A DNA stretch of 63,801 nucleotides, filler included, from Octopus bimaculoides (taxonomy: Eukaryota): assembly GCF_001194135.2 (NCBI RefSeq). It is 7 parts of 7 records of this genome, joined end to end, with 100 filler letters (N's around TTAATTAATTAA, not from the genome) between each part and the next. Parts side by side here need not be neighbours in the genome. Positions count along the whole stretch, not along the records: positions 1 to 15,433 come from NC_068987.1; positions 15,534 to 30,981 come from NC_069009.1; positions 31,082 to 49,421 come from NC_068996.1; positions 49,522 to 56,615 come from NC_069010.1; 3 more parts are not named here. The stretch is one strand, 5' to 3'. How positions within the stretch are numbered: the stretch's first letter is position 1; every line of letters starts with the position of its first letter. The notes under the pieces are model-generated. The model was not told the origin of the DNA. It ran no database searches and saw only the letters and a list, made by a program, of their open reading frames with translations. The position numbers and the translations under genes were made by a program. Below, in pieces: positions 1 to 63,801 of this stretch.

Positions 1-207
1 GCACAAGAGCCAGTCCATGGGCACTGGCAACGATCGCGCACGAATGATATCATGTGTCGCCCGCACATGAGCCAGTCCAGGGGCACTGGCAACGATCCCG
101 CTCGAAAGATTTCATGTGTCGCCCGCACATGAGCCAGTCCGGGGGCACTGGCAAACGATCCCGCTCGAAAAAGCCTCATGTGTCACCCGCACAAGAGCCA
201 GTCCAGG
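1..207 (-). mobile_element. RTE LINE 3'-UTR fragment with about 3.3 tandem ~62-bp units
   Basis: Repeated gcacaagagccagtcc..ggcactggcaacgatc unit; same motif as RTE 3'-UTR copies at 32990-33110 (+) and 54820-54860 (-). Confidence 0.75.
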
Positions 208-430
208 GATGCTTGCCCTGCTTGCCCATAGGTTACACATATATACCAAGGCTTTGTTTTACAGACAGATGCTTTTCCTGTTGTTAACCCTTACCTGTTT
301 TTTGACGCTGCATGTCTCCTCATGTGTGATAAATAGATGAAGTGGTGAGCTAGCAGAATCATTAGACTTTCAGAAAAAATACCTCTTCCATCTATGTTCT
401 AAGTTCAAATCTTACTGGAGTTATCTTATA

Positions 431-897
431 GGCACAAGCGTGGCAGTGGGGTTAAGAGGTTTGATTTTCAACCACATGGTTTTGGCAGGTTCAGTCCCAT
501 TGAGTGACACCTTGGCCAAGTGTCCTCTTCTACTTTTGTCCCGGGCCAAAGCTCAGTGAGTGAACGAGGCAGAAGGAAACTGAAAGAAGGCCATCATACA
601 CATAAGGAGATGTAGGTATACAATTTTTTGTATGTGTCTGTATGAGTGACGGTGTCTCTCTTTGTCTTGACATAGCAGGATAGTTGTAAATGAATGTCAC
701 TGTCATGCAAGCAGTGTCATTCATTTCGAACAGTGTGAGAAGTTGTGTCTGGCCATGGGAAAAAATTACCTTGCTTGGAAATAGGTAAAGGGTTGGTGAG
801 AGGAAGGGCATCCAGCCATAGAAATCTGCTTCAATAAACTCCATCTGGCTAAACAAACAGGGAAAAGGTAATGTTAAAATGATGACAATGAGATGAT
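431..897 (+). mobile_element. tRNA-derived CORE-type SINE with RTE-derived tail
   Basis: tRNA-like head, caccttggccaagtgtc core, then aggaagggcatccagccatagaaa and a degenerate (gat)n-like end shared with the RTE 3' end. Confidence 0.7.
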
Positions 898-916
898 TTA
901 GGCAGGTAAATAGATA

Positions 917-1280
917 GGCACAGATGTGACTGTGTGTTGAATAGCCTGCTTCTCAATCTTGTGATTTTTGGTTTCAGGCTAACCAAAAACTTGTGAATGG
1001 ATTTGGTAGAGAGAAACTAAAAGAAGCCCATCATGTACATATATATATATAGGTGTGCGTGTGTGTGTGTTTACCCTTGTCAAGACCATCTTGTGCTGCT
1101 TGTGAGTGAGCATCATCATCATACAAGTAATCCAGTCTTCTGTGAAAATACATCCGACCTAGGGGATAATATGGTTTGGGACAGGTGACAGTTGGCAACA
1201 GGAAATGCAGCCAGCCATAGAAAAGTCTGCCTCAACTAATTTTGTCCGACCCATACTAAAATAGGAAGATGGACGTTAAA
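917..1280 (+). mobile_element. CORE-type SINE with RTE-derived tail (internally deleted)
   Basis: Head ggcacagatgtgactgtgtg, ggatttggtagagagaaactaaaagaagccc body, tail ggaaatgcagccagccatagaaa...ggacgttaaa. Confidence 0.65.
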
Positions 1281-2281
1281 ATTATAATATATATGTTTAC
1301 AAATGTATACTGTTTGGTGTAGTAAAATCTTTATTGTGTAAGTGTAGCTAAGTATATATGAATAAAATGTGTTCTTTTTAAGCCATTTAATATAGTGTAT
1401 ATATTTATATCCTATACATGCAAATTTACACACATGTACATCTATATACCAGGGTGTCAACTAACTTGAATGAAAATGTTAAAAACACCACAGAAATGTT
1501 GGAAAATGGTAGTAAATTCTGGAAAAAAATTGCAAAGAAATTAGCATAAATTATGATAGCTGTTTTTGTTATGTTTTAGTAGGCTTATATATAATTGCAT
1601 TTATTAATGTATAATACTCATTTTTTTTTCCTTAGATATTGAAACTGGATACTAGATGGTGTGTGTTCTACATGAGAACTAGCTCAGTGCAAAAGTAATT
1701 GTAGATTTTATGGTATTTGTGTATGCATATATGCATGGCACCTTGGGCAAATGTACAATAGCCCTGGATCGACAAAAGTATTGAACAGATTTGATAGACA
1801 GAAACTGAAAGATGCCTGTCTTGTGTTGGATGGTTTGACAAGGATTCAATGACACAAAGAACTGCATTGTGCTCCAATATCTGCTTTTGGCACGGTTTCT
1901 ACAGCTGGATACCCTTCCTAAAGCCAACCATTTTACAGTGTGTACATGGTGCTTTTTGTCAAGCCACTAGCGGTGTTGAGGTCACCATGTATCTTGCAAG
2001 TCAACAAACCTATGGAGGGAGAATGTTGCATTCACATGTTAGATGGGGATTAATTAAGGTAAGAGGGAAGGGGTTGAGGTAGAACAGGCTCTCATTGGCG
2101 AGGAGCTACATGGCTACACATATTTAGAAAACGGAGTAAGAATGAATTAGTTATTCCAAGGAAATAGACAGGTGATGAGATGGCCATGTGGCATCACAGG
2201 TAGCAGAGGTAGTAGTGAGTGTGGACAGTGAGGTTGTTTATATATATGTATGTATTCACTTTGAGGATGACCAAATGTATG

Positions 2282-2365
2282 GACCCTGATGAAGCTGCAC
2301 CGATAATAATGCAAGGCTGCTTCTGCAACTATGAGTAGTCGGTGCAGTGGAAATACATGTAGGTC
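2282..2365 (+). ncRNA. Type I hammerhead ribozyme motif
   Basis: Stem I gacc/ggtc; CUGAUGA 2286-2292; 10-bp stem II gctgcaccga/tcggtgcagt; GAAA 2350-2353; palindromic tacatgta; GUA site 2359-2361. Confidence 0.75.
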
Positions 2366-2529
2366 ATTATAAGTTGTACAAAATTATAAAATAAAATTTT
2401 GTGGATGAACAAGTTTCCATACTCTTTATTATTAGTAATTTATATATATAACTATGGACCAAGATATTTGGCACATTGTTATACTCAAATAGACTAGTCT
2501 GCTACAGTAGAATTTATGCTGGTTCTGGT

Positions 2530-2690
2530 GTCACATAAAAAGCATGGTGCTAGTGCCACATTAAAAACACGGGTGCCACTTAAAAAGCACCCAGTACACT
2601 CCGAAATGGTTGGTGTTAGGAAGAGCATCCAGCCATAGAAACCATGCCAGAACAGACAATGGAGTCTGGTATGGCCACTGGCTTCAAGGC
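2530..2690 (+). mobile_element. RTE 3'-UTR fragment
   Basis: aaaaagcacccagtacactccgaaatggttggtgttaggaagagcatccagc matches 33110-33170. Confidence 0.65.
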
Positions 2691-2824
2691 TTCAGTCTCC
2701 TTGCCTTGACATTGCATGATAGTATTAAGTGAAGGTCACCATCATGTAAGCAGTGCCTGCTTGTATGACGGTGACATTCATTTACAACCACCATGCTATG
2801 TCAAGGAGGCAATAACACATACAT

Positions 2825-2950
2825 ATATTGTGGTAAGAAGTTTGCTTTCCAACCACATGTACCAGGTTCAATCCCACTACATGGCACCCTGGGCAAGTGT
2901 CTTCTGTCTTGGGCCAACCAAAGCTTTGAGAATGAATTTGGCAGACAAAG

Positions 2951-3002
<52 letters not shown>

Positions 3003-3075
3003 NNNNNNNNNNNNNNNNNNNNNNNNNNNNNNNNNNNNNNNNNNNNNNNNNNNNNNNNNNNNNNNNNNNNNNNNN

Positions 3076-3149
<74 letters not shown>

Positions 3150-3352
3150 CTTTGTGACTGTGTTTGTTCCTCAGCACTGCTTGACAACAGGTGTTCATGT
3201 GTTTAACTTAACATGTAACTAGCAGTTCAGCAATAAGAGTCCGATAGAATAAGTACAAGAATTAAAAAAGAAGTACTGGTCGATTCGGTCGACTAAAATT
3301 CTTCAGGGCAGTGCCCTGGTATATTGCAGTCTGATGACTGAAACAAGTAAAA
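2825..3352 (+). mobile_element. CORE-type SINE with non-RTE tail, internal (GT)n/(TA)n and gap
   Basis: gtggtaagaagtttgctttccaaccacatg head, ctgggcaagtgtcttct core, tail ending gactgaaacaagtaaaaga. Confidence 0.8.
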
Positions 3353-3369
3353 GATAATATATATACATA

Positions 3370-3728
3370 GGCGCAGGCCTGACTCTGTGGTAAGAAGCTT
3401 GCTTCCCAACCACATGGTTTCGGGTTCGGTCACACTGCGTAGCACCCTGGGCAAGTGTCTTCTATTAAAGCCTTGAGTGGATTTGGCAGACAGAAACCGA
3501 AAGAGGCCCGTCATATGCATATAAATATATATGTGTGTGTGTGTTTGTATCTGTTTGTCCCTCACCAACGCTTGACAACCGGTACTAGTGTGTTTACGTC
3601 CCCGTAACTTAGCGGTTCAGCAAAACAAAACCGATAAAATAAGTACTAGGCTTATAAAAAGTAAGTATTGGGGTCGATACATTCGACTGAAAATTCAAGG
3701 CAGTGCCCAGCATGGCCGCAGTCTAATA
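3370..3728 (+). mobile_element. CORE-type SINE, near full length
   Basis: ggcgcagg..gtggtaagaagcttgcttcccaaccacatggtttcgggttcgg head, core, tail to ccagcatggccgcagtctaat. Confidence 0.85.
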
Positions 3729-3730
3729 AC

Positions 3731-3763
<33 letters not shown>

Positions 3764-3831
3764 ATATATACACACACAAACGCATAGAGGTGCGACGAAC
3801 TTCAATTTCCAACAACGAAATCCACTCACAG

Positions 3832-3930
3832 AGCTTTTTGTTGGCCTAGGGTTGCAGGAGAAGATACTTGACTAAGGTGCTATGCAGTGGGAGTAACTCG
3901 AAACCATGTGGTTGGAAAGCAAACTTCTTA
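3832..3930 (-). mobile_element. CORE-type SINE 5' fragment
   Basis: Reverse complement of the head/core (tggtaagaagtttgctttccaaccacatggtttcg). Confidence 0.65.
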
Positions 3931-3999
3931 CCATACAACCAATTACATACAAACAAAAACACAAACATGCATAGACATACATATACACAAACACATGCA

Positions 4000-4105
4000 T
4001 ATCATTCACACATACACACATATGCATATCATACACACATATACACACATGCATATCATACACACATATACACACATGCATATCATACACACATGTACAC
4101 ACACA
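4000..4105. repeat. 24-bp minisatellite, about 4 copies
   Basis: catatacacacatgcatatcatac-type unit in tandem. Confidence 0.85.
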
Positions 4106-7100
4106 TGCCTATATACATAGACACACATACACGTACAACACACGAGAGCGTGTAAAAATCCCTTTTATATATATATGAAGCTTAACGCTTTTAAAAGTTC
4201 CAAAAGGGTAAAGGGGAACTTAATAGACATGATATTTATTGTTAGTAATGTGACATACATCAATGCATAAACGCAGTTTTCAGTGACAAATAAAGTCAGC
4301 GTTCGACGAAAACAAACCTGTACAGCACGGACAATAATCACGCCATCAATGCAAACACTACAACAGGGAACCTCTATGCGGCCTTTTGACTTGCTAGAGA
4401 TAGCAGCCAAATTTCAGTGAGCATCGGGAAATGATGAGACGGTCGTAGCTAGGATGTCTTACATCATAGTCTGCTCAGTCAGAGTAAACAACAGTTACAA
4501 CCGGAGACCCAATACATGGTCACTCTACCTGCTAGAAATAGCAATCAAAAGGACACCATCGTCGTAGAGAGCTTTCCCAATGCACAAGAAGACTGGATGG
4601 CCACAACTTGAAAGCTTTTGAACTCCATTAGCCCCCATCCAGAACTTAACTACAGCGCGCCATCGAAGTAGCCTTAACGTAGTCACTGGCCCTGCTAGAA
4701 AACTACACCTTAACATAATCCAGTGCGTTCTTGGATTATTTAATCTGGATTACACAATTCAAAAAAAAAAAAATACATGTAATGATCATATCTCGAACGT
4801 GTTTCATAATAAAAAAAATAAACTTGCTGTCAGGGCCGACTTGGAGCCAAAATCGAAACAACTTATTAGGAAAGATTTATNNNNNNNNNNTTATTGGGGT
4901 TGCAAAGCTTTCTAGAAAGAAATATTAGCCAAATCTTCAGATTTAAACCAAAGAAGGGCAAGACTTCCGCCCGTCAAACTCAGGTTGGGGGGGGGGGGTA
5001 AAAACAGGTCTGTCCTGGCTGGAACGCCTTTGATCATATTCAGAGAGGAAAAAAAAAACCCATCCTTTCTTAGTCGACGTAGGATGGGTCTGACTTCCCC
5101 ACAGAAAGTACAATAAATTTTGACGACCAAACGCATTTTGGACGTAGTTACGTTCATGCTTTTCCCCGGATGCCATTTCCGAGACACTTTTTATTAATTT
5201 TTGTTCGTTTTACAAATTACAAGATTAGTTGGTTGTTTTGTTGTTTTTTTTAGAAAAGTAGATAGACACATTGATTATAAATGAATCGAAATTTCCCCCC
5301 CAACTGCACCAGTATTTATCCTATCACCTTCAATAGAATGAGGTAGTGAAGTAGCGAATTTGATATTGCAAAACATCTGGTTCGATTAATCGACACAAAG
5401 AATAATGATTTCTGATTTGTGCATAAGGTTAAACAATTTTGCGGGGAAAGGAGTTAGTACTTGACTGATAAGTACTTCATTCCATCGACCCCGTAAGTCG
5501 AAGTTAACCTCGGCGGGTCGGTGACAAATACACCGACATTACAAGGACAGGTTACAAAAAAAGTCTACGTGAGGATGGTTACATTAAAATCGGATGATTG
5601 TAAAGGGGAGGAGTGGTAACAACGGTATAAACATGTGTGATTGAGTCTCAAGACAAGAAAACCCCTTCAATAACAGGATCACGGATAGAAATTTTCAGGA
5701 TTGTAGGCTGAACCACAAATACTCGACTGCTTATATCTTTTATCAACCACCCAGGTTTGAACTCAGAACGTACAAGGACGAAATACTGACCATCGCATCT
5801 CCCTCTCTTTCTGCTTGTTTCTGTGATACATCGTCCTCAGAAATATGATTTATCACATCGACACATGTATAAGGGCAACTGGCATAGAAAATTGAATTGA
5901 CTCCTCGGCATTTACTCAAACTCATACTATCGACCTCCAGTGCGATGAGAGGCAAACTAACAACAACTATAATGAACATCTAAGTCTGAGCATCACTACC
6001 CTACCAAAGAAAGAAAAGAGAGATAAAACTATGTTCGAGACATCGGTGGACTGAAAAACTACGGGCGGGAATGGAAACCGGATTGTGAATGCAGTCGTCT
6101 AAATGATACAGTACAATATGGTTGAGAGAAAGAGAGAGAGGAGACAAATAAAACAAAGACATAATGTCATGAATAAAGAAGAGAGATTTACTTACAATGT
6201 GTGTCTCCTGTTTTGGAGGTTGCTGTTTTATGTATAACACATTGAGGGACAACGAAATATACATCTGGTGTCAGTGAGGTGGAGGGACAGAGAGATTAGG
6301 AGGAGAGAGGGAGAGAGAGAGAAGCGAATGGTAGTAGTAGAGGGAGATAGAGGAGAAAAGAGAAAGAGAGAAGAGGATGGGTGAGAACGAGAGTGTATGT
6401 ATGAGTGGGTAGGTAGGTGCAAATGAATGTGTGTGTGTGTGTGTGTGTGTGTGTTTTAACACACATACACGATGAAGAGTTAAAACGATATGGTTGGAAT
6501 CATCTGGGTCGTGTTTCGGCTGAATGACATGCACAATTTTGCACTTTTACAAATGTACACACTTCGGTGTGCGCATGTATGTATATATATATATATACAT
6601 ACATGCACACAGAAATATATATATATATATATATATACGCAAACACTTGAACGCAAGGTTAATATAATGTCGGTGTTGGAGAAGGGCAGGCGGAAGAACG
6701 TCAAAGAAGTTGGCATGGACTGACAAACCCTAAAATGCGGTGGTGAAGAGTGGAATCATACATTAGAGGTTTGGGGGAATGACACAGCCTATTAACAGAC
6801 TGACAGAGAGCAACAATAGGGAAGTTGATGGAGACTAGACACGGAATAAAAATAATCACAACGGACAGACAGTGTCTATAGTGGTCAGGTTTCAGTAAAG
6901 GGATGTCTCCGTGCTTGCTGTCTCGGACTATAGTGGACAGCTGGTCAGGTCCAGTTTTCCCTGCAATAGCCTTGAAGTGGACATCGACTGAAGTTAGCTA
7001 TTACAGTGGATAGTCAATAATAATCATGTCATGATAGAGAAACTATAAAACTAGAAGAGAAATTAGGAATGCTACTGTCAGGTGTAAAATCTGTATGAAG

Positions 7101-7713
7101 CATTAAATCATTGGAGTGTGACCGATATGGAGACAACGAAATAAATCTTGGTCAGAATGTTAACATATATATATATAACAATGTGCTGTTAGATGCATCA
7201 CGCTTTGGTTAAAAGTACAGCAAAACCATGGGTTTTATCGGTAGTGAACAGTGTATGTGTGAACGAAACGACAGTATGACAGAGAAACCATAAATATGGT
7301 TGACAAAAAAAAAAACTGAAAACAGTATTTAGACATATGTTGAATGTCGACTGATGGCTGCTCCTCCACCAGTGTAATTTAGAAGTCGGTTGCACAACAA
7401 GAGCATACGACAACAGTCCCAAGACAATAGCTAGCTGACCGTTAGCTTTGAACACATCGCTTTTATTTTCCGTCGTCGTGTCACCAGCATCATAACATTA
7501 GCATCGGTTTGTCCCCGCTGACCATATTGTCATCGATGTCCACTTGACTCTTCTCTATGGAAACTACACAGCATTTCCAGAACTATCGGTGATCATAAAT
7601 CGTGATAAAACTGATAGAGGCTGAATTAAAGCCAAACGGAGTGTATATTCTATGTATTGCAGAAAATGAGTTTTTATGTATGATGTGTGTACGCTTGTTT
7701 GTTTGTGTGTGTG

Positions 7714-7757
<44 letters not shown>

Positions 7758-10120
7758 TAGATAAATGTACGAAGCGTGAATGAAATGTGTGCAAATGCAT
7801 GACAGCGTGTATACACGAACAATGTACATAGCATACACAGCATATGAGAGCATGTTAAGAAAATATACATACGTATGATGCTATGGAAATAACTTTAATA
7901 ACAACGATACAATGTGACAAGGCCATTTCTTTCGGTTGATGAAGCGTAACGTTTGTTTAAACCGACTGGTACATATCTTAAATTTTCATAGAAAATAACT
8001 ATAAAATAGTAATGATATAAAGACAAACGAAAAGTTTTGTTGAAATTTTTCTTGTGGTTCTATCATTTTAAAACACATTTAGACATTTATGGTAATAATC
8101 TATTTTAGACAAAATTCGGTTCTCCGTAATAAAGCATGCCGTGTCGTTCAGACGTTCTGTAACATAATTAAGCTTAGTAAACTAATTGAACAAACAATAG
8201 CTTTTACATATAGGTAAAAAAAAAAATACTTCAAATTTATAAGTAAACCGAAAGACTAGTTTGGAATTTAATACGTCCAATACTTCAGATAAACTTCGCA
8301 TTTCCACTAATTGCTTTATTTAAGGGGTAGTAGAATACTTTCTCATTAAATGTGTGTAAAAATACTAATATCTTTCCGTAGGTCTTGTTAATTTTAAGTG
8401 ACGAAAAACTTTTCGTTGTAATTACTTGTTATTCAATATAATTAATAACATTATCCAAAACAAAAACAAAAAAAAAAACTATTTTCCATCATTCGGATCA
8501 ACCACAAAAATGTCTCATGCACTATATCTAATTTCACTTTTAAAAGATTCTCTAACAAATATATCGAAGGGATGTTCAACAATTTGAACATTTTAATTTT
8601 TTCTTTTTAATGTAAATTTTACAAACAGGGTACTGAATGAAGCTCGACAATCTAACTGAATTTATAGGAATTTAGGTGTTTATTCTAATGTTGAAGTGGC
8701 GAGGGGGGGGGGCTACTTTCAAAGAAAAACGTATTATGGTACATAACCGATCAGCCATAACATGTACAGGACCACAGGGGAAATGGAAATAGAGAGTGGG
8801 AAGTTGGGATGTACATGCGTTGCTTTTCTTTATTCGACTCTGCCATAGCCGTTTGTCATGGTTATGCTTCAATGAATGAGAGCGGTCACAGTTGAGTTAT
8901 ACGAACTCACTTGTCTTACCGGTATTTCTCCGTTACGGTTGTTTTTGTTTAGCCCAAGGCAAACTTCATCGGGCAGACTTATGATTAACTACAATTCCAA
9001 CCATTGCCATCCTAAGTATTACTATTTCTCTTCTTTTTTTTTTTTTTGTTTCAAGAAAAGTGTAGTAGTGTACAATGAACATTCAACAAACCAAACCAAG
9101 GTGTCCCCCTTTTAAAACAGTAGAATTAATTCGCTGCTGTTTTCAACAGACTGACCAACCATGCATGGTAGGTCGGTAAGTTGGAGGAAGCTGATAAAAA
9201 GACTACCACGACTTGGACAGGAATCGAACTCGAACGCATTGAAACAGAATACATATATATACACAGATTATTAAAATATATAACAAAATAAAAATAATAA
9301 TCGCTTATTTATTCATATATATATATATATATAAATATATATATATATCATAAACAGGTACCCAGGTCACACAATTGGCAAGGGTTCTGGTTGCCGTTAG
9401 CTAAAGAAAAAAAAAACTGCACAACATGTCTGGTACTTTTAACTTATCACCCTCCACTTCACACACACAAAAAAAGGGGCTTCAGGAGACTGATGTAACT
9501 TTACCTAAGCTCAGAAGGCGAAAAAGGGAGGGCATGAACATCATGCAATCCCAAAAATAACAGCCACGGAGAGAGTATAAATCACGTATATATGCAAAAT
9601 ACAAGAAAAAAAACATACATACATTTTAAATACACAAACATTTATATTAACACTCATATACACACATAGATTGATATAATATTAACACGCGCGCATACAC
9701 GTATTTTGATTATACATACTTCGAGGCGAGACAGATAAGAACATATATTTGCATATCTTCATGGAGGGATTTTCTTCAGGGAAACTACGTTCTTTCCAGT
9801 GTTGCATGACATGCATATATAATACAATATATACATATATATATATATATACATACATATATATACACGTCTACTGCAAAGGATTTTCTCTTAAATAGCT
9901 GTTTACCCGGTTCCGCACATACTTACATATATTATACATACACACACACACACTTTAGAATATTGAGCAATAGATACTTTAAAAGATGTGAAGTATATAC
10001 ACACAATCTGTTATATACATATATATATATATATATATACAACCACATATACGTGTATGCTTTTTTTTACTGGCGTTAGTCATTAGACCATACTGGAGCA
10101 CACACACATTATATATACAC

Positions 10121-10166
<46 letters not shown>

Positions 10167-10789
10167 TTTAACCTGGCGTGGCGGTATTTAACAGCCAATG
10201 CTGGAGAAATAACGAACAATATTGAAGATGAAATGAAATAACATAATATAGATAGATAGATAGATAATACATAAAACATGTTGACTCACAATTGAAAATA
10301 TTATCTTTAGTAGTAGTTGTAGTATTATTTGTAGTTGTCGTAGTAGTAGTAGTAGTCTGTATTCGGTGAGAAGTAGTAGTAGTGGTAATAATAGTTGTAG
10401 TAGTAGTAATAATAATAATAATTAACTGAAACGACGATGAAGATATAGAAGTGAAAGCACAGCGGCGGCGGTTGTAGTAATAATAATAATACAGAGAAAT
10501 ATAGACCAAAATATATTATATGTGGATATATTTATAAAGCCCTGTCTTTTTCAAAAGATTCAAAGCTGTCTTTTTTGTTTTTTCCTAAATTAATGTTGTT
10601 TTCTCTAAGAGTTGTTATCGTGAGGGTTTTTTTTTTAAATAAACTCGTCAAGGTGGAGTTAGAAACATGGAACAGAGAGAAACAGACCACCGGCCCACGT
10701 GACCGACTCACTGCAGCAGCATCAGCAGCAGCAGTACAATCCTCCCCCCTCTTACCGCCTATCTCCCCTTCGTCGTCGTCGCTACCACC

Positions 10790-10970
10790 TACACCGCCAC
10801 AACCTGCATTGTTTCTTCTCCTCCCCTTCTCTGTTCACCCCGATCCCCAACCTCCCACCGTCGCCACCACCACTTGCATTGTTTCTCCTTCTACCCCACC
10901 TCTCTGTTTCCCCCTGTCTCCACTCTCCGCCACCACTCCCACCTGCATTGTTTCTTCTCCCTTTCTTTGT
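10790..10970. repeat. Three spaced copies of cacctgcattgtttcttctcc in a C/T-rich tract
   Basis: Copies near 10800, 10870 and 10940. Confidence 0.7.
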
Positions 10971-11789
10971 TTCCACCACCGACAACAACAACAGCAACAA
11001 CAAACGTGGAATCTCTGTGGTTGGTTGGTCGATCTGCTAAGAATAGTAGCCAAAATATCCTTCAAATTCACTGACAAGCCTACAAGGACACATTTGATAA
11101 ATATAGTCTTACATACCCTTAAAAAAGACCGGATGGTCACGATTGGAACGTATTTGATCTGTAGGTTTTCAACAATCAATGCATTCCTAGGGCTAAACAA
11201 TAGCAACTCTTCCATTCTCCGTTTCCACCCTTACCATCGCCTTCGTCACCCCACCATTACGTTGCTTCTTCCCCCTCCATTTCACCCCCTCATCCTATCT
11301 TCGTCGCCACCACTAATATTGCTACCTCTTTCCCCTTCTCTACTTTCCTCCGTCGTCACCATCATTTCTCTCCTTGTAGCCTCTACCACTACTATCATCA
11401 CCACTACTATCACCACCACCATGACAACTACTCGCATTGTGTCGTTATGCTTCAATCTCTTCCTCCTTCACTGCTTCTGTCTCTCTCTTTCTTTCATACA
11501 CATTCTCTGTGTCTTTCTCTTCATAGACATTCGCATTCTCTTTCCTTCTCTCTATCATTACTTCACCCTCTTTGTTCCTTTCCCCCTCGCACACATTTTA
11601 TTCTCTTTCTTTTTCACATACATTCTTAGTCTCTTTCCCTCTCTTTCTCATTATCTCACCTCTTTCACTTTCTCTTCACACGCTTTCATTCTCTCTTTCT
11701 TTCTATTTAACATTCTCTCACCTTTTCTCTATATTTTCCTCTTCGTCGTATTTGCAGTTATTGAAAGCGAGAGACAAGACTAGAAATGC

Positions 11790-12420
11790 TTGAGAGGGTG
11801 TTATACTAATAATGGTAGCGGTGGTAGTGCACTGCTGTCAGTGTTACTAGCAGTATTCAGGTGTTAGTGCATTGTAGTTGATGGTGGTAACAGTGCTATG
11901 TTGCAGTCAGTGTTGTAGTTGGTGTTGGTAGCGGTGTTAGTGATAGTGGTGATGACAATGTTACGTTACCAGTGGTGCTAGTACTGCGAATACTGCTGGT
12001 GATGATGATGGTATGTTGTGTTACAGTCGGTGTTGGTGTTGGTGGTGGTACTTAGGTGTTTCTTATTACTGTGGTAGTGGTTTTAGATTACTTATTGGTG
12101 TTATGGTAGTGGAGACTGTGGTGGTATCATTAAAGTGACGCTGATAGTGCGTTATGCTGTTGCTTATGGTAGTGTGTACGTGTGGGAGAGAGGTAATGTT
12201 GGTGGCGCTTCTATTGTGTCAGTCGCGGTGCTATGCTGTTTGCGTGATCGTTCTATGACTGATAGGGGTGGTGGTGATGGCATCGTGACGGTATTAGTGG
12301 TATTTTAATATGGTTGTTGATGTTGCTTATCATCATTGTTGCGGTGGCGGTGGTGGTGGTGACATCAGCATCAATGTTACACGGTTGATATTCATAGTGG
12401 TGATGGTGTTACGCTAGAAT
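11790..12420. repeat. Degenerate (GGT/GAT/TAG)n low-complexity tract
   Basis: Continuous decayed trinucleotide repeats. Confidence 0.75.
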
Positions 12421-12494
12421 AAAAAAAATATGAAAATGATATATCAGTTCTTTCTATTATAAGTATAAGGACTGACATTTTGGAAGAGAGGGTT

Positions 12495-12662
12495 TGTGGA
12501 TTTAATCGACTCCAGTGCTTAAATGAATTCTATTTTGTCGACCTCGAAAGAAATGAAAGGCAAAGTCAACGTTGGAAGAATTTGAACGCAGAACGTAAAG
12601 ACGGATGAAATGCCGCTAAGCATTTTATCCGGCGTGTAACGATTATAACAGCTCACCGCCTT
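12495..12662 (-). mobile_element. Second tRNA-derived SINE family (gactttgcctttcatcc domain)
   Basis: Reverse complement of the intact copy at 60690-60900. Confidence 0.75.
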
Positions 12663-13899
12663 AGAATGGCATATCATAATGATGGTGGTATTGGATTATG
12701 TTGAAATTATTTACACCCTGGTCAACCCTGTTTCACCAAGACCTATGATCAAATGCACCCTAAACATGACCAATCTGAATTTTTAGTGGTATATATACAC
12801 AACTACACCATTTAATGTAATAGGGTATGATTTAAGAGAGGTTTGACTTCCATTTCTAACTTGCCGAACGACCATGTAGAAGCCCCCTCGCAGACTCGTG
12901 TTATTGTTGCCGGTAATATTGCTGTTGCTTTTTTGTTCTTATTGCAGTAATTATAGTGGTGAAGGTGACGGCAGAGGCAACAATGGTGAAGATGGAGGTG
13001 ATGGTGTTGTAGAGTCTTGTTGCTGGTAATGGTGACGGCGATGTTATTGATATTTCGTGATTGTGTTAATTTTTGGTTTTTAGTATCTTTTTGTTAATTT
13101 TCAGTTTTGTTTAGCGTCTCTCTCTCTCTCTCAACACTCGTAATAGCTGTAAGCGACCATCTTCCATTCCATCTTTCGTATCCTCTCTCGTTCCTCTCAT
13201 TCAAGAAAGAGAAGAAATTAATGAATTATATATTATATATATATTCATATAAGCATATGGGTATATTTATATATAAGTATATATTAAAATATACATGCGT
13301 TCCTACATAGATATACGTATATGTATGTATGTATGTATATATGTATGTATATGTATGTGTGTGTCTGTGCGTGTGTGTGTGGAGAGAGAGAGACAGAGAG
13401 ACAGACAGAAGACAGCCAGGCATACAGACTCACCGGCAGAGACAGAAAGATAGACAGACACACTGACATAGACAGGCAGGCAAAGACAGAGAATCGAAAA
13501 ACGATAAATATATAAATATACCAAAGTTAAGTACGCTGGAGAAATGCTAGTCAAAATATACTTAAAGTCACTATAACTTTGTATACTATAGCCACTATAT
13601 ACCAGATAAGGTCCAATAAATAAACAGCCGTCACTCTAGTTCGCATATCACTTGGTTTCATAATTCACCATGTCTTTTACCTATGTTTTGGGAAGCCCAT
13701 TTCGTCGTGAGCAAACACAGAGGCACCCTTTCGAGCTCCCCATCCTTGACCCAGCAAAGCAACAAAGATGTGACTCATAGTTGTAATTTCATATTATAAA
13801 TCCCGGAAGGATGACTTCGACAGCGTTTGAACTCTGAATGTAAAGTGCCGATACAAATAATTTTAATTTTTTTTTTTCTACTATCGACACAATGCCTGA

Positions 13900-14232
13900 A
13901 AGTTTGGGGTAGGGAGCTAGTCGATGGCATCGATCCAATGCTTAACTGGTATTTATTTCATTATCCCCTAAATGATGAAAGACAAAGTCAACTTCAGCAG
14001 CATTTGAACTCAGAACGTAAAGCCAGAAGAGATGCAGCTTAGCATTTTTTCCTGCGTGCTAACGATTCGGCCAGCTCACCGCCTTGGAGCCGGTACAAAT
14101 AATTTTTTCTGCTATAGGCACAAGGCCTGAAATTTAGTCGACTACATCAACTTCAATGCTCAACTGGTACTTATTTTATCGACTCCGAAAAGACGAAAGG
14201 CAAAACTCGAACAAATAACACAAAGTATTTGG
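13900..14232 (-). mobile_element. Two adjacent copies of the second SINE family
   Basis: gatgaaagacaaagtcaac..tttgaactcagaacgt..ccagctcaccgcc, followed by a partial copy. Confidence 0.75.
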
Positions 14233-14779
14233 TCCGGCGTTCTCTGATAATTGGTGAAGCGTCGGACGAAATATCTTGCAGCATCTGGTTAAATTTTTCT
14301 ACGTTCAAAGTCGCACCACGGTTCGCTGTTTGCCTTTTCTCCTTCGTAGATCGATAAAATAAAGAACCAGTCAAGTACTAGAGTTGATATAATCGATAAT
14401 AATTTCCCATTGTGCCTATTTTGGAAATCATATGTGTGCTTTTGGCCATTGTAGGAGACTGCAATGATAGTCCTTTTCCAGTTACAAAATTTTTCTATTA
14501 CCCTATTTCAACTCCTAAGTTATGTAATTTGTATAGAAACAAAGAATTCTCTCTCTATTGTGTGCGTGTGCGTGTGCGTGCGCGTGCGCGTGCGCGTGCT
14601 TATCAATGGATAGATAGATAGATAGATAGATAGATAGAATTTGGCTATCTGAACCTGGCGAGGTAGATTTCTGTAAGAAACCAACGAAACTTATGTTGCA
14701 TGGGGCCAAATTAAACTGTTTTAGATAATAATAATAATAATAATAACAATAATAATAATAATAATAATAATAATCTTTT

Positions 14780-14961
14780 CTACTCAAGGCACAAAGTCCG
14801 AAATTTTGGGGGAGGGGGCTAGTCGATTAGATCGACCAGTATGCAACTGGTACTTAATTTATCGACCCCGAAAGGATGAAAGGCAAAGTCGACCTCGGCG
14901 GAATTTGAACTCAGAAACGTAAAGACAGGCGAAATACCGCTAGGCATTTCGCCCGGCGTGC
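14780..14961 (-). mobile_element. Second SINE family copy, low divergence
   Basis: atcgaccccgaaaggatgaaaggcaaagtcgacctcggcggaatttgaactcagaa. Confidence 0.85.
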
Positions 14962-14974
14962 CGTGTTTGTGTGT

Positions 14975-15165
14975 GCATGTGTCCACCACCACCGCTTGAC
15001 AACCGGTGTTGGTTTGTTTACGTCCCGTAACATAGCAGAAAGAGACCGATAGTAACAGGCTTTGAAAAACAATAATTACTGGGATCGATTTGTTCGACTC
15101 AAACCTTCAAGGCGGTGCCTCAGCATAGCCACGTGGTCTAATGAGTGAAACAAATAAAAATATAA
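14975..15165 (+). mobile_element. CORE-SINE tail fragment
   Basis: ccgcttgacaaccggtgttgg..acgtcccgtaac..gactcaaaccttcaaggcggtgcc. Confidence 0.75.
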
Positions 15166-15599
15166 AGACATTCACGTTTGTTTTTATGTGAAGTTACTTA
15201 TAAAAACAACTTAGCATTAAAACTGAAGGATTGCTCAGAACTTTGAAGTACATGCTTTAAAGCTTAACAGCTGGTAAGCCGATACTTCGAAGTCACTGTC
15301 AACCTTTCCTTTACAAAAATGTATGTGTATATATATATGTATTTCTCAATCCTTGTGCGTGTGTGTGTGTGTACGCGCACACACATTTGTATATGTGTGT
15401 TAATTTTCTGTTAGATGGACACATCAGTTTATCNNNNNNNNNNNNNNNNNNNNNNNNNNNNNNNNNNNNNNNNNNNNTTAATTAATTAANNNNNNNNNNN
15501 NNNNNNNNNNNNNNNNNNNNNNNNNNNNNNNNNTGTGTGTGTGTGTGTGTGTGTGTGTTTGTGCGTGTATGTGTGTGAATATGCATGTATATTCTTTTA

Positions 15600-15913
15600 T
15601 TCTATTGTTTTAGCAATTTGACTGCGGCCATGCTAGAGCACCGCCTTTAGTCGAGAAAATCGACCCCAAGATTTATTCTTTGGAAGTCTAGTTCTTATTC
15701 TATCGGTTTCTCCGCCGAACCGCCAAGTTACAGGGACGCAAACACACCAGCATCAGTTGTCAAGCGATGTTAGGGAGACAAACACAGACACACAAACATA
15801 TATATATACGACGGGCTTCTTTCAGTTTCCGTCTACCAAATCCACTCACAAGGCTTTGGTCGGCCCGGGGCTATAGTAGAAGACACTTGCCCAAGGTCCC
15901 ACGCAGTGGGACT
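15600..15913 (-). mobile_element. CORE-type SINE, truncated by gap
   Basis: Reverse complement of tail and body; gacacttgcccaagg core. Confidence 0.85.
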
Positions 15914-15923
15914 NNNNNNNNNN

Positions 15924-15957
<34 letters not shown>

Positions 15958-16132
15958 GCCCAAGTAGTTTTATTTGTTTATTTGCATCATTCTTTTTCTC
16001 ACTTTTTCTTTCTAGATATATGTATGTATGCATATATACATGTGTGTGTGTGAGTGTGTTAATATTTCGCTATTAATATTACGATATTAATAAATTTGTG
16101 CTAGAACTCAATATACATATGCTTCAGAATAA

Positions 16133-16203
16133 AGCATTAATCGAGTACATAGCATTAATCGAGTATAGATCATTAATCGAGTACAAAGCATTAATCGAGT
16201 ACA
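16133..16203. repeat. 18-bp tandem repeat x4
   Basis: agcattaatcgagtac(at) units with no spacers. Confidence 0.9.
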
Positions 16204-16383
16204 GAATTCAATAAACAGCAGAAGAACAAAAAAATTATGCAATGAACTAACTCACAACTGTTTCTGCTGCACTGGGGTCGCTTCGATCAACGAAAATCTT
16301 CAAGCTGGTGGTTCACCTTGGCCGTAGTCTAATGACAGAAAGAAGTAACAGATAAATTTTATATGTATACACACACACCCACA

Positions 16384-16415
<32 letters not shown>

Positions 16416-16660
16416 TACGTATCTATCACATATATATATATATATAGGTTGTCCCTTTACTATCACCACTAGATAAGAAACAATAGAATTCTGAGACAGT
16501 TAAAACTTTTGTCTAGAATCAATTACTAGCCTGATAGACCCCGCTATGTGAAGATGGACTTATATATTCTTCCTCACATTTGGATTTTATATGCTCTCTC
16601 CCACTTTATATGCTCTCTCCCACATAATATGTCTTTTTTCTACATTTTCTACATTTTTCG

Positions 16661-16749
16661 TGCAGCTGAAGATTGCTCTTCATATTGCATTTAAGGTAAT
16701 GCTCACATTACTTAAATAAATTGAAGTAGCATGAAACGTGCGTACTGCA
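16661..16749 (+). ncRNA. Type I hammerhead ribozyme motif with long stem II
   Basis: Stem I tgcag/ctgca; CUGAAGA 16666-16672; extended stem II; GAAA 16733-16736; stem III acg/cgt; GUA 16742-16744. Confidence 0.8.
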
Positions 16750-16854
16750 ATCACTTTTGAAATCCGTGTTGCTTATTATTTGATTTTAATCACCCATCCT
16801 TTTGGGATGCGATATTCGGGTGCCTTCGCATAAGTACCATATTCAAACCTTGAA

Positions 16855-16893
<39 letters not shown>

Positions 16894-18104
16894 TAAATAT
16901 TCTGAATATGATTCAAGGCGGTAACAGTTTGAACAAAAGAACAGAGAACAGAGCTGTTGGTGCCTTGTATGCATGAGGCTAAGTATCTTTTATGCAATAC
17001 TAGCTTCCTTGAATTTCGTTCTGGCGGAGAAAAATGTTGGCTTCAAAATGTTTAAATAACTATTGGTATATGCTCTAATACGTGTGGATGCAAGTCTATA
17101 TATGCGTATGTATATATATGCTTATGTGTATATGTATGCGTGCATATATAACTCTGTGTACGTCGGTGTGTATGAGTGGGCGTAAATGTACATATATGTA
17201 TCTGCACTGGCGCATGGAAAATGAACACACATATTCATGGTTTAAAAATAGGTATTACTTAAAAGAATACATTTCAAACGTAATAGGTCGTCCTCAATAG
17301 CTACGCCGCCACTAAAAGAAATTGTTAATCAATCACGTGCTTTCATAATTGTTCAATGTGAAAATCTGTGTTACGTTGACTATATATTGAAAGACGTGCA
17401 GAAACACATACGCGCGCGCACAAGCAAACAAAAACAATAACTATTTGTATTAGTATTTTTTATATTTATGTTGCGTTTTTTATCAAAATCTTTAGTTACT
17501 AGGGTGACAACACTACGTATTTATCTATCTTTGTCACACACGCACTCTCACACTATTTCTCTCTCAAAAAAGACTGTTTCTCCTCCCTTTCTTCCTTCTC
17601 TCTCCACAGATTTTATTGCAGACAGATAGATAGACTGGCATAATTGTCTCTTTTATAACATGAGCTTTAAACAATAACACAATTTCATGAAATTAATATA
17701 GTGACTTCGTTCGTATGAAATTTAAGACGTTCATCATATTACCAGAACTAGAAATGAAATCAAAAACGTAAACTCGAAAGGTTTCTAAACAAAAGAACCA
17801 AGGAATAAGCATTTCCTTCGAAGTTTTCATTTCATATTTCGAACAATATTCAGACAATGAATATTGCAAAAGAAAAGGAAACTTGGTTTACCAGCTGATA
17901 CTCGGAAATGAATAATTCTGAATACTGGAAATCGAAGTTATAATGTATTAAAGAATACTCTACACCACTTTTATCGCCCTATAATTTATCACTTCTGATG
18001 ATTCAACACCTACATACATATTCTATCAGTCCCTTTTTTGGTCAAACTGCTTAGTTACAGTAAAGTAAACAATCCAACACCGGCTGTCAAGCAGTGGTGC
18101 GGGA

Positions 18105-18140
<36 letters not shown>

Positions 18141-18234
18141 TCTAAGCACTCAACAGGGGAAAATCAATGAAAGTGATATGGAAGCTCAGACAAATACGGA
18201 GAAAATTGCTTTGTGTATATACATAGCGTGTGTG

Positions 18235-18299
<65 letters not shown>

Positions 18300-18716
18300 A
18301 CACATATATGTATATATATACATGTATGTATATATATATTCACTCGCAAACATTGCTGCGTGCGTTTAACGTATCTATAAAGGATAACGTGTATGTATGT
18401 TAATAAGTGTGTTAGTGTGTGTGCGCGCGCGTGTTGGTGGGTATATATGAAGAGATGACACTGATAGGTGTCGTATTACTCAGACGCGATCAAACCCTTC
18501 AATAGATATTGATTGAAATCCGAAACTTGCTTTCAAACCTTTTTCGCTTTCTCTATCTCCATGTGTGACAACATTATCTCGGCTCCATTATATATTCGCT
18601 TCTCGGTCTGTAACTATATACAATTATATATATATATGTGTGTTTGCGTGTGTGTACAATTATGTAAGTGTGTGTATATATATATATGTATACATATGTA
18701 TGTATGTATGTATTTA

Positions 18717-18830
18717 GGCGCCGGAGTGGCTGTGTGGTAAGTAGCTTGCTTCGCAATCACATGGTCGCGGGTTCATTCCCAATGAGCAAGTGTCTTCTAC
18801 TATAGCCCCGGGCTGAGCAAGACCTTATCA
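18717..18830 (+). mobile_element. CORE-type SINE 5' part, interrupted by a hAT element
   Basis: ggcgccggagtggctgtgtggtaagtagcttgc head; ends where the hAT TIR starts. Confidence 0.75.
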
Positions 18831-19072
18831 CAGTGGTTTTCAAACTGTGGTCCGCGGACCACAGAGGTCCGCAAGGACAAAACAGGGGGTCCGTGAACAG
18901 CAAATACTTTTTATGGGCAATTTGATTTTATATATGGTTTTTAATCGAAATCTTTTAATTGACAATAAACTTATTTGTTAAATACTGTTAAATAAACAAA
19001 TGTAAAAATATATGTTATTTTAAGCAAATATTTATGTATAAATTTCATAAGCGTATATAAGGGGGTCTCTAA
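18831..19072 (+). mobile_element. hAT (Charlie-like) element end running into gap
   Basis: CAGTGGTTTTCAAACTGTGGTCCGCGGACC terminus and gggggtccgtga subterminal motif typical of hAT-Charlie ends. Confidence 0.65.
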
Positions 19073-19766
19073 NNNNNNNNNNNNNNNNNNNNNNNNNNNN
19101 NNNNNNNNNNNNNNNNNNNNNNNNNNNNNNNNNNNNNNNNNNNNNNNNNNNNNNNNNNNNNNNNNNNNNNNNNNNNNNNNNNNNNNNNNNNNNNNNNNNN
19201 NNNNNNNNNNNNNNNNNNNNNNNNNNNNNNNNNNNNNNNNNNNNNNNNNNNNNNNNNNNNNNNNNNNNNNNNNNNNNNNNNNNNNNNNNNNNNNNNNNNN
19301 NNNNNNNNNNNNNNNNNNNNNNNNNNNNNNNNNNNNNNNNNNNNNNNNNNNNNNNNNNNNNNNNNNNNNNNNNNNNNNNNNNNNNNNNNNNNNNNNNNNN
19401 NNNNNNNNNNNNNNNNNNNNNNNNNNNNNNNNNNNNNNNNNNNNNNNNNNNNNNNNNNNNNNNNNNNNNNNNNNNNNNNNNNNNNNNNNNNNNNNNNNNN
19501 NNNNNNNNNNNNNNNNNNNNNNNNNNNNNNNNNNNNNNNNNNNNNNNNNNNNNNNNNNNNNNNNNNNNNNNNNNNNNNNNNNNNNNNNNNNNNNNNNNNN
19601 NNNNNNNNNNNNNNNNNNNNNNNNNNNNNNNNNNNNNNNNNNNNNNNNNNNNNNNNNNNNNNNNNNNNNNNNNNNNNNNNNNNNNNNNNNNNNNNNNNNN
19701 NNNNNNNNNNNNNNNNNNNNNNNNNNNNNNNNNNNNNNNNNNNNNNNNNNNNNNNNNNNNNNNNNN

Positions 19767-19799
<33 letters not shown>

Positions 19800-20078
19800 A
19801 ATATTCTATAATTATAATCATAATTATAATCAGAGGTCAGCTAATTGCTTCGCCACGCACTGAATTAGAAATAGACGCTAAATGCCTCTTTTACTACCAT
19901 AAAGATGTCCATTTTTTATTTTACGTAGGCAATAATTTACCTAAAAAGGTTATTTTATCAAATCAACTGGAACACTCTTCGTTGTTTAAACCGATGGAGA
20001 GTCAGGCTATATGTATAACTGCCCGAACAAGAGTCAACATGTCCAGATCGACATAAACTCACATATCGTAATTTCATT

Positions 20079-20121
20079 TACTTCTGATGATCGACTTTTG
20101 TGCCCGAAATACGTAAAGGTA
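20079..20121 (+). ncRNA. Degenerate type I hammerhead motif
   Basis: tactt-CUGAUGA(20084-20090)-eroded stem II-GAAA(20106-20109)-tac-GUA-aaggta. Confidence 0.5.
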
Positions 20122-20451
20122 TCGTACCCTTATCTGATTGTTAGAAGCACACCTTTCTTTCTTTTTTTGTTATTTTACTTTTGTATCGCAATGCTTTCAG
20201 CAAACCACAACAGTCAACGTTCCTTTCTGTTTTTTCTACTAACATATTCAGGCAAATTTTTGTCATACGAGGGCTTCCTTGTAATGTCATTTTCTAGAGA
20301 CAATATGGATAAAGAATTTAAGCGCTCTTCAGTCACGGTAGACCGAAATTTGTTAACTTTCAGATAGCTTTGAGAAATTCCTTTCAGCTTCACAGCTCGA
20401 GGTAGACATTGTCAAGTACAGTTTGAGCTTATGTGCAGGAGAAATAACGGA

Positions 20452-20550
20452 AAGCAGGCGAAGTGGCTGAAGCGTTAGAACGTTGGGCAAAACTGCTAAG
20501 CGGCCTTTCTTCCGTCTTTACGTACTGAGTTCAAATTCCGCCAGATTCAA
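20452..20550 (+). mobile_element. Second SINE family 5' fragment
   Basis: ggcgaagtggctgaagcgttag..tgagttcaaattccgcc. Confidence 0.65.
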
Positions 20551-20959
20551 ACGAGCGTAGAAACATTACTTTTTTCCATTATTAGATTTATCTACTTTGA
20601 TTGATGTACTAATGTAATCTTCTAATAATTCTGCGCGAGGGTAATGATTGGATAGTAAAAAGTGTATTTATTTTTAATTGAACTAAGTCTTTTGTATCAC
20701 CTATCACTTAACGAATGTGCATAAGTGCAATTCCATGTAATATTCACCCTTATTTGTTTGGCAGATATATGCAATTTAATCGAAAGTTGTATCATATGTA
20801 CAAGATATTTTTGTTTTTGTTTATGGGAGAAATGGAAAAATAAGAGTGAATATCTATTTTATGAGTGCTGTGTATTATAAAATCGTGCGTAAAATATATG
20901 AAGTGTATATATAAAGTGCATTCAGTAAGCATCGTATTCCAATTTCATTCACATTTCAA

Positions 20960-21230
20960 TGAGTTGCAGATGTGCGACTATCTTTCCAGACAGACACAAC
21001 ACAGGCTACACTTTCGGGTTTTTGGGATACAGCTTGATAAGGGGCAATACCCCGAAACCAGTCTGTAGATGCCAGACCACATCCGGAAAGAAAGGTGCCC
21101 GTTCTCAAACCTTTCACCAATGACAGCCACACAACCTCTTTTGCACGTCCAAATCCAGTGACCCGAGGCCGTTGGGAGAGCGTTCTTGCTTCCAAAGCGA
21201 CCCCAGGCCACGCAGGTTTAGACGTCCTAT
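20960..21230 (-). pseudogene. Possible LINE ORF2 C-terminal relic (L1/Tx1-like)
   Basis: Frame reading AKEVVWLSLVKGLRTGTFLSG in a GC-rich island; resemblance judged by eye only. Confidence 0.35.
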
Positions 21231-22052
21231 CTTAAGCAAAACTAAGAAAATGATGCACTACCTACTTTTTGAGCTGCGGTGAGGGTGAGAGGTTTTTCTC
21301 ACTTTTCTGGGTGGCTGTGCGAGTTTCCACGATCATGTATAAACTTTTGTATAAACTTTTCGCTATTGTACTTTGCAGATTACCCATCGCATTGGAATGG
21401 GTTCTTTTAAGTCAATGAAGGTTGTGTTAGCAGTTTGGATGTGAGGTCGACCGTTAGGTGGTGTACACAGAAAATCTGAACCCGGAACAATGTGGTTAGG
21501 AATCAAATTTCTTACCACACGGCCACTCTTGCACTTATGTATGCGGACAGTTGTTGAGCTGATGATTATGAAGCCCGAAACACATGTCCACGACTCTCCT
21601 CTTGTCACCAGACAATGAAGTTGTTCCTTTCGTTAATGGTACATCAGCTTTAGGGACTATTTGGTTCTCAAGATTATCTCTCCTTTTCAAATAGACCTTG
21701 TCATAATTACCATTTGGAGATGATTTTAATCAATCATGAAGTTTTATTTGTATGGTGTTTGATATACCTGTATTTGTTATATATATTCGTGCATATGAGC
21801 GCGCGCGGTGTGCCTGTGCGTGCGTGTACATAGACGAAGTGCCATGTGATGGGACTGAACATGGAATCAAATGTTTAGCAAGCAAACTTCTCAACTGCAT
21901 AACCGCACTTCTGCTCATCTATCTATCTAGCTATCTATCTTTCTATCTATCATTCTTACTATCTATCTATCTATCTATATCTATCTATCTCTTTTTCTGT
22001 CTCCTGCAGTTTCTGAGAGGGGCAAAGTATCTCCGATTTTAAATTCCCTCCT

Positions 22053-22084
<32 letters not shown>

Positions 22085-22409
22085 TANNNNNNNNNNNNNN
22101 NNNNNNNNNNNNNNNNNNNNNNNNNNNNNNNNNNNNNNNNNNNNNNNNNNNNNNNNNNNNNNNNNNNNNNNNNNNNNNNNNNNNNNNNNNNNNNNNNNNN
22201 NNNNNNNNNNNNNNNNNNNNNNNNNNNNNNNNNNNNNNNNNNNNNNNNNNNNNNNNNNNNNNNNNNNNNNNNNNNNNNNNNNNNNNNNNNNNNNNNNNNN
22301 NNNNNNNNNNNNNNNNNNNNNNNNNNNNNNNNNNNNNNNNNNNNNNNNNNNNNNNNNNNNNNNNNNNNNNNNNNNNNNNNNNNNNNNNNNNNNNNNNNNN
22401 NNNNNNNNN

Positions 22410-22445
<36 letters not shown>

Positions 22446-22687
22446 TGCGCACACACAAAATTCGCTGCTAGCGATCAGGTTTCAATTTATGTCTGTTTAA
22501 CATACAGTTTTACTACCGTGTCATTGCTTGTATTTTATGGTGAATTTCGATGCCGCTATTACCGTTACTACTACTACTATTACTACTACTATTACTACTA
22601 CTACTAATTATTATTATTATTATTATTATCATTATTATTATTATCTAATGTAGAGTATAGTAATTAGTTTTGCTGTAGCTCTTGGTG

Positions 22688-23080
22688 TTGTTGTTTAACC
22701 CCCGGTCAGTCGTGATCCAGACAGACCTATGATCAAAAATGTTCTACCTGTGACCATCCCATCTTTTATTCAGACATAATGCTTCTATGTATAGCATAGG
22801 ATTTAATACTAATGAGTATGGTTGTTGTTTAACCTCAGGTCAGTCCTGATCCAGATAGACCTATGATCAAAGATGTTCCAGCATGGCCATCACATCTTTT
22901 ATTAAGACATAGTGTATCTAGGACTACATTATCTCATGTATAGTATATAAGTTAATATTAGTTTTGCTATAGTTCTTGTTGTTGTCGAGCCTGCAGACAA
23001 TCTGATCCAAATAGACCTATGATCATAAATTTTCCAGCCGTGGCCATTCCATCTGTTAGTCATACATAGGACTACATTAA
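22688..23080 (+). repeat. Three tandem diverged units of a dispersed repeat (agacctatgatcaaa family)
   Basis: ttgtt..cagtc.tgatccaga.agacctatgatca three times; related pieces near 8960, 11000-11200 (-) and 12710-12890. Confidence 0.7.
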
Positions 23081-23479
23081 CTTTTCTGTTTGGCGGCTAC
23101 TTTTCAATATCCTCAATTTTTGTTCCATTTGATCTCATACTTCGTGTATTGGTGTAGTTTTGTATGATAACCAGTGACACGAAATTCACTTTCACAATAA
23201 AACAATAAATAATGAGTTAATAGTTTTGCAAGTTTTGAGTAATTCTAGCCAATCAAAAGCCACAGATGCCTGTTTCCATGGTAGCAAACCAAGCTGCTTA
23301 CTCACACGGTCATTTTTCGTTTATACACATGAGGTATGAGGTGGTCGTGAGATGTGCTAAAATAGGCTTTATATCATACATCATAAAAAAGTTATGAGGA
23401 GTTACATGGCGGGCATAAAGCAGAACTCCGCCAATATTTCATTTGTTTCTAGTTGACAAAAAATGACAGCTTCCAAATT

Positions 23480-23680
23480 TATATATTCTTTTATTTGTTT
23501 CAGTCATTTGACTGAGGCCAGGCTGGAGCACCGCCTTTTAGTCGAGCAAATCGACCCCACGGATTATTCCTTGTAAGCCTAGTACTTATTCTATCGGTCT
23601 CTCTTGCCTAACCGCTATTTGACGGGGACCTAAACACACCAGCATCGGTTGTCAAGCAGTGTTGGGGAGACAAACACAGA
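23480..23680 (-). mobile_element. CORE-SINE tail
   Basis: gtttcagtcatttgactg..gagcaccgcc..gtcgagcaaatcgacccca..gttgtcaagc. Confidence 0.85.
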
Positions 23681-23684
23681 TACA

Positions 23685-23739
<55 letters not shown>

Positions 23740-24868
23740 TTTTATTTATTTATTTATTTATTTATGGGTTTCAGCCAAGTGGCTGCGGTCATGCTGGTGC
23801 ACCACCGTGATTTTCCGTCTTTATGCTGTGTTCTCTTCACGTTCCTTGCATGGCTCTTCTCCCCCACCTGACATGGTCCAATCAAGAGTTTTGATGGCAC
23901 ATCTGGTGNNNNNNNNNNNNNNNNNNNNNNNNNNNNNNNNNNNNNNNNNNNNNNNNNNNNNNNNNNNNNNNNNNNNNNNNNNNNNNNNNNNNNNNNNNNN
24001 NNNNNNNNNNNNNNNNNNNNNNNNNNNNNNNNNNNNNNNNNNNNNNNNNNNNNNNNNNNNNNNNNNNNNNNNNNNNNNNNNNNNNNNNNNNNNNNNNNNN
24101 NNNNNNNNNNNNNNNNNNNNNNNNNNNNNNNNNNNNNNNNNNNNNNNNNNNNNNNNNNNNNNNNNNNNNNNNNNNNNNNNNNNNNNNNNNNNNNNNNNNN
24201 NNNNNNNNNNNNNNNNNNNNNNNNNNNNNNNNNNNNNNNNNNNNNNNNNNNNNNNNNNNNNNNNNNNNNNNNNNNNNNNNNNNNNNNNNNNNNNNNNNNN
24301 NNNNNNNNNNNNNNNNNNNNNNNNNNNNNNNNNNNNNNNNNNNNNNNNNNNNNNNNNNNNNNNNNNNNNNNNNNNNNNNNNNNNNNNNNNNNNNNNNNNN
24401 NNNNNNNNNNNNNNNNNNNNNNNNNNNNNNNNNNNNNNNNNNNNNNNNNNNNNNNNNNNNNNNNNNNNNNNNNNNNNNNNNNNNNNNNNNNNNNNNNNNN
24501 NNNNNNNNNNNNNNNNNNNNNNNNNNNNNNNNNNNNNNNNNNNNNNNNNNNNNNNNNNNNNNNNNNNNNNNNNNNNNNNNNNNNNNNNNNNNNNNNNNNN
24601 NNNNNNNNNNNNNNNNNNNNNNNNNNNNNNNNNNNNNNNNNNNNNNNNNNNNNNNNNNNNNNNNNNNNNNNNNNNNNNNNNNNNNNNNNNNNNNNNNNNN
24701 NNNNNNNNNNNNNNNNNNNNNNNNNNNNNNNNNNNNNNNNNNNNNNNNNNNNNNNNNNNNNNNNNNNNNNNNNNNNNNNNNNNNNNNNNNNNNNNNNNNN
24801 NNNNNNNNNNNNNNNNNNNNNNNNNNNNNNNNNNNNNNNNNNNNNNNNNNNNNNNNNNNNNNNNNNNN

Positions 24869-24924
<56 letters not shown>

Positions 24925-25237
24925 ATAGTAGTAGTAGTAGTAGTAGCGTGTGTATGTGTGTGGTGGGGGAATTTTGGCTCTCGACAGGACGGCATTGGTC
25001 TTTAATCATCGGTGACTGCAAAATAAAATTACGGAGATTTTCGTATAACGCTTGTTTACTTTGTCACCGCATACGACGAACTCGGTTTAATGAGGGCTTA
25101 GAAATACGGGGAGAGAGCAGGGGCCGGAAGACAGGAAGAAAGAGAAGAAGCAGGTGTGTGTGCGCGTGTGTGTAAAGTGTACATAACTTTATACCACAGC
25201 GTGCTTATAGACATACATACATACATACATACATACA

Positions 25238-25514
25238 TTTCGAAGCTTACAAAATTCTTTGAATGGTAAAACTTTCAATAATGATGATTACCCGAAATTG
25301 CACTTGCTTCAGTTTTTGGCTGATAAGGACCAGAAGTTCTATGAGCACGGAATCATGAAGTTGCCAGAAAGATGGCAAATCGTCATCGAACAAAATGGAA
25401 AATATATTTTAATCAATTATATAATTTATTAAAATGCATTTTCTTTCTTTGAAAAAAAAAAAAGACTTTTATTTCACAGTGAAAAACCTAAATTACTTTC
25501 TTGCCAACTCAATA
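25238..25514 (+). mobile_element. mariner transposase C-terminus plus 3' TIR (relic)
   Basis: Translates FRSLQNSLNGKTFNNDD..KDQKFYEHGIMKLPERWQIVIEQNGKY; ends aattactttcttgccaactcaaTA. Confidence 0.85.
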
Positions 25515-25519
25515 CATAC

Positions 25520-25685
25520 ATATGTATACGACGGGCTTCTTTCAGTTTCCGTCGTCCAAATCCACTCCCAAGCTTTTGGTCGGCTTGAGACTATAGTAGA
25601 AGACACTTGTCAAAGGTGCCATGCAGAGGAACGGAACCCAGATCAATGTAGTTGGCAAGCAAACTTCCTACTACACAGCCACGCC
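25520..25685 (-). mobile_element. CORE-type SINE head and body
   Basis: acgacgggcttctttcagtttccgtc..gacacttgtcaaagg..acacagccacgcct. Confidence 0.8.
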
Positions 25686-25850
25686 TGCAACGAATTCCTG
25701 GTTTGTTACCTGTCATTTTGTTGTGAATGGTAATATTCCTAAAATAATAGGTTAAATATAAACCTTAGTTTATAAATATTTAAATTAAAATTCAGAAAAT
25801 GGAGAAACAGCGTTTATAAAATTTATTAAAGGGAAAAATTTAACCTGTTT

Positions 25851-25932
25851 ACTTACAGCTGTTTCGGTTTTACCCAAACAATTAAATTCCGGAAGTTAAA
25901 CGATATTTATTGGGCAAATTCTCGTGAGATGA
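25851..25932 (-). ncRNA. Degenerate hammerhead motif (core CUCACGA)
   Basis: Minus strand: ctcacga..tttgcccaa/ttgggtaaa helix..GAAA-cagctGUA; same ACAGCUGU palindrome as 45988-46070. Confidence 0.5.
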
Positions 25933-26174
25933 ATAAAAAAGACATGTCCTTAGGTCATTACATATTATTTTATCCAAAGCATCTTTGGAAGAATAATATG
26001 TAATAACCTAAGGATATGTCCTTTTTACTCCTCTGAGGAACCGCTAAGTTACGGGGACGAAAACACACCATCATCGGTTCTCAGGCGATGTTGGGGACAA
26101 ACACAGACACAAACATATACACACAATCACGCACACATACATACACACATATATATAAACATATTTAACATGTT

Positions 26175-26217
<43 letters not shown>

Positions 26218-26447
26218 ATACATACATACATACAAAAATATAATATATAAATATAAATACATATTTAATGTATATATATATATATGTACACATATATATG
26301 TATATATACATTTACATATTATATATATATATGTATATATATTTTTGTATATGGTGCATCAGCATGGCCGCAGCTCTAAGCTGAAACTATAATAAAAAAA
26401 AAAATACGTACATATTTAATATATTCATATATATGTATGTATATGTG

Positions 26448-26478
<31 letters not shown>

Positions 26479-27112
26479 AACGCCGAAACTTCACGTTCAC
26501 ACGCACATTATTATACGTAAATATACATACACGTATGCATACATATAGACATACATACATACATATACGTATAAAAATATATATTGAATGAATTCACACA
26601 GACTTTCATCCAACCACCCATCCATACATACATACATACATACATATATGTGTTAAACATATGCGCACGAAGTCAATACCTATATGTAACACGAATACAC
26701 ACACAGAGAAGCGCGCGCAGGAGAATGATTCCTAGGTATTCTACACGCATAATGACGTATATACAGCCACCAAACAATTTAGCTCAATATATTCACCTCC
26801 TCTAGCCACCCGCAAACCTACCACATCCATATTTACCTTACCCTCGTCCTCCTCATAATAATAAAATGGCCCCCTCCCTTACACCCGACGAACACAAATA
26901 ATTAAATACATACCCACATTTATTATCCTTAATTAATTTCTGTCTGGGTCGGGACGACGATGACGTAGGGTAGGAGCGGCAAGCATACATACATACATAC
27001 ACATGTGTATATATATATATATATATGCGTGTGTGAGTGTGTGTGTGTGTGTATGTTTATGTATGTATATTCATACATACATACATATATATATATATGT
27101 ATATTTATATTC

Positions 27113-27149
<37 letters not shown>

Positions 27150-27197
27150 CATTGATAGATATATATATACACATACATATATATATAATATATACAT

Positions 27198-27240
<43 letters not shown>

Positions 27241-27359
27241 AATTATATATATGTACATATATATTATCATTAGTAGTAGTAGTCAAACTACTACTACTAC
27301 TTAAAACAGTCTCATTGTATTTATATTGTATTGTATATGCATATACATACACACCGACC

Positions 27360-27407
<48 letters not shown>

Positions 27408-27434
27408 TACATATATGTATACCTNNNNNNNNNN

Positions 27435-27488
<54 letters not shown>

Positions 27489-27829
27489 GCATACATACAT
27501 ACCTACCTACATACATACATACACACATACATACACACACACATACACACGTACATACACACATATACATACACACATATACATACATACATACATACAT
27601 ACATACATACATACACGTATACTTACATACATATAAAAGTATACACAAATACATCTGCTCGCGGAAAGGGGCTGGAAATAAAATTAAGGTCTCTTCTCCA
27701 ACTCGACCGTCTCCCTCCCTTCCGCTTCGCCTCTTTTGGAGAGCCGAAGGTATGGGAGTAGGTGTGAGTGGGTGGTGGCGGAGGTAAGAAGTCGGGGGGT
27801 CGGTGAAAGGGGTTTCAAGTGTTTTCAAG

Positions 27830-27933
27830 TGTGAAGGTCAGCAAGCACTCCTGACAATGAAGTTAACTTTCGAGACTGGGAACATAATAACGTCTAGCGC
27901 AAGCCTGGTTTCCTGAATACAGTTTGTGTATGT

Positions 27934-27969
<36 letters not shown>

Positions 27970-28458
27970 GAGAATAGGTGTCTTTATATATGGCTAGGTG
28001 CGCGTATGTGTGTGTGTGTGTATATCTGTACATATGCGTGCATGAGCCCTGTTGCCAGACATACGCTCTTCCAGCAGCCGCCCTCTTGACCCAGCGTAGC
28101 ACTACCTCCTTCGGGAACTTGATGTAGGCCTCCGTGTTGAGTCTGAGGCCGTCTGGGAAGGTAAAGGGAGGCATAGCGTCACCATCACTAGTGATCACTC
28201 CAAACACCACGATCTTGAGTGGATGTTTGGTTTTTATCACTCTGGGTACATGTTTTGGGGACACGACAAACCAACGGTTGTCCTGTGTTCACCATCTCTT
28301 CATATCTGAGCTTCAAAGCATTACAGCGTGTCGTTTCCAAATTTCTGGCAGAGTGAATTACGTCGTGGTGCTGTTTTTCTCACAGACGGTGCCCAACTGA
28401 CCCTACTATAGTGTGTAGTCGACAAAATCAAAAACAAATAATTACCCATCGCACCCTG
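27830..28458 (-). mobile_element. Tc1/mariner relic, internally deleted, with (CA)n insertion
   Basis: KTKHPLKIVVFGVITSDGDAMPPFTFPDGLRLNTEAYIK..YVWQQ; TA-CAGGGTGCGATGGGTAA terminus at 28458; same family as 51694-52107. Confidence 0.85.
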
Positions 28459-28509
28459 TATATTAATGTATGCATGTATGTATGTATGTGTATGCGTGTG
28501 TACATATGT

Positions 28510-28730
28510 GTGTGTTTGTACCTGTGTTTGTCACCCACCCACCGTTTGTGAATCGGTGTCGGTGAGTTTACGTCTCACTAACCTAGCCTTTCGGCCAAAG
28601 AATCCCACGCAGTAAGTACTTGGCTTTATAAAAAGAAACAGCTACTGGCGTGGATTTGTTCGACTAAAATTCTTCAAGGTGGTGCCCCAGCCGGGCCGCA
28701 ATCAAATGGCTTAAACTAGTAAAAATAAAA
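28510..28730 (+). mobile_element. CORE-SINE tail
   Basis: gtttacgtctcactaacctagc..gttcgactaaaattcttcaaggtggtgcccc. Confidence 0.75.
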
Positions 28731-29299
28731 ATATGTACGTGTATGTGTGTGCGTGTATGTGTGTCGCTTCAGTCCGTCAGTAGAGATTTGATTTTGATAA
28801 AATCCTATTAGTGGTGTACCTACGATACGAACCAATACCTATATCTTGAAATTGCAGTGAACACACACACACACACACACACACGTACATTTGCTAATTA
28901 TACAGCCTCGTTACAATAGAAAAACATCACATCCTATAAACGACATCTTACTCCATTTATCCAGCTCGCTTTACAATACCTACCTGATGGTAACCATCAC
29001 AGCGACACACAGACTAATTATTACAGCCCCATCTACCGGAAACGTTATGTAACTTAACAACACAGTGTTTCCCTGTCGACAAGTTCTGTAGCTCTACAGA
29101 CATTGATATTGTTAGAAGACCACGTGTACATCAGTATTTCCTGACCTATTTTCGCCCAGGCCCCACTTATAACTTTCCAGAAAAATATCTGCCCTTCCGG
29201 TGGTTGTATAAAAACTACCTGAGTTTTAATATTTTAATCAAAATTATTTAATACAAAAGATTCTACCGGTAATTCTTTTATTAAGGATTGAGTATGAAA

Positions 29300-29710
29300 C
29301 ATGCTTCCTAACCACATGATTCTGGGTTCAGTCCCACTGCATGGCACCTTGGGCAAGTGCCTTCTACTATAGCCTAGATGCCCACCAAAGCCTTGTAAGT
29401 GGATTTGGTAGACGGAAACTGAAAGAAACCCATTGTAAACATATGTATATGTGCGTGTGTGTCTGTGTGTGTGTGTGTGCGTGCGTTTTTTGTGTGCGTG
29501 CGTGTTGTGCCTCACCACCGCTTGACAACCGGTGCTGGTATGGTTACGTCCTTACAACATAGCGGCTCGGCAAAAGAGGCCGATAGAACAAGTTCAAAGC
29601 TTAAAAAAAGAGAATAAGTACTGAGGTTGATTCATTCGATTAAATATTCTTCAAGGCAGTAGTGCCCCAGCATGGCCGAAATCTAATAACTGAAACGAGG
29701 AAAAGATAAA
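29300..29710 (+). mobile_element. CORE-type SINE
   Basis: aaccacatgattctgggttcagtcccactgcatggcaccttgggcaagtg through tail actgaaacgaggaaaaga. Confidence 0.85.
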
Positions 29711-29743
29711 AGATAGGGACCACGAAAAAAAGAGTGAATCACT

Positions 29744-30022
29744 TCAATGAGTACCTTGTGCCTGGTGACTATGGCAGATTTCCTTGATTCGAGGAGACAA
29801 TTTTTTTAGCTTCAACCATAAATCACCACGTTTTGTAGTTTCAAGTCTATTTCTCTTGACTAAAAGCAAGCCATCAACAGTACTAAAGTCACATTCAACC
29901 AAATAAGACGTGGGGAAATGAATCATAAGTTCCTTTGCTGAAATAGCAGTGTTAGGGGGTTTCCTTTCAACGTCATCAGATAACGATATCTTGGAACCTT
30001 TCATTTTGAACAAAGTATTCAC
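29744..30022 (-). pseudogene. hAT (Charlie/Buster-type) transposase C-terminal dimerisation-domain relic
   Basis: HFPTSYLVECDFSTV..KRNRLETTKRGDLWL..HQAQGTH resembles the FPTSYLxExGFS..KRNRL..H motif of Buster-like transposases. Confidence 0.8.
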
Positions 30023-30714
30023 GGATTCTTTTGCATAAAATAATGGATCTCACGCCCCACCACAATTTTCACAGGCATCACTGGTGTACATCCTCTGCCC
30101 TGTTAAAGAGTGGTGCGGTATCACTTTGATTCGAATTATGCAGCTGACTGTGCCATGCCAGCTCCCCAAAGTGACATCGTGGGTGCATTGTTCAACAGGA
30201 ATAATTCTAACCCAGTTGGTACTAGTCAGTTCACATTGCAGTCGATGTAAACGACGTTGGCAACAATCCAAAAATTATTCTGAATTTTCTGCAGGTAAAG
30301 GGTAGTCCCTCCTCACGGCTATGACACATTTTCCCACAGCCGTTTCGATGCTGCTTATTTGCTGTTGCTGAGTCGACGGTGATATATTTGACATAAGACG
30401 TTTCCATGCGTTTCTCGTCCCATCCCTTTTTCTCTCTCTCCCCTCTCTCTCTCTCACGCTTTCTCTCTTTCTCTCATTCTCTCTCCCTTTGTCTCTATGC
30501 GTGTGAGGATTGCATCAACATGTGTATGTATATGTTTGTTTAAAGCAAGAAGGAATAAAGGTATATTAAAAAACATACAAGACAAACTTTTGATTTATTG
30601 AAACTTGCAAACTATCTCCGCTTATTGCCGGTTGGTGCCAACACCAAATGAGAAAGGAAGATCATCTTAAAGAACAAGAATACTGATGTATATATATATA
30701 ACGAAAAATATATA

Positions 30715-30795
30715 AAAATAAACAGAAACAGGTGAAAGAACAACAAACTGCGTATTAGTTTGACGATGAGCAAAAGTGAGAGAAGTCTTTAACGC
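30715..30795 (-). mobile_element. 3' fragment of the ribozyme-bearing element at 52.9 kb
   Basis: Reverse complement aaagacttctctca..aaactaatac..tttgttgtt..cacctgt aligns with 52929-52990. Confidence 0.6.
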
Positions 30796-31081
30796 GCACG
30801 TGCGCGCGAATGTGTGTAACACATATATGTGTGTGTGTGTCTGTGCGTGTGTGTGTGCGCGCTTGCGCGCGTGCGTGTTTGCTGATGTTTATATATACTT
30901 TTGTATGTATATATGAATATACCTATATGATATTTAACATATATATAAGATATATATACATATTATGCATAATATATATATNNNNNNNNNNNNNNNNNNN
31001 NNNNNNNNNNNNNNNNNNNNNNNNNTTAATTAATTAANNNNNNNNNNNNNNNNNNNNNNNNNNNNNNNNNNNNNNNNNNNN

Positions 31082-31310
31082 TATGTATGTGTTTGTGTGT
31101 CTGTGTTTGTCCCCCCCAACATTGCTTGACAACCGATGCTGGTATGTTTACGTCCCCGTAACTTAGCGGTTTGGCAAAAAGAGACCGATAGAATAAGTAC
31201 TAGGCTTATAAAGAATAAGTCCTGGGGTTGATTTGCTCGACTAAAGGTGGTGCTCCAGCATGGCCACAGTCAAATGACTGAAACAAGTAAAAGAGAGTAA
31301 AAGAGTAAAG
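31082..31310 (+). mobile_element. CORE-SINE tail
   Basis: gcttgacaaccgatgctggt..ctcgactaaaggtggtgctccagcatggcc..gaaacaagtaaaag. Confidence 0.85.
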
Positions 31311-31497
31311 AGATCTGTGGAGCACAAAGAACTGGATTCTTCACAATGATAATGCACCTTGTCACCAAGTTCGCCTCACTCATGAGTTTCTCACCAAAAA
31401 CAACATGGTATTGCTTCCACTCCTGCCCTATTCACCAGATTTAGCACCTGCAGACTTTCATCTCTTCCCCAAGATGAAGATATAGTTCAAAGGTGAC
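31311..31497 (+). pseudogene. mariner transposase catalytic-region relic
   Basis: WILHNDNAPCH..FLTKNNM..LPYSPDLAPADFHLFPKMK with an in-frame stop. Confidence 0.9.
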
Positions 31498-32031
31498 TAT
31501 TAACAACAATATCGTGTATGGCACTTGAAATGATGATGTTGGAGTTTCATCGCAATTTTGGAGAGAATATATAAGCAATACGCTGTGACTATTTACAAAA
31601 ATAGTTCAAAGGTTGCAGTTTTAACACCATTTATTTTCAGTCACTACAATTGTTTCTACACAACATGAATGAATATGTAGCGGATAAGGATATACGTGAA
31701 CAAAGGTTATCTTAAGGCAACAACGAGGAAGATGAAACTATTAAAATTGTATTTACATGTTGACATGGTAATGAAATAGACAGAATAATGAAAAGAACTA
31801 ATAAGGGGTTTATGATTTGCACAGAAATAGAAGAGTAAATGAATGAGGTTGAAAAGACAAAATTTCTTATCTGAGCATCTTCTGAGATTCGTATTCTTCA
31901 GCATACATATGTAGATACATACATCCATGTATACTAGACACATAGACAGACATGCATACAAACATATAGCAATACAACCAGACCTACACATGCATGGATA
32001 GGGGGAAGGGGAGAGGAAGAGAGTTCACTGA

Positions 32032-32086
<55 letters not shown>

Positions 32087-32170
32087 TACTGTGTTGTATC
32101 TGGAAAATGCAAATTTGACACAGTGACGATATCTTGGGTGCTTGTTTACCAAGTTTTTGATACTTAACAG

Positions 32171-32367
32171 AATGCACAAGGCTTCCTCAAAGACAAGTAA
32201 CATATATTATGGGGGTGTGCATTTTTTTTATTATTGACCATTCTATTTCATATTTATTTTTCCTTCTTTTAATCTCCATTTTAGGTTCACTAGTGATGCT
32301 GGTGGTATCTTTTGGAATGAGGAGATATGGTTCAATGGACATTGAATTGATTTTCAGAAGCTCCTAT
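32171..32367 (+). CDS. Two candidate small exons (32171-32196, 32285-32367) of an unknown gene
   Basis: ttaacag| acceptor, |gtaaca donor, 88-bp T-rich intron, ccattttag| acceptor, |gtatgc donor. The spliced sequence reads NAQGFLKDKFTSDAGGIFWNEEIWFNGH* or MHKASSKTSSLVMLVVSFGMRRYGSMDIELIFRSSY. Product not recognised. Confidence 0.35.
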
Positions 32368-32631
32368 GTATGCCTATTTATGTTGTGATGTAGTGATTGT
32401 GCATTTGTATATGATGTTTTTTTGGCATACATTGGTTCATGAGCAGACATGCAGTTTTTTTTCAATTATCAATTCACACATGACAGAAGCCCAAACGTAA
32501 ACCTGGAAGTACGTATAATACTACTACTGGATAGCACAGGGGAAATCTGAAGATGGACAAGCTTTATACTGTACTACATTCTTAACAGAATATATCATAA
32601 CTATATATATATTATATATATATTGATGCAT

Positions 32632-33290
32632 TGGGCCTCACCGAGGCGATGACTTCTGACCGAGACCTTTGGAAATATGCTGTGCGTGAGAAGACCCGAC
32701 AAGCCAAGGGAGACCTAAATCCAAGGCTTCTGCCAGAGGTGTAGCCAGTCCACTTATGCGTACCTTTCCTTCATTGGACACTAAATTCCGCTTGTGAAGA
32801 CCTGTTGATGCAAGTGAAATCGAAACCAAACTAAATTCGACGATTGGCACCCATGCCAACGTCATCTCCTTCATTGGACACAAAACTCAGCTTGCGAAGA
32901 CCTATTGGGACAAGCGAAAGCAAAATCGTGATGGCACCTGTGCCCAGCGTCACATTTCTGGCACTTGTGCCCATGGCATGTGTAAGGACTTTCGAGCGAG
33001 ATCGTTGCCAGTGCCCTTGGACTGGCTCTTGTGTGGCACATAAAATACATCATTTTGAGCATGGCCATTGCCAGTACCGCTTGACTGGCTTTCGTGCCGG
33101 TGGCACGTAAAAGCACACACTACACTCTCGGAGTGGTTGGCGTTAGGAAGGGCATCCAGCTGTAGAAACTCTACCAGATCAGATTGAAGCCTGGTGTAGC
33201 CATCTGGTTTCACCAGTCCTCAGTCAAATTGTCCAACCCATGCTAGCATGGAAAGCAGACGTTAAACGATGATGATGATGATGATGATGA
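32632..33290 (+). mobile_element. 5'-truncated RTE LINE: ORF C-terminus, 3'-UTR and (GAT)n tail
   Basis: LGLTEAMTSDRDLWKYAVREKTRQAK matches the C-terminus at 36944-37030; ends gttaaac(gat)n. Confidence 0.85.
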
Positions 33291-33504
33291 TACATACACA
33301 CACATACACACAATGGGATTCCATTGAAAGTATTGGTAGTNNNNNNNNNNNNNNNNNNNNNNNNNNNNNNNNNNNNNNNNNNNNNNNNNNNNNNNNNNNN
33401 NNNNNNNNNNNNNNNNNNNNNNNNNNNNNNNNNNNNNNNNNNNNNNNNNNNNNNNNNNNNNNNNNNNNNNNNNNNNNNNNNNNNNNNNNNNNNNNNNNNN
33501 NNNN

Positions 33505-33560
<56 letters not shown>

Positions 33561-33812
33561 AAGTAGTTTCTGTTCCAGTTTGTTCTTGGTGATTATAGCC
33601 CAAAACCCCAATATATGATATCCAAAGAATATTTTTGTATTTTAATACTTACTGAGGGATTTAGATTTAGATAAATGAAAGAGTATCAAATGAAAAATCA
33701 GTATGTAACCTGATGCTCACTTCTAATTTCAGTTTTTTTCCTTCCTTTTTGATTTGGGTTTTTTTTTTGTTCATGCTTGTTTTTTTCTTTCTTTGTCATG
33801 TTTTATGTTCAG

Positions 33813-33869
33813 GTCTGCTATTTATGCCTGATGCCACATATGGTTTTTAAAATATCATTTACCAATTAA
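33813..33869 (+). CDS. Candidate downstream exon
   Basis: Long T-rich tract then ttcag|; frame 0 gives VCYLCLMPHMVFKISFTN*, another frame gives LLFMPDATYGF*. Confidence 0.2.
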   Translation, partial: VCYLCLMPHMVFKISFTN

Positions 33870-34074
33870 TAACTCATAAAGCTAACAAAAGTTAAAGAGT
33901 AAAGAAGCATTGATTAGGAATGGATATAGAACAGGAAGTGGAAATGGTAATAGATACAGAATTGGTAATGCTGCCAAAACAAACTCCATTATCACAAAAA
34001 TGGTTATATGGCAGCTAATAATGAATTGCTTGTGATGACTAGAGGGAAATATTTATAGATTTATTATCTATCTA

Positions 34075-34195
34075 GGCACAGGCATGGCTGTGTGGTTAGG
34101 AAACTCACTTTACAACCAATTGATTTCAGATTCAGTCCCACTGCACAGCACCTTGGGCAAGTTGTTTTCTGCTACAGCCCCAGGCTGACAAAAGT
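34075..34195 (+). mobile_element. CORE-type SINE 5' fragment
   Basis: ggcacaggcatggctgtgtggttagg..gcaccttgggcaagt. Confidence 0.75.
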
Positions 34196-34209
34196 CAGGT
34201 TAACTACAT

Positions 34210-36497
34210 TCTCAATAGAAAACAGGACAGACAGATATTTCTGAATGCAAAGTCCTTCCCAGGTGAGGAATATACAACCCAAAATAGGTTAGTAGCTAGC
34301 AACTTCAAACTTAGAGCTAAAAGGACTCAGTGATAGGTACCAATCTGCAAAAGCAAGTTATGGAAGCTTAAAGATTAAGTGAACAGTCAGAAATTTAAAA
34401 GAAGTAAATTTGAAACATTTGATGAGAAGGAGGAGGTGATAGCAACTTACAATGTAGAGGAGAACTGAAAGTTCCTTCAAGACAAATTATTGATGACAAT
34501 GGATCAAATTTGTGGCTGGTGCAAAGTTCTAACCAGACTATGAGTAACATGGCGGTGGAAAAGTAAAGTTAACAGAATCAAAAAAGCAAAGAGACAGGTT
34601 GGGAAGGACTGGAAAAATGGGGAGAGCAGAGAAATATGGAGGTGTCTAGAAGAGAAGCTGGGTAGCAGGTCTACCTGGTAAATGGAGAAGTTGAAAGGAA
34701 GAGGTTTGCTAATGTTCTAGAGCATGAGAATCAGAGGCATAAGGTTTTCAAGATAGTAAGACAGTGTATTAGAGAAAACTGAAATGTTGTAGGAGAGAAG
34801 TGTATATGAATGGATGATGATACACTTGCTTTGATGATTCTGAAAGGAAAGAGGCGTGGAATTGGCTACTATGAAAGGCTGCTAAATGTGGAGAATGCAT
34901 GGGAGAAGGAGAGTTTTCCTAACAGGGGCCCAATGGAAGGGCCAGCTATCCTGGTTAACAGCAGTATGATAGATAAAGCAAAATTAAGGATATAAAGACA
35001 GGGAAAGCCCCAGGCCCATCAGGAATTATCACAGAGGTGTTTAAAATATCTGGCACAGTTGTTGGCACTCCGTCGCTTACGACGTCGAGGGTTCCAGCTG
35101 ATTCAATCAAAGGAACAGCCTGCTCGTGAAATTAACATGCAAGTGGCTGAGCACTCCACAGACATGAGTACCCTTAACGTAGTTCTCAGGGATATTCAGT
35201 GTGACACAGTGTGACAAGGCTGACCCTTTGAATTACAGGCACAACAGAAACAGGAAGTAAGAGTGAGAGAAAGTTGTGGTGGAAGAATACAGCAGGGTTC
35301 ACCACCATCCCCTGCCAGAGCCTCGTGGAGCTTTTAGGTGTTTTCGCTCAATAAACACTCACAATGCCCGGTCTGGTAATTGAAACCGCGATTCTTTGAC
35401 CACGAGTCCACTGCCCTAACCACTGGGCCATTGCACCTCCACGATCTGGCACAGTAGGATACAGCCTAGTCATCCTTGTAGTTAATCAGGTTGTTTGGAA
35501 AGAAATCATACTCAATGACTGATGTAGTGACATTATAGTCAACTGCTACAAAGGTCAAGACAGAAGTAATTACAGAAGTATGAAATTACTGGATCAAGTC
35601 ATGGAAGCTACAGAAAGAGTCATAGCTCAACTAATTAGGAAGAGAGTTAATCTAGATCAGATGCACTTTGATTTTGTGCTAGGGAGGAGCACTACTGGTA
35701 CACTTTTCATAGTAAAGCAACTGTAGAAGTATTTAGCCAAAAACAAAGCACTGTACTTGGCATTTATTGACATGGAGAAAGTCTTTGACAGGGTCCCTAT
35801 TTTAACATCTGATGGTTACTGCCAAAGCTTGGGATAGATGAATAGTAGGTGAAAGCTGTCCAAGTCATGTACAGAGGTGCTATCAACAAGGGGAGAATTA
35901 GAAATGAGTATAGCAATGAATTTAACGTGCAGTAGGAGTTCACCAGTGCTAAGTTTTCAGTCCTCTCTTATTTACCATAGTCCTCCAGACCATAACAGAG
36001 GAATTTAAAAGTAGTTACCCGTGGAAACTTTTCTATGCTGATGACCTCATTCTTATTACCAAATCTGTAGTAGAATTAAAAAAGAAGTTCAACTAATTCA
36101 TGAAAATAGACAAACTACTAATCCCTTCAGGAGATGGCCCTGTTCAATGTGTAAAAAGGTAAGGTAGAAATTCTGTACAGTATACCAAGTGCAAACTATG
36201 GACACAGGAGGTAAAGTGGAATCACAGGAAGGTTAACAGAGAAAGTAGTCTTTGTGTGTGGCAGATGTGCAGGTACAATGAACTCTAAGAATGTACAGAA
36301 ACCAGATTTCCTCAAAGACCCAAGAGGATCCTTGAAGTAGATAGTTTCCATTACCTACATGATCTAATTAACAGTAGAAGAGTTTGTTCTGAAAGTATAG
36401 TAATTAGAATAAGAGTAGGATGGAGTAAGTTCAAAGAGTTATCAATTGTTGGCAACAAAATGTCTTTCTCACAGAGTGAAAAACAGCTTCTATGATG
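34210..36497 (+). mobile_element. Degenerate RTE LINE (endonuclease end to RT), multiple stops
   Basis: NAKSFPGEEYTTQNRLV; AFIDMEKVFDRVP; FYADDLIL near 36030; homologous to 37380-38447 (-). Confidence 0.85.
35060..35443 (-). mobile_element. Third SINE family copy inserted in RTE with 12-bp TSD
   Basis: atctggcacagt at 35048-35059 and 35444-35455; tRNA-like head at right end; same family as 55426-55780. Confidence 0.9.
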
Positions 36498-36499
36498 CT

Positions 36500-38447
36500 T
36501 CATCATCATCCTCATCATCATTTAATGTCTGTTTTCCATGCTAGCATGGGTTGGACGGTTTGACTGAGGTCTGGAGAGGCAACGGCTGCACCAGGCTCCA
36601 ATCTGATCTGGCAGAGTTTCTACAGCTGGATGCCCTTCTTAATGCCAACCACTCCGAGAGTGTAGTGGGTGCTTACACACCACCAGCACAGGAGCCAGTC
36701 TGGCATCAATCACGTTCGGATAGTACTTTTTACATGCCACCGGCACAGGGGCTAGTCAGGCAGACCTGGCATCAACTGCATTCGGATGGTGCTTTTTATG
36801 TGCCACTGGCACAGGAGCCAGCCAGGGGGCACTGGCCACAGCTACAATACTGGTTTTACTTGACTCAACAGGTCTTCTCAAGCATATATCTCATGACACA
36901 TCAGGGATACTCTTAACTGGGTCAGACATGCATGGCTGCAATCTCACTTTAGTTGCCAAATCTTCTCAATCACAGCATATCTCCAAAGGTCTTGGTCTCC
37001 TATCATTGCCTCTTTGAGACCCAATGTTTGAAGGTCATGTTTCACCATCTTATCCCATATCTTCTTGGGTCTACCTCTACCATGGGTTCCTTCCACAGTT
37101 AGGGAGTGACACTTTCTGTTCCTCATCCATACATAAGACATGACCATACCAGCACAGTCGTTTCTCTTGCACACCACATCTGATGCTTCTTATACCCAAC
37201 TTTTCTCTCAAGGCGCTTACATTCTGTTGTGTATGCACACTGACATTACACATCCAGCGGATCATACTAGCTTCATTTCTTTCAAGCCTATGCATGTCTT
37301 CAGTAGTGATGGCCTAAGTTTCACTGCTGTGTAGCATGGCAGTTCACACACATGCATCATACAGTCTACCTTTCATCCTGAGTGAGAAGCCCTTAGTTGC
37401 TAGCAGAGATAGGAGCTCCCTGAACTTTGCCCAGGCTATTCTTATTCTAGCCGCTACACTCTCAGGGCAACCACCCCCACTACAACTTGGTCACCTAGAT
37501 AGCGGAAGCTATCAACTACTTCTAGTTTCTTCCCCTGGCATGTGATGGAATCTGTTGTCTGAACATTTTCAGTGTTTATTACCCCTGTGCATTTGCCCTA
37601 CACAAAACCTATTTTCCCGGTTAACTTTCCTTTGATATTGCTGCACCTCTTATGTGTCCATAGCTTACACTGGGTACATCGTATGGAGTTTCTACCCACA
37701 CCTTTACTACAGATTAAGCAGGGCCATCTACATGAAGGGGATTGTGGTTTGACAGCCTTCCTACTTACTAAGACTTTGGATTTTGCTAGGTTGGCCCTAA
37801 GGCCCTTTGATTCTAGACCTTGCTTCCACACCCTAAACTTCGTCTCTAGTTCTGGCAGTGACTCAGCTATTAGGGCAAAGTCAACAGCATAGAGGAGCTC
37901 CCAGGAACAGCCTGTCTTGAATTTCTCTGTTATTGCCTGGAGGACCATAATGGATAAGAGGGGGCTGAGGACTGATCCTTGGTGAACCCTTACTTCTACT
38001 TGGAATTCATCCCTATTCTCGTTGCCAGCCCTCAGCTTACTGACAGCATCCCTGTGCAGGGCTTGTACAGCTCTTACTAACCACTTATCTATTCCCAGTT
38101 TCCACATTAACCACCAGATAAGGGATCGGGGGACCCTGTCAAAGGCTTTCTCCAAGTCAACAAAAGCCAGGTACAGAGGTTTATCTTTGTACAGAGGTTT
38201 ATCTCCTGCAGCTGTCTTACCAGAAATATAGCATCAGTGGTGCCTCTGCCTGTTGCAAAACCATCTAGGCTAACTCTCTCCCTAATTAGTTGGGCTATGA
38301 CCCTCTCTGTAACTTTCAGCACCTGATCCAATAATTTGATACCCCTATAGTTATTTCTATCTAAAGCATCACCTTTACCCTTGTAGCAGTTGACTATGGT
38401 GCTGCTACACCAGTCATTGGGTATGACTCTTTCATGAACTACCTGAT
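36500..38447 (-). mobile_element. 5'-truncated RTE LINE with RT domain, 3'-UTR and (GAT)n tail; frameshifted
   Basis: ORFs 38107-38466, 37598-38155, 37077-37295 and 36944-37177: NYRGIKLL, GRGTTDAIF, MEKAFDRVPR, HQGSVLSPLL, LLYAVD, RGRGRPKKIW. Confidence 0.93.
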
Positions 38448-38944
38448 TATATATATATATATGCATCTAGTCAATAGCCACAAAGAAAATACTGCTGTAA
38501 ACATTTGCTGTATGAAAGAAATATCAATGTTTCCTTATATTAAATATTTCCATTAATTCTGGAAGAAGTTCAACTTGTATTAACTCCACATCCTGGTGGT
38601 ACATTTAAGAGATTTTAAATACATTCCCTAAATATAAATCAATTTGCGCTTTAATTTCATTTACATTCTTCTTTGGCTGGAGGTTTTCTATTGATACTGT
38701 TGTTGCTTAGACATAATGCAGCCTCGTTACAGCAGACAATGCTCATCCTGTAGTTTGGGGATATTTTTTTTTCTTGAACAACAACCTCCCTTTGCAACCA
38801 CGTGGTTTTGGGCTCAATCCTACTGTACCACAGCATCTTGGACAAGTATCTATCACAATGTCTTGTGAGTAATTTTTGGGAGGTGTAAAATACATTGTGT
38901 GTGTGTGTGTGTGCGCTCGTGTGTATGTGTGTGCGTGTGTGAAC

Positions 38945-39250
38945 GTGCATGGCTCAGAGGTTAGAGCATTGGGTTCATAATCATAAGATAGTGAGTTCTT
39001 ATCCTAAACCAGGCTGTGTGTTGTGTTCTTGAGCAAAGCACTTTATTTTACGTTACTCCAGTTCATTCAGCTGTAGAAATGAGTTGTGATGTCACTGGTG
39101 TCAAGCCATATTAGCCTTTACCTTTCCCTTGGAAAGAGGCATGGATAAGGGAGGCTGATATGAATGGGAAACTGCTGGTCTTCCATAAACAACCTTGCCT
39201 GGACTTGTGCTTTGAAGGATAACTTTCTAGGTCATTTATGACTAAATTAG
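38945..39250 (+). mobile_element. Fourth SINE type (gtgttcttgagcaaagcacttta core)
   Basis: tRNA-like head; aligns with 54200-54550 (-). Confidence 0.75.
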
Positions 39251-39257
39251 GTCTTTC

Positions 39258-39520
39258 GTCATCATCATTTAACATCTGTCTTCCATGCTGGCATGGGTGG
39301 GACAGTTTGACAGGAGCTGGCCAGGCAGAAGCCTGCATCAGACTTCTGTGTCTATTTTGGCAGGATTTTTACAGCTGACATCCTCCCTAACATCAACCAC
39401 CTAGCAGAGTGGGGTGAGTACTTTTTATATGACACAAGCACAGATGAGGTCAGTTTTGGCAAGGCTTTTATTGCGGGAAGCCTTTTCAAATGTGAACCAC
39501 TTTACAGTGTGGACTGGATG
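39258..39520 (-). mobile_element. RTE-tail fragment
   Basis: catcatcatttaacatctgtcttccatgctggcatggg..ttttacagctgacatcctccctaac. Confidence 0.7.
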
Positions 39521-40604
39521 CTTTTTAAGTGGCACCTGTACTGACAGGGTCACTAAATACTTCCAAGACCAAAATCTTTTGAGGGGAGAGAGAGCATTGG
39601 AGGAGGTGAACTTGTGTGAGGTGCTGAAAGGCGACAGTGAAACAGAAACAGATGCCTTGTTGTAGNNNNNNNNNNNNNNNNNNNNNNNNNNNNNNNNNNN
39701 NNNNNNNNNNNNNNNNNNNNNNNNNNNNNNNNNNNNNNNNNNNNNNNNNNNNNNNNNNNNNNNNNNNNNNNNNNNNNNNNNNNNNNNNNNNNNNNNNNNN
39801 NNNNNNNNNNNNNNNNNNNNNNNNNNNNNNNNNNNNNNNNNNNNNNNNNNNNNNNNNNNNNNNNNNNNNNNNNNNNNNNNNNNNNNNNNNNNNNNNNNNN
39901 NNNNNNNNNNNNNNNNNNNNNNNNNNNNNNNNNNNNNNNNNNNNNNNNNNNNNNNNNNNNNNNNNNNNNNNNNNNNNNNNNNNNNNNNNNNNNNNNNNNN
40001 NNNNNNNNNNNNNNNNNNNNNNNNNNNNNNNNNNNNNNNNNNNNNNNNNNNNNNNNNNNNNNNNNNNNNNNNNNNNNNNNATAGAGATGGGGGTGCTACT
40101 GGATAGCAATGACACAGAGAAGCAGGGCCATGAGGACAGGATTGAGGAGTGAGAGGTAAGCATGATGGAGGAAATGTGAGGAAGAGAAGAGATGTAGAGA
40201 CGTAGTTTGGCTTGTTGGGTTAAGGTGTGTGAAAAGTTTTCGTGTTATGTGTGGGTGGTACACATGTCAGAGGCTAGCAGATAACAATGATACAATGAGA
40301 CAGGGCCAAGAGAATGGGATTGGGGAATGGGAAGTAAGAAGAATGCATGAAAGTGGAAATGTGAGGAAGAGAAGAGATGTAGAGATGTAGTTTGGTTTAT
40401 TGGGGTAGGGTATGTGAAAGTTTTCTTGTTACATATGGGTAGAATACACAGTGCTTCTAGAACTCAGTTTCACTGATGTGGGCAGGTCTTCTCAAGAACC
40501 TTATACCACCAGACATCACAGTGCATTGTCATTTCCTCTGTGAAACCCAACATCCTGAGGTTTGTCCTTACCACTTCATACCATGTCTTCCTGGGTTTCC
40601 CTCT

Positions 40605-41060
40605 CTTTCATCATCATTGTCGTCGTCGTTTAAGGTCCGCTTTCCATGCTGGCATGAGTTGGATGGTTTGACTGAGGACTGGCAAACCAGGAGGTTGCAC
40701 CAGGCTCCAATCTTATACGGCAAAGTTTCTACAGCTGGATGCCCTTCCTAGCACCAACTACTCTGAGAGTGTAGTGGGTGTTTTTTACATGCCACCAGCA
40801 TGGGGGCCAGTCAGGCAGTACTGGCATCATCTATGCTCAAATGATGCTTTTTACATATCACAAGTACAGGAGCCAGTCAGGTGGCACTGGCAGCGACCAC
40901 ACTCAAATGGCGCTATTTATGTGCCACTGGCACTGACATCAGCCATGCTCAAATGGTGCAGTTTACATGCCACCGGCACAGGTGCCAGTCAGGCAGCACT
41001 GGCATCAGCCATGACTGCGATTTCACATGACTCAGCATGTCTTCTCAAGCACAGTATATT
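40605..41060 (-). mobile_element. RTE 3'-UTR fragment with about 4 internal tandem units
   Basis: tttctacagctggatgcccttcct; repeated gccagtcagg..cactggca units. Confidence 0.8.
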
Positions 41061-41099
41061 ACCCAGCAACTGAAGGGTACTTTTAAATGGGCCAAAGCA

Positions 41100-41480
41100 C
41101 AGACAGGTGTAGCTGTGCAATTCACATGGTTTCCGGTTCAGTCCCACTGCGTGGTATCTTGGGCAAGTGTCTTCTACTATAGCATATGGTTGGTTAATAC
41201 CTTGTGAGTGGATTTGGTAGAAGGGAACTGAAAGAAGTATGAGGTGTGTGTGGTGGTGGAGTGAGTGTGTGTCATTGTATGTGTTTATCCCCCACCACCA
41301 TCTGACAACCAATGGGGTGTTTATATCTCTGTAACTTAGCAGTTCAGCAAAAGATACTGATAGAGTAATTACCAGGCTCATAAAAAAAAAAAGTGCTGGG
41401 GACGATTTATTCTACTAAAATTCTTCAATGTAGTGCCCCGCAGAATCAGTCTAAAGATTGAAACAAATATAAAGAAGAAA
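41100..41480 (+). mobile_element. CORE-type SINE
   Basis: cagtcccactgcgtggtatcttgggcaagtgtcttctactatagc through tail. Confidence 0.8.
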
Positions 41481-41559
41481 AAAGATAGATAGATGGATGG
41501 ATACATACATACAGACAGACAAACAGACATAAATACAAGTACATCCCTTGACCAAGTTT

Positions 41560-42771
41560 GCTTATATGGGACTAATAATATCATAAGATGTGAAAGGTAG
41601 CTCCTTGAGCAACATTCTTTGTCTGATAACCTAGAATACATGTCCAAAGAAGTCGCACGACTCTACCACAACGTATCATCAGATGAAAGGATGAGCCTAT
41701 ATGAGCAGAAGACTCTGCATGGATATGTTAGTAGAAAACTCCATGATGATAGTAACACCGATCATCAAAGCAGTTTATCATGGACCAATAGCCGGATTAC
41801 TACCTCCCACTTTTGTAATCCAGGAATAAGAAATATCAACCAAGTACCTGATGCACAAAAGGGACAGAGATGCAGGAAAAGCAGTAAAATGTGACAACTG
41901 ATGCAGACATTATAGAATTCACTCCAAAGATATCACACACATCATAATCAGTTGTCCAAAAATGTCGTCACAACATTATCTACCGATGAGACGTGATGCG
42001 GTAGTTAGGACACCCTATAATGAAATCCATTGGAAGGATAACCCCAAGGACAAAGAAATAAGATCCACAGTATAGTAGAAGCCATAGCCACTCATGATAA
42101 AAAGGAGTACTGGTGGAATTTCCTCAATAAAATGTAAGCACAATAGACCTGGTATAATGATTTGGAATAGAGAAGAGAAACTGTACACAGTTGTGGAAAT
42201 TAGCTGTCCAGCAGATGTTAACATAAAGCTGAAGATCAGTGAAAAAGAGAACACCTATGCTGAACTATGGAGTAATCTGCTGTTACTTTATCTGGATTAC
42301 AAGTTCAAGTTTATACCTGTAATTATTGGGTCCTTGGAATATGTAACACACTGCCTAAATACCAATCTTGAGAAAATAGGCTTCTCAAAACTAGAAAAGA
42401 GAAAGCTAATTCGAAGACTACAGATTCAATCCATCACTGGCACTGTTAAAATCTGTAAAACTTTCCAGAAGTTTATCATTTAAATATATATGAGAAACAT
42501 TCGAGCAAGGTCATTGCCAGTGACGCTAGACTCGCTCCTGTGCAGGTGGCATGGAAAAAACACCATTTGAGCGTGGCCATTGCCAGTACCGCCTGACTGG
42601 CACGTAAAAGCACCCACTACACTTTCGGAGTGGTTGGCGTTAGGAAGGGCATCCAGCTGTAGAAATTCTGCCAAATCAGATAGGAGCCTGGTGTAGCCAT
42701 CTGGATCACCAGTCCTCAGTTAAATCGTCCAACCCATGCTAGCATGCTAGCATGGAAAGCAAACGTTAAAC

Positions 42772-42818
<47 letters not shown>

Positions 42819-42900
42819 CGATGGTGGTGGTGGTGATGATATATGAGCATGTCTAAATATGTAACTATATGCATGAGAATAGACATAAAGCAAAACATAC
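41560..42900 (+). mobile_element. R4/Dong-like LINE 3' end with zinc knuckle and restriction-like endonuclease (relic)
   Basis: DITHIIISCPKMSSQHYLPMR (CCHC knuckle remnant); KCKHNRPGIMIWNREEK..VVEISCP (PD-(D/E)xK-type RLE); IPVIIGSL; ORF 42094-42483. Confidence 0.8.
42495..42838 (+). mobile_element. RTE 3' fragment inserted into the R4-like 3'-UTR
   Basis: (GAT)n tail; 9-bp TSD atatatgag at 42486-42494 and 42839-42847. Confidence 0.8.
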
Positions 42901-43857
42901 AAATTTGCATGTATACATACGTACATACATACGTACATACATACATGTAGATTGTGTATAGATGTACATATGTTTGTATATATAGAAACAGACGCCTGCG
43001 CCACGCAACACACTGCTTGACAACTTAGTAATTTAGCAAAAGAAACCAACACAGTAGGCACCAGACTTTTAAAAAATAGTTCTACGAGTTAATTTGTTCA
43101 ACTAAAAACCTTTTAAGTCGGTGCCGCAGCGTGGGTGCAGTCAAATGAATGAAACAAATAAAAGATAACATAAATTATATTGTATATAGAACTACGTTAT
43201 TCGATTCATGATTATTTTATTCATTTAAGTCGAATAAACTGTCGTAATTTATTAATTATTCGTAATCAGAATAAAACTATTATTCGAGTGAAGGGAGGTA
43301 ACTCAGTCATACAGAGATATTTTTCCTGTAGCAAGCTTAATCTGATATAAACACGCACACACATTTTTTGGAAATCCATTTACTTGTTACAATCAATGCA
43401 GTCATACTGGAGTATTATCTTGAAATTTTTAGTTGAACAAATCAATGTCAATATTTTCTTTTTTGTTTTTTTGTTTTTTTTTAAATCTGTTACTTATTCA
43501 GTCAGTTTCTTTTATTTCCAACAAACTGTTGAGTCACTGAGACTTAGTTGTCAAGTGGTGCGGGGGAGATAAACACAGCAATACAAATACACACACACAC
43601 ACACACACACATACGAATATATGCGATGGGCTTCGAACATAGCGTGTTATAAATAACTGAACTTCACAAACAAGAAGAAGAGGGGCCACAAGTGGTGTGA
43701 GGCTATGAGGGAAAAGATGCCTCTATCAAGAGAAAAACTAATGAATAAAAAAATTATGGGGTGAAGAAATAAAGGTATGTATGTGTGAATGGATGGATGC
43801 ATGATGTATGCATGTATGTATATAAGCATGCATGTATAAATTTATTATAGATGAGAG

Positions 43858-44084
43858 GGTAATTTTTCAGATTAACACTCACACAATTTTCACAAGGATT
43901 TTAGGGTTAGGGTTTTAGGGTTACAGTTACGGTTAGGGTTTAAGGTTAGGGTTACGGTTATGGTTAGGGTGTTAGGGTTAGGGTTTTAGGATTACGGTTA
44001 GGGAATTCCGTCCCTAACCCTAACCGTAACCCTAACCATAACACCCTAGTGAAGATCGTGCGAGTGTTAATCTGAAAATTTACC
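43858..44084. mobile_element. Merlin-type MITE containing inverted telomeric-like arrays
   Basis: ~38-bp TIRs GGTAA..ttcac / gtgaa..TTACC; 8-bp flanks gatgagag/aatgagag; (TTAGGG)-like then (CCCTAA)-like interior. Confidence 0.75.
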
Positions 44085-44372
44085 AATGAGAGTATGTATG
44101 TATGTATACATGTGTGCTTGTGTGTGCATCGACATGTGTATGTATGTATACATATATGAATATATATATGTATTTAACTTTATGTGTGTATGTACAATAC
44201 CTCCCACTCCTTTTCCACCTAAAGCTACAGTACAAGAACACAGTCACATAATTGTGAATTAAACTTCTTAAGCACACAACTTTCCTTGAGCCTGTGCAGA
44301 CAGACAGGCAGATGGACGGACGGACAGACAGACAGACAGACAGAGAGTTATGTATTATTATATTTATATAAA

Positions 44373-44692
44373 TGGCACTCCATCAGTTACGATGATGAGG
44401 TTTCCACTTGATCCAATCAACAGAACAGCCTGCTCATTAAATTAACATGCAAGTGGCTGAGCACTCCACAGACACATGTGCCCTTAATATAATTCTCAAG
44501 GTGATTCAGCATGACAATGTGTGACATGGCTGGCCCTTTGAAATGCAGGTACAACTCATTTTTGCCAGTTGAATGTACTGGAGCAATGTTAAATAAAGTG
44601 TCTTGCTCAAGGACACAACATGTCTCCAGGAATTGAACTCATGACCTTATGATCATGAGCCGAATACCCTAACCACTAACCCATGCGCTTCC
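44373..44692 (-). mobile_element. Chimeric SINE: fourth-type head/core with third-type tail
   Basis: gtgtcttgctcaagg core as in 54200-54550; tail ggcactcc..gtggctgagcactccacagacac as in 35060-35443. Confidence 0.75.
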
Positions 44693-44744
44693 ACACACGC
44701 ACATACAAACACACACACATACATATGTGTGTCCATGTGTGTGC

Positions 44745-44782
<38 letters not shown>

Positions 44783-45604
44783 CTATATACATAAATGTGT
44801 AATGGTGTTTGTTTGTATGTATGTTTGGGATTACACTAACTCCTCCCACACCATCCAACCAACTTTAATGATTTTTGGCACATAGGTAGATCACATGCCT
44901 TAGAGTTCAAATAGAGTTCAAATTTGTAGTCCTCTTCCACAAGGGAGGTTCCGTTGAAAATTTTGTTAAAAAGTTTGCCAGGAAGGGTCAGATGAGAGGG
45001 ATCCTCACCTGTACCAAGGACCCTAGTTGGCCTCTGCAGGTGACTGTGGAGGTCGTGTGGGAGATAGACTTGTGCAGGGTGATGAATTCCTTCCCCAAAG
45101 ACACATTCCTCTTCTTACTGAAGTTGCCCGATGAAGAACCAGCGAGGTGCTTAAGTGAAGCACGGAGTCTGGTCGGGCGGTATAATGTAAGAGGACGAGT
45201 GCCTCATATTGAAAGGGCTTGTGGCCCATAAAAAGAAAAGTGTAAGAGGCAAGTGACTCATTACAAAGACATGATAAATTGAAACTGCAAAGTAAGAGGT
45301 TTATAGCCTCACATTGTAAATTTATGTATAAATTTATAAAAGAACAATAATTTAGAGAAGCAGAGTTCGGCGGGCGGCTCTTGTCTTCTCCCATTAATAC
45401 CATATTAATCATCATTCATCTCATCTCATTAATGCGTTTGTCCAGCCCGTAGCTACTCCTCTGTGTACTGCCTTTATGGAAAATTGAATGAAATAAAGTA
45501 GCTTGCTTACCAATGACATGGTTCCAGGTTCTGTCCCACTGTGTGGCACCTGGGGCAAGTATATATATATTATCTGAATTTTATAGTATTAAATATCCAT
45601 TGTA

Positions 45605-45694
45605 GCTAATCTTACCAATCAGTTTCACATAAAGAATTCCAAGGAGTGTTGGGTAACAATCCAATTATATAACTTTACGCTCATCAGAGACAGC
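45605..45694 (-). ncRNA. Type I hammerhead ribozyme motif
   Basis: CUGAUGA (plus tcatcag 45681-45687); stem II gcgtaaag/ctttatgt; GAAA 45623-45626; stem III acu/ggu; GUA 45613-45615; stem I gctgtct/agattagc with one bulge. Confidence 0.78.
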
Positions 45695-45886
45695 CGCTAT
45701 GGAAGGAAATATGGTGACTGCTCTCTATTGTCAGGGGTGGTATAGCACAACCAGTCAGTAGCTGGTATGAAAAAAGTGGTAAAACAAAAAAGGGTCCAGG
45801 GGATTGGGTTAGGAGTTATGTCCCATTCTACTGACGGATATATGAGTGCATCTTCTCCCTGACTTATGGTCTCTTAGACAACTTAC

Positions 45887-45925
<39 letters not shown>

Positions 45926-45987
45926 AATAAGAAAATGGAGATTGTTAAGTTAATAAGAGTTTATTGTCAACAACAAATTGGTCATTA

Positions 45988-46070
45988 TCCCTTACAGCTG
46001 TTTCAATTATACATAGTGAAATTAGTTAAGTATTAAGTTCATATTTCTGAGCATAATCTCTTCAGAAGGA
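45988..46070 (-). ncRNA. Type I hammerhead ribozyme motif
   Basis: Stem I tcctt/aggga; CUGAAGA 46059-46065; 8-bp stem II gattatgc/gtataatt; GAAA 46001-46004; palindrome ACAGCUGU; GUA 45993-45995. Confidence 0.82.
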
Positions 46071-48629
46071 AAAATATACCCTTAGATGTTTTGTACGTTT
46101 GTTTGTAGATTTATCACAGCAGACTGAATGATACTGTTTATGATTTATACTTATATGTGTTTGGGCAAGGGGTCTGTGTCACTCAAATGGAGAAATACAG
46201 TATATCCAAGATGGCTACAAGAAGTCCAAGATGGGAAAATGGGCTGCTATTGGTCAAGATGGGTCACATGATGTTATTAGAAATGAGATCATCATTTTAA
46301 TGACACCTGTTGCATTAGAAAAGAGAATTTCTTGGACCACATGGCTGCACAGGAAGCTGGTGATGCCTTGGTGTCTGGGGGACCTTTGTAGGTACTTGGA
46401 AGCTGACAGAAGCAAGGCCAGTGTGTGTGTATGTGTGTGTGTGTGTGTACCAGATGTATGAGTGTGTGTGTTATTGATTGTATGATTGTGTGCATGTGAA
46501 TATATGTGCATTAGTGTCTGCTGTATACACATGTGTAAACATGTTTAGAATACATGTATGGGTGTGTGCATAAGTATGTACGTTCTTACAATTGTGTATA
46601 AATATATGAGTGCATGTGTGTTTGTCTGAAAGAACAAATATACAAATGTGCACGTGTTTTTGTCCAGTATGTGCATGTGTATATATATATGTGCATGCTT
46701 TTGGTATTTATATGTGCAGGTGTGATAGATGTATGCTAGTGTCATTGCAACAGCATTGCTGGTAGGGGGGATGAAAAGGTGATGAACTGTTTCGTGGGAG
46801 GGAGGAAAGACTGATGTATACACACTTAGATGTATGTGTGTGTGAATAGATGTTTGTGTATATAGATGTGTGTGTGTGTGTGCACATGTGCATGTGTGTG
46901 TGTGTGCACATGTGCATGTGTGTGTGTGTGCGTGTATTTGTATATGCACACCATGTTTATGGAAGTGAATGTATGGGAGTTACAGGAGATATATAAGAAC
47001 ATGGGGTTAGCCAGCAGTCTGCATAGGCATTGGTGGTTAAGAACTCTGTTTTTAGTTGTGGGGTAGCCAGTGGGGTGCCAAAAAGTTCCAGGCTTTGTGT
47101 AAAAGAAAATACAGGAAGATCAATCAATCATGATTTTATACAACATATTCTTCTCTTGGATTCACAAGCTTATTGCAGCAGTCCTTCAGTTTTTCTAAGC
47201 CCTGTAAAAGAACTCAGAAGGTTGGGACTCCAGTTAGGCCTTTTGCGATATTTTTAAAGCTAGGAACTGTTCAGTACTGCCTCGTAACAAGGAAAACATG
47301 CTTGGAAGAGAATTCCAAAGAATTGGACATAATGGTTAAAATGGGAATTGAGAATGAGGTAGTGGACATAATACAGGGTGATCAAAGGAAAGAGTGACAG
47401 TAAGCCAGCCGTGTTTGATTGGATGTGATATGGGATCAGCTAGCACCAAGGAACAAAAGAGAAAAAGTGAAGGAAGTGCAGCAGAAAAGATAAAGCAAGG
47501 AGTCAACATTCTAAGTGCCAGAGACTGAAGTCAGTTGCTGAATTACATCATACTAATAAATAAGGTAGTAATTAAAGGCATGAGGTCTAAGTTCTCTGTT
47601 TGTATAGCAACAAATCTCTTCTATGTTTGTAAGTAATGTTTTATTATGGGTCTTCATAGATTTATTGATAGCTGAAGTATTTCTTGACCAAGAAGAGAAA
47701 GATTACTCTTTGGGATACAGTCTTTGCTAAGATGTATTCTACGGCTTTATAGAAGATACAGTCTTTAATGTTCTCAGTTTTTCTCTTGTCATTCACCATT
47801 ACAGCTAATATCTGTTCCTTCAAATGTTTTGTCTGCAGCATCCACCACTTGATTCCACCTAATTTACTTGTCATTCAATCCATTGTCTTGCCTTCCAGTT
47901 ATCACGCACATGTCTACTGGTGACCAATATATTATGGTCAACTGCATCAGCTGTTCAAACACACACACATAAATACACACAAATTTATATAAGCAGGAAC
48001 ACATACATATATACACACACACACACAGATACACTCACATGCACACAAAATCACACAAAGGTATGTGTGCATGCATGTATATGTACACATATTTGTTAGT
48101 AATGGTTGTAGCGGCGGTGGCGGTGGCGGCGGCGGTGGCGGTGGTGGTGGTGGTGGTGGTGGTGTTAGTGGAGTCGGTTGTTGTCGTCGTCATTGTCATC
48201 GTTTTATAGCAGTAATAATGGAAACGAGCCAAAGAGAGAAACTTTAAAGTGCGTACTGAAGTTGCTAGAAATAGCAGCTAAATCTCCCTCAGATCACTTA
48301 TCCAACCGATCAAACAATGNNNNNNNNNNNNNNNNNNNNNNNNNNNNNNNNNNNNNNNNNNNNNNNNNNNNNNNNNNNNNNNNNNNNNNNNNNNNNNNNN
48401 NNNNNNNNNNNNNNNNNNNNNNNNNNNNNNNNNNNNNNNNNNNNNNNNAATGCTGCTTTTGGAACATCTTTGGTCATAGGTCTGCTGGATGAGGTCATAG
48501 CTAGGACTTAATATCAACAATAACAACAACAATTACATAAGAAAATTTTCTCGTTCATGTTGCAGACAATTCAAACATTTCTATCTCCCTTTCTCTTGAT
48601 CTCCCTCTCTCTCTCTCTCTCTATCTATC

Positions 48630-48670
<41 letters not shown>

Positions 48671-48734
48671 TTCCTTTTCTCTTTCTCTCTCTCTCTCCCC
48701 CTCTCCTATTTTCTCTCTCTACTTCTCTTTCTCC

Positions 48735-49418
48735 TCATTTTCCTGAATTTCTGTTTCTCTTTTTTGTTTCATAATTTTGTTTGCATGAGTTGTCTGTTAG
48801 GTTATATGGGATTGGTTCGGGGGAATGGTAGTATTGTTGCCTTAGATTGTTATATGTGTGTGGGTGTCTATGAGTGTTTTGGTTAGTGATGTGTGTAACT
48901 CTAGTATGTGGGATGTTTCTTGATCTGGTGTTATTTTGTGTTGTTCTTGAGTTCGGTGGGGGCCAGTAATTTTGGGTCATAGGGTAGTAGTGACTAGCAT
49001 GTGGTGTGTTTCTTATCCTAGTGTTGTTTTGGGTTGTTATGGGGTGGTTATGCCTGGTATTGGGACCTTGTTGGTGTGTTCTGTTCCTGGTGTATGGGTG
49101 ATCTTGAGGTTTGGTGCAATCTATTTCATAAATGCGTTGTCGGAAAGCTTGTTCCATGTTTAGTTTTGGGTGGTTCAAAAGTGGTGGTTGTAAGTGATTT
49201 CTATTTATGGTGTATGGAGGGTAATGAGGAGGGTTGTTGTTGATTAAGTGGTTGAAATTGGTGGTGGTTTGTGCGTTGTTCAGTTTTTGTTTATTATTTA
49301 TAGTTCTTTTCTTTAGGAAAGGATTATCTGTGCTGAATTCTTGTTTAAAAGTTGATTCATATCTTTGGAAGAAATCATTGCTTTTTTCCCAGCGTAGGAG
49401 AGAGTTTCTTTCTTCCAT
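48735..49418 (-). other. 227-codon N/T/Q/H/P-rich ORF of unknown origin, abutting a gap
   Basis: Uninterrupted frame, but the strand is T-poor so stops are intrinsically rare; no motif recognised. Confidence 0.3.
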
Positions 49419-49521
49419 ATANNNNNNNNNNNNNNNNNNNNNNNNNNNNNNNNNNNNNNNNNNNNTTAATTAATTAANNNNNNNNNNNNNNNNNNNNNNN
49501 NNNNNNNNNNNNNNNNNNNNN

Positions 49522-49553
<32 letters not shown>

Positions 49554-49865
49554 CTAAAATTTATTAATAAGGGTAGAAATTGATATTAATCAATTAAAAC
49601 AAGTGGTCTAGCATATTAAAAAATCCGAAGATTAAAATTATATTACATACAAAAATAAGAGGAATGACCAGCAAAAGTGGACTCCTATATGCTAGAAATA
49701 GATGCCGAATCAGTCTGTTGTGTCGCTAATTTTTTACTGAGAACATATTTCTTCGTGGTTAGATGATTCGACATCTATTTCTAGCATATGGGAGTCCACT
49801 TTTGCTGGTCATTCCTCTTATTTTTGTATGTAATATAATTTTAATCTTCGGATTTTTTAATATGC

Positions 49866-49901
<36 letters not shown>

Positions 49902-49904
49902 CAT

Positions 49905-50420
49905 CTACCAAATCCACTCCTAAAGCTTTGATTGGCCCAGGGCTATAGTAGAAGACAATTGCCCAAGGTGTCATGCAGTGGGATTGAACACAAAACCAAA
50001 TGGTTGCAAAGCGATTTTCTTAACCATACATCCACGTCTGCACTTCTTTATATCTTCTACTTGTTTTACTCATTAGACTGTGGCCATGCTGGGGCACCAC
50101 CTTAGACAATTGACTTCAGTACATGTTTCTTTTTCAAACCTGGTATTTATTCTGTTAGTCTCTTTTGCCAGACTGCTAAGTTACAGGGATATAAACACAC
50201 TGACACCAGTTGTCAAACAATGGCAAGGGACAAACGCTGACACACACACACACGTACACACATACACACGATGGGCTTCTATCAGTTTCCATCTGTGAAA
50301 TCCACCCAAAAGGCTTTGGTTGACCCAATGCTATGGAAGAAGACACTTGCCCAAGGTGCTACACAGTGGGACTGAACCTAGAACCATGTGGTTGGGAAAC
50401 ACACTTCATACCACAGAGCC
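49905..50420 (-). mobile_element. Two adjacent CORE-type SINEs
   Basis: gaagacaattgcccaagg and gaagacacttgcccaagg cores with heads on the right. Confidence 0.8.
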
Positions 50421-50491
50421 TGTACCTATACATACACAAAAATACATTAACACACAAATTTACATTAACATAAAGAAATCTAATTTCTTAC

Positions 50492-50522
50492 CTTGAGATA
50501 TTTCTGAGAAGTGCTGTGTTGT
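50492..50522 (-). CDS. Candidate 31-bp micro-exon
   Basis: Strong AAG|GTAAGA donor but weak acceptor; (G)AC-NTALLRNIS-AG is phase-compatible with exon 56937-57121. Confidence 0.2.
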
Positions 50523-50553
50523 CTTTTACAATAAATATATGATTTATAAATAT

Positions 50554-50584
<31 letters not shown>

Positions 50585-51085
50585 GTAGATGTTTCTGCTG
50601 AGATAAATATTTATATAATATTATGTTTGATTATTATGCATATAATATTATATGATTCTGCTGAGATGAATATCTTTTATATAATATTACTTGTAATTGT
50701 TAGGATCTATAATATTATTTATGTTTCTGTTGAGGACAATCAGAACTGGCTTGGAATTCTGTTGGGTTGTTCTTGTCTTATGAAAGGTGTTTTTATGAAT
50801 GGATGAATGCTGTAGCCTTTATATATACATATGTAGCAGGACTAACTGTATAAGGCTTATATATATGTGTGTGTGTGTGTGTGTAAGTGTGTGTGTATTC
50901 CAGTTCCTATTGCACAACAAAGTCATACACTTAAATCTCATTTGTCAATCAGTATTGGTAAAATCCAATAATTTTATTTTTCATTCACAAAATTTCCATG
51001 TTGGTATCTACGTATTCCTGTTTCCTGATTCCGTGTGTTAAAGCATGGCTTTGATAAAAATACACTTCAATAAAAATAGATAAAT

Positions 51086-51117
<32 letters not shown>

Positions 51118-51444
51118 CCAACAGCAAATAAACATTTTGTGTACGTATCAGTATGTATGTGATTATGTGTTTATCTATATATCTAGATATCTATCAACCT
51201 ATTAGTCTATCTATTTATGTATTTATCTTCCTGTCTATCTACATATCTATCTGCCAATCTGTCTGTCTGTCTATCTATCTATTGAGCTATTTGTCTACCC
51301 ATCAATTTTTCTGTGTATGTATGCATGTATGTATATATGTATCTATCTATCTTTCTCTCTATCTATTTCTTTATCTATCTACCTATCTATTTATTTATCA
51401 ATATATATATGTGCATTTGTCTATCAGTATACGCACAAACACAT

Positions 51445-51485
<41 letters not shown>

Positions 51486-51648
51486 GCATGCATGTACACA
51501 CCAAACAAGGATTCTAATCCTAACATGACAACATGGAAATTTTATGAATGCCTTGCAAAGCTATTTTTACTCTATAATTGTATCTTATCCATAAGCAGAC
51601 CAATGATATTTAAGTGTCATTATTGATACATTATTTTTACATCATATC

Positions 51649-51682
<34 letters not shown>

Positions 51683-51693
51683 TTGTGTGTGTA

Positions 51694-52107
51694 CAGGTTG
51701 CGTTGGGTAAACTGTTACCATTCTATATTTTTAATTTTGCACATGTACGTTGTTTGTTTATGATTTTGTCGACTACACAGTATAGTAGGGTCAGATGGGT
51801 ACTGTCTGTCAAAAAAACAGCACTATGATGCAATTCACCCTGCCAGAAATTTGGAAATGACATACTGTATTGCTTGACATTCACACTGGAAGCTCCAATA
51901 TGAACATTTCAGAGAGTTTGGGTGTCAATCTGAGGACAGTGCAAAGGATTCGGAAAGAGATGGATGAGTCTAATGGTGATTATGATGGTATGGCAGCTCA
52001 GAAAACTCATTCTGATAAGAAAAGAACTCCTCAATTTGTTGGTGAGAATCAGGCCTTGATTGACAACGACCCCTCCAAGTCAATCAGGTCCATTGCCAGG
52101 GACATGT
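51694..52107 (+). mobile_element. Tc1/mariner 5' part (TIR plus HTH region)
   Basis: TA-CAGGTTGCGTTGGGTAA terminus; ISESLGVNLRTVQRIRKE HTH-like segment; aligns with 28290-28458 (-). Confidence 0.85.
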
Positions 52108-52895
52108 AAACAAGATTAATATTAATAAATTATAAGGAAACAATTATAAAAAAGTTATATAAAAAGAAATCCTTATGCATTNNNNNNNNNNNNNNNNNNN
52201 NNNNNNNNNNNNNNNNNNNNNNNNNNNNNNNNNNNNNNNNNNNNNNNNNNNNNNNNNNNNNNNNNNNNNNNNNNNNNNNNNNNNNNNNNNNNNNNNNNTA
52301 TATAACTAGCTGATTTACCTGGTAATTCCCGGAAAAGCAGGGCTTATCTCTTGGTTCCATTCTTATAATTGTTTCGCTAATCCAAAAACATCAATACAAG
52401 GTGTGTAGCCCTTAAAACGGTTTTTGTGCATTTACAGAGAATACTGAAGTGTTTTACACAGGATCTTGTCTTTAGGAATTCCCAATAAGTTATGAATACC
52501 CAAATTTTGAAGTCAGTTATGTAATAGCAGGAAATTAGTCACCTGGTTGTAAGAATTCAAATAAAGTAGCCCCGAAAAGGGCTTTAATGCGTTCCCTGGG
52601 TATATAAACATAGAAGGAAATACTAATAAGGTATGTATGCGAAAATCGTGAAGCATGTTATGTAATCAGATATGAGATAATAACAATTCAGAGTAAATAA
52701 CTCTGAAAAGGGCTTTTGTGTTCCCAGAGAATATTACCCTCAGTGGTGCTAGTGTTGGTATATTCGTGAATAAGTCACTAACCAAATTAAGTGGATCTAT
52801 TGCTTCTTACCACACAGCCACTCCTCGGCATTCGCCATGATAGATCGCTGACCACTACATTTATATTTTTTTTTCTCTTTGTTTCTTTCTGTGTT

Positions 52896-52933
52896 CCTTT
52901 CTAACGAAGAGCGTAGGCTCGAAACGTCAAAGA
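52896..52933 (+). ncRNA. Minimal type I hammerhead motif with G5A core change
   Basis: cttt-CUAACGA-a-gagc(gtag)gctc-GAAA-c-GUC-aaag; palindromic ACGU stem III; followed by a T-rich segment and (TA)n. Confidence 0.65.
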
Positions 52934-53053
52934 CTTTCTCAATTCCCGACATTAAACTAATACATCCATTTGTTGTTTACACCACCTGTCTTCGTCTGTT
53001 GTTTTCTTCGTAAATTCTCCCATATATATATATATATATATATATATGTTAAT

Positions 53054-53278
53054 CAAAATTTAGGTTAGTTAAAATATGTTTGTGACATATTTCAACTGCT
53101 AAAATGCAAATATACTGCAGTTACTGTGGAGAGAAAAATCTCTCTTTTATGGCAAAAGGTTTACATCTTTCACACACTTTATAAGAAGAGAGATATTTTT
53201 TCTCCATGGTAACTGCAGTACATTTGCCTTTACCAGTTGAAATATGTCACAAACATATTTTAACTAACCTAAATTTTG
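53054..53278. mobile_element. Palindromic MITE-like element (~90-bp arms)
   Basis: caaaatttaggttagttaaaatatgtttgtgacatatttcaactg is inverted at 53234-53278. Confidence 0.8.
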
Positions 53279-53599
53279 CTTATGCCTAAACACTGCTTAG
53301 CGCTAATGTGTTAATGTTTGTTTTTGTTCAGTTATTATAAAAACCGTCATACATTGATCTGATGGGTTACTCTATACTTTTGTAGAGTACAAATTTATTA
53401 TTTTTAAAAAAGAATGTTGTTGACAATGGTCTTGAAATTTCATCTAGTTAAGCCATTGTCTGACTTCAAAGTCACTGTGAACAACGCTTTAAGAATGATA
53501 CACACACACATATATAGTCCTCAAGAAGACCCATTCTCCAAAGGAGAAGCGTTCAGGCTGCTCCCCCTTGTGTAGAAGATTGTCCTTCAAGAATCCTGC

Positions 53600-53785
53600 A
53601 TTGGTGCCATGTAAAAAAAGTACCTGCACCAATAGCACATTAAAAGCCCCCAGCTCACACACTGAAAAGTGGTTGGCATTAGGAAGGGCATCCAACAGTA
53701 GAAACCAAGCCAAATCAGACTGGAACCTGGTGCAGCTCTCCAGTCTTGCCAGCTCTGGTCAAACCGTCCAACCCATGCCAGCATA
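53600..53785 (+). mobile_element. RTE 3'-UTR fragment
   Basis: gttggcattaggaagggcatccaac..gtccaacccatgccagcat. Confidence 0.75.
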
Positions 53786-53838
53786 GATATATAAACACTG
53801 AACATACATACATATATAAACACTGAACTACTATATAA

Positions 53839-53902
<64 letters not shown>

Positions 53903-53922
53903 CATCTTATATTATATATTAT

Positions 53923-54093
53923 TTTAAGGGCATCACTACATGTAAATGCCTCACACTATAAGCGACTCAAAAGTCAAAACGACTTTAATAAATATACTGT
54001 ACCACTGTGGTATACTGTATATGTATTCAAGTAGTTTTGACTTTAAGAGTCTCTTATACCGTGAGGCATTTACGTGTAGTAATGCCCCTTAAT
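53923..54093. mobile_element. Near-complete palindromic MITE-like element
   Basis: ttaagggcatcactacatgtaaatgcctcac.. / ..gtgaggcatttacgtgtagtaatgccccttaa with almost no spacer. Confidence 0.8.
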
Positions 54094-54199
54094 ATAATAA
54101 CTATTTAAAGCGAATTATTAAATATTTTGTATAAATTTTCCCCTTAACTGGGTTTTCACGCTGGCTACTTGATAAATTCTTACATAAATTTTATCCTTA

Positions 54200-54550
54200 T
54201 TTTTTTTTTAGGCCCCCCACCTTCGGTCATGACTGACCATGGGATTGCACCTAGAAAGTTACTCTCCGAGGTACAAGTCCGAGCAAGGTTGTTTATGGAA
54301 GACCAGCAGTCACCCATGCATACCGGTCTCCCCTCGCCACGCCACTGATGTTATCCAAGGGAAAGGCAAAGGCCGACACAGCTTGGCACCAGTGATGTCA
54401 CAACTCATTTCTATAGCTGAGCGAACTGGACTAATAAAGTGAAATAAAGTGTCTTGCTCGAGAACACAACACACAGCCCGGTCCAATAATCGAACTCACA
54501 ACCTCACGATCGTAAGTTCGACGTTCTAACCACTGAACCATGCGTCTTCA
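54200..54550 (-). mobile_element. Fourth SINE type
   Basis: Head ctaaccactgaaccatgcgtc at right; core aaagtgtcttgctcgagaacac; aligns with 38945-39250. Confidence 0.8.
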
Positions 54551-54571
54551 CATATCCTTATATATATATAT

Positions 54572-54862
54572 CATCATCATCATCGTTTAACGTCTGCTTT
54601 CCATGCTAGCATGGGTTGGACGACTTGACTGAGGACTGGTGAAACCGGATGGCAACACCAGGCTCCAATCTAAATTTGGCAGAGTTTCTACAGCTGGATG
54701 CCCTTCCTAACGCCAACCACTCAGAGAGTGTAGTAGGTGCTTTTACGTGTCACCTGCACGAAGGCCAGTCAGGCGATACTGGCAACGGCCACGCTCGAAA
54801 TGGTGTCTTTTATGTGCCACCCGCACAAGCCAGCCCAGGGGCACTGGCAACGATCTCGCTCA
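54572..54862 (-). mobile_element. RTE 3' end fragment, CpG-retaining
   Basis: (cat)n-cgtttaacgtctgctttccatgctagc..ggcactggcaacgatctcgctc. Confidence 0.85.
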
Positions 54863-55359
54863 CATATATATATATATATATATATATATTCTGTAGTTAA
54901 CTGCTGACATCACTAAGGTGTTAGACCACGACGGGGCCAATGTTACAAGCAGTCACAGACATCATCTTCCTTAAGCCTGCAGGGCATTCGGTGTGTGACC
55001 CCTGGAATGCAAGAGACGGCTGTGCCAGGTCTTAGCTTGTTCTGGTTTTAGCTGAGTCGACTGGCAGTGTGAAATGCAGGGCTTTGCTTATGGACATAGT
55101 ACCTACCCAGTCGAGGAATTGAACTCACGGTCTCATGATCTTGAACCTAACATACTAATACACTAAACTAATTACGTATAGATAAAACAGGGCATTAGCT
55201 GAGTTGATTCTCAACCGAGTGTAAGGGAGAGAACTCTGATTCAACTGGTGTGAAACTTCGATTTTTGTGGGGAAAGCCATGGATTTTTTGAAAAGCAATT
55301 CTGCAAAAGAAATGGTGGTTGATGATGACAGAGATACTGCATTTCTCAGAATACAAATC

Positions 55360-55417
55360 GGTAATTTTATTTGCGGTGGGGGTGAAAATCGTGCGGTTGT
55401 TAACCTGAAAAATTACC
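55360..55417. mobile_element. 58-bp Merlin-type mini-element
   Basis: GGTAATTTT..right TIR gtgaaaatcgtgcggttgttaacctgaaaaaTTACC; 8-bp flanks tacaaatc/tacgaatc. Confidence 0.7.
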
Positions 55418-55425
55418 TACGAATC

Positions 55426-55780
55426 TTATGTAAGGCGGCGAGCTATCATAGGATCGCGATTTCGATTCCCAGACCGGGCTTTGCGAGTGTTTATTGAGCG
55501 AAAAACACCTAAAAGCTGCACGAGTCTCCGGCAGGGGATGGTGGCGGACCCTGCTGTACTCTTTCACCACAGCTTTCTCTCACTCTTACTTCTTGTTTCT
55601 GTTGTACCTGTAATTCAAAGGGGTCAGCCTTGTCACACTCTGTGTCATGCTGAATATCCCCAGAGAACTACGTGTCTGTGGAGTGCTCAGCCACTTGCAC
55701 GTTAATTTCACGAGCAGGCTGTTCCGATGATCGGATCAACTGGAACCCTCGTCGCCGTAAGCGACGGAGTGCCAACAACA
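55426..55780 (+). mobile_element. Third SINE family copy with (aac)n end
   Basis: Aligns with 35060-35443 (-). Confidence 0.85.
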
Positions 55781-55869
55781 TATATATACATACATACACA
55801 CTTAAATAAACACATACACAGATAGAGTGGTAGTTTTCTTCTCTATTCCTGTTCTGTTTTATGTCATTG

Positions 55870-56050
55870 GAAGGGTCAGCCTTGTCACACTGTGTCACGC
55901 TGAATATCCCCCCGAGAACTACGTTAAGGGTACACGTCTCTGCGGAGTGGTCAGCCACTTGCACGTTAATTTCACGAGCAGGCTGTTCCGTTGATCGGAT
56001 CGACTGGAACCCTCGACGTCGTAAGCGACGGAGTGCCAACAACAAACAAC
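55870..56050 (+). mobile_element. Third SINE family 3' half
   Basis: gggtcagccttgtcacac..cgtaagcgacggagtgccaacaac. Confidence 0.85.
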
Positions 56051-56065
56051 AAATCCTGGAAGAGG

Positions 56066-56240
56066 TTTGTAGATCCGACGAATAACGACGTCCATGTGCA
56101 AAATGTGGAGAATACGTGGATGCCGGTAAAAAGAATATAAAGCCTTTAATTTGGAATGTCAGACAATTTATTCGTTTCATATGGAGGAATACCATACCAA
56201 AGAAAAAGACTTTTGTTCCCTCCATGGTGGCTTATGGCCA
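56066..56240 (+). pseudogene. Merlin/IS1016 (ISXO2-type) transposase C-terminal relic
   Basis: FVDPTNNDVHVQNVENTWMPVKR, then frameshifted FIRFIWR, matching FVDP..HTQxIExxW and EFxWR motifs by eye. Confidence 0.6.
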
Positions 56241-56506
56241 ATGTCTACGTTGTTTAACAGTAAGTTGACTTATTTATCTCCATATACTGAAAGATTATCT
56301 CTCATTTGCATCTCTGATATAGTTTTTGTAAGGTTGTGAACAATCATAAAAATTCCTTTTTTCCTTTAAGTCAAAAACTGCAGTAAATATTCTTAATTGA
56401 GCCGAGGCGGGAGACCTTTGTACGGTGGCTAAACCTTAAAAAAATAATGGCTAAATATTTCTCAGATCATACCCTCCTGTCTAAATGTACCATATTTTCC
56501 GACATA

Positions 56507-56595
56507 CAGGGTGTCCATAAAGTCTGGGTACATTGGGAGATTAACACATACTTTAAGAAATTATTATTTCTTATATTAATTGTTTATGTTATGAT
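56507..56595 (+). mobile_element. Tc1-like MITE end running into gap
   Basis: TA-CAGGGTGTCCATAAAGTC terminus. Confidence 0.55.
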
Positions 56596-56936
56596 TTTAT
56601 TTACTCCATGTACCCNNNNNNNNNNNNNNNNNNNNNNNNNNNNNNNNNNNNNNNNNNNNTTAATTAATTAANNNNNNNNNNNNNNNNNNNNNNNNNNNNN
56701 NNNNNNNNNNNNNNNTAAGTCTTGCTAGGTGAAAACCAACTAAAAAAGAAAGCGTTACAACGAAAAAACCCTTATGATGTAAATATGTTCATAATTCAAA
56801 AGATGATGAAATTAATAGGGAAAGTCTGAAGGCTGTTTTGCGTAACATTATTAAGCGTGCGTAAATTTCATCCGTCTAATTGGCTATAGAAATGCTTGTG
56901 TAAAACAAATTTTTGCGCTGCCCTGATTATACATAC

Positions 56937-57121
56937 CAGGAGCTAGGACGGCAATTTGTGATGAAGCAATTGCTGGCGATCTGTTGCTACACAGTTTTGC
57001 CAGAATTCTATCAGATTGGGCAGAAGATGTTGATGCACCATATTGCATTATGTTCAAAGTAGCTTCTGAAATGTGGTTAATTGTTGCTGTCATTTTAAAC
57101 CGGTTGCTTTCTTTCCCCAAT
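56937..57121 (-). CDS. Candidate 185-bp internal coding exon of an unknown gene
   Basis: tacatag| acceptor, G|GTATGT donor; the only open frame is LGKESNRFKMTATINHISEATLNIMQYGASTSSAQSDRILAKLCSNRSPAIASSQIAVLAP (61 codons, phase 2 to phase 1). Confidence 0.5.
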
Positions 57122-57188
57122 CTATGTATATATTAAACAGAACAACAAAAGTTATAATAGATGGCAGGGTCGGTACTTTTCACATATC

Positions 57189-57432
57189 TGTAATTTTTCA
57201 GATTAACACCCGCACGATTACCCAACCCTAATCCTAAACCTAATCCTAACACTAACCCTAACACTAACCCTAAACCCTAACCCTAACACCCTAAAACCCT
57301 AACCCTAAAAATGTAACCGTAACACTAACCCTAACCATAACTCTAACCCTAAACCCTAACCCTAACCCTAAAACCGTAACCGTAACACTAATCCTAACCC
57401 TAACACCGTAGTGAAAATCGTGGTATATTTAC
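57189..57432. mobile_element. Merlin-type element with (CCCTAA)-like array
   Basis: Left TIR gtaatttttcagattaacacccgcacgat; ~190 bp of degenerate CCCTAA; partial right TIR gtgaaaatcgtg. Confidence 0.65.
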
Positions 57433-58656
57433 AAAACATTGACGAACATGAGTTATATTTTACTGAATGATTGTGTACTTGCACGTGTATGTGTTTGAGA
57501 GGAAGAGAAAGGAATAGAGGTAGTTAAAAGTTTTCTTATGACGGCTTCTCTTCACTGCTTATTACTTCATTAGAAATCTATGGATGCACTTAAGCACATA
57601 ATAGAGAAAAATGAAACAAATATGGACGACTTGCTCTGAAACACTGAGTGGGGAACACTTCTCAAAAATAACCTGCAGTTTGTTTCCTTCAAAATTCCTA
57701 CATGCTCGAAATGTACATACATCAAGGTATATTTGTAGAAAATTTCACGAAAAAATATTCAATTTCCTGGAATTNNNNNNNNNNNNNNNNNNNNNNNNNN
57801 NNNNNNNNNNNNNNNNNNNNNNNNNNNNNNNNNNNNNNNNNNNNNNNNNNNNNNNNNNNNNNNNNNNNNNNNNNNNNNNNNNNNNNNNNNNNNNNNNNNN
57901 NNNNNNNNNNNNNNNNNNNNNNNNNNNNNNNNNNNNNNNNNNNNNNNNNNNNNNNNNNNNNNNNNNNNNNNNNNNNNNNNNNNNNNNNNNNNNNNNNNNN
58001 NNNNNNNNNNNNNNNNNNNNNNNNNNNNNNNNNNNNNNNNNNNNNNNNNNNNNNNNNNNNNNNNNNNNNNNNNNNNNNNNNNNNNNNNNNNNNNNNNNNN
58101 NNNNNNNNNNNNNNNNNNNNNTTTTACGTATCAATGTTATGAAAAATAGGTAAAGAATACTGAGAAGAAAGTTTAATCTATGACGTTGTATGTATCACTT
58201 TCTCTCTCTGTTGAGCGCATGTGTAAGAACGCTGTTCCAGGTAGAAGGGAAGAAATATAAAAGTTACTAGAAACAACAGCTAAATCTCCCTTAAATCACA
58301 CAAAGTAAACGGAATTTTAAAAATCTAATTACTGCACTGGAAAGTTCACATCGAGAAAATTCCATTGATGTAAATTCTTTTACGAAAAAGTGGAAAATGT
58401 GGATTTCTATACACTTTTAAAAAGGCTTCACACAGACACACAACTTCAGCTTTATATATTCAGATACACACACACACACACACTAAGCAATGGGTATGTA
58501 TGCATATTTCAAGAGTTATTGCTCTTTCATCGACACAACATCCAACTATTCACAAACACATTGCTTAGCAGTGTAACACTAATGGATAGACCAATATACA
58601 TATCAAACACATTCCTGGCAGCTGGTACATAAATATTAATCACTAGTAAGGACACA

Positions 58657-59182
58657 GCATTTCGTTTTGCAGCCATAATATACTACCAAGTATATTAAAG
58701 ATTTACAAGTCAATATTGTGTCATACTTTTTGTGTTAGCGGTGCGATATTCTCATTTTAGGTGATAAACTATAGAGTTTCTAGAGAATTCAGAGTCAGCA
58801 CTATAGGTTACAACGTTTCATCTATAACTACGGCTATGTAAACAGTGCAGTCGAAGATTACAAAAAAAAGTAAGGTAATAGGTATATATGCCTATTTCAA
58901 GAGTTATTGCTCTTTCATCTGTGCCACATCCAACCCATCAACTACCCAAGAACTCATTGCTTAAATACCCACTAAGTTTAGCGGTGTAACTCTAATGGAT
59001 AGACCGATTTACGTATTCGTATACGAAACGTCGTAACTTACAGTGCTGGCTCTGAAATCTGTAGAAAATCTATAGTTTATCACTTAAAAATGAGAATATC
59101 GCACTGCTAACACAAAATGTAATACGCGATATAAACTTGTAAATCTTTTTAAACATATTATGGTTGCAAAACGAAATAGTGC
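58657..59182. mobile_element. Foldback/MITE with ~165-bp terminal inverted repeats
   Basis: atttcgttttgcagccataat..gtgcgatattctcatttt..gtgataaactataga..cagcact is inverted at 59025-59182. Confidence 0.8.
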
Positions 59183-59639
59183 CTAATCAATACACACACT
59201 TATAAATATATTGTTTGCTTCTCGTTACTGCCATTTTCATTTCCTTATGCGCATGCTCAACCAGATGTTGACTGCTTGCTGCCATTAGCGAAGATTTGTT
59301 TTTATGTCACCTTTCATTGAATCAACTTCAAACCCTAGTTTGTGACAGTGGGTCTTAGTATTTGGAATTATGGATACTACTTTTAATGGTAAGTCAGCTG
59401 TAACCGGTTTATTTCCAATTTTGCATTTATATTATTGAATACAGCGAAAAAGATATTTTATGTAACTATGCAATTGCAAATATTAACTTTTTAGAGCTTG
59501 TGCGCTTACAAAAAATGTTGTCACTTCCAGTTGTTGGAATTTATAGTTTTAGGGTAAAATTTGTTGTAGTTGTTTTCCTTCGTATAAATGTTTACAAGTA
59601 GATTTTCAACACAAAGTTGGTCTTTAATTTGAACCAGCG

Positions 59640-59930
59640 AGACTAGGTAGAATCCCTTTCTGTATAGTTATATCGTGTCGAAGCCAATCTAAAGTGAATA
59701 TATAAAAGCGTGGAATTATTGGTGGCAATCAATCGCTTTGGGTCTCAGAATTGTCAAGTTCGTTCGTTAGTTTCCATGCGTAACTGCACGTGTTGTCAAC
59801 TGTAAACAGACGGGCTGTTATAACTAATACAGCTTTTTCGACGTTGATCTCGTTTTCTTCTTGGAGATTTACGGATTTTAAATACACAAATGAATCGGGT
59901 AAGAACGAACCCTAGCCGCATACACATATA
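59640..59930 (+). promoter_or_regulatory. CpG-rich unique segment ending in a consensus splice donor (possible first exon/promoter)
   Basis: Locally high CpG; ATG AAT CGG|GTAAGA at 59890-59904. Confidence 0.25.
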
Positions 59931-60689
59931 TGCACAAAAATGCATGCATGCATACATACATACATACATAACTCGCACATTATAAATATGCAAAGCATTT
60001 TCTCAAGTTTAAAATGCGACATTGTTTTTGTTATCTACATTCCACACACATGCATACAAAAAAGTATGCACATGTATGTATGTGCGTGTATATGAAAGAT
60101 AATGGGTGTACGTGTTTTTGTGTGCTGAATACAAATGCATAATACAACACGCTCGCACACACGTACACCCATTAATTTTGATATACACGTACATACATAA
60201 ATACACACACATGTTCAACCATTATTTTTCATGTACACGTACATACAACCATTACACACACATGTACAACCATTATATTTCTTTTACATGTACATACATA
60301 AATACACACACATGTTCAACCATTATTTTTCATGTACACGTACATACAACCATTACACACACATGTACAACCATTATATTTCTTNNNNNNNNNNNNNNNN
60401 NNNNNNNNNNNNNNNNNNNNNNNNNNNNTTAATTAATTAANNNNNNNNNNNNNNNNNNNNNNNNNNNNNNNNNNNNNNNNNNNNTCCCCTCCTCACCTCC
60501 TCCTCCTGCCCCTCCATTACTGCCGTTGTCGTCGTCGTCGTCGTCGTCCTCCTCCTCCTCCTCATTATTATTATAATTTGGATTATTGTTTTGGTCATCT
60601 TCATTGACACTGAGGTCTACCATACGTACCACTTGAGCACTGAGTTCCAAATAGTCGAAGAGACCATTCTTCAACGTTTAGCGCCTGGT

Positions 60690-60900
60690 GCCTGAGCTGG
60701 CAGAAACGTTAGCAAGCCGGGCGAAATGCTTAGCGTTACGTTCTGAGTTCAAATTCCGCCGAGGTCGACTTTGCCTTTTATCCTTTCGGGGTCGATTAAA
60801 TAAGTACCAGTTACGCACTGGGGTCGATGTAATCGACTTAATCCGTTTGTCTACCCTTGTTTGTCCCCTCTATGTTTAGCTCCCTGTGGTCAATAAAGAA
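60690..60900 (+). mobile_element. Second SINE family, near-intact copy with (aat)n tail
   Basis: gagctggcagaaacgttagc A-box-like, gagttcaaattcc B-box-like, gactttgccttttatcctttcggggtcga domain. Confidence 0.9.
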
Positions 60901-61557
60901 ATAATAATAATAATAATAATAATTATTATTATTATTATTATTAACATTATTATTATTATTATCAACATTATTATTTTTACTGCGGTAAATATTAGAATCG
61001 TAAGCAGGCTTAGCTACTAACAATATCCTTCATTATATAGATAGATAGATAGATNNNNNNNNNNNNNNNNNNNNNNNNNNNNNNNNNNNNNNNNNNNNNN
61101 NNNNNNNNNNNNNNNNNNNNNNNNNNNNNNNNNNNNNNNNNNNNNNNNNNNNNNNNNNNNNNNNNNNNNNNNNNNNNNNNNNNNNNNNNNNNNNNNNNNN
61201 NNNNNNNNNNNNNNNNNNNNNNNNNNNNNNNNNNNNNNNNNNNNNNNNNNNNNNNNNNNNNNNNNNNNNNNNNNNNNNNNNNNNNNNNNNNNNNNNNNNN
61301 NNNNNNNNNNNNNNNNNNNNNNNNNNNNNNNNNNNNNNNNNNNNNNNNNNNNNNNNNNNNNNNNNNNNNNNNNNNNNNNNNNNNNNNNNNNNNNNNNNNN
61401 NNNNNNNNNNNNNNNNNNNNNNNNNNNNNNNNNNNNNNNNNNNNNNNNNNNNNNNNNNNNNNNNNNNNNNNNNNNNNNNNNNNNNNNNNNNNNNNNNNNN
61501 NNNNNNNNNNNNNNNNNNNNNNNNNNNNNNNNNNNNNNNNNNNNNNNNNNNNNNNNN

Positions 61558-61654
<97 letters not shown>

Positions 61655-62577
61655 ATAAATATGAATATGTGTGTGTGTGTGTATACATGCGCATTTATAT
61701 ATCACCTCTCTGTGTTCGTCAACACCTTTGTTCCTTCTCTGACAAAATTAATTTTCACAATTACGCTGTCGACGTCCTTTAGTTTTAATTGTAAACTCAT
61801 TGTGTACAATAGAATATGTCTACGAACATACACTTTCTGTCTTTTTCTGTCTGTCTGTCTGCTTCTCTCTGTCTGTCTGTCTCTCTCTCTCTCTCACACA
61901 CATATACACACATATTCATTTCTCATGCTCTCTATTCAGTTATTCTCCTTTTGTTATTCCAATGTTTGTTGTTTCTAGTAAATTAATTTTTTACTCTGCA
62001 TTTAATAATACAACCGTATAGAACTTCCTACTACAACAGTGTTGCACTGTCAAATCCACCAAGGACACACATACACATGGACGCTCTTTACATAACTCTT
62101 ATATACATACATACACAAATATGCTACATATAGTTATCTGTGTATACACCCGTTTATTCATATAGTCATATATATATATATATTTATATAACTTATGTTT
62201 GTGCTGATACTACGAAAGACCAGCACACAAAACAGTTCGTCCACAGAGAGATAGACAGACAAACAGGTAGGTAAATGGATAAATGGTGGGACAGATAGAT
62301 AGGTGGACAAGTACATACATACATACATAGCTGGATGATTGTAGGTAGATCGTGTGATACTTCTATATACACAAACGATCCACACCTCTATAAGTAATCA
62401 ATACTGCTGAGACATTCTAATAAAAACAGTCTGTTGCAAACCTAACGGACTTGATTTTGTTATATGGGACTAGTAACAAACCCCCAAGCTCTTGTGGTAA
62501 CCTGTAGCCTCACAGATCGCTCGCAGATATTTTACCTAAAGTAATAGGGAAACGAGCCATATATGCACTTCCAACCG

Positions 62578-62609
<32 letters not shown>

Positions 62610-62941
62610 NNNNNNNNNNNNNNNNNNNNNNNNNNNNNNNNNNNNNNNNNNNNTTAATTAATTAANNNNNNNNNNNNNNNNNNNNNNNNNNNNNNNNNNN
62701 NNNNNNNNNACTGTGTGCGTGTCTGTCTGTCTGTATACATATATACACATATATATATGTATTTCTCTCTCTTACTCTCTATCTCTCTCTATATATATAT
62801 ATACATATATATATGCATGTATATGTATGTATATCTGACTGTGTGCGTGTCTGTCTGTCTGTATACATATATACACATATATATATGTATTTCTCTCTCT
62901 TACTCTCTATCTCTCTCTATATATATATATACAGATAGATT

Positions 62942-62990
<49 letters not shown>

Positions 62991-63504
62991 AGAGAGAGAG
63001 AGACAGAGAGAGAGACATTGTTTCCAAGCCATTTACCGTTTCTTTTCGTTCCATCTGTCGAGTATGCATTAGGATTCTCTACGATTGTTGCTCAATTATT
63101 ATATTATGCATTTTTTTTCTAATTTCACTTTCTTGCCTTTGTACATATATATTCACAAGTGTAGTATGATATAATCGTATGACATGTGTGGGCCTCCGTC
63201 GTTTAACGATGTGTAGTCACTTATTCCATAAAAGAAATAACATCCTGAATTTACGTTTATGTAGCTGAGAATACGTCAGATATGAATGTAATTAATGTAA
63301 ACTGAACGCAGAATCGACATAACTAAGGATGTGCCATTCCACTCAAACGGAATTACAGATACAATGCATGAATTGAATTCTATATAATTTTCGATTATCC
63401 AGTATCATATATAGGATATACATGTCTATCCCTCACTGACTCGTCATCGGATATGGTAGACTAAAGCAGGTGAAGAAACTCGTTGTATGAATATATTTGT
63501 GTAT

Positions 63505-63710
63505 GTGTTTGTGTGTGTGAGTGCTTGATCCCTTTATCGCTTGAAAACCGCCGTTGCAGTGTTTTGGTCCTCGCAACTTAACGCTTCAGCAAACGAGAAC
63601 TTTAAGTGAGATTATATATTGATGTTGCCTTCTTCGACTAAAACCGTCAGGGTTGTGTACGAGCATGACCGACGTCAGATGAGTGAAACAGGTAAAAGTT
63701 AAGGAAAAAG
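63505..63710 (+). mobile_element. Diverged CORE-SINE tail
   Basis: cgcttgaaaaccgccgttg..cgactaaaacc..gagtgaaacaggtaaaag. Confidence 0.6.
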
Positions 63711-63801
63711 AAGAACGTCTGTACACATACATACATACGCTTTTCTTACTTAACTTTAAAATGTTTCACGTATGTGTGTGTATATATATATATATATATA
63801 T

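What the first reader, a model, noticed from the sequence alone, without database searches (positions are those of the whole stretch)
2282..52933. Seven type I hammerhead-ribozyme motifs in short, ORF-less, (TA)n-associated elements
Seen: CUGANGA-stem II-GAAA-short or palindromic stem III-GUH-stem I at 2282, 16661, 20079 and 52896 (+) and at 25851, 45605 and 45988 (-). Helix sequences are mostly unrelated between copies, so several families are present. Most elements end at (TA)n tracts and some have AATAAA downstream. Established: minimal type I hammerheads with palindromic stem III, proposed to act as dimers, occur in Penelope-like element pseudo-LTRs and metazoan non-LTR retrozymes. Inference: this genome carries multiple families of ribozyme-bearing non-autonomous retroelements that favour TA microsatellites. 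No Penelope RT or GIY-YIG ORF was recognised in the window, so mobilisation would be in trans.
Basis: partly seen in the sequence, partly recalled or inferred. Interest (0 to 1): 0.85.

Follow-up and report, generated by a model that had tools for sequence, protein, structure and literature searches.

The report
Long-armed hammerheads on Penelope-like stumps
Several scattered repeats in this animal DNA carry the letters of a self-cutting 'hammerhead' RNA with one arm two to five times longer than in most published animal examples; they are likely the leftover tail ends of Penelope-like jumping genes, a known pairing, and cutting has not been tested.

Summary
Partly confirmed. Four of the seven sites (2282, 16661, 45605, 45988) are intact type I hammerhead motifs; 0 of 100 shuffles gave any. 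Site 52896 is a minimal hammerhead with a core substitution, 25851 is decayed, 20079 is unsupported. Their helix II domain is 54-60 nt, against 12-26 nt in published Hydra-clade Penelope hammerheads, and Rfam misses them. Three families tested against sequencing runs are multi-copy; family-majority letters restore stem I and lengthen helix II, and the stem III palindrome is kept through a double change. Related copies show fold-backs, 60-70 nt optional tails and ends in (TA)n, the insertion marks of Penelope-like elements. Best reading: 5'-truncated 3' ends of Penelope-like retrotransposons, most like the (TA)n-targeting Hydra clade. No link to a Penelope ORF, no tandem unit, no RNA circle and no cleavage was shown, so 'non-autonomous, mobilised in trans' is unproven. 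The scan noted long-stem-II hammerheads before in another genome (e1-9545524).

The parts
2282..2365 (+). Intact type I hammerhead motif: stem I 2282-2285/2362-2365, core 2286-2292, 57-nt helix II domain with 11-bp basal stem, imperfect palindromic stem III 2353-2360, predicted cut after A2361; lies between short TA tracts
   Evidence: copy number not tested
16446..16857 (+). 5'-truncated copy of a very abundant repeat, (TA)n on both sides; the family has two 3' ends (about 16780 and about 16855) and continues upstream of 16449
16661..16749 (+). Intact type I hammerhead motif: stem I 5 bp, core 16666-16672, 60-nt helix II domain opening with U.U, palindromic stem III 16736-16743, predicted cut after A16744
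20079..20121 (+). Core letters only; helix II does not form; decayed remnant or chance
25848..25933 (-). Decayed long-helix-II hammerhead (core CUCACGA at 25928-25922, 56-nt domain II, stem III ACAGCUGU as in the 45988 motif, shared downstream AATAAA and TCTCCATTTTCT)
25927..26034 (.). Fold-back directly upstream of the 25851 motif (84% self-complementary, apex about 25980); the mirror arm reads CTGAGGA at 26033 and abuts a SINE-like repeat
31640..31721 (-).
45565..45828 (-). Sense body of a multi-copy repeat ending in (TA)n
45605..45695 (-). Intact type I hammerhead motif: core 45687-45681, 54-nt helix II domain, 10-nt palindromic stem III, predicted cut after A45613
45829..45890 (+). Inferred 3' tail of the same family, placed inverted at the 5' end of this copy; in other copies it is joined to the 3' end at 45565-45569
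   Evidence: joints table and depth step; geometry inferred from the 58-letter short side
45925..46155 (-). Multi-copy repeat ending in (TA)16; other copies show fold-back joints 46065-46074 to 46119-46125
45988..46070 (-). Intact type I hammerhead motif: core 46065-46059, 54-nt helix II domain, perfect palindrome ACAGCUGU, predicted cut after A45993
52897..52932 (+). Minimal Penelope-type hammerhead (extra A after the core, 4-bp helix II, ACGU stem III, GUC) with G5 replaced by A; (TA)n 94 nt downstream
   Evidence: consensus in PMC4209133 Fig. S3

Best explanation
Four intact and three decayed type I hammerhead motifs sit in short repeats, at least three of them multi-copy, that are likely the 5'-truncated 3' ends of Penelope-like retrotransposons, probably of a (TA)n-targeting clade such as Hydra, with an unusually long helix II. 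Mechanism: the parent element's GIY-YIG nuclease would cut at a (TA)n tract; its reverse transcriptase would start inside the RNA at one of two sites 35-110 nt past the ribozyme (giving an optional 60-70 nt tail), copy a few hundred bases and stop, sometimes primed from both DNA strands so that an inverted piece is left at the 5' end. In the parent's tandem or read-through RNA two hammerheads would pair through the palindromic stem III and cut after GUA, possibly helped by the element's protein. The single copies in this window are predicted to be mostly inactive fossils. Shown: motifs, multi-copy status of three families, structure-preserving variation, fold-backs, alternative 3' ends, (TA)n association. 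Inferred: Penelope parentage, clade, priming model, dimer cleavage.
For: Motifs exceed chance; 30 sequence-only pattern matches in viral and metagenome contigs all lack stem I (0-1 bp), so the stems are the signal; tens of diverged contigs cover both minus-strand motifs (e.g. 99 contigs carry the other letter at 45691, 48 at 46067 in X1); majority letters at 45691 (96% of depth) and 46067 (80%) turn G.U pairs of stem I into Watson-Crick pairs; majority letters improve helix II from -10.7 to -16.6 kcal/mol (45687) and -4.9 to -11.7 (46065), reached by 0.3% and 0.6% of 1500 random substitution sets; the 16661 family has summed contig depth near 10^6 in organism A and is present in organism B; no common variant listed in the core; loose-end consensus reads show stem III as ACGATCGT (X1) and ACGTACGT (X14), both perfect palindromes. 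Stem III cannot form a hairpin alone but duplexes with itself at -5.0 to -11.1 kcal/mol in the six long motifs. Inverted 5' copies, tails and 5' truncation are listed as PLE hallmarks in PMC8557442 section 6; two internal start sites explain the tail in PMC11167929. Hydra-clade hammerheads share U.U or G.U at the base of helix II, ACAG..CTGT-type stem III and (TA)n targets, and one family is described from Octopus bimaculoides (PMC8557442 Files S1, S2).
Against: No Penelope RT or GIY-YIG found in the window (254 frames against Pfam; motif scan), and no genome was available to link a family to an ORF. Hydra-clade helix II domains are 12-26 nt, and the published Hydra-1_Obim motif is absent here; six short window motifs were not found in that paper's consensus files. 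Tails here are 60-70 nt against 30-40 bp in print. Three fold-back joints of the 45988 family cluster at 46119-46125, which could mark a defined short unit. The commonest helix II variant of the 16661 family (16680 T>A) weakens the predicted stem (-17.0 to -12.5), and the isolated 16661 motif prefers a non-hammerhead fold. Only three of the families were tested for copy number.
Confidence: 0.68

Rival explanations
1. The repeats are dedicated non-autonomous elements (solo copies of non-LTR retrozymes or short pLTR-derived units) that are transcribed, self-cleaved, possibly circularised and reinserted by a Penelope enzyme in trans.
For: No ORF near any motif; very high abundance of the 16661 family and RNA reads over it; clustered 5' joints in the 45988 family; retrozymes are reported as pLTR derivatives with many monomer copies (bioRxiv 10.64898/2026.07.22.740005); mussel units are 300-400 nt (PMC7229834).
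Against: No tandem unit containing a hammerhead in the window; 3' loose ends run into (TA)n, not into a unit start; none of the 5 joints for the 16661 stretch, nor the 15 of 31 shown for the 45430-46400 stretch, is a head-to-tail joint at a cut site; 5' ends vary in the 45605 family; canonical loop 1-loop 2 architecture of retrozyme hammerheads is not evident.
Confidence: 0.22
2. The motifs are tails of Naiad elements, whose hammerhead halves were reported far apart and so missed.
For: Naiads target (TA)n, are remnants in cephalopods, and eight were marked 'HHR_half_core' with halves 35-50 nt apart, including Naiad_Ovul (PMC8557442).
Against: The published Naiad_Obim and Naiad_Ovul 3' ends have GAAA before CUGAUGA and, by eye, do not resemble the window motifs.
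Confidence: 0.05
3. The motifs are chance matches in AT-rich, repeat-rich DNA.
For: Descriptor was tuned after the fact; Rfam finds no hammerhead; whole-motif folding z-scores are weak for 6 of 8. Plausible for 20079 alone.
Against: 0 of 100 shuffles; long pattern 4 against mean 0.50, reached by 1 of 400 shuffles even without stems; family letters restore pairs.
Confidence: 0.02

Closest known systems
Hammerheads of Hydra-clade Penelope-like elements (Craig et al. 2021, PMC8557442, Files S1-S2)
   Same: Type I; U.U or G.U at the base of helix II; extended self-complementary stem III; cut after GUA; near the 3' end; (TA)n targets; a family known in Octopus bimaculoides.
   Different: Helix II domain 54-60 nt here against 12-26 nt; no ORF link shown; not the published Hydra-1_Obim motif. 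A 54-nt domain II is listed once in that file, in the spike-moss element PLE-X1_sMoe, flagged as deviating.
Minimal PLE hammerheads (Cervera and de la Pena 2014, PMC4209133)
   Same: Site 52896 fits the consensus CUGANGAH-G..C-GAAAN-palindrome-NUH apart from one core letter; mostly single dispersed copies; dimer model.
   Different: The four intact motifs lack the extra base and the G10.1-C11.1 pair and have a helix II domain at least twice the longest (about 23 nt) in the part of Fig. S3 that I saw.
Metazoan non-LTR retrozymes (PMC7229834; bioRxiv 10.64898/2026.07.22.740005)
   Same: Short, non-coding, type I hammerhead, low GC, dispersed monomers occur.
   Different: No tandem units, no circles shown, no canonical 4-bp helix II with loop-loop contact; fold-backs and tails instead.
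PAc (Poseidon, Anolis) hammerhead (Frangieh et al. 2024, PMC11167929)
   Same: Two internal RT start sites giving an optional tail; AT-rich targets; no RNA-seq ends at the cut site.
   Different: Different clade; tail here is longer; protein assistance untested here.

Membership tests
Type I hammerhead ribozyme | CUGANGA ... GAAA ... NUH core with helices I-III, helix I open | tested here: met
   4 of 7 sites exact; 52896 and 25851 have core substitutions; 20079 lacks helix II
Type I hammerhead ribozyme | Structure-preserving variation among copies | tested here: met
   Stem I, helix II and stem III in three families; from per-site tables, not a full alignment; one 16661 variant weakens helix II
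Type I hammerhead ribozyme | Match to an Rfam hammerhead model | tested here: not met
   No hammerhead among the 150 of 250 rows shown, nor in local searches of three sites
Type I hammerhead ribozyme | Self-cleavage | not testable with these tools
   RNA runs show no pile-up of ends at cut sites, but fragment libraries at about 6% sampling cannot show one
EN+ Penelope-like elements | RT plus GIY-YIG ORF linked to the repeat | tested here: inconclusive
   None in the window; genome not available; truncated copies need none
EN+ Penelope-like elements | Inverted 5'-truncated copy at the 5' end | tested here: met
   Fold-back 25927-26034; opposite-strand joints in three families
EN+ Penelope-like elements | Optional 3' tail at one end | tested here: met
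   Two 3' ends about 70 nt apart; inverted 60-nt tail at 45829-45890 (inferred); longer than the published 30-40 bp
EN+ Penelope-like elements | Partial tandem (pLTR) arrangement | tested here: inconclusive
   Not seen in the window; only short stretches were laid
Hydra clade | RT phylogeny, RWK/DKT motifs, EN without CCHH | not testable with these tools
   No linked ORF recovered
Hydra clade | (TA)n insertion preference | tested here: met
   5 of 7; loose ends into (TA)n; shared with Neptune and Naiad, so not diagnostic
Hydra clade | Canonical-size hammerhead (helix II domain 12-26 nt) | tested here: not met
   54-60 nt against File S2
Non-LTR retrozymes | Head-to-tail repeats each with a hammerhead | tested here: not met
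   None in the window and no such joint shown; arrays elsewhere in the genome not excluded
Non-LTR retrozymes | Unit-length linear and circular RNA | tested here: inconclusive
   No junction at a cut site in three RNA runs sampled at about 6%

The most novel reading that the evidence does not exclude
A widespread, undescribed class of long-helix-II hammerheads marks one or more unrecognised Penelope lineages (or their non-autonomous offspring) that reach very high copy number in this genome and are invisible to Rfam and to standard short descriptors; the 55-60 nt arm, similar in length across unrelated families, is a functional module, for example a binding site through which the element's own protein switches on dimer cleavage.
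Probability: 0.3. Interest if true: 0.62.

Novelty: new variant of a known kind. Interest (0 to 1): 0.4.

Why it matters
The role of hammerheads in Penelope-like elements is an open question (PMC8557442 calls it unclear; PMC11167929 found cleavage protein-assisted and dispensable in vitro). Unrelated families that keep a helix II domain of nearly the same length give a natural test of whether that arm has a job. Ribozyme counts in such genomes made with short descriptors would be underestimates. The association itself (hammerheads in Penelope ends near TA repeats) is known.

Tried and rejected
No whole genome is held, so no genome-wide descriptor run. Rfam: only microsatellite-driven noise. 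Pattern scans for long motifs: 9 viral and 21 metagenome loci, all with stem I of 0-1 bp, rejected as chance. Pfam on 150 frames of 70-442 aa (from 544 frames of 45 aa or more; 16 microsatellite-rich ones skipped) and on 104 frames of 32-69 aa upstream of the motifs: only an RVT_1/PHD frame at 37601-38233 and an HTH at 51861, neither beside a hammerhead; the remaining short frames were not scanned. ORF 48738-49421 as a Penelope fragment: no Atlas hit, low recognition score. MAFFT alignments of the motifs misaligned the cores; model R1 was built on the poor alignment and not used. No RNA holder listed by the run search. The two motifs at 45605 and 45988 as a 380-nt retrozyme monomer: rejected, since they are different families with non-matching stem III, separated by (TA)16. 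Searches for a printed account of this variant ('hammerhead'+'Neptune'+'Penelope-like'+'stem II'; 'extended stem II'/'long helix II'/'large loop 2'; octopus terms) found none; 'long helix II' in PMC13725137 means 6-8 bp. File 1 of the PMC4209133 supplements and all bioRxiv supplements could not be read and may hold longer examples; Repbase and subscription papers were not searchable.
Full report
Observation. The window is AT-rich animal DNA full of microsatellites and SINE-like repeats. Earlier scan notes call this genome an octopus; I did not test that. No whole genome is held. Reading the seven sites and applying a descriptor (exact CUGANGA, closed helix II, GAAA-Y-palindrome-G-U-H, stem I) gives four intact motifs, cores at 2286+, 16666+, 46065- and 45687-, against none in 100 shuffles made in 500-nt blocks; one core mismatch adds 52901+ (null mean 0.09) and the loosest setting adds 31716- (null mean 0.38). 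The descriptor was shaped after seeing the sites. 25851 fails on core (CUCACGA) and stem I; 20079 fails on helix II and folds worse than the shuffle mean. As an outside control, 30 contigs that match the sequence pattern alone all have stem I of 0-1 bp. Rfam shows no hammerhead in the 150 of 250 rows listed for the window or in three local searches.

The stretch between CUGANGA and GAAA is 57, 60, 54 and 54 nt in the intact motifs and 56 and 53 nt in the decayed 25851 and 31716 motifs. It folds as one long interrupted hairpin in five of six (mononucleotide-shuffle z -3.8, -4.7, -0.6, -1.9, -2.8; 31716 does not fold). The first pair is A.G, U.U, G.U or G.U rather than G-C. Stem III is 8-10 nt, forms no hairpin alone, and self-duplexes at -5.0 to -11.1 kcal/mol. 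Only 52896 is a minimal motif, matching the consensus in PMC4209133 Fig. S3 except for G5 replaced by A, which I recall as inactivating.

Families. Laying runs on 45430-46400 at 80% likeness shows two separate multi-copy repeats, about 45565-45890 and 45925-46155, with summed contig depth of 20,000-45,000 and 6,000-24,000 over the motifs against 250-3,100 in the upstream flank (X1). The tool warns that depth is no copy number. Of 267 differences only 40 were shown. Among them, majority letters at 45691 and 46067 convert stem I G.U pairs into Watson-Crick pairs, and those inside helix II improve its predicted energy more than 99% of random substitution sets. On 16446-16858 summed depth exceeds 10^6 in X1 and reaches 7.7x10^5 in a second organism (X14), where the upstream part is poorly covered. 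Common variants at 16695 and 16705 fall on a bulge and a loop and leave the energy unchanged; 16680 T>A weakens it (-17.0 to -12.5), which goes against a strictly kept helix. Loose-end consensus reads give stem III as ACGATCGT and ACGTACGT, a double change that keeps the palindrome. The 2282, 20079, 25851, 31716 and 52896 sites were not tested for copy number; 25851 shares stem III and downstream motifs with 45988.

Insertion marks. Five of seven sites have (TA)4+ within 113 nt downstream. The 16661 family has two 3' ends into (TA)n about 70 nt apart and continues upstream of the window copy (39 and 18 RNA reads with 0.97-0.99 agreement before 16449; 16 contigs at 16459). In the 45605 family, contigs join 45565-45569 to 45822-45829 on opposite strands; the 58-letter short side equals the distance to the masked repeat at 45880, so I infer that 45829-45890 is a 3' tail sitting inverted at the 5' end of the window copy. 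The 45988 family shows fold-back joints at 46065-46074 to 46119-46125, and the 25851 copy has a 108-nt fold-back just upstream. Strong 5' truncation, inverted 5' copies and an optional tail are the listed structural marks of PLE insertions (PMC8557442 section 6), and the tail matches two internal RT start sites in vitro (PMC11167929, parts 1-2 of 4 read). Priming from both DNA strands is my inference, by analogy with twin priming in L1 (recalled).

Coding sequence. No Penelope RT or GIY-YIG in 150 long frames and 104 short frames upstream of the motifs, nor by motif scan. The one RT (37601-38233, RVT_1 E 5.9e-15, with PHD) is about 6 kb from the nearest motif and looks like a LINE (label recalled). 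So the elements are ORF-less here, but that does not show non-autonomy.

RNA. Three 2026 RNA runs, each read at about 6%, have reads over the families on both strands in similar numbers (up to about 310-fold over the 16661 motif in X21), nearly all from other copies. No pile-up of ends at a cut site and no circular joint there; the only end clusters are at 16846 and 16858, at the edge of the stretch. These libraries cannot show such ends well, and PMC11167929 also found none for an active element, so this is neutral.

Comparison. Hydra-clade PLE hammerheads (PMC8557442 File S2, table read; section 11) are the closest: U.U or G.U at the base of helix II, ACAG..CTGT-type stem III, GUA cut sites, (TA)n targets, and Hydra-1_Obim from octopus. 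Their helix II domains are 12-26 nt by my count; one spike-moss element in the same table has 54 nt and is flagged as deviating. The published Hydra-1_Obim motif is not in the window and the octopus Naiad 3' ends have a different strand order. The Hydra lead came from earlier finding e1-9545524, which reported long-stem-II hammerheads in another genome; I checked the table myself. Of PMC4209133 I read parts 1-2 of 4 and part 2 of 3 of supplement 2; of PMC7229834, PMC13282606 and PMC13725137 passages only; of the 2026 bioRxiv preprint part 1 of 5 and passages. PMC13282606 lists 30 recently active Penelope families in Octopus vulgaris and does not mention ribozymes in its main text. Four literature searches found no description of a 55-60 nt helix II in animal PLE hammerheads.

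Verdict. The motifs are real at four sites, decayed at two (plus one new), doubtful at one. They work like PLE dimer hammerheads and most likely are stumps of Penelope-like elements (0.68); dedicated retrozyme-like units remain possible (0.22). Membership in the Hydra clade is not established. The association is known; the long helix II kept across unrelated families is a new variant worth a modest score.

Noticed in passing
window 53050-53282: Fold-back (84%) beside (TA)n whose two arms each carry GAAATATGTC after a hairpin, i.e. a hammerhead 3' half with no CUGANGA found upstream.
   Followed up: partly
window 58490-59177: Complex direct-plus-inverted repeat (58659-58832 against 59012-59177, 81%) with GAAACGTC/GAAACGTT and a TTAC/GTAA stem but no core; PLE-like layout.
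   Followed up: partly
window 49612-49864 and 53917-54099: Two more fold-backs (86%, 83%) next to TA/TATC microsatellites, no hammerhead core recognised.
   Followed up: partly
window 21550-21596 (+): Short hammerhead-like motif CTGATGA..GAAACACATGTC with a 6-bp stem I bearing one mismatch and no helix II; same ACAT loop as the 2282 motif.
   Followed up: partly
window 36947-38466 (-): Broken LINE-type RT (RVT_1 E 5.9e-15) followed by a PHD finger.
   Followed up: no
window 41601-42480 (+): Frames resembling the C-terminal restriction-like endonuclease region of R2/R4-type retrotransposons (KHNRP..I motif; resemblance recalled, no Pfam hit).
   Followed up: no
window 48738-49421 (-): 228-aa N/H/P/T-rich open frame starting at an assembly gap; no Pfam or Atlas hit.
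   Followed up: partly
window 43858-44084 and 57221-57410: Interstitial degenerate TTAGGG arrays; the first is arranged head-to-head inside an inverted repeat.
   Followed up: no
window 52474-52734: Diverged 141-nt tandem pair (68%) with a small hairpin, about 160 nt upstream of the 52896 motif.
   Followed up: no
window 27866-28400, 51861-52106: Tc1/mariner-like transposase fragments (HTH hit at 51861; label recalled).
   Followed up: no
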